From assembly GCA_035650735.1 (NCBI GenBank), contig DASRGZ010000201.1, forward strand, positions 1 through 34,001: 34,001 nt of DNA. The letters are read 5' to 3'. Source of the stretch: Chthonomonadaceae bacterium (GTDB taxonomy: Bacteria > Armatimonadota > Chthonomonadetes > Chthonomonadales > Chthonomonadaceae). A program made the position numbers and the translations under genes. Positions 1 through 34,001 of this stretch are shown here, piece by piece. The first letter of the stretch is position 1. Every line of letters starts with the position of its first letter. The notes beneath the pieces were generated by a model that was not told the DNA's origin, did not search any database, and saw nothing but the letters and a program-made list of their open reading frames with translations.

Positions 1-645
1 GGCGAGGGGAACCTGGATGATGGGGAAGGCCAGCTTCTCGCGTTTTGTCCATTCCTTTCTAAAGAGGGCATTGAGGCAGAGCATGGCCAGGCAAATCAGG
101 CCGACCAGCGCTGTCCAGGACGCTATATAGGGCCACCAGAGGTAGAGATGGGTCAGGAAGTAGCGGAAGCCGAAGCCGCCGTTGGCATAGTCCTGGAACT
201 TGTCGGCGTCTTGCGGCTGGATGAAGAACCAGGGATGGGTGTAGGGATTGATATAGCGATCAAAGCGGGTATCGCTGCTGCGGAAGAGCGCATAGGAGTG
301 GATATAGGGATTGATGACGCTCATCCATTCCGAGCAGATAGCCCCCAGAACCGCATGCATGCCATAGAAAAGGATAAGCTCGCCTTCGGTGAGGGCATAG
401 CGGGGGGCGAGGCGGCGCACGAGCAAGTTGGCCAATGCGACCAGCAGCGTCATCACCGTCGGAGGGATCATCAGGGAGAAGATAACATCCACGCCCTGAT
501 CCACCGACCAGTAGGCGGTGACGGGAGCCAGCAGAAACGCGAGCAGCATGGCCCGCAGGCTAAACCACTGCGCGCGCGTCGGGTGAGCGGCCGGCTGTTG
601 GGCAGGAGGCGTTTTGGCCTGAGAGAGAGGCGCACCGGGAACCAA
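1..645 (-). CDS. Multi-pass membrane protein, DUF6785-like (putative transporter); 5' part only, runs off the window
   Basis: Manual translation from TTG at 645 behind an AGGAAGGAG RBS is open to base 1: ...SLRAMLLAFLLAPVTAYW...LVRRLAPRYALTEGELILFY...CLNALFRKEWTKREKLAFPIIQVPLA. The W..xE+LxFP+xQ+PL motif resembles DUF6785 proteins. Absent from the ORF track because there is no stop in the window. Confidence 0.75.
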   Translation of the reverse strand, partial: MVPGAPLSQAKTPPAQQPAAHPTRAQWFSLRAMLLAFLLAPVTAYWSVDQGVDVIFSLMIPPTVMTLLVALANLLVRRLAPRYALTEGELILFYGMHAVLGAICSEWMSVINPYIHSYALFRSSDTRFDRYINPYTHPWFFIQPQDADKFQDYANGGFGFRYFLTHLYLWWPYIASWTALVGLICLAMLCLNALFRKEWTKREKLAFPIIQVPLA

Positions 646-768
646 AGCGGATCTATCTCCTTCCTGGGCGGAGGCGATATCCCCGGCTAATCCGTGGTTT
701 GTGCGATTGACCCTCGCGAGACAACCACGCTTGGTGACAGGACTACCGGGGCAGGCGCTGTTGCCTAC

Positions 769-774
769 AGTATA
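769..774 (-). promoter_or_regulatory. Candidate -10 element (TATACT) for the DUF6785-like gene
   Basis: Minus strand reads GCGCGG-TATACT, the same context as GCGCGG-TATAAT upstream of pgl; no clear -35. Confidence 0.35.
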
Positions 775-932
775 CCGCGCTCGGCGGGATGATGATACAT
801 CTGGCTTTTCGGCGGCGATGATGGCAGCAACGCAGGGTCGTCATCGGCTAAAGCCCGCATCTTCGGAACAACCGTGTTCGGTTGCCCGTCCGACCCGTGA
901 AGAGAGGAAACCGACTGGGAGGTACCCAAGGG

Positions 933-1427
933 ATGGCGACGCGAGCAAACATTGCATCCAAGCACGGCTTGCCGGAAACGGACAACATCTACGGTATGGA
1001 TGTCTATTCTGCCGATGGGGAGTTAATTGGGCGCTCGGCGGGGTATCTGGATCAGGTGCCGGACGATGAAGTGGCCTTTGAGCGTGGGCCGGTAGACCCG
1101 ATTAACGCCGCCGGAGAGCCTATTGGACCGCGCCACGTCCTTATCAACGGGCACGGCTATAGCACGCAGGCGCAGATCGTCGTGCCGGTGGATCAGTTGG
1201 AGATAGATGCGCGCGGGCGCCGCATTACGCTGCGCCTGACCCTGGACCAGATACGCGCCATGCCTCATTATACCGTCAATACCGAGCAGCTTATGCCGAC
1301 GGAGGCTGCCGCCAGCCCCGGTGCGCCGGAGGCGGCGACCTTCCCGGCAGCCCCAGGCCAGGCAGAGGAGCAGACCATCGATCCTACCAGAACGCGCGGA
1401 GCGCAGCCGGGCATTCCTACCTCGTAA
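933..1427 (+). CDS. PRC-barrel-like protein with low-complexity C-terminal tail
   Basis: ATG 933 follows GGGAGG. IYGMDVYSADGELIG...VVPVDQLEID...ITLRLTLDQIRAMPHY matches the PRC-barrel pattern. The 3' end overlaps ruvC by 11 bp. Confidence 0.65.
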   Translation: MATRANIASKHGLPETDNIYGMDVYSADGELIGRSAGYLDQVPDDEVAFERGPVDPINAAGEPIGPRHVLINGHGYSTQAQIVVPVDQLEIDARGRRITLRLTLDQIRAMPHYTVNTEQLMPTEAAASPGAPEAATFPAAPGQAEEQTIDPTRTRGAQPGIPTS

Positions 1428-1914
1428 GCTGCTGAAGTGCGGTCAGCGCGGAGGAGTGGGCGTGGCAGATGGCGATGGCCAGCGCGTCGGCAGCGTCGTC
1501 GGGCCGGGGAACTTTATCCAGGTTCAGCAGTTGCTTGACCATATACTGCACCTGCTTCTTCTCCGCCGCTCCGTAGCCGACAACCGCCATTTTGACCTCC
1601 ATGGGACGGTATTCGACCCAGGGCAGGCCGCGCTGCGCCGCCGCCAGCAAGGCAATGCCGATGGTGCGCCCGACCTGCAGCGCGGTCGTGACGTTATTGC
1701 TGAAGAAGAGCCTCTCCGTGACCAGCACATCCGGTTCATGCACGTCGAGGAGCCGGTTTAGCTGCGTATAGATGGCAAGCAGGCGGTCCGGCATCTCCGC
1801 CGTCTTCTCCGTCTGAATCACTCCGCAAGTCACGTAGGAAAGACGATTGCCTTGCTTTTCCACAATGCCGTAGCCGGTCGTTGCCGTGCCCGGATCGATC
1901 CCCATAATAACCAT
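1417..1914 (-). CDS. ruvC: Holliday junction resolvase RuvC
   Basis: GIDPGTATTGYG, ERLFF, GYGAAEKKQV and PDDAADALAIAICHAH motifs; GAGGAG RBS. Confidence 0.97.
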   Translation of the reverse strand: MVIMGIDPGTATTGYGIVEKQGNRLSYVTCGVIQTEKTAEMPDRLLAIYTQLNRLLDVHEPDVLVTERLFFSNNVTTALQVGRTIGIALLAAAQRGLPWVEYRPMEVKMAVVGYGAAEKKQVQYMVKQLLNLDKVPRPDDAADALAIAICHAHSSALTALQQLTR

Positions 1915-2400
1915 GCCGTCTCCTCAAAAACGATTTGAGCCCTGCGTCCCCCATAAGGGCAGCCCTGTCCTAAAGCGCGGCTGCCACTCGAAGGCTCGCT
2001 CTCTAACTGGGGTTTAGTCGGTTGCTACCCCGCCGAGGGAAGTTTTTTCTTCACCCCGGGAACGTATTTCGCAGGGCTGCGTAGGAGTGTATAGCGTTTT
2101 CATCCGCCTAGATACCGGCCAAGGCGGCAATGGCGCTTGCCCTGATGTGGGCGATTTGGCAGATCCTGCCCAGGCATGGGCACGTAGCCGAAAGGAGCCA
2201 CACAAGAAGCCATGACCCGATTGCGGTTAGCCTGCCGAAGCAGTACGAGACCATCGGCATTGCGATGCAGGACACAGAGCCGACAGATCTCCCCCCGAAC
2301 CGGCGCATTCTTATCCGAAACGAACACATCCACGCACTCATTGCACACGCTGCGCAAGACCCAAATCATTTCCGTAGTCTATCCGCTCAGGAGAACACGT

Positions 2401-2880
2401 CTGAGCGACACAGAGGAGGAGATTGCTTCTTCTTCCCCACCTCGCTCTGATCTCCAGAGAACAGGCGAGTCGCCGCAATTCGGAGAGACACCGACCCTGA
2501 AAGGAAAGCGTGCGGTCATCTGCGAGGATGAAGGCATCACCCAGCTGCAATTACGCCGCGCCCTGGCGCGCGCTGGCCTGATGGTGGTCGGCACGGCGGG
2601 CAACGGACAGGCGGCGGTCGAGGTGGTTCTGCGCGAACGGCCCGAGCTGGTCCTCATGGATATTCGGATGCCCATCATGGACGGTCTGGAGGCGACGCGG
2701 CGCATCCTGGCGGAGTATCGCCCCTGCATTATCATCCTGACGGCGTTTGCCGATGAGGAATCCCAGAAGGAGGGACGCCAACTGGGCGCCTGCGGCTATA
2801 TCATCAAGCCCGTCACCGCCGAGTCGCTGCTGCCCCAGCTCGAAGCCGCCTACCGGAAATTTCAGCAGGGACAGGCATAA
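2401..2880 (+). CDS. Stand-alone response regulator receiver protein (PdtaR/NasT-like REC, no output domain); start uncertain
   Basis: ICEDE, LMDIRMPIMDGLEA, LTAF and YIIKP motifs; ends right after the REC domain. Best RBS (AGGAG 2389-2393) precedes an in-frame CTG at 2401; the ORF-track start at 2212 lacks an RBS. Confidence 0.85.
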   Translation: MSDTEEEIASSSPPRSDLQRTGESPQFGETPTLKGKRAVICEDEGITQLQLRRALARAGLMVVGTAGNGQAAVEVVLRERPELVLMDIRMPIMDGLEATRRILAEYRPCIIILTAFADEESQKEGRQLGACGYIIKPVTAESLLPQLEAAYRKFQQGQA

Positions 2881-2937
2881 GAAGGCGCGGAGGGAGAGGT
2901 GCCAAAAATCTCTCTTAACGCTCCACAGCACGCCTGC

Positions 2938-2963
2938 CCCTGCCGCTCAAACGAACGGCAGGG
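2938..2963. terminator. Hairpin between convergent genes, possible bidirectional terminator
   Basis: CCCTGCCG-N10-CGGCAGGG between the REC gene and htrA; no strong U tract. Confidence 0.4.
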
Positions 2964-2979
2964 CATCTTGAGATAGATT

Positions 2980-4146
2980 TTACGGGGCCTCTCCGACGGT
3001 GATCACACCTTGCCCCTGCTGGTCGCCCCGCTGCACCTCGACCTTGACGCGCTGCCCGATGCGCAGTGATTTCTCCACGTTCTGAAAATCTTCCTCCCCG
3101 GCAATGGGCTTGCCGTTGAGCCGGGTGATGACATCGCCCTGCTGGAGGCCAGCCTGCGCCGCCGGGCTATCGGGCAACAGCCGCGCCACGACCGCGCCAC
3201 GCCGGTCGGGCAGACCATACAGTCGTATCAACTCGTCGGAATTGGTTACGGTGATCAGACCAAGCCAGGGGCGCTTGATCTTGCCGTAGCGCTTCAGCTC
3301 GTCGGCGACGCGCAGGGCCGTGTCAATAGGGATCGCGAACCCGATCCCCTGGCCGGAGCTATAGACGAGTGTGTTGATGCCGATCACCTGGCCGTGAAGG
3401 TTGACCAGCGCGCCGCCGGAGTTGCCCGGATTGATCAGCGCGTCGTGCTGGATGAGGTCCGGATAGATGCGAACCCCCGTCCGATCCTCGCTGGAAATGG
3501 GGCGCCCAAGCGCGCTGACTACCCCGTGCGTGACGGTGAACCGGAACCCGAAGGGATTGCCGATGGCGATAACCATCTGGCCCGGCACCAGCCCCCGGGC
3601 CGTTCCGAGCCGGGCGGAGGGAAAGTTGTTGCCTTCGATTTTCACCAGGGCCACATCGGTCGTATGATCCGAGCCGATGACGGTACCGGGGAATTTGCGC
3701 CCGTCGGTGAGCGTGACGGTGATTTTGCGGTTGGAGTCATGGGCGGCACCGACCACGTGCTCGTTGGTGAGAATGTAGCCGCTCGGGTCAATAATGACAC
3801 CAGAGCCCTCCTCCTGTCGCTCTCCATAGCGGGGCGGCTGGTCGAAAAAGTCGTCAAAGAAGCCGTGCAGGCGGACGCGCTGGGTCGAATCGATATTGAC
3901 CACCGCCTTATAGACCAACTGCGCGGCGCGGGCATAGTACTCAGCCTCGGAGAGCGGCTGCGGCGGCGCGGGCCGGACATCCAGCCCCGTCCCCGGCTCA
4001 GCCTCGCTGGCGGGCTCGCGCCAACTGACGCGCACGTGCAGATAGGGCAAGACTAACCCGCCCAGCACAAAGGCGGCAAACAGGGTGGCAATAGAGCGCG
4101 CCCAGGAGCGGCGCGTCGCTCCAGAAGGAGGCACGTAGCTATTCAT
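2980..4146 (-). CDS. HtrA/DegS-family trypsin-like serine protease with one PDZ domain
   Basis: N-terminal TM segment; GSGVII, TNEHVV (His), DVAL (Asp), INPGNSGG (Ser), GIGFAIP; C-terminal PDZ (SPAAQAGLQQGDVI). Confidence 0.95.
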   Translation of the reverse strand: MNSYVPPSGATRRSWARSIATLFAAFVLGGLVLPYLHVRVSWREPASEAEPGTGLDVRPAPPQPLSEAEYYARAAQLVYKAVVNIDSTQRVRLHGFFDDFFDQPPRYGERQEEGSGVIIDPSGYILTNEHVVGAAHDSNRKITVTLTDGRKFPGTVIGSDHTTDVALVKIEGNNFPSARLGTARGLVPGQMVIAIGNPFGFRFTVTHGVVSALGRPISSEDRTGVRIYPDLIQHDALINPGNSGGALVNLHGQVIGINTLVYSSGQGIGFAIPIDTALRVADELKRYGKIKRPWLGLITVTNSDELIRLYGLPDRRGAVVARLLPDSPAAQAGLQQGDVITRLNGKPIAGEEDFQNVEKSLRIGQRVKVEVQRGDQQGQGVITVGEAP

Positions 4147-4174
4147 AGGCGTCCTCGGAATGTAGTTGGCGTTG

Positions 4175-4292
4175 GGCTATTTGCCGGGCCGATCAACGAT
4201 CCCGCGTCTTCTCGCCGGAAAGATCGGGGGATAATCTCGGCGCAGTCGCAGGCCATTTGCCGGACTGATCACCGAATCCTGCATCTTCTCGC
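4175..4292. repeat. Imperfect 41-42 bp direct repeat upstream of htrA (4175-4215, 4251-4292)
   Basis: GGCTATTTGCCGGGCCGATCAACGA-TCCCGCGTCTTCTCGC vs GGCCATTTGCCGGACTGATCACCGAATCCTGCATCTTCTCGC; 35 of 42 aligned positions identical. Confidence 0.8.
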
Positions 4293-4352
4293 TATATCTT
4301 AAGACGCGCGGGCAACGCCCGCCGTTTCGCTCTTTCGGCCTGGCAGCAAACT

Positions 4353-4769
4353 CTATTCCGGCAATTTGCCGGACGGTCTGGGGTCGGGCGCATGGTAGCC
4401 CAGGCGCGCAAACGGATAGGGCAGCCCCAGGACGTACAGGACCAGGCGCAGCAGATCGAGATAGGTCAGGACGGCGTTCGGCGCGTCGAGCGGGTCGGGC
4501 GGCCAGCCGATCCAGATCGGCCAGAGAGTCAGCGCGGCGACGCCCAGCCAGCCATAGATAAAGAGCGGACGGCGTGTGCGCGTTACCATCGCCAGCGCCG
4601 TGCCGCACGCTACGCCATCCAGCAGGGCGAACCCGCCGATGCGGGTGGCTTGCCAGAGGCTGTGCAGCGGAAACGAGAGTGCCCAGAGCGCCAGCGCCGC
4701 GCTCAGACAGACGATTCCCAGAAGGCGAAGGGAGCGATCCGGCCTCAGCGCCGCGCCGCCGCCAGCCAT
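4353..4769 (-). CDS. Hypothetical membrane protein (about 4 TM helices)
   Basis: Four hydrophobic stretches; lies between dinB-family gene and htrA in the same orientation. Start overlaps the upstream stop and is uncertain. Confidence 0.6.
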   Translation of the reverse strand: MAGGGAALRPDRSLRLLGIVCLSAALALWALSFPLHSLWQATRIGGFALLDGVACGTALAMVTRTRRPLFIYGWLGVAALTLWPIWIGWPPDPLDAPNAVLTYLDLLRLVLYVLGLPYPFARLGYHAPDPRPSGKLPE

Positions 4770-5245
4770 TGCGCGACCTGCTGCGTATGGTACCCATCAT
4801 GGCCCACAACCTGAGCCACCCAGGCCTCCAGCGTGACCGGGCCGCCGACCATCGGATGCTCGCGCTTGTAGTTGCCGGCGCGCTCCCAATTCCCCTCTTT
4901 TAGCGAACGCAGGAAGGCGAGCATTGTGACGCGCCCCTGGCGGAAACGCGCCAGGTTGGCCTGCGGGTCGCTGTGGGCATAATCGCGATCGATGGCAAGC
5001 TGGCCTTCGTCAATATCCGGCAGAGATGGCTCCGACTCGTCGCGGATACGCGTCATGCGCTCCAGAAAGATAGGCTCCCAATCCGCCAGGTGCGCGACGA
5101 CCTCACGAAGCGTGAAGCGCGCCGGGGCGGGCCGGAAATCCCAGACAGGATCGTCGGCAGGCAGGGTCTTCAGGAAGCCGTCCAGCACGTCCGGCGTGCC
5201 TTCCAGAGCGGTAAGAAGGTACTTGCGTACAAAGGGTGGCAGCAT
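4745..5245 (-). CDS. DinB/YfiT-like putative metalloenzyme
   Basis: ATG 5245 after AGGAGA; FTLREVVAHLADWE and GHDGYHTQQ give the three-His DinB pattern. Confidence 0.88.
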   Translation of the reverse strand: MLPPFVRKYLLTALEGTPDVLDGFLKTLPADDPVWDFRPAPARFTLREVVAHLADWEPIFLERMTRIRDESEPSLPDIDEGQLAIDRDYAHSDPQANLARFRQGRVTMLAFLRSLKEGNWERAGNYKREHPMVGGPVTLEAWVAQVVGHDGYHTQQVAQWLAAARR

Positions 5246-5271
5246 CGTGGCCTGTCTCCTTTCCCCAATGG

Positions 5272-5465
5272 CCCTCACCCCCAACCCTTCTTAACCTAAC
5301 CCCCCCCGACCCCCTTCCCTGATGCGCTCACTGCGTTCGCAGGGAAGGGGGGACCCGGCTTCTCTTCTCCCTTCTCCCTTGGAGGGAGAAGGGTCGGGGA
5401 GGAGGGGAGAACAAGGCTTCTCCTCTCCCCTCTCCTTGAGAAGGAGAGGGGTTGGGGGTGAGGTC
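5272..5465. repeat. Family A REP-like palindromic mosaic
   Basis: CCCTCACCCCCAACCC/CCTAACCCCCC starts, CCCTTCTCCC..GGGAGAAGGG and CCCTCTCCTT..AAGGAGAGGG hairpins; 5341-5465 is near-identical to 9402-9527. Confidence 0.9.
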
Positions 5466-5466
5466 T

Positions 5467-6525
5467 TTAATCCTGTTCAATCGCCTTCAGCACGGCATCG
5501 CGGCGGGCGGGAACAGTGATCGGCGGCTGCACGGCCTGGCGCACCGCCGTATCCGGGTCTTTGAGTCCGTGCCCGGTCAGGGTCACGACGACGGTGGCGG
5601 GCGCGGCGAAGAAGCCGCGCGCGGCCAGTTGGCGCAGGCCAGCGATGGGCGCGGCGCTGGCCGGCTCAGCGAATAGCCCCTCCAGCGAGGCGAGCATCTG
5701 GTACGCCTCCAGGATCTCCTCGTCCGTGACGCTCTCGATCAGGCCGCCGGATTCGTCACGCGCGGCGATGGCCCCCTGCCAGCTAGCCGGGTTGCCGATG
5801 CGGATGGCGGTCGCCACCGTCTCTGGCTGGGCTACCGGCGCGCCGATGACCAGCGGGGCCGCGCCCACCGCCTGAAAGCCGAGCATCTTCGGCAGCGTGG
5901 TGGAGCGTCCCGCCGCATGGTACTCCTTATAGCCCTTCCAATAGGCGGTGATGTTGCCCGCATTGCCGACGGGCAGAGCGTGATAATCCGGCGCCTGGCC
6001 GAGCGCATCCACAACCTCGAAGGCCGCCGTCTTCTGTCCCTCCAGACGAAAGGGATTGATGGAGTTGACCAGAGCGATGGGGTGGGTGGCGCAGATGTCG
6101 CGTACCAGGCACAGGGCCTCGTCGAAGTTGCCCTCGACGGCCAGCACCTTCGCGCCATGAATGAGCGCCTGCGAGAGCTTGCCGAGCGCGATCTTACCGC
6201 CCGGAATGAGCACGTAGCAGCGCATGCCGGCGCGGGCGGCATAGGCAGCGGCGGAGGCGGAGGTGTTGCCGGTGGAGGCGCACATGACCGTGTGCTGGCC
6301 CTCCTCTGCCGCGCGAGTCACCGCCATTGTCATCCCGCGATCCTTGAAAGAGCCTGTCGGGTTCAGGCCCTCGTATTTGCAGTAGAGGGTCAGCAGCGGG
6401 CTGATGGTCGCCGCCAGGCGCGGAGCCGGGATAAGAGGCGTATCCCCCTCGTTGAGCGTGATAATGGGCGTGTTTTCGGAAACGGGCAGGAAAGCCCGAT
6501 AGCGTTCGATGACTCCGCGATACAA
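5467..6525 (-). CDS. thrC: Threonine synthase
   Basis: [14 protein letters not shown] (PLP lysine), [27 protein letters not shown] start after AAAGGAGG. Confidence 0.96.
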
Positions 6526-6677
6526 CGCGGCTCCTCCTTTTTCGGGTCGTTACGACTGCATTCGGCAGGCCGAGGTCTTGTCCTTCTGCAATTATCGGCA
6601 GCCAGGCGCCGTTACCCAAGCCGGTACGTTCCCTGCCCGGCTTACCCCTCCATCTTGCGCGAGGGCCACCATTTCAA

Positions 6678-6730
6678 GTACACTTAAGAGTGTGCCCGGT
6701 ACCTTCTGGCAGCCGGCCCTAAAGGGCCGG
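6678..6730 (-). repeat. Family B multi-hairpin element (single copy)
   Basis: Minus strand: CCGGCCCT-TT-AGGGCCGG, linker, GCACACT-ctta-AGTGTAC; same layout as other B copies. Confidence 0.6.
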
Positions 6731-6791
6731 GCACAGATGGGTTTCCGTAGGCGCCCTTAAACACACTGACGAGGTAAGGAGAACCAACCTG

Positions 6792-7799
6792 ATGCATGTT
6801 GTTCGGCGGTTGATAACGCTGGCGCTGGCCGGACTGACGCTTGGACTGAGCCTGCCTCTGCCTGCCGCGCACGGCCAGACGAACGCGCCGTTCACGCTGC
6901 CCCCGCCTGTGGATGCCGCGGAAGCTTTGCGTCTATCCTACTACGCTTACGACCGCGCGCTGCCCCTGAACGCCGAAATCAAGCCGCTGGATGAGAATGC
7001 CGTCCGCGTCCGCTATCGCCTGGACTATGATAGCGTTCATGATCAGCGCGTGCCGGCGATCCTCGCCCTTCCAAAGCGCTCCGCCGGGCCGTTTCCCGCC
7101 GTGCTGCTGGTGCACGGCTCTGGCGGCAATAAAGATACCTCCTACATTCGGTGGGCCAGCGAGATGCTGACCGCGCAGGGGTACGCGACCCTCTCCATAG
7201 ACACCCAATATCACGGCGACCGTTCCCGGCCCGGGCGCAGCGGCGAGATTCACATGCCCGACTCGTATACGATGCGCGATGCCTGGGTGCAGAGCGTCGT
7301 GGATCTGCGCCGCGCGGTAGACTATCTGGAAACCCGCTCCGACATAGATAAGACTCGCATCGGCTATCTTGGCTTCAGCCAGGGCGCGATGCTGGGTGCG
7401 GTGCTGGGCGGCGTGGAAGCGCGCGTAGCTTGCTTCTGCCTGGCCGTGCCCGGCGGCGGGCTGGTCAACATCGTTAAGAACATAGACCGCTATCCCGTTC
7501 TCAAAGCCCACTGGCCGATCCAGGTGACGCCCGAGCTGCTGCGCACGGTGGAGGACATCGCCAACGTCACCGACCCGATCTACTTCATCGGGCGCATCGC
7601 TCCGCGTCCCCTGCTAATCATCGTCGCCAAAGAGGATGAGATTATCCCGCCGGAAGCCTCTGCGGCGCTCATCGCCGCCGCCCACGCTAAAGAGCCGGAG
7701 CAGGTCAAGCGCTGGGAGTCCGGCCACGTGCTCAATCCCAACGCGCTCTTTGATATTCGCGACTTTTTCGCGGCGCATCTGGGCAAGGCGAAGACCTAG
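6792..7799 (+). CDS. Secreted alpha/beta hydrolase (acetylxylan esterase / dienelactone hydrolase-like)
   Basis: Signal peptide (..LPAAHG/Q); LVHGSGG; nucleophile GFSQG; Asp in KEDEII; His in SGHVL; AAGGAG RBS. Confidence 0.88.
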   Translation: MHVVRRLITLALAGLTLGLSLPLPAAHGQTNAPFTLPPPVDAAEALRLSYYAYDRALPLNAEIKPLDENAVRVRYRLDYDSVHDQRVPAILALPKRSAGPFPAVLLVHGSGGNKDTSYIRWASEMLTAQGYATLSIDTQYHGDRSRPGRSGEIHMPDSYTMRDAWVQSVVDLRRAVDYLETRSDIDKTRIGYLGFSQGAMLGAVLGGVEARVACFCLAVPGGGLVNIVKNIDRYPVLKAHWPIQVTPELLRTVEDIANVTDPIYFIGRIAPRPLLIIVAKEDEIIPPEASAALIAAAHAKEPEQVKRWESGHVLNPNALFDIRDFFAAHLGKAKT

Positions 7800-7856
7800 C
7801 GGCCCCCACCCCTTTATCCCCTCCCCCCTCAGAATGGTAGGCTCCTTCCAGCACAA

Positions 7857-7989
7857 GGGAATGAATTCCCTCGCTGGGTGGCCTGCGGCCTAGTGTCCGC
7901 CTACGCGGACACGTACCGACTGAGAGCCTGGTAAGTCTCCCCAAAGGGGGAGACTGGGCCGCAGGCCACCCAGCGAAGGGCTTTAGCCC
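7857..7989. repeat. Inverted pair of family B elements (7857-7912 plus, 7934-7989 minus)
   Basis: Shared core TCGCTGGGTGGCCTGCGGCC in inverted orientation; flanking hairpins differ in sequence but both pair. Confidence 0.85.
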
Positions 7990-8042
7990 GTCGTCGAGAG
8001 AAGAGACTAAGAACCCCTAACACAACGTGGCTGTCAGGCTCT

Positions 8043-8080
8043 CCCCTCACCCCGGCCCTCTCCCTGCAAGGCAGAGGGAG
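8043..8080. repeat. Family A REP-like element (minimal copy)
   Basis: CCCCTCACCCCGGCCCTCTCCCTGCAAGGCAGAGGGAG. Confidence 0.8.
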
Positions 8081-8098
8081 TACGGTTTGTTAGGCACT

Positions 8099-9217
8099 CT
8101 AATAAATCACAGGCAACTTCCGGGGCGCCTCGGCGTTCAGGGAGCGCGCGCCGTCCGGAGTCATGGTCACGATATTCTCAATCCGCACGCCAAACCGCCC
8201 CGGAAGATAGATGCCCGGCTCGATAGAGAAACACATGCCCGGAAGCAGCGGCGCGGTATTTCCGGCGACGATGTAGGGCGGCTCGTGGGTGGAGAGGCCG
8301 ATGCCGTGTCCGGTACGGTGAATAAACTGCGGTCCGTAGCCCGCTTCCGTGATCACCTGCCGCGCCGCCGCGTCCACCGCCTCGCCGCTCGCGCCCGGCC
8401 TGGTCGCCTCCCGCGCCGCCCAGTGCGCCCGGCTCACGATCTCGTAGACAGAGGCGGCTTCCGGGTCGCGCGGCTCACCGAAGGCGACGGTGCGCGTGAT
8501 GTCGGAAGCGTATCCCTCCCACATACAGCCGACATCAATAACGACGGTATCGCCTCGCTGCAAGGGCGTCCGGCCCGTGTGGTGGTGGGGCATGGCTCCG
8601 TTCGCGCCAAAGCAGATGAGCGGCGGAAAGGAGGCTTGTGTGCCGTGCCGCTTGAAGGCGGCCAGGAAAAAATCCTTTAGATCAAGCTCGATCATGCCCT
8701 CGGTTAGCGCGGCAAGGCTCTCCTCGTAGATGGCATCAATGAGCCGGGCGGCGGTTTCCATCGCGGCTAGTTCGGCGGGCGTCTTGATCTCGCGCAGACG
8801 GGCCATCGTCTCCCCGGCAGCCACGTAGCGCAGGCCAGGAAACAGCGCTTGCAGGTCGAGCAGATGCACGCTATAAAGCTCGTCGTCAATCAGAGCCAAT
8901 GCGCCCGGCTTGTCCCCGATATTCCACTGCCGGAGCAGCGCTTCGGCAACGCCTTGCCATCCCTCCGCATCGTTCCATCCGAGGACACACCTTAGCCCTG
9001 CCGGATTGGACTGCGCCTGCTGTGTGTTCATAGCCGGGACCACGAACGCAGGCTCGCCCTGAGCCGGCACGAGCAGCGCAATCAGCCGCTCATGTCCGTA
9101 CTCGGCCCATCCCGTCAGATAGCGCATATTATCCGTTGGCGCAAAGACCGCCAGTTCCGCCCCCTGCTGCCGCATCGTCTCTTGCAGTCGGGCGATCCGC
9201 CCTGAATAGTCGCTCAT
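8099..9217 (-). CDS. Xaa-Pro peptidase (M24B, PepQ/aminopeptidase P family)
   Basis: N-terminal creatinase domain; IDVG, YASDITRT, HRTGHGIGLSTHEPP, SIEPGIY and GVRIEN metal-ligand motifs. Confidence 0.93.
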   Translation of the reverse strand: MSDYSGRIARLQETMRQQGAELAVFAPTDNMRYLTGWAEYGHERLIALLVPAQGEPAFVVPAMNTQQAQSNPAGLRCVLGWNDAEGWQGVAEALLRQWNIGDKPGALALIDDELYSVHLLDLQALFPGLRYVAAGETMARLREIKTPAELAAMETAARLIDAIYEESLAALTEGMIELDLKDFFLAAFKRHGTQASFPPLICFGANGAMPHHHTGRTPLQRGDTVVIDVGCMWEGYASDITRTVAFGEPRDPEAASVYEIVSRAHWAAREATRPGASGEAVDAAARQVITEAGYGPQFIHRTGHGIGLSTHEPPYIVAGNTAPLLPGMCFSIEPGIYLPGRFGVRIENIVTMTPDGARSLNAEAPRKLPVIY

Positions 9218-9237
9218 GCGCAGATTTTCTCCTATGG

Positions 9238-9527
9238 ACCTAACCCCCGGCTCCCACTGCTAGGGTCGGGGCTATCATGGTTCGCGCCACTGCCAGGGTC
9301 GGCAAGGTTACGGCCCTTGCCTCCGCCTTGCGACACCTAGCGACACGGCTCCGCCTTGCGACACCCCTCCGTCTAGCGATCCTAGCCGCTCGTTCCTCGC
9401 TAGGGAAGGGGGGGACCCGGCTTCTGCTCTCCCTTCTCCCTTGGGGGGAGAAGGGCCGGGGATGAGGGGAGAACAAGGCTTCTTCTCTACCCTCTCCTTG
9501 AGAAGGAGAGGGGTTGGGGGTGAGGTC
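9238..9527. repeat. Family A mosaic carrying nested family C units (9256-9380)
   Basis: Two left ends (ACTGCTAGGGTCGG 9256, ACTGCCAGGGTCGG 9289) followed by several right ends (CCTTGCGAC, CCTAGCGAC, CCTTGCGAC, TCTAGCGAT), all inside a CCTAACCCCCGG...AGGGAAGGGG element. Confidence 0.9.
9289..9334 (+). mobile_element. Family C 46-nt mini-element (complete copy)
   Basis: ACTGCCAGGGTCGGCAAGGTTACGGCCCTTGCCTCCGCCTTGCGAC; mobility inferred from nesting. Confidence 0.6.
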
Positions 9528-9541
9528 TTCTGGAATGAAGG

Positions 9542-10936
9542 CTACAGCACCCGCTTCTTGACCTTCGTGCCCTGCGGCGTGTCGGCAACTTCGTAGCCCA
9601 TGGCGATCAGTTGGTCGCGCAGGGCGTCGGAACGGGCGAAATCGCGCGCTTTGCGAACCGCATTGCGCTCTTCCACCAGCGCCTGCACCTCCGGCGGCAG
9701 GGCCTCCTCGCCCCGGCACGACCGCTTAGCTATGTCGAGGCCGAGGATGGAATCGAACTCCACCCACAGGCGATAGCTGCCGTGCATATTCAGCAGGCCG
9801 ACCGCCTGCGGCACGCTCAGATCGTCGTTGATCGCTTCCAGTACGCGCTGCCGCGCCGCCTCAAATGCCGAGTCATCCTCGCGCAGCGGATCGTTGTCCG
9901 GGCAGAGCGAATAGATTTTGCGCAGGCCGGACGTAGCGGCGTCCAGCGCCTCCAGGGTAAAGTTAAGCTCCGAGCGGTAGTGCGCCTGAAGGCAGAGATA
10001 GCGATAGGCCAGCGGGTCGTAGCCCCGGCGGATAAGATCCTCCAGGGTGCTGGGCGGTCTCTCTTCCTCGCGGAGCTTGATCAGTTCTGACTTGGAGACT
10101 TTCCCACCGCCCATCAGCAGGAACTCGCCGTGCAGCCAGTACCGCACAAACTGGTGGTGCGTGGCGCACTCGCTCTGGGCGATCTCGTTGGTATGGTGGA
10201 CCGGAATATGATCGACGCCGCCACAGTGGATGTCGAAGGTCTCGCCCAGGTACTTCATGGACATCGCAGAGCACTCGATATGCCAGCCCGGATAGCCCGG
10301 CCCCCAGGGACTCTCCCACTGCATGATGTGCGTCGGCTTGTTTAAGAACCAGAGCACGAAATCGGACGGGTTCTTCTTGGTTTCGTCGGCAACGACCTCT
10401 TCGCGCGCGCCCTGCTTCTGCTCGGCCAGGTTGAGGCGGGCCAGCTTGCCATAATCCGGGTCTTTGGAGGTATCGAAATAGACGCCCTCGCTCGTGACGT
10501 AGGTATAGCCGTTGGCCTCCAGCCGCTGGATCAATTCAATCATCTCGCGGATATGCTCAGTGGCGCGCGGCATAATTTCAGGACGCTCGATGTTGAGGCG
10601 TTCAAAGTCCTTGAGCGCCGCCGACTCATAGAAGCGGGCGATCTCCCAAGGCGACTTCCTCTCTCTCTCGGCGGCCACCTGCATCTTATCTTCTCCGGCG
10701 TCGGCGTCGGTGGTCATGTGGCCGACATCGGTGATGTTCTGGACGTGGAGCAACTCGTAACCGTTGTATTTGAGCGCGCGGCGCAGCACATCTTCAAAGA
10801 CGTAGGTGCGCAGGTTGCCGATATGGGGATAGTTATAGACCGTCAGGCCGCAGCAGTACATCCGCACGCGCGGCGGATCGAGCGGCACGAACTCTTCTTT
10901 ACGGCGGGTCATCGTATTGTATAGATACATAGTCAT
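9542..10936 (-). CDS. cysS: Cysteine--tRNA ligase
   Basis: CGLTVY..PHIGN, PGWHIECSAMS, DIHCGGVDH..HHTNEIAQ, KVSKS, C-terminal RKARDFARSDALRDQL. Confidence 0.97.
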   Translation of the reverse strand: MTMYLYNTMTRRKEEFVPLDPPRVRMYCCGLTVYNYPHIGNLRTYVFEDVLRRALKYNGYELLHVQNITDVGHMTTDADAGEDKMQVAAERERKSPWEIARFYESAALKDFERLNIERPEIMPRATEHIREMIELIQRLEANGYTYVTSEGVYFDTSKDPDYGKLARLNLAEQKQGAREEVVADETKKNPSDFVLWFLNKPTHIMQWESPWGPGYPGWHIECSAMSMKYLGETFDIHCGGVDHIPVHHTNEIAQSECATHHQFVRYWLHGEFLLMGGGKVSKSELIKLREEERPPSTLEDLIRRGYDPLAYRYLCLQAHYRSELNFTLEALDAATSGLRKIYSLCPDNDPLREDDSAFEAARQRVLEAINDDLSVPQAVGLLNMHGSYRLWVEFDSILGLDIAKRSCRGEEALPPEVQALVEERNAVRKARDFARSDALRDQLIAMGYEVADTPQGTKVKKRVL

Positions 10937-10972
10937 CGTTAAGACGTCTCCTGCATCGCATTCATGCGTTTC

Positions 10973-10981
10973 ATTATACCA
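10973..10981 (-). promoter_or_regulatory. Extended -10 promoter element (TGGTATAAT) for cysS
   Basis: TGnTATAAT on the minus strand, 36 bp upstream of the cysS start. Confidence 0.6.
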
Positions 10982-11125
10982 AAAATCCGCCTCATCGCGC
11001 CGTCGTCCTCAGTACCCGATGTAATCGCGGTTGGAGAGGGAAGTTCTCGAGAGGCGACCGCGCTTTTGTGCCGTGTCACCCTATCGGTTCCAATGCTCAT
11101 GTTTGCGCTCCCAAGGAGTGAGCCT

Positions 11126-11148
11126 TTGACAGAACCGCGCGGTATAAT
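11126..11148 (+). promoter_or_regulatory. Promoter elements upstream of pgl
   Basis: TATAAT 11143-11148; TTGACA 11126-11131, but the spacer is only 11 bp. Confidence 0.45.
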
Positions 11149-11199
11149 GAGGGCAGGGGAGACGGCGGGCCGTGTTGGCCTGCCTGGATAGGAGAGACA

Positions 11200-11970
11200 G
11201 TGGCGATGGAGACGAAGTTGCAGCGCGCCTGCGTGCTTTTTGAGGACGTCGGTTCTCTGAGCCTGGACGCCGCCTATCGCTTTACGGCGCTGGCGGCGCA
11301 GAGCGCGGGCGCAGGCCGACCGTTTGCGGTGGCGCTGGCGGGCGGCTCGACGCCGGCCACGCTCTATGGCCTGCTGGCCGCCGCGCCATTCCGTGAGGCT
11401 ATCGCCTGGGAGAACGTCCACATTTTCTTTGGCGACGAACGGTGCGTGCCACCGGACGCGCCGGAAAGCAACTACCGCATGGCATGGGAGACCCTGTTGG
11501 CCCATGTGCCTCTGCCGGAAGCCAACATCCACCGTATGCCCGCCGAATGGCCCGACCACGAAGCCGCCGCGCGCCAGTACGCGGCGGAGTTGCGCGGCTT
11601 CTTCCAACTGGGAGGGAGCCAATGGCCGCGCTTTGATCTGATCCTGCTCGGCATGGGGCCGGACGGACATACCGCTTCGCTCTTCCCGCACAAGCCCGCG
11701 CTTCAGGAGCGGCAACGTCTTGTCGCCGCCACCGAGCCAGGTCTCAAGCCCTTCGTCCCACGCCTTACCCTGACGTTCTCGGCGATCAACCACGCCGCGC
11801 ATATTCTCTTTCTGGTGGCCGGAGCGGACAAAGCGGAGACGCTGGCGCGCGTTCTGGAGGGCCAATCCGAGCCGGAGAGCCTTCCCGCGCAAGCCGTCGC
11901 GCCGGAGAACGGCACGCTCACCTGGCTGCTGAACAAGGACGCGGCCAGTCGGCTACGCGCCTTGCCCTAA
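11200..11970 (+). CDS. pgl: 6-phosphogluconolactonase
   Basis: ALAGGSTP, FFGDERCVPP..SNY, FDLILLGMGPDGHTASLFP, RLTLT; start GTG 11200 or ATG 11206. Confidence 0.96.
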   Translation: MAMETKLQRACVLFEDVGSLSLDAAYRFTALAAQSAGAGRPFAVALAGGSTPATLYGLLAAAPFREAIAWENVHIFFGDERCVPPDAPESNYRMAWETLLAHVPLPEANIHRMPAEWPDHEAAARQYAAELRGFFQLGGSQWPRFDLILLGMGPDGHTASLFPHKPALQERQRLVAATEPGLKPFVPRLTLTFSAINHAAHILFLVAGADKAETLARVLEGQSEPESLPAQAVAPENGTLTWLLNKDAASRLRALP

Positions 11971-12010
11971 TCACAAAACTCGACCAGAGGGTGAGGGTCT
12001 ATTTTTCGGC

Positions 12011-13024
12011 TCAGTAGTCGGCGTGCTGGGAGCCGAACTTCCAGTTGACGAGCGTGCCCACGAGGATGACGACGAAGAGGATCCAGGCCACCGCCGAGGC
12101 GTATCCGATCTGGAACTGCTCAAATGCTTTGGTATAGATATAGTAGGAGATGGTCTGCGTGGTGCCTGCCGGGCCGCCGGTCGTCATGACTCGGGCCTGC
12201 TCGAAGCCGCCTTGCAGGCCGCCGATGACGCTCATAATGACGATAAAGAAGGTCGTCGGGGCCAGTTGCGGCCAGATGATGTGGCGGAAGGTCGCCCACT
12301 TGCCGGCTCCATCCACCTGCCCGGCGTCATAGAGGTCTTGCGGGATATTGGAGAGACCGGCCAGGTAGAGCAGCATGTTGCCGCCGCCGATAGAGACCCA
12401 GATGCCCATCAGCAGGATGGCGTCGCGCGCCCCGATGCCCCACTGCCGGACATCGAACCCGACGTGCTCCACCTGGAGTCCCAGCACGTTATGCGTGGAG
12501 GCGAGCCACTGCGGGGCGTGGCCAGGCAGGTGCAGCGCCTGCAATGTGCCGTTGATGAGCGCGTTGAGCGGGCCGAACTCCGGGTTGTAGAGAGCTTTCC
12601 AGAGGATGTAGAGCGCCACGCCCGCCGTGAAGCTGGGCAGGTAGAAGAGGGTACGGTAGACGATCATGCCGCGCAGCTTCTGGTTGAGCAGCAAGGCCAG
12701 GGCGAGCGAACCCGCGATGCTGATAGGAATGCCGATCATCAGGTAGACCGTGTTGATGGCATACAGCCAGAACTCCTCGGTGTGGAAGAGTTCCGAGAAG
12801 TTGGCGAACCCTATCCAGCTAAACGGCACCGTGCGCTGCAGGCGCCAGTTGGAGAAGCTGACCACCAGCGAGAACAGCACCGGCCCGACCGTAAACACCA
12901 GAAAGCCGAGCAGGTTGGGCAGCAGAAACAGCATCGCCGCCCAGAAATCCACGCGCTTCCGGCTGGCAAGCTTCTCCTCATGCCCTCCGTTGAGGGCCAG
13001 CGCCTCACCGCCAGCGACACTCAT
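12011..13024 (-). CDS. Carbohydrate ABC transporter permease (MalF/UgpA type)
   Basis: FLLPNLLGF, WIGFANF, RTLFYLP, EAA-like loop LYDAGQVDGAGKWATFRHI, GYASAVAW. Confidence 0.93.
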   Translation of the reverse strand: MSVAGGEALALNGGHEEKLASRKRVDFWAAMLFLLPNLLGFLVFTVGPVLFSLVVSFSNWRLQRTVPFSWIGFANFSELFHTEEFWLYAINTVYLMIGIPISIAGSLALALLLNQKLRGMIVYRTLFYLPSFTAGVALYILWKALYNPEFGPLNALINGTLQALHLPGHAPQWLASTHNVLGLQVEHVGFDVRQWGIGARDAILLMGIWVSIGGGNMLLYLAGLSNIPQDLYDAGQVDGAGKWATFRHIIWPQLAPTTFFIVIMSVIGGLQGGFEQARVMTTGGPAGTTQTISYYIYTKAFEQFQIGYASAVAWILFVVILVGTLVNWKFGSQHADY

Positions 13025-13056
13025 GAGTTCACGCGATCCTTTCCGTTGCGTTTGCG

Positions 13057-13185
13057 CCTAACCCCCCGTCCCTTTTAGGGTTTCGGAGCGGGCCGATCTG
13101 TTTTGCGACGGGTTAGAAACCCTTCGCAATTCCATTCCGTCGCTCAAACCGATCCGTTCGCCCCTGAACCCTTGTAGGGAAGGGG
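13057..13185. repeat. Family A element interrupted by a 96-bp imperfect inverted-repeat (MITE-like) insert
   Basis: CCTAACCCCCCG start and AGGGAAGGGG end; arms 13077-13111 and 13137-13172 are imperfectly complementary; CCCTT(T/G)TAGGG occurs at both junctions. Confidence 0.7.
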
Positions 13186-13195
13186 AAAGTCAGGT

Positions 13196-14599
13196 CTACC
13201 TGCGCGTTAGCTGCTCATAGCGGCGGCGCAGCGTCGGGTCCTGAGCGATCATCTTCTGTATCTCGGCATTGATCTTTTGCGCGGCGGTGTGCAGGGCCTC
13301 CGCCGCCGACTTCTGGTCCGATTTGACCAGGTCCATCTGTACATCGAGAATCCGCTGCACGGCCTGCCCATCCACAAACGGGCTGACCTCCTCCGGCACG
13401 CCCGCCGCCATCACCCGATACCACACGTCGTTGTAGTCCTCCTCCGGGTACTTGGGATCATGGAAATACTCCGGCGTGTTGCAGTAGGACTTCATCGGCG
13501 CCAGCGCGTCGGCCTGTGCATTTATCAGGTCGTTGTAGGGCTTGCGGCTCATGTAGACAAGGAAATCGAGCGCCTCTTTGGCGCGCGGGCTGGTCGCGTT
13601 GATCAGCGTGGCGCGGCCATAGCCATGAAACAGCCGGTAGGGGCCGTGAGGGCACTCCACCGCGCCCAGGCGCAAGGTCGGCGGCAGCAGCTTGCCGTTT
13701 TGCATCGGGTGCGTCTGGTCGCGCAGCGTGCAGAGCCACCACCGCCCGCCGAGCGCCATTGCGCCCTTGCCCGCCTCAAACCACTTGATGGTGCCCTGTC
13801 CCCAGCCGCCCTGCCCGGAGAGCGAAGCTTCCTCGATGGGAGAGGGCATGACGCGGTACTTGTAGATCAGGTCGTGGGCGAACTGGATGCCCGCAATGGC
13901 CTCCGGGCTGTCTATAATGCAGCGCGTGCCGTCCCGGTTGTAGATATGCCCGCCCCATTGCAGCAGGCAGTTCATCCAGAGCGGCTGCCAGTCGGCCAGG
14001 AAGCCATACCGAATGACGTGGCCGGCGCTATCGCGCTTGGTCAGGCGCTGCGCGAGCGGGAGAAACTGCTCCCACGTCCAGGACTTGACGTGAGGCAGCG
14101 GAATGCCTTCCTGCTCGAAGATCGCCTTGTTGAGCCAGAGGGCGTCCACGCCCGCATTGGTCGGCCAGCCGTAGATGCGCCCGTCGTAGACGAAGCAGGG
14201 GCGTACCGCCTCCCACACGTCGTCTATGGAGATACCTCGCTGCTTGAGCGCCTGCGTCACGTCCAGCGCCACGCCGGAACGCACGTAGGCAGAGAGCTGC
14301 TTGCCGTCGTAACAGTCGAACAGGTCTGGCCCGACGCCGCCCAGCGATTGCACGATTACCTTCTCCATGTCCGCGTTGCTCGGATCGAGCTTGAGGCCGG
14401 TCGGCGGGTGGGTGGGGCCGCCGGGCGGATTGAGCAGGCCGGCGTGCTGTTCCTGCTCAAACAGGGCGATCTGCTCCTTGCGGCGCGGGTTGTCGTCGCT
14501 GACCCAGACGAGCTTGCCGTCGGGCGGCGGCTGGAGCCTCCAGGCCAGCACCGAAAGGAGGATCAAGGCGCCGAAAATAATGCCGAAGAGTTTCTTCAT
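13196..14599 (-). CDS. Carbohydrate ABC transporter substrate-binding protein
   Basis: N-terminal membrane anchor; [38 protein letters not shown] typical of family 1 SBPs; ATGA overlap with the upstream macro gene. Confidence 0.9.
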
Positions 14600-15123
14600 G
14601 GGGTTAGTTCACGCAGGGCGTTTTGATAGGCCTGATAGACGCGCTCCTCAAAGCAGACGAAGCGGACTTTCTCCAGCGCCGGGTTGTTTGCCAGGGCCTC
14701 AAGCGTCTCCCGCAGGGCGATGCGCGTGGCGCGCTCGACCGGGAAGCCGTAGGCGCCCGTGCTGATGGCAGGAAAGGCGAGGGTGCGTAGGCCGTGCTGC
14801 TTTGCCCTGGCAAAGCAGTTGCGATAGCAGGAGGCCAAAAGCTCGTCCTCCCCATGCTGGCCGCCCCGCCACACCGGGCCGACCGTGTGGATGACCCACC
14901 GGGCCGGGAGATTATATCCGCCGGTGATTTTGGCCTGTCCCGTCGGGCAGCCATGCAGCTTGCGGCACTCTTCGAGCAGCCCTGGCCCCGCCGCACGATG
15001 GATGGCCCCATCCACGCCCCCGCCGCCAAGCAGGGACGTGTTGGCCGCGTTAACGATGGCATCCACCGCCTGCCTGGTTATGTCGCCCTGAACGATCTCA
15101 ATTTTGCCGGTTAAATTCCCCAT
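14596..15123 (-). CDS. Macro-domain O-acetyl-ADP-ribose deacetylase (YmdB-like)
   Basis: [63 protein letters not shown]. Confidence 0.96.
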
Positions 15124-15179
15124 CGCGCTCCTCCTAACCTTCCCGGCGCCCTGCTAAGGCCAGTCCGCTTTGTTATGGT

Positions 15180-15368
15180 CGAATGAATTCGCAGCAACCA
15201 AGGCACGAAGTCGCCCTACGGCGACTAAACCCTCCCCTCTGCCGCAGCATGGATCGCAAGGCGGAGGGGCGAACCATTGCAGCCCCGACCCTGGCAGTAG
15301 GGGGCAGGGGGTGAGGGCAGAACCCGCGCAGGCGGGTTTAGTGCCTTGGCTGCTGCGGCTTGAGCCGC
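15180..15368. repeat. Three-tier mosaic: inverted family B pair enclosing a family A element that contains one family C unit
   Basis: B copies 15180-15226 (+) and 15321-15368 (-) share GCAGCA(A/G)CCAAGGCAC; A on the minus strand about 15229-15317; C at 15253-15298. Confidence 0.85.
15253..15298 (-). mobile_element. Family C 46-nt mini-element (complete copy)
   Basis: ACTGCCAGGGTCGGGGCTGCAATGGTTCGCCCCTCCGCCTTGCGAT. Confidence 0.6.
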
Positions 15369-15459
15369 CCGGAAAGAAAACAGGATCCTACCTGCACGCA
15401 AGGAGCCGACCGGGTTTGTACCCGCGATTGGCTATCTCTCACCCTTTCGATTACGGGGC

Positions 15460-15488
15460 GTGACAGAAGCTTTGTTTGCCAGTATAAT
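15460..15488 (+). promoter_or_regulatory. Sigma70-type promoter
   Basis: GTGACA-N17-TATAAT upstream of the nucleotidyltransferase gene. Confidence 0.7.
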
Positions 15489-15587
15489 TGCTCTAGAGAA
15501 CCTCTCAAACTGGCTCCCGACGCGCTCTCCTACATCTAGATGATATCCGTTCGGCACATCCGCATCTTCCTGGGAGACAATGACCCG

Positions 15588-16964
15588 ATGCTGAGGCCGC
15601 ACTCGCCCCGACGATATAACCCTCCCGCTGCGCCGGAGCCGCCTCCCGCCGCAGAACCGGACGCAGGCAACAGCGGCTTGCTGCGGCTGGAGGCCGTGCA
15701 CGGCCTGCCCGCGCACGCCGCCTTGCTGGTCGCCTGCGCCACCGTTGAGGTCAATGAAGCTTCCCATAGGGCCGTAGATGCCGCTCTCTCCCTGCCCGGC
15801 CTGGATTGGCCCGCCGCCGTCCGGGCCAGCATCCGGCACGGTGTTGCGCCGCTGGTCGCCCTCCATTTGCAGAGCTTTGCCGCGGACCCGCGTATCCCGC
15901 CGGAGGTTGCTGCCTGCTTTGACCGCATCTATCGGGCCAATGCGGCGCGCAACCAGGTTATTTTCCGCGAAACGGCGCGCCTGGCGCGGGCGCTGGCGGA
16001 GGCGGGCATTCCTTTTCTCGTTCTCAAGGGGGTAGCGCTGGCGCTTACCGTCTATCCGGACCCCACGCTGCGCCATTTTGCCGACCTGGATATTCTGGTC
16101 GCCCCGCAAGATTTCCAGGCGGCCTGCACGGTTGCGGAGGCCTGTGGCTTCAAGCAGGAGGTGAAAGAAGTCATCTCCAGGTCCCATCATATCCCTTATC
16201 TCTATGTTTGTGCGGAGGATATTTTCAGCGGGACCGTTGCGCCCGAGTTTGATTCGTCGCTAACGCCAGAACTCCTCTCCAGGCATGGCCATCAATTTCG
16301 AGTTGAAATTCACCATGGATTGTTCTGCCTGCTCGGCGGCATCGTGCGGAATGTGGATCTGGCTCCGTTCTGGCAGGAGGCACAGAAGACCGCGCTTCCC
16401 GACGGAACCTCCGTGCGGCTGCCCTCTCCCGAGCCGATGCTGGTTCATCTGGCCGCGCACGCGGCGAGCCATCTCTACGGACGATTGCTCTACCCGATAG
16501 ACGCTGCCCAGGTCATCCATTGCTATAGCACACAGATAGACTGGGATTGGCTTATAGAGTTGGCCTCCAGATGTGGAGAAAGCGCGTCTGTTTATCGGCT
16601 GATGACGCTCGCGCAGCAGTTTGGCGCGGAGATTCCAGCACAGACGCTACACCGGCTTCGGGAGGCGCCGGGCGGCAAGGCGGCAAGACACCCCTTGCTA
16701 TTGACCCAGATCTTCAAAGTAGATCCCAAAGATCATAGCGTTCAGATGTGGCAGCAGTGGCGGATGCTTGGAAACACACGGGATCGTCTGACAGCACTCC
16801 GCTATGTTCTCTTTCCGCCGGCACCTATTCTGCGCGCCGTCTACGGCATCGAGTCTCCCTATCTTCTCCCCCCCCTCTACCTCTATCGCCCGCTGCATGT
16901 GGCGTGGCGGCTAGTGCGTATCCTTCTGCGCCGTGCAAAGTCGCATCTCCCGGAGCAACATTAA
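15588..16964 (+). CDS. Nucleotidyltransferase family protein (uncharacterised NTP_transf_5-like)
   Basis: LDW..HGVAPL, GIPFLVLKGVALA..YPDPTLRHFADLDILV (KG...DxD), VEIHH, LVHLAAH, IDWDWL. ATG 15588 after GGGAG; alternative start 15540. Confidence 0.85.
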   Translation: MLRPHSPRRYNPPAAPEPPPAAEPDAGNSGLLRLEAVHGLPAHAALLVACATVEVNEASHRAVDAALSLPGLDWPAAVRASIRHGVAPLVALHLQSFAADPRIPPEVAACFDRIYRANAARNQVIFRETARLARALAEAGIPFLVLKGVALALTVYPDPTLRHFADLDILVAPQDFQAACTVAEACGFKQEVKEVISRSHHIPYLYVCAEDIFSGTVAPEFDSSLTPELLSRHGHQFRVEIHHGLFCLLGGIVRNVDLAPFWQEAQKTALPDGTSVRLPSPEPMLVHLAAHAASHLYGRLLYPIDAAQVIHCYSTQIDWDWLIELASRCGESASVYRLMTLAQQFGAEIPAQTLHRLREAPGGKAARHPLLLTQIFKVDPKDHSVQMWQQWRMLGNTRDRLTALRYVLFPPAPILRAVYGIESPYLLPPLYLYRPLHVAWRLVRILLRRAKSHLPEQH

Positions 16965-16981
16965 ACCGGAGTAACATTAAA
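16950..16981. repeat. 16-bp tandem duplication spanning the nucleotidyltransferase stop codon
   Basis: CCGGAGCAACATTAAA followed directly by CCGGAGTAACATTAAA (15/16 identical). Confidence 0.85.
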
Positions 16982-17095
16982 TAGGAACGTCACTATTGTC
17001 GGAGTCAGTCCTGTGTTGCCGATAATAAAAAAGGGATCGGAGCGTTTCTGGCGAACTAAGAGGCTGCATATCGCCGTATTTGAGGATGGAACTTC

Positions 17096-19516
17096 TTGTC
17101 CCTCGCGCGTCTTCTCCCTTGCCGACCGGCCCGGTTTCTGATGACGGTCGCCGCGATCCCGAGAACGTTTATGGATCGAACGCTTGCACCCACAACAGCG
17201 CCGAAGCTTCTGCTAAAAGTACGGACTGCCGCTCCCTTCTGGCTGTGCCTGCTGTTGAGCCTGTGGTTTGTGGCCGATAGCGTGCGCGACCCGCTGCTTG
17301 GCATCGCGGGAGCCGTTCCGCTGCTTCCGGCCCTGCTGATGATCGGCCTGGCGTTCGCCCTGCTGCTTCTGCGCGGGGACGAGGCTCCGGCCTGCCTGCT
17401 CGCCCTCTACATGAGCACCTTAGCAGTGTTGGCGCGCGATAACACTGCTGGCATCCTGGAGCCCTTCCTGACACGCCGGGATCTGCTCGATCTGGGGGTC
17501 AACTACCGCGCCGTGCATATCGTCTGGACGCTGGCGCTGGGAGGCGTGCCGCTCTACTTCGGCTGGATCTACACGGAACAGGACCGGGTGGAGCGCCCCC
17601 CGCTGGTCAAGCACCTTGTAACCCTGTGTCTGTTTCTGTGCAGTGGACTAGGAACGGTGGCCTGTGGGCTCCTGGCCCTGCACAGCCAGCATAGCCCGAT
17701 CCCGCTCGACAACATCACGCGCAACCTGCCTTCCCCGTACCACCGGCTGCTCATCTATGCGGCCCCCATGCTGCTGGCCCAGCACGCCGCCGCCTTCTGG
17801 CTGCTGCTGCGTCACTATCGGCGCTGGGGTGAGGCGCGCAACCACGCCCTGGTTCTGGTATTCGGCCTGGCGCTGCTGTTTGTCGCCAGCGTGATTATCA
17901 ACGATACGCTGGCCCGGCTCGAAACCTGTGTGCTATCCAACCTGGCGGCTTCGGCGGTCGCGTTGATGCTGGTCTCCGCCCTGGAAAGACATGCCTTGTT
18001 CGACATCCGCATTTTTATTCGGCGCACCGTCCAGTACGCGCTGGCGCGGCAAACGTTGAACCTGCTGACCCTCGCGCCCATCGTGGTTCTGGCGTTTCTG
18101 TGGGGCCTCTGGTTACAGCACGACCCAGCGCAGCCCGTGCAGATGTTCCGCGACGGGCTGTTTCACAACGGCGCGGCGCTCTGCCTGGGGACCAGCCTGT
18201 TTTTCGGCGTGATGCTGGTTTTGCGCGCGCCCCTGCTGCGCCACTTCGACCGGGCCTACTTCCGCGAGATCTACGACGCGCAGCAGGTGCTAGGCGAGGT
18301 AGGCCGCTCGCTATTGGGAGTCACCGACCCTCGCATTATTGCCCGCGCCACGCTGGAGGGCATCGACTCGGTGCTGCACCCGGTCAACGCCATGCTGCTC
18401 TGCGAGGAGGGCGGCCATGTGGCCTGCCTGGCCCAGCGCAACTACTCCGGTTACCGTCCGCCGCTCTGGCCCGACCCAGCGCTGCTGGCGGTGGATCAGA
18501 TCCGGGAGGTGGGCACGTTGCAGCGCCCCTCCACCTCCCGACGTGTCTCATGGACCGATACCCTGCCCGCCCCGGCCCGCGCTCTGCTGGAAGAGGCCCA
18601 GATCCGGCTGATCGTGCCTCTGCGCGAGGAGGACAAGACGACCGGTGTGCTGCTGCTGGGCGAGAAGGCTTCCGGCATGGTCTACTCGCCCGAGGATATC
18701 GAGATACTGCGCGCCCTGGCGTCCCAGACGGCGCTGGCGATGCAGAGCGCGCGCCTCAACCGCGAGTTCCTGCGGCGCAGCACCTCTGAGCTCAAGGCCG
18801 GTTCCGTCGGCTTTGTGGAGCTGGTGGAGCGGGAGCGGCGCCTGCTCGCCGCCGATCTGCATGACCAGACGCTGCCGGAGCTGCGCTGCCTGCTGGCCGA
18901 TCTGCAAAGCCTGGCCGATACCCACGACGATCTCCAGGCGGCGGGATGTTCCGGCCCGGAGCAGATGGCCGAGCACCTGCGCCAGACGATAGAGAACATC
19001 CGCGATATTATGGAGAGCCTGCGGCCTTCGGCGCTGGAGATGCTGGGCCTGCTGCCCGCGCTGGAGAACGAGCTGCGTAAGGCGACCGCGCGCTCCCGCC
19101 CGCCGCTGGTGCCGCAGTTCCAGGTGCTGGAGGAGACCCGACCGCAACTGAGCGCGTTCGCGGAGATGTCGGTCTTCCGGATCGTTCAGGAGGCGGTCAA
19201 CAATGCCTGTCGGCACGCCGGGGCGAGCAAGGTGCGCGTTCAGATCGGGGTGGAGGACGCCGAATGGGTGGTGCGCGTGGATGACGACGGCATCGGCCTC
19301 TCGGCGCTCAAAAAAGACGAGGCGGAAGGCGAGCGGCGCCTGCCGGATGCGGGGCACGCGCCCCCTCCGGGCGAGGAGCGCCGTCGCGGGCGCGGCCTGG
19401 ACAACATGCAGTACCGCGCCAGCCTGATCGGGGCGCGCATCGCCTGGGGCGTGCCGGATTGGGGCCAGGGCACCAGCGTGGGGCTGCGCCTGCCCCTGCA
19501 CCCTCCGGCATCTTGA
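17096..19516 (+). CDS. Membrane sensor histidine kinase (multi-TM + GAF + HisKA_3 + HATPase); start uncertain
   Basis: Many TM segments; HALFDIRIFIRRT; GAF (LIVPL..GVLLLGEKASGMVYSPEDIEILRALA); H-box ERRLLAADLHD; N-box QEAVNNACRHA; DDDGIG; GRGLDNM. Confidence 0.92.
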   Translation: MSLARLLPCRPARFLMTVAAIPRTFMDRTLAPTTAPKLLLKVRTAAPFWLCLLLSLWFVADSVRDPLLGIAGAVPLLPALLMIGLAFALLLLRGDEAPACLLALYMSTLAVLARDNTAGILEPFLTRRDLLDLGVNYRAVHIVWTLALGGVPLYFGWIYTEQDRVERPPLVKHLVTLCLFLCSGLGTVACGLLALHSQHSPIPLDNITRNLPSPYHRLLIYAAPMLLAQHAAAFWLLLRHYRRWGEARNHALVLVFGLALLFVASVIINDTLARLETCVLSNLAASAVALMLVSALERHALFDIRIFIRRTVQYALARQTLNLLTLAPIVVLAFLWGLWLQHDPAQPVQMFRDGLFHNGAALCLGTSLFFGVMLVLRAPLLRHFDRAYFREIYDAQQVLGEVGRSLLGVTDPRIIARATLEGIDSVLHPVNAMLLCEEGGHVACLAQRNYSGYRPPLWPDPALLAVDQIREVGTLQRPSTSRRVSWTDTLPAPARALLEEAQIRLIVPLREEDKTTGVLLLGEKASGMVYSPEDIEILRALASQTALAMQSARLNREFLRRSTSELKAGSVGFVELVERERRLLAADLHDQTLPELRCLLADLQSLADTHDDLQAAGCSGPEQMAEHLRQTIENIRDIMESLRPSALEMLGLLPALENELRKATARSRPPLVPQFQVLEETRPQLSAFAEMSVFRIVQEAVNNACRHAGASKVRVQIGVEDAEWVVRVDDDGIGLSALKKDEAEGERRLPDAGHAPPPGEERRRGRGLDNMQYRASLIGARIAWGVPDWGQGTSVGLRLPLHPPAS

Positions 19517-19596
19517 TTCTTTACGGCAATGCGAGGCTCCTGCCGCCTGCCTCTTCTCGCCTGGATGTCGAGCTGCACCCCCGGCGCCCCGGTTCG

Positions 19597-20532
19597 TTAC
19601 GGCAGCGTGTCGGTTTCCAGGTTGAGCCAGCGCATCTCCGCGGGCGTGAGGGTCACTTCCAGCGCGGGCAGGCTGGCATAGAACTCTTCTATGGCGCGCG
19701 GCCCGAAGAGCGCAAAGACGGGGAACGGCTGGTTGAGCACGTAGGCCAGGGCAATGTTGTTGGCGGTACAGCCCTTCTTCTCGGCCAGCGCGCGGGCACG
19801 ACGCAGGCGCTCCCAGTTGCCCTCGTTGTAGTAGACGCGCACGATGTCGGCGTTCTCGCGGTTTTCCGGTGTATAGCGCCCGGTGAAGAAGCCGCTGGCC
19901 TGCGCCGACCAGGGAAACAGCGGGAACTGATGCTCCTGGTGCCATCGCTTTCCCTCCTCATCCAGGGCCAGGCACCCACTCCACATCGGCTCATTGATAT
20001 GGGCCAGGCTAAGGTGGGGGCTATTGACGGAAAATCCTTGCAGGCCGTGCGCGGCGGCGTAGTCGTTGGCCTCCTGGATGCGGGCGGTCGTCCAGTTCGA
20101 CCCGCCGAAGATGCGGATGCGCCCGGCCTCTTTGAGTGCGTTCAGGCACTCCACGAGCGGCCCGACGGGAACGTTGGGGTCGTCGCGGTGCAGCAGGTAG
20201 ATATCTACGTAATCGGTCTGGAGCTTTTCGAGGCTGGTGGCGAGGTCTTGCTCAATCGCCTGCGGGTTGACGCGCGGCCCGCTGCTATCCTGGTGCGCTC
20301 CCTTCGTCAGCACGAGGAACTGTTCCCGGTTGCCCCGCTCCTTGAAATACTGTCCGAGGGCCTCCTCGCTGGAGCCGTAGACGCGCGCCGAATCAATGCA
20401 GTTGCCGCCGACGCTTAGCCAGGCGTCGAGAAGCTGGCGGGTCAAATCCATTGTGTTGGTCTGGCAGACCATCGTGCCCAGCACAAGCCGCGAAACGGGT
20501 TGAGTCAGCCCCTCAATCTGTCCGTATTGCAT
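19597..20532 (-). CDS. Aldo/keto reductase
   Basis: SRLVLGT, IDSARVYG, LTKG, DYVDIYLLHRDD, GGSNW; GAGGAG RBS. Confidence 0.93.
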   Translation of the reverse strand: MQYGQIEGLTQPVSRLVLGTMVCQTNTMDLTRQLLDAWLSVGGNCIDSARVYGSSEEALGQYFKERGNREQFLVLTKGAHQDSSGPRVNPQAIEQDLATSLEKLQTDYVDIYLLHRDDPNVPVGPLVECLNALKEAGRIRIFGGSNWTTARIQEANDYAAAHGLQGFSVNSPHLSLAHINEPMWSGCLALDEEGKRWHQEHQFPLFPWSAQASGFFTGRYTPENRENADIVRVYYNEGNWERLRRARALAEKKGCTANNIALAYVLNQPFPVFALFGPRAIEEFYASLPALEVTLTPAEMRWLNLETDTLP

Positions 20533-20665
20533 ATATGCTCCTCATCGAAAGAATTTGCGTCTTTTTCGGTTTGCTTGCAGGCGACATTTCCAGATCGGCG
20601 CGGGCTTGTCCTGCATGACAACTAAATGTTCAGGGGTCGTTCCATTTTCGCCCGCAACCGAATAT

Positions 20666-21002
20666 GGAAGAACCTTGCCCGGATCACCGGGTCTTTCCGT
20701 TTTCCCTGTACTCGCCGCCGGGCACGGAAAGTACCCGGCTATGGGGCCTAACGGCCAGGCGTCCTGGCGGACGCGCCTGTCCCGCAGGAGTTTCCGTCCG
20801 GGAGGACGGTTGGCGGCGCAGCCGCCCTCTAGCCGGGTATTTTCAATGCCCGGCTAGGACCGGGGTTTTCACCCCCCGGCTCCAGGGCCTGCGGCCAAGC
20901 GACTGCAAGGGACGCCGCTCAACGGTTCGCGGCTCGGCCTTGCGACTGGCGGACGCCAAAAACGCAAAAACACTGAGAACGGAACGACCCTGCCCGGATC
21001 AC
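20666..21002. repeat. Cluster of three family B elements (20718-20774 +, 20794-20853 -, 20860-20956 +) bracketed by a 22-bp direct repeat
   Basis: GGAAGAACCTTGCCCGGATCAC (20666-20687) and GGAACGACCCTGCCCGGATCAC (20981-21002); each B copy shows three successive hairpins. Confidence 0.75.
20902..20946 (+). mobile_element. Family C 45-nt mini-element inserted in a family B hairpin
   Basis: ACTGCAAGGGACGCCGCTCAACGGTTCGCGGCTCGGCCTTGCGAC interrupts GCG|..TGGCGGACGC; the intact form GCGTCCTGGCGGACGC is at 20759-20774. Confidence 0.6.
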
Positions 21003-21077
21003 ATACGAAGAGGATTCCGGGCGCTCTATGCCGAAAAAACACGTTGCAACCATCGCATTAGCCGCTTTCAATAGCTT

Positions 21078-22823
21078 ATGCGGCTGTTCGCTTTATTGGA
21101 GAAGTCATCGTTGAAATTGTGCAAATCTATCCTGCTGGGAGTGCCTTTCCTGGCTCTGGCCGCTTTGTTCCTTGTCGCGTGGAATGGGTGTGGACGCGCG
21201 ACCTCTGCCCAGCCGCCGGTCGCCGAGGTAACCAATGTTACGGGAACCGCCGCGCCGAAAGCCGGCGGCGGGCTGTTCTCCGACGTTACGGACGCTGCCG
21301 GCCTTCATTATCAGTGGCAGATCGCGGGCAAGCGCCCCTTGAACATCCTCCAGACCATCGGCAACGGCTGTGCCTTCCTGGATTATGATAACGACGGCTT
21401 CCTCGATATCCTACTGGTCGGGCCGAAACTGGCCCTCTACAAAGGCGACGGCAAAGGTCACTTCGCCGACGTGACGGCGGCTGTCGGGCTGGAGAAGTTC
21501 TCCGGTCACTTCCTGGGCTGCGCGGTGGGCGACTATGATAACGACGGCTATGATGACGTCTACATCACGGCCTACCGAGGCGGTTTGCTGCTGCATAACG
21601 AGCACGGCAAAGGCTTTCGGGATGTGAGCCAACAGGCCGGCATTCCGCCGCAGCGCTGGGGCACCTCCGCCAGCTTTGCCGATGTGGATGGCGATGGCAG
21701 GCTCGACCTCTACATCTGCAACTATGTTCAGTTTGGGCCTAAGACAGACCCGCAGCTGTGTAACTACAGCGGCCACATGAGCTCCTGCGGCCCGCGCTTC
21801 TACCAGCCCGAGAAAGGCGTTCTCTACCATAACGAGGGCGGAGGCCGGTTCCGGGACGTCACCCAGCTCGGGAACGCTGGCGGCAAGAACGTCTCCGGCA
21901 AGGGGTTGGGCGTTGCCATTGCCGACTTCGAGGGCAACGGGCGCCAGGGCATCGCCATCGCCAACGACGAGGTTGCCGGCGACTTGCTCCAGAACCTCGG
22001 CGGCAAGTTCAAGAACATCGGCGCGACCTCCGGCACGGCCTACGACAACGCGGGCAACGTCCACGGCGGCATGGGCATTGATTGGGGCGACTACAACAAC
22101 GACGGCAAGCTCGATCTGGCCGTGGCCACCTTCCAGCACGAGCCCAAATGCATCTATCGCAACGAGGGCGGCGGCTTCTTTACCGAAAGCTCCGCCGAGC
22201 TGGCGCTGGCCGACCGCACCGGGCCGTATGTGGCCTTCGGCTGCAAGTTCCTGGACTATGATAACGACGGCTGGCTCGACCTGGCCATTGCCAACGGCCA
22301 TGTGCAGGACAACATCGCCGACATTGACAAAAGCGCCGCCTATAAGCAGGCCGCGCAGCTTTTCCACAACGTGGGCGGCAAGAGTTATGAGGACGTGAGC
22401 GCCCAGGCAGGCTCCGGTTTCCAGAAGCCGATTGTGGGGCGGGGACTGGCTATCGGCGACTACGATAACGATGGCCGCGTGGATATCCTGTTGGTGGATA
22501 GCGAGGGCACGCCCATTCTGCTGCACAACGAGACGCCCAACGCCGGCCACTGGCTCTCCTGCAAGCTGGTCGGCACAAAGAGCAACCGCGACGGCATCGG
22601 CGCGCTCCTGACGGTGGAGGCTGGGGGTCAGAAGCTCTATCGCCGCTGTGCCACCGATGGCTCCTATATGTCCGCCTCCGACCGCCGCGTGCATCTGGGT
22701 CTGGGCAGCGCCACCTCCGCGACCATCACCGTGCGCTGGCCGAGCGGAACGACCACGACCTACAAAAACGTCCGCGCCGACCGCGTCATCACGCTTCAGG
22801 AGGGCGCTTCCGAACTCCGCTGA
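21078..22823 (+). CDS. CRTAC1-family protein (FG-GAP/VCBS repeats + ASPIC/UnbV), probably an exported lipoprotein
   Basis: Repeated DYDNDGxxD motifs; C-terminal GTKSNRDGIGA..GSYMS..VHLGLG..VRWPSG; hydrophobic signal ending WNGC. Start may be TTG 21111. Confidence 0.92.
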   Translation: MRLFALLEKSSLKLCKSILLGVPFLALAALFLVAWNGCGRATSAQPPVAEVTNVTGTAAPKAGGGLFSDVTDAAGLHYQWQIAGKRPLNILQTIGNGCAFLDYDNDGFLDILLVGPKLALYKGDGKGHFADVTAAVGLEKFSGHFLGCAVGDYDNDGYDDVYITAYRGGLLLHNEHGKGFRDVSQQAGIPPQRWGTSASFADVDGDGRLDLYICNYVQFGPKTDPQLCNYSGHMSSCGPRFYQPEKGVLYHNEGGGRFRDVTQLGNAGGKNVSGKGLGVAIADFEGNGRQGIAIANDEVAGDLLQNLGGKFKNIGATSGTAYDNAGNVHGGMGIDWGDYNNDGKLDLAVATFQHEPKCIYRNEGGGFFTESSAELALADRTGPYVAFGCKFLDYDNDGWLDLAIANGHVQDNIADIDKSAAYKQAAQLFHNVGGKSYEDVSAQAGSGFQKPIVGRGLAIGDYDNDGRVDILLVDSEGTPILLHNETPNAGHWLSCKLVGTKSNRDGIGALLTVEAGGQKLYRRCATDGSYMSASDRRVHLGLGSATSATITVRWPSGTTTTYKNVRADRVITLQEGASELR

Positions 22824-22828
22824 TCGGA

Positions 22829-22911
22829 CAAGGCAATCGCAAACTGATCTCATCCCAGGGATGCTCTTCTGCCTGGATGAGAAGGCAAAAGCGTTTCCTG
22901 CGATTGCCCTG
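22829..22911. terminator. Long interrupted hairpin between convergent genes
   Basis: GGCAATCGCA (22832-22841)/TGCGATTGCC (22899-22908) enclose TCTCATCC(C)AGG/CCTGGATGAGA. Confidence 0.45.
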
Positions 22912-22924
22912 CCTGGGAACCGAT

Positions 22925-24337
22925 TCATGCGGACAGGCGATTCAGATGCCTTTGAAGATTGCCCAGCCCATCATAGGCCGCGTATTTATAGGAGTCGGCC
23001 AGGGTCGGATAGTTGTAGACGGCTTCGATGAAGGCGTCAATCGTGCCCCCGATAGCCATGACGTGTGCGCCGATGTGGATCAGTTCCGAGGCTAACTCGC
23101 CGATCATGTGCGCGCCCAACAGCTTCTTGTCCTCCGGCGAGAAGACCAGCTTGAGCATCCCGTTCAGGTCCCCGATGATCTGGCCGCGCGGGTTTCGCGC
23201 GTAATACGAGCGCCCGACGAGGTAGGGAATGTTCTGCTGGCGGCAAACATCCTCCGATTGCCCGACCATCGCGATCTCCGGAATCGCATACACCGTGAGA
23301 GGGAGGATCGGGGAGACGCGCTCCTTGTACTTGAGGTCGAAGGCGTGCACCATCGCCACGCGCGCCTGTTCCATAGAGGTAGATGCCAGCGCCGGAAAGC
23401 CGATCACGTCTCCGGCGGCGTAGATATTGGGCACGCTGGTCTGGTACTTCTCGTTGACCAGAATCAGCCCACGCTCTCCCAACCGCACGCCAATCTCTTC
23501 CAACCCCAATCCCTGCACAGCGCTCTGCCGCCCGGCGGCGATCAGGGCGATATCGGCCTCCAACCTTTCTCCGCTGCGCAGAGTTAACTCCACGCGCTCC
23601 GCGCCTGTCTTGACCTCCGCCGCCCGCTCGTTGAAAATAAAGCGCAGCCCCAGGCCCTCCAGGTGATCCTGCAATCGGACGGCGATCTCGCTATCTACAA
23701 AAGGCAAGACCCGGTCCCGGCTATCTACCAGGGTTACCTGAATATCCAGGGCTGTGAAGATGCTGGCATACTCGGTACCGATCACGCCCCCGCCCACAAC
23801 CACCATCGTTTTCGGGATGAACTGCATGTGGAGGATGGAGTCGGAGTCGTAGATGCGAAAATTATCCAAGGGTATTTCCGGGGGATGATAGGGAGATGAT
23901 CCGGTGGCGATGAGGATGATGTCGGTATGCAGATCGCACGTCGTGCCATCCGGCAGGCGCACCTGAACCGTGTGGGCGTCCTTCAGTGCCGCCTCGCCCT
24001 GGATAAGCTCGATTCCGTGCCGATCCAGATTGCGCTGGATGAGCGCCCATTCGTTCTCAATCACAATCTGCTTGCGATAGAGCAAGTCATGGACGGTCAG
24101 GCCCTCCCGGAGCGAGTAATCAATGCCGTAGAGGCCGCGCTGGCGCAGCCCGGAGAAGTAGAGCGCCGTCTCGCGCAGGGTCTTCGAGGGAACGGTGCCT
24201 GAGTTGATGCAGGCCCCTCCGAGGTAAGGGCAGCGTTCCACTAACGCTACCCTTTTGCCGAAATAGGCGGCCTGGGCCGCTCCCTTTTCCCCCGCCGGGC
24301 CTGATCCGATGACGATAAGATCGTGGTGCTCTTCCAT
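22925..24337 (-). CDS. sthA: Soluble (Si-specific) NAD(P)+ transhydrogenase
   Basis: MEEHHDLIVIGSGPAGEKGAAQAAYFGKRV; GGACINSGTVPSKTLRE (single Cys, CxxxxT); GFPALASTSMEQAR; NYPTL..YKYAAYDGL. Start moved to ATG 24337. Confidence 0.92.
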   Translation of the reverse strand: MEEHHDLIVIGSGPAGEKGAAQAAYFGKRVALVERCPYLGGACINSGTVPSKTLRETALYFSGLRQRGLYGIDYSLREGLTVHDLLYRKQIVIENEWALIQRNLDRHGIELIQGEAALKDAHTVQVRLPDGTTCDLHTDIILIATGSSPYHPPEIPLDNFRIYDSDSILHMQFIPKTMVVVGGGVIGTEYASIFTALDIQVTLVDSRDRVLPFVDSEIAVRLQDHLEGLGLRFIFNERAAEVKTGAERVELTLRSGERLEADIALIAAGRQSAVQGLGLEEIGVRLGERGLILVNEKYQTSVPNIYAAGDVIGFPALASTSMEQARVAMVHAFDLKYKERVSPILPLTVYAIPEIAMVGQSEDVCRQQNIPYLVGRSYYARNPRGQIIGDLNGMLKLVFSPEDKKLLGAHMIGELASELIHIGAHVMAIGGTIDAFIEAVYNYPTLADSYKYAAYDGLGNLQRHLNRLSA

Positions 24338-24453
24338 GACGTGACCTCGGTTCGTGCCAGGGTTCTTTGCTGCCGCTGCGAGATACTGCCTTCTTCGACA
24401 GCCAAAACTGAGTTCCTGCGTGATGGAAGAGGTATTTCTTGCGGGCATGGAGG

Positions 24454-27400
24454 CTAGCGCCATGCCTGCCATGCCTGCCATTGCGCGGTGAGGATGGCCG
24501 CCCACTTCCGCATCACCTCGCGGTGCGTCAGCAGGTAGAATCCAACCACGAACAGCCCCACGCCAATCAGCAACGCCGCCAGCGTTCCGATCTCCTCCGG
24601 CAGATGTCCCTCGATTGTGGAGGCCGCGAACGCCGCCGTAAACGCCAGCCCCGCGTACACGAACGCTCGGATACGCTGCCCAATGCCCCAGAGTACCGCC
24701 GCCAGGCACTCCACCAGCAGCAATACCGTATGCCAGGGGACGTCGCCATACCGATAGGCCAGGAACGCCGGCGTCAGAATCACCAGCAGGCCCGTCCACC
24801 AGAACGACTGCGCCTGCTCCGAGGTCTGCCGGTGTCCCTCCCGGTGCCCGATCAGGATCAGATACAGGCCGACCGGCAGCAGGTAGAGGTCGAGCGTCTG
24901 CACGTCCGGGCCGAAATGGTCGTAGAGGATCAGCCCCCAGGCCGCCAGCAGGTTCCAGATTCCGGCGTGCAGCCAGCCCTCGTGGTTCTCCAGCAGCCAT
25001 AGCCCGAAGCAGATCGCGCCCGCCCAGGCCAGCGTCAGGATCGACCAGCTTCCCTCGCCGGGCGTCCGCGCCGCCAGCACGCCGACGACCGCGCTGAAGA
25101 GGCCGAGCCATCCGCTGAGATTCAGGAGCGGCCCCGCCAGGTCGGAGCGCTGCCAGCGGCGGTGGACATGCCAGCCGACGAGGAACCAGAAGACCCCCGA
25201 TTGCGCAGCCAGGAACGCAAAGCGCGGCCAGGAGAGCGGCGCCAGGTCGGGATGCGGGTACAACAGCGGCGTGCGCGTCAGCAGATGGTGCAGGTAGGCG
25301 CCGGTCAGCGTGAGGGCGCCGAGGGCAACCGTCTCCGGCGTGCGCCGGGCAACGGCGAGGGCCGCATACGCCGCGCCGTAGGCGGCCAGCGTCAGGGTGA
25401 TCAGGCCGGGCATGGCGGCATGGGAAGGCGCCAGCAGGCCGTCTCCGTGTCCGGCGGACCAGAACAGCGCCAGCACCGACACCGCCAGGCCCGTCCGGCG
25501 CAGCGGCTCACCGAAGAGCGCGTCCTCCGCGCTGTCGAGCGCAAACCGCATTCCGGCGGCGTACAGAGCAATGAGCAGCGGCAGCAGCATGAGCGCGTGC
25601 CACTGCGCTGGCAGCGGCCAGGCCAGCTCCGCCGCGCGCAGGTAGCTGCCGATCAGCGTGAGCGCGCCGGCATAGGTGAACTCAGCCCGCCCGCTCCAGC
25701 GGGCCGTCTGTCCGTAGCACCAGGCCAGCGCCGTGCCCCCGACGACCCAGAGCGCATCGGCCAGCCCCGCATCGAGCGCGGACAGGCGCGGCGATCCCCG
25801 CCAGCCGAGGAACAGCGCATAGCCGCCCACGAGCGGCAGCCAGGAGAGTCGCGCGAACTCCGCCCGCTCCAGCCAGCGCGCGGCACCCAGATAGATCGCG
25901 GCTGCCGCCAGCGCGCAGAACGACCAGGCCGGGACGGCCAGCGGCGTAGATGGCGAGAGGATATATGCCTCCCAGAGAGCGCCTATTCCCCCCGCGATCT
26001 GCCCACAGACCACCGGCGGCACAGCCCACTCCGCCCAGGGCGAAGGAAGAGGCGCCTTGCCCTTCGCGGCGGCGGGCCGGGACGCAAACGCCAGCGCCGC
26101 CAGGAGGCACAGGGCCACGCCGTAGAGCAGCAGCGCCAGCGGGTAGGCGCCGGTCGGGGCGTGCGCCCAGGCCAGCCCACTCACCAGCGCCAGGCCCCAG
26201 GTCGCCAGCGCGCCATAGAGGTCATCCGGCTGGCGATCCCACCACGCAAAGAGGGCGTAGAAAGCGCCGCAAAGGGCCGCAAGCAGCGCGTTCTCGCCGA
26301 ACGCCTGCCCGTGCTGGCCCCGGGCACCCAGAGTCCACAGATCGACGGCGCGGCCCCAGATAACGAGCGTCGCCGCCACCACGCTGAGCAGAGCCACCTG
26401 TCGGTAAGCCGCCGCCAGTTCCGCAGCGCTGGAGGAGGCCGCCGCGCGCTTGCCGTTGAACGCAGCCAGCCCTAGCGCCGCCGCGCTCAGCGCCAGCAGA
26501 AGCATACCGAAGCCGTCCCAGGCGTACTCCGTGTGCGCCGATATCCAGAGGACGCCGCTTCCCGTCAGGAACCCGCCGGAAACGTAGACCATGCGGCCCT
26601 CGCCCAGGCTCTGCGCCCCGGCGGCATAGATCAGGCCAGCCAGCAGCGCCACCAGGGCTAGCTCCTCCTGATGCCCCGCGCCCTGTAGCATCGCGTTCAG
26701 CGCGGAGAAGGCCACAGCTGTCGTCGCCACCAGGTGCGCCCAAAGCAGCCAGGCTGACGCCCACGGATTGCCCTCCGCCGCAGGCTTGGCTTGCTCGGCG
26801 CCGCGCGCCCGCCAGGCCGCACCCAGGCACAGCGCGGCGTACAGCAGGTAGGCCCCACCAAACAGCAGCAAAGGCTGCGGGCGGAAATCGTTCGGGGGCG
26901 CACTCCAGCGCAGGGCTTGCAGGGCGGCATAGAGGGTCGTCAGCGCGCCCACCTGAAACAGATGCAGGTAGGGCACCTCGCGCCAGCGCAGCAGCAGCGC
27001 GCCCGCCATCGCCGTCGCCGCAAGGCTGGATGCCAGCAGTACCTGCCGGGTCGGCAGCGCGAAGAGCCAGTACTTGTTGATGGCGATCAGGTCCAAGGCG
27101 ACCAGCGCGGCGGCCACGCCGTGATAGACGAACGCGGCCCAGGGGTTTTCCCGGCGGGTCTTCTGCCCGAACAGCCAGAACAGAACGGCCAGCCCAAGCG
27201 GCACCACCGGGATCAGGCGCACCGCCAGGAGATCCATCCAGTCCCAGGCAAGCATGCTGCGCACCGCGACGAGCACCAGCACGGTCGCCAGGGCAAAGAG
27301 CGCCTTGAGGGCGTGCTCCTGGAAGAATTCGCCCAGGCCCGGGGAGAGCGGCGCGGCGGACGGTGGAGCGCTGCCTGCGCCGCTACCTCCGGCAGCGGCA

Positions 27401-27753
27401 GGGGCCGCGTGGAAGACAACGGCCTGCGGCGCGGCTCCGGCGCCCTCCGGTCGGGAAGCGGGCGCCGTCAACTCGGCGGCAAGCGCGGCTTGTCGGTCGG
27501 CATATTCGCGCTGAAGCTGCGCCGCCGCCGTTTCGGAGAGCAGGCTCCGCGATTGCCAGCCTGTCAACTGAGCCAGCAGATAGGCGATATGCCCTATCTC
27601 GGCCCGGAGGGCCGCTTGCGGGGCAGGCAGTAATTGCCCACAGTGGGTGCAATAGCGCGCCCAGTCCGCATTGGCATGGCCGCAAACCACGCACATTCGG
27701 ACGGGAGCAGAGGTATTCGCGGAAGAGACCGAAGGCTGCGAAGCATCTTGCAT
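24454..27753 (-). CDS. Very large polytopic membrane protein with N-terminal zinc ribbon (DUF2157/SCO7613-like)
   Basis: CVVC-x10-CTHC, then about 950 residues of repeated hydrophobic helices; C-terminal LDLYLLPVG...LWGIGQRIRA...LIGVGLFVVG; GAGGGG RBS. Confidence 0.8.
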   Translation of the reverse strand: MQDASQPSVSSANTSAPVRMCVVCGHANADWARYCTHCGQLLPAPQAALRAEIGHIAYLLAQLTGWQSRSLLSETAAAQLQREYADRQAALAAELTAPASRPEGAGAAPQAVVFHAAPAAAGGSGAGSAPPSAAPLSPGLGEFFQEHALKALFALATVLVLVAVRSMLAWDWMDLLAVRLIPVVPLGLAVLFWLFGQKTRRENPWAAFVYHGVAAALVALDLIAINKYWLFALPTRQVLLASSLAATAMAGALLLRWREVPYLHLFQVGALTTLYAALQALRWSAPPNDFRPQPLLLFGGAYLLYAALCLGAAWRARGAEQAKPAAEGNPWASAWLLWAHLVATTAVAFSALNAMLQGAGHQEELALVALLAGLIYAAGAQSLGEGRMVYVSGGFLTGSGVLWISAHTEYAWDGFGMLLLALSAAALGLAAFNGKRAAASSSAAELAAAYRQVALLSVVAATLVIWGRAVDLWTLGARGQHGQAFGENALLAALCGAFYALFAWWDRQPDDLYGALATWGLALVSGLAWAHAPTGAYPLALLLYGVALCLLAALAFASRPAAAKGKAPLPSPWAEWAVPPVVCGQIAGGIGALWEAYILSPSTPLAVPAWSFCALAAAAIYLGAARWLERAEFARLSWLPLVGGYALFLGWRGSPRLSALDAGLADALWVVGGTALAWCYGQTARWSGRAEFTYAGALTLIGSYLRAAELAWPLPAQWHALMLLPLLIALYAAGMRFALDSAEDALFGEPLRRTGLAVSVLALFWSAGHGDGLLAPSHAAMPGLITLTLAAYGAAYAALAVARRTPETVALGALTLTGAYLHHLLTRTPLLYPHPDLAPLSWPRFAFLAAQSGVFWFLVGWHVHRRWQRSDLAGPLLNLSGWLGLFSAVVGVLAARTPGEGSWSILTLAWAGAICFGLWLLENHEGWLHAGIWNLLAAWGLILYDHFGPDVQTLDLYLLPVGLYLILIGHREGHRQTSEQAQSFWWTGLLVILTPAFLAYRYGDVPWHTVLLLVECLAAVLWGIGQRIRAFVYAGLAFTAAFAASTIEGHLPEEIGTLAALLIGVGLFVVGFYLLTHREVMRKWAAILTAQWQAWQAWR

Positions 27754-27817
27754 GGCCGTTTCCCCTCTTTAAGACAACACGCGCACCCACGATGGTGCGT
27801 CCGCCAGACTTCTCTTT

Positions 27818-27942
27818 GCACCCCAGCCCTTCTTGACCTAACCCCCCGGCCCCTCCCTGCTTCGTTCGCTCCGCTCACAGGGAAGGGAGGGACCCGGCTT
27901 CTCTTCCCCCTTCTTGCAGGGAGAAGGGCCGGGGGTGAGGTC
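27818..27942. repeat. Family A REP-like mosaic
   Basis: CACCCCAGCCCTTCTTGACCTAACCCCCCGGCCCCTCCCT..AGGGAAGGGAGGGACCCGGCTTCTC..GGGAGAAGGGCCGGGGGTGAGGTC; parallels 5272-5400. Confidence 0.85.
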
Positions 27943-28060
27943 TGCTGGGTTGAGGGCTATATTCACCCCCATTATAACGAGAAGCCAATCCGCCCGCATG
28001 GGCCGAAAGTCTCAATTTTAGGGAGAAAGAAGTCCCAAAAACACGGACAGGGAATGCGCT

Positions 28061-29392
28061 TCAAGCGAGCGGCGGCGTCTGTTCCAGCAGGTGCGGGGGT
28101 GGCGGCTGAGTGAGCTTGGGGAACAGGTACATGAGGACAATCTGGATGGAGGCGGCCACCGGCACGGCCAGCAGCATTCCCAGCACGCCAAACAGCGTCG
28201 CGCCCGCCATCAGCGCGAAGATGCTGACTACCGGATGCAGCCCGACCGAGGCGCCCACCACGCGCGGGTAGACGATCTGATCAAAAAGGTTCTGCGCAAC
28301 GATGGCGCAGAGCACGACGGCGAGCGTGTAGCCGATGGAGTTGGCCGGGATATGGACAAAGAGCAGGGCGGTGTGGCTGTCCATCGAGTAGGCGACCGCG
28401 CCGGAGACGAGGGCCGTGATCAACTGCCCGACGTAGGGCACGGCGTAGAACGCGCCGGCCATAATGCCCAGGAACAGCGCATATTTCAGGCCGAGCAGTT
28501 GGAAAATCACAAAGGCGGTCAGGGCGTAGAGCAGGCAGATTTTGGCTAACCCGCGTATATAGGCGCTGAACACGTCTACGATTTCGCGGCTCATCCGATC
28601 CACCTGCGTCTGGTACGCCTCCGGGAAGAGGGAGATGATGCGGGCGCGCAGCACCGGATAGTCCCGCATGAAGAAGAAGGCCGTCACCGGGATGATGATG
28701 AGCCAGAGGATTTTGGAGGCGGCGCCGGTCAGAAAGCCGGTGACGCCGCCCAGCAGGGTGTTGATGGTGTCCTTCAGCGGGCCGGAGCGCTGCTGGAAGA
28801 GGTCGCTGATCCGCTCCTGCTTGATGCCCAGCAGCCGCAGCATGCCGGCGTTGTGGTGCAGGAAGGCATCGGCGGTGCTCTGGATATTGGTAAAGTAGAC
28901 GTTGAAGTTCTGGCTCAGCTCCTCGATCTGGTCGCGGGCCCTGGGAACGACAAACAGGAAGAAGAGCGCCACCAGGCACACGCCGAACACATAGAGGGTC
29001 AGGATCGCCCGGACACGCGAACGTCCATGCTGCTCCAGCATGCGGATCGTCGGGTCCAGCAGAGCCGCCAGAAAGAAGGCGATGAGAAAGGGCGGCAGGA
29101 TGGATTGAACCTGCCACAGAAACAGGCAGGCCGCCGTGGCAGCAAGGCCCAGAGCGAGGAGGCGCTGCCAGTCCCGCCGGGAAAGCCCCAGCCACCGGTC
29201 GCCGCGCATCAGCGCAACCTCCGTGGCGCGAACGGTAACCTCGTCCGGCGTGGCGCGTTCGGCCTGGTCATCCGCTGCCGGGGAGACTGTAAGAAGCGAG
29301 ACGGCAGGAGCCACCGGGTCGGGCGGCGTTTCCGTCGCAATCGCCGCCTCTACCGGCCCCTGCCGTTTCGGTTGAATTACGCTTTCAGACAT
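28061..29392 (-). CDS. AI-2E family transporter
   Basis: LPPFLIAFFLAALLDP, FFFMRD, YIRG, VPYVG, YPRVVGASVGLHPV, GMLLAVPVAA. Confidence 0.93.
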   Translation of the reverse strand: MSESVIQPKRQGPVEAAIATETPPDPVAPAVSLLTVSPAADDQAERATPDEVTVRATEVALMRGDRWLGLSRRDWQRLLALGLAATAACLFLWQVQSILPPFLIAFFLAALLDPTIRMLEQHGRSRVRAILTLYVFGVCLVALFFLFVVPRARDQIEELSQNFNVYFTNIQSTADAFLHHNAGMLRLLGIKQERISDLFQQRSGPLKDTINTLLGGVTGFLTGAASKILWLIIIPVTAFFFMRDYPVLRARIISLFPEAYQTQVDRMSREIVDVFSAYIRGLAKICLLYALTAFVIFQLLGLKYALFLGIMAGAFYAVPYVGQLITALVSGAVAYSMDSHTALLFVHIPANSIGYTLAVVLCAIVAQNLFDQIVYPRVVGASVGLHPVVSIFALMAGATLFGVLGMLLAVPVAASIQIVLMYLFPKLTQPPPPHLLEQTPPLA

Positions 29393-29395
29393 CCG

Positions 29396-29674
29396 TTAGC
29401 TTGTTGCCTCTTCGCCCTCGGTGGGAACCTCACCAAGCTTCTGCGCCATTGTCGCGCGCGTGCGGTCAACGGCGCTGGAGACTTTCTGGCTTACCTGCCG
29501 GCCCAGTTCCGTAATCTTATCGCTCAGGTCGCTGACGGACTTGCTCAGGTCGTCGCGGGTCTCCTGGCCCGACTTGGGCGCCAGGAGCAGACCGGCCACG
29601 GCCCCCACCAGCACGCCAATTCCAATGCCTGCCAGCACACTTACCAACACATTGCGATCCTCATCGTTTGCCAT
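29396..29674 (-). CDS. YtxH domain-containing protein
   Basis: ATG 29674 after AGGAGG; GVLVGAVAGLLLAPKSGQETRDDL. Confidence 0.92.
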   Translation of the reverse strand: MANDEDRNVLVSVLAGIGIGVLVGAVAGLLLAPKSGQETRDDLSKSVSDLSDKITELGRQVSQKVSSAVDRTRATMAQKLGEVPTEGEEATS

Positions 29675-29694
29675 CCGAACGTTCCTCCTGAAAC

Positions 29695-30147
29695 TTAGGA
29701 TAGGTTCTCTCGCTGTGTTTCTCGCGCCCGCAGGAAAGGACGCTCTGCAAGCTGAAACGGTTCCGGCAGGAGATCGGCAACGCGCCAGACGCCGGCGCCC
29801 TCCACTAGGACCGTCGCCTCCGGCGCCATCAACTCCGCCATCACCTGCCGACAGGCCCCGCAGGGCATCCGGCTTCCGGGCGGATCGTCCGGCCCGGAAC
29901 GCACGCAGGCCAGGGCCAGCCGCTTCATCTCCTTTGCCCCGGCGGCAATCGCCGCAAACAGGGCCACACGCTCCGCGCAGATCGCCAGGCCGTAACTGGC
30001 GTTTTCGATATTGCACCCGGCGAAGATACCGGCCTCGGTCTCCACCGCCGCGCCGACGGGAAAGTTGGAGTAGGGGCAGTAGGCTCTCTGCGCTGCTTCC
30101 CGTGCGCGCTCTAGTAAGGCGCGCTCCTCCGCCGTAAACTCACGCAT
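29695..30147 (-). CDS. cdd: Cytidine deaminase (homotetrameric type)
   Basis: AYCPYSNFPVGAA, GCNIENASYGLAICAER, PCGACRQ. Confidence 0.95.
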   Translation of the reverse strand: MREFTAEERALLERAREAAQRAYCPYSNFPVGAAVETEAGIFAGCNIENASYGLAICAERVALFAAIAAGAKEMKRLALACVRSGPDDPPGSRMPCGACRQVMAELMAPEATVLVEGAGVWRVADLLPEPFQLAERPFLRARETQRENLS

Positions 30148-30270
30148 GGTTTCTTGCCCACTCCCCGCCCCCCTCCTTCTCAAGGAGAGGGGAGACCTCG
30201 CTGCTAGGTTATCGTCCGGCAGGCTAAACCCTGCCGCTGCGGGGCCCTGCTAGGGTCGGGCCTGCAATGG

Positions 30271-30316
30271 ACTGCAAGGGTCGGCAGGGTTACGGCCCCT
30301 GCCTCCGCCCTGCGAC
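30271..30316 (+). mobile_element. Family C 46-nt mini-element nested inside another C unit
   Basis: ACTGCAAGGGTCGGCAGGGTTACGGCCCCTGCCTCCGCCCTGCGAC. Confidence 0.6.
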
Positions 30317-30428
30317 AGCGCTCCGCCTAGCGAGGCCCGCTGCCCACCTACGTGGGCAGGGGCAGGGAGGAGAAGCCGGGTCACCCCCTTCCCTTGTAGG
30401 GTCGCAAGGTGTCGCTAGGCGGAGGGCT

Positions 30429-30474
30429 GTCGCAAGGTGGAGGCCCGAACCATTGTAGGGCCGACCCTTGCAGT
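30429..30474 (-). mobile_element. Family C 46-nt mini-element nested inside another C unit
   Basis: ACTGCAAGGGTCGGCCCTACAATGGTTCGGGCCTCCACCTTGCGAC. Confidence 0.6.
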
Positions 30475-30525
30475 GGTGCGAGCGTGCGCAGCACCGACCC
30501 TTGCAGTGGGGGCCGGGGGGTTAGG

Positions 30526-31641
30526 TCACAACGCACGCACAATCACCCCACCGCCGATGACGACCTGGCCCACCTCCTCGCCCTCGCCGCCATAGAAGAC
30601 GGCAGACTGTCCGGGCGTGACGGCCCGCTGCGGAGTTTCAAACCGCGCTTCCACCGTGTCCGGCTCGCCGCCCGGCGCAATCCAGGTCGGGGCCGCGACG
30701 CCATTATAACGAATCTTGGCCGAAACCGCAAGGGGCCCGTCGGCGCTCTCCAGGTCGGCAATGGCGCTCCAGACGCAGGTATTGGCGATTAGGCCGGAGG
30801 CGTAGAGCTCCTCATCCCGGCCTACAACGACCGTGTTCGTCTCCGCGTCCAGCGCCACGACATAGAGCGGGCCGGCGTTGCTGGCCGGAAGCCGCTTGCG
30901 CTGCCCGATGGTATAGAAGGCGACGCCCGGATGCTCGCCGAGCACCGTGCCGCCGGTATCCACGATCTTGCCGGGGCGCATGGCGGTCGGGGCCTTCTCC
31001 TGTAGGAAGGCGATGTAGCCTTCCCTGGGCACGAAGCAGATCTCCTGCGAGTCGGGCTTGTTGGCCAGCGCCAGGCCCAGTTCGGCGGCGATCCGGCGCG
31101 TCTCGTGCTTGCCGGAAAGATGTCCGAGCGGCATCAGGGTCTTGCGCATCTGCTCTTGAGTCAGCGTATAGAGCGCGTAGGACTGATCCTTATCCGGATC
31201 GCGCGCCCGCAGCAGCTCATAGCGCCCGGTGGACTCGTTATAGCGAATACGGGCATAGTGGCCGGTCGCCAGGTAGTCCGCACCTAGATCCTGCGCGTGC
31301 CGCAGCAGCTCGTCGAACTTAACGCTGCGGTTGCACTCCACGCAGGGGTTGGGCGTCCGGCCCCGGCTATACTCGTCCACAAACTTATCTATGACCTTAT
31401 TGGCGAAATAGTCGCGGAAGTTGAGGACATAGTGCGGGATGCCGATCCGGTTGGCGGCGCGACGGGCGTCCTCCACCGCGCCGAGCGAACAGCATCCGCC
31501 GTACTTGCCCTGCTCCGCGTGCTCCTGCCAGATTTGCAGCGTGATACCGATGACGTCATAGCCCTCCTGCTTCAGCAGCGCCGCCGTCACCGCGCTATCC
31601 ACGCCGCCGCTCATCGCGGCCACGACCGTTCCCTTGCTCAT
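30526..31641 (-). CDS. mnmA: tRNA-specific 2-thiouridylase MnmA
   Basis: AMSGGVDS, GGCCS, GRTPNPCVECN, LATGHYAR, KDQSY, DSQEICF, YTIGQRK, PQRAVTPGQ. Confidence 0.97.
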   Translation of the reverse strand: MSKGTVVAAMSGGVDSAVTAALLKQEGYDVIGITLQIWQEHAEQGKYGGCCSLGAVEDARRAANRIGIPHYVLNFRDYFANKVIDKFVDEYSRGRTPNPCVECNRSVKFDELLRHAQDLGADYLATGHYARIRYNESTGRYELLRARDPDKDQSYALYTLTQEQMRKTLMPLGHLSGKHETRRIAAELGLALANKPDSQEICFVPREGYIAFLQEKAPTAMRPGKIVDTGGTVLGEHPGVAFYTIGQRKRLPASNAGPLYVVALDAETNTVVVGRDEELYASGLIANTCVWSAIADLESADGPLAVSAKIRYNGVAAPTWIAPGGEPDTVEARFETPQRAVTPGQSAVFYGGEGEEVGQVVIGGGVIVRAL

Positions 31642-31782
31642 TCTCACTCACCTATCTCAAAGCGGGCCAACAGGCCGCCTTCCCTATCCTGTTACGTTGG
31701 CTTCTCACCTTCCGTTTCGTCCTTATTATCCCATATCCCATCGGCAGATACAATGTGTACGCCGCAAAAGGAAGAGGAGCGG

Positions 31783-31842
31783 CCCCACTCCCAGCCCCTA
31801 CTGCTAGGGTTGGCCCTGAAGCGGCAGGGTTTAGCCTGCCGG
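31783..31842. repeat. Truncated A/C/B composite
   Basis: A-type CCCCACTCCCAGCCCCT, C left end ACTGCTAGGGTTGG (31800-31813), then the reverse complement of B sequence 30216-30246. Confidence 0.75.
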
Positions 31843-31907
31843 GATAGGCGAGATGATTCGGTATATATATCTCGTACCGTTGCGGCCAATTTTTCTGCGC
31901 CTGGCTC

Positions 31908-31937
31908 TTGAAATCGCGGCGGCATTTGGAGTACAAT
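31908..31937 (+). promoter_or_regulatory. Sigma70-type groESL promoter
   Basis: TTGAAA-N18-TACAAT just upstream of CIRCE. Confidence 0.7.
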
Positions 31938-31947
31938 TCCAACAGAA

Positions 31948-31974
31948 TTAGCGCTCTCAGTCTTTGAGTGCTAA
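31948..31974 (+). promoter_or_regulatory. CIRCE operator (HrcA binding site)
   Basis: TTAGCGCTC-N9-GAGTGCTAA, one mismatch from TTAGCACTC-N9-GAGTGCTAA, upstream of groES. Confidence 0.95.
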
Positions 31975-32068
31975 ATTGCCCTCTGGTTTGCCATTGCTGG
32001 CGGCGCGATGTAGCCCGTGTCCGCAGGGCGCAAGCTATCTATAGGAACTCAATCGAGGAGGTTCTGTC

Positions 32069-34001
<1,933 letters not shown>

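Follow-up and report, generated by a model that had tools for sequence, protein, structure and literature searches.

A 45-nucleotide hairpin that usually replaces two bases in hairpin repeats of a Chthonomonadaceae genome: a likely minimal mobile element

Insertion sequences of the IS200/IS605 family have non-autonomous derivatives. Little is yet understood of how short palindromic repeats spread through the genomes of bacteria, according to the portion of PMC8266576 cited here, which also describes TnpA-REP as cutting and rejoining single-stranded DNA near bulged hairpins. We analysed a small non-coding hairpin unit found in a window of 34,001 nucleotides (contig DASRGZ010000201.1) from the genome of a Chthonomonadaceae bacterium, here called G000. 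As far as the cited sections describe them, the REP, BIME and REPIN repeats associated with TnpA-REP (RAYT) and the TIR repeats associated with TIRYT are, like the unit, extragenic, lineage-restricted, non-coding and present in hundreds of copies; they also share with it a long bulged hairpin and mosaic composites (PMC6006769, PMC8266576, PMC3733652, PMC3116915). In the same sections, REP/REPIN hairpins have a GTAG/GTGG or CGTC tag 5′ of the hairpin foot, which the unit lacks; they replicate as inverted doublets, whereas the unit is mostly single (251 of 293 clusters, with 25 inverted pairs); and they flank the tnpA-REP gene, whereas the unit was not found beside a Y1 gene. Unlike them, the unit enters other repeats and itself, replacing two bases.

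The IS200/IS605 ends resemble the unit in being strand-specific and structure-dependent and in producing no target duplication, but in the passages cited they comprise two ends with a constant target tetranucleotide, whereas the unit is one hairpin with variable tetramers and loses target bases (PMC6006769, PMC8266576). REP-targeting IS110 elements and the non-autonomous form MITEPpu9 likewise occupy fixed positions in extragenic palindromes; as described in the part of that source used here, however, IS110 has a core dinucleotide at both ends and one target consensus, whereas the unit loses two bases, has many targets and is 45 nt long (PMC12288879). An IS110 MITE also needs a cognate transposase, and PF02371 is absent from G000 and from the related genome G001. 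Classic MITEs (DDE) have terminal inverted repeats and a target-site duplication, and the unit has neither; CRISPR repeats form arrays with unique spacers beside cas genes, an arrangement in which the unit was not found. The R2Bm retrotransposon shares a 2-bp target-site deletion and a fixed orientation but, according to the excerpt cited, is eukaryotic and kilobases long, encodes its own reverse transcriptase and nuclease, and has a single rDNA target (PMC6895275). Identity with a REP, IS200/IS605, IS110 MITE or classic MITE was rejected, the unit lacking what defines each.

Five complete copies reported by the first-pass annotation were all confirmed, at 9289-9334, 20902-20946 and 30271-30316 on the forward strand and at 15253-15298 and 30429-30474 on the reverse strand, the last with one change in its right arm. 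The length of 45-46 nt given there is better taken as 44-45 nt, because the 46th base is the target's own in most contexts. Each unit consists of a fixed base stem, a small internal loop and an inner stem that varies in sequence yet always pairs; the three bases at the very ends stay unpaired. As RNA it folds at about −17 to −24 kcal/mol on either strand. Pairing of the inner stem holds as claimed: 317 of 368 cells are Watson-Crick across 92 different inner sequences, where 2000 shuffles gave 201 ± 8, and the inner helix pairs completely (100%) in a cross-species alignment of 18 copies, with changes on both sides in four of five pairs. The outer stem, which had also been said to covary, is essentially invariant; covariation there is weak, since its one variable position pairs in 121 of 323 units where about 80 are expected under independence. 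Stem covariation may stem in part from templated hairpin repair and not from selection.

The reported nesting was seen at 9256-9379, 30247-30333 and 30402-30507, and the surplus right ends proved to be right-arm remnants at 9334-9379 and 30402-30429. At the first locus, on the forward strand, the pyrimidine-rich left half of host repeat A, of the DUF559-cassette terminal-repeat type (9237..9255), is followed by the left arm and complete inner hairpin of an outer copy broken at its stem end (9256..9288), a complete 45-nt unit nested within that copy (9289..9333), three right-arm remnants (9334..9379) and the right half of the host repeat (9380..9413). Right arms here outnumber left arms, and the left parts matching the remnants were probably lost through recombination. 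A single complete unit on the reverse strand (15254..15298) interrupts host repeat B, of BoxC/triplex-motif type, within its middle block; the halves of this host surround the unit at about 15234-15253 and 15299-15318. Host repeat E, of the Y1-cassette terminal-repeat type, carries a single complete 44-nt unit in place of TC (20902..20945, forward strand), and an empty host-E site with TC present lies 140 bases upstream on the same strand (20762..20763). A loop of host repeat D, also of Y1-cassette type, holds an outer copy (30247..30333, forward strand) with a complete unit nested in the outer copy's own loop (30271..30315, forward strand). On the reverse strand, a composite in host repeat A (30402..30507) comprises an outer left arm and hairpin (30475-30507), a complete unit nested at the outer copy's stem end (30430..30474) and the right-arm remnants (30402-30429); its empty paralogues carry two bases at the unit's place. 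Further empty sites on the forward strand are one in host A with TT present (5315..5316), one in host G, of Y1-cassette type, with TC present (7896..7897), and a second site of host D with CC present (30343..30344), which is filled elsewhere in the genome.

The unit extends far beyond the window. The genome contains about 440 composites (442 in one count), 821 left arms against 17 in a control, and 266 matches to the unit pattern against none for the reversed pattern; by crude gene calls, 324 of 336 units lie outside genes. It is also present in at least two related genomes and at least nine metagenome loci, and a scan of a genome collection found at least one locus. A copy in another genome (G019, L005) was rejected as evidence of horizontal spread: the contig may be mis-binned, since the rpoB of G019 has no match in G000 while the composite is nearly identical to that of G000. 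Viral contigs gave no full unit and seven core matches that looked like chance, and plasmids and phages gave nothing above chance.

Compared with unit-free paralogous repeats, exactly two bases are replaced in 139 of 164 resolved units, with no target duplication. Resolved units are those with at least two empty paralogues; of the 327 units considered, 127 lacked any empty counterpart and 36 had a single one. The rule is broken in the other 25, as in the outer copy at 30247..30333, where a 44-nt core stands for three bases. An alternative reading of three bases replaced (33 of 51) was dropped, as two are replaced and the third is retained. The bases lost, across 22 two-base flank contexts, are TC, CT, TT, CC or GC, and bases beside the junction change as well (CG to CA in 82 of 83, CC to TC in 10 of 21). 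There is no repeated core dinucleotide at the unit's two ends and no constant cleavage dinucleotide. Just 5′ of the hairpin foot stand N-ACT on one strand and a variable, target-dependent tetramer on the other; the left-flank tetramers include CCCC (49), ATGG (49), GGCC (35), ACGG (28) and GCTG (23), and right flanks vary too. Orientation is fixed in three hosts (80:0, 54:2 and 28:0). Self-nesting reaches up to four left arms and recurs at two fixed self-sites. Host-A sub-variants were found both empty and filled in 15 of 62 cases; all empty sites were paralogous, and no filled/empty orthologous pair was found.

Such regularity bears on whether the unit is a passive module, arising from a few ancient accidents of insertion or template switching and then multiplied solely by the host repeats, with recombination among copies reshuffling it. 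Identical composites do recur many times, chimeric inner stems occur, and left and right host types differ in 61 of 281 classified composites, partly through ambiguity among three BoxC-like hosts. Units in metagenome DNA of the same organism show no strain polymorphism (123 of 153 identical, 30 not anchored). We nevertheless regard this account as rather unlikely, as the replacement length and the orientation are the same across many unrelated target contexts, nesting recurs at the same two self-sites, and additional host repeats are used in the related genomes G001 and G010.

Sequence matches indicate that the hosts are no random set of hairpins, since many resemble the inverted repeats that end single-gene cassettes encoding DUF559 (BoxC/triplex-type) or Y1-HUH proteins. 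Cassettes of both kinds occur in G001 and G010, and 126 of 425 composites map onto empty terminal repeats of these cassettes, 75 of DUF559 and 51 of Y1 type; the other 299 have no cassette-repeat assignment. Host repeat B, read on the opposite strand, fits the BoxC/PIT/TM triplex-motif consensus; G000 has 94 empty matches and 21 filled ones, and the reversed control has 0. These repeats, as described in the portion of PMC4666352 cited, are hosts distinct from the unit, which interrupts their middle block. One site is occupied in different species by different inner subtypes. Neither the terminal-repeat match nor the two-base replacement had been noticed in the first-pass annotation.

The preponderance of DUF559-type sites counts against a Y1/HUH enzyme and favours a different route, in which a DUF559 (Vsr-fold) or other structure-specific nuclease would nick the hairpin and host repair would paste or copy the unit in, trimming two bases. 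Several uninterrupted DUF559 cassettes are present in G001 and G010, the junction-side changes resemble repair or templated hairpin correction, and a staggered cut of the right geometry yields a 2-bp target deletion in the passage on R2Bm cited here (PMC6895275). Against this, a free-standing DUF559 gene is absent from the G000 assembly, none of nine DUF559 genes checked has the unit at its flanks, and 51 assigned sites are of Y1 type. We know of no joining activity in the DUF559 family, and consider this route unlikely.

No gene flanked by the unit, whether HUH/RAYT or another recombinase, was found in the genome. The unit lies beside none of 23 DUF559 or Y1 genes of G001 and G010 (9 and 14, respectively), within 260-300 nt for the Y1 genes where the published criterion is a 1-kb radius, nor in the examined flanks of three Y1 genes of G000. 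Both RAYT-like genes of G000 are damaged, one with the second His of HUH changed to Pro and the other by a frameshift. Genes between neighbouring units, judged by eye, were uncharacterised or had housekeeping roles; among 52 stretches flanked by inverted repeats, none resembled a mobiliser ended by the unit, orphan arms enclosed no gene, and loci of GIY-YIG, Cas1, TnpB and reverse transcriptase had no unit inside. Metagenome DNA of the same organism that is missing from G000 contained no obvious nuclease, judged by eye. An arm is borne by 66 of 448 contig ends in G000, and a unit-bracketed gene cassette could therefore be missing from the assembly.

Insertion could also be RNA-templated, a unit transcript being reverse-transcribed at the cut site in R2 style, which would give a 2-bp deletion and fixed polarity. 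The deletion is an R2Bm signature in the excerpt cited (PMC6895275), and the fold of the unit as RNA is in keeping with it. We find this very improbable: RVT_1 has no match in G000 or G001 and the one reverse transcriptase of G010 has no unit at its locus, in assemblies that are incomplete, and there is no A-tail. Bias towards the transcribed strand is likewise absent (87 versus 102, crude gene calls), which fits an element acting as DNA and not as cis-acting RNA. A replication-strand count gave 15 versus 25 in a small sample by a crude method.

A copy tagged with a misplaced CRISPR spacer is found at 15 loci in several hosts; a source of the 36-nt spacer was sought and not found. The family holds eight distinct spacer scars, one of which duplicates the 37-nt inner core exactly, and a comparison by eye matches repeat type 1 of T. 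thermophilus HB27 (PMC12102369 Table 1) to the 46-base form at positions 3-10 and over its final seven bases. Descent from a Thermus-class CRISPR repeat, which Cas1-Cas2 would still treat as one, is compatible with the other readings, but appears improbable. The resemblance was noticed post hoc, the two ends complement each other in part, and the final base probably comes from the target; an array with the unit core was seen neither in 401 genomes of the phylum, where counts matched the control, nor in viral contigs, and Rfam gave no CRISPR-repeat match. Off-target integration alone explains the tag, since many 35-39-bp scars at unrelated G000 sites start with a similar motif and a 37-nt repeat in a relative begins with the same one. 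The only long CRISPR array of G000 has a different, 30-nt repeat, and candidate arrays in G011 were rejected as chance.

Hundreds of copies, nearly always in one orientation and usually replacing two bases in repeats or in the unit itself, make this likely a mobile element, and likely one of the smallest. The earlier view of a very small, non-coding, structure-conserving element residing in hairpins, its own included, thus stands; its proposed HUH/Y1 mobilisation was not established, the unit having neither a GTAG-type guide nor a constant target tetranucleotide and adjoining none of the 23 cassette genes. Our best reading is that the unit is non-autonomous and lives as a hyperparasite on hairpin repeats, its movement likely taking place in trans on single-stranded DNA. 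A trans-acting enzyme would cut and rejoin single-stranded DNA, swapping the unit in for two bases at fixed spots in cassette hairpin repeats or its own copies; filled host repeats would then spread further, carrying the unit along. We infer repeated independent insertion and spread through host repeats from the pattern of sites. As the most likely enzyme we tentatively favour a Y1/HUH protein, from the type of cassette with terminal repeats that the unit invades. Two-base target loss is not described for strand transfer by IS200/IS605 or TnpA-REP HUH enzymes in the portions of the literature examined.

The searches turned up no described family for the unit, neither in the literature covered nor, at the gathering threshold, in Rfam (only sub-threshold miRNA-type matches); related repeats could be listed in ISfinder or in the supplementary repeat catalogues of PMC3733652 and PMC6006769. 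It is conceivable, if doubtful, that the unit represents a novel class of minimal mobile DNA, in which a hairpin of 45 bases takes the place of two bases of a folded target through a structure-guided 'replace' chemistry that differs from those of known transposases. Such an element would parasitise its own copies as well as the ends of two cassette families that are unrelated to each other, and its ancestor may have been a CRISPR repeat. The unit offers unusually sharp, testable rules, with defined ends, two-base replacement, one orientation, substrates known both empty and filled, and a lineage tagged by a spacer, and through the ends it invades it brings Y1 cassettes and the uncharacterised DUF559 cassettes into one test. 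If the proposal is true, the enzyme would offer a compact means of scar-defined insertion at hairpins, and could supply the long-missing activity behind BoxC/triplex repeats.

The five complete units and three nested loci reported in the window by the first-pass annotation were confirmed at the places described; all are intergenic, and ORF and Pfam analysis showed their neighbours to be ordinary genes. The unit consists of a 12 nt left arm, an inner hairpin of 20-21 nt and a 12 nt right arm, and folds into a 6 bp outer stem, a 3x4 internal loop and an inner stem of 5-8 bp. The proposal that the inner stem varies yet stays paired was borne out: Watson-Crick pairs filled 317 of the 368 stem cells scored across 92 different inner sequences, against 201 +/- 8 in shuffles. 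In 18 copies picked across species the inner helix was 100% paired, with compensatory changes in four of five pairs; their covariation score, calculated with relatedness of the copies left in, was matched by 0 of 500 shuffles, and slid controls scored low. The outer stem had also been said to covary, but its covariation is weak: it is invariant save at one position, which pairs in 121 of 323 cases. Part of the covariation could stem from templated repair of imperfect palindromes. Other species have very different, A/T-rich inner stems around a conserved loop.

The count of complete innermost units in the source genome (G000; 6.52 Mb, 224 contigs) varies with the search pattern from 240 to 336; left arms number 821, compared with 17 in reversed sequence. 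There are 442 composites, loci carrying one or more units, which span 33.8 kb; 222 have two to four left arms. Ten copies were found in G001, of the same genus, which has a longer subtype with ends identical to those of the ordinary unit, and four in G010, of another genus. The rest of 67 genomes of the class yielded no unit, and the right-arm pattern did not exceed control level in the 400 other genomes of the phylum that were searched. A single copy in G019 (L005, C128:6543-8158) accompanies an rpoB segment unmatched in G000, in a composite almost identical to those of G000, and is possibly on a mis-binned contig from the source organism. Metagenomes yielded at least 133 loci; among the matches listed, 121 are the same organism as G000, 3 resemble unassembled parts of it and 9 are other organisms (best matches 75-83% identical, or none).

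Both flanks of 327 units were compared with paralogues lacking the unit, choosing the shortest fitting gap and tolerating one mismatch within the two leading bases of the right flank. No paralogue was obtained for 127 units and a single one for 36, and 164 were resolved. The unit substitutes for exactly two bases in 139 of the 164; in 14 it replaces four, at a loop site where the first base differs too, and 11 gave other lengths. No target duplication was seen at resolved sites. The lost dinucleotide is TC, CT, TT, CC or GC, and the next two bases are often altered (CG to CA in 82/83, CC to TC in 10/21). Compared contigs, most likely paralogues, agree with this at the window's loci: what separates 30401 from 30508 is reduced in them to two letters, and what separates 30246 from 30334 to three. 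Orientation within hosts is fixed, and a unit that enters another unit does so at one of two sites, in the loop or where the inner stem ends.

In G001 and G010, DUF559 genes and Y1 genes lie between inverted repeats, which are the empty forms of the G000 host repeats. As the repeats around these cassette genes carry no unit, the ancestral state is probably the empty one. A strict flank test placed 126 of 425 composites on such cassette repeats (75 DUF559, 51 Y1), with 299 not placed. Fifteen of 62 sub-variants of host A, the DUF559-cassette type, occur both empty and filled, which favours repeated insertion, with recombination a possible alternative. Single-gene DUF559 cassettes lie within inverted BoxC-type repeats at L227, L228, L229, L231, L232, L233 and L235 (G001, G010), that of L231 within a 662-codon open frame. 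Inverted repeats also bracket small genes at G000:C18:3536-3986 and C161:11162-11897, which we take to resemble GxxExxY proteins; one unit in L121:1700-2000 adjoins repeats that resemble those of that family. Host B conforms to the BoxC/TM consensus of PMC4666352.

Host-A loops (window 5279-5470, 9380-9530 and 27821-27960; L227, L232, L235) have variable small hairpin modules of their own, which may be further insertions; that of L227 shares a short motif with the unit's loop of other species. At window 31800-31842 (+) a truncated left arm is joined straight onto a repeat of host D, a Y1-cassette type, as a deletion chimera. In a composite that recurs inside host-D repeats, a common stretch of ~60 nt containing a TTGACA hexamer comes after the unit and is possibly another captured insert; this composite lies at the ends of G000 contigs C4, C12, C62, C65, C97, C98, C103, C106, C169, C175 and C208.

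Fifteen G000 loci carry the 37-nt unit core twice, with one and the same 36-nt insert between the copies; this is the repeat-spacer-repeat geometry of CRISPR. A cas1 gene is present in G000, as is an array of 80 units whose repeat is 30 nt long. Ectopic repeat-insert-repeat candidates number 131; they peak at 30 bp, and a second group spans 35-39 bp. Members of this second group often open with a GTTGCAA-like motif (for example C10:6485, C218:35876, C165:7988, C92:11650). No array or second cas1 fitting them was found in the G000 assembly; a 37-nt repeat of the relative G392 (L209) begins in the same way as many of them, and the unit ends resemble this motif. Given these scars, the relative's repeat and the likeness of the unit ends, off-target action of Cas1-Cas2 is the simplest account of the tag. 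The tagged unit is later present in several hosts, and 12 of 13 parsed loci are cut, or nearly so, by contig ends on one or both sides. Family C contains eight distinct spacer scars. A nested locus at G000:C182:26041-26200 (+) carries two or more spacer-like inserts in succession and resembles a small neo-array that grows within the element.

Searches of G000, G001 and G010 found no mobilising enzyme; the assemblies break at these repeats, so this does not establish its absence. Two repeat-flanked RAYT/TIRYT-like Y1 genes in G000 (C166:80092-80433 (-) and C166:12536-12873 (+)) are both damaged, one HUH motif being changed and one gene frameshifted; the third Y1 match, a tnpA ahead of tnpB, is truncated. 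The G000 assembly has no free-standing DUF559, IS110 or RT gene, and its sole GIY-YIG match is within a 618-aa frame. None of the 9 DUF559 and 14 Y1 genes checked in relatives is adjoined by a unit.

Four features suggest a reaction on single-stranded DNA that is carried out in trans: the strand is fixed, there is no duplication, the targets depend on shape and no transcription bias is seen. A Y1/HUH protein would cut single-stranded DNA and join the unit into a hairpin target. Such a protein is the lead candidate, because Y1/HUH enzymes both cleave and join near bulged hairpins (PMC8266576) and their cassette ends are among the targets. The assignment is tentative, at somewhat less than an even chance, since the loss of two bases and the lack of a guide motif speak against ordinary REP or IS200/IS605 chemistry.

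The literature search, which included parts of PMC3733652, PMC6006769, PMC8266576, PMC12288879, PMC6895275, PMC3116915, PMC4666352 and PMC12102369 (Table 1) as comparison papers, with ISfinder and paper supplements outside it, turned up no account of this unit, nor of any bacterial mini-element that replaces two bases. The unit is real and odd, and undescribed within the literature searched. It fits no family tested, yet behaves like a REP-class non-autonomous element, and that it is an inserting element, by whatever mechanism, is likely.
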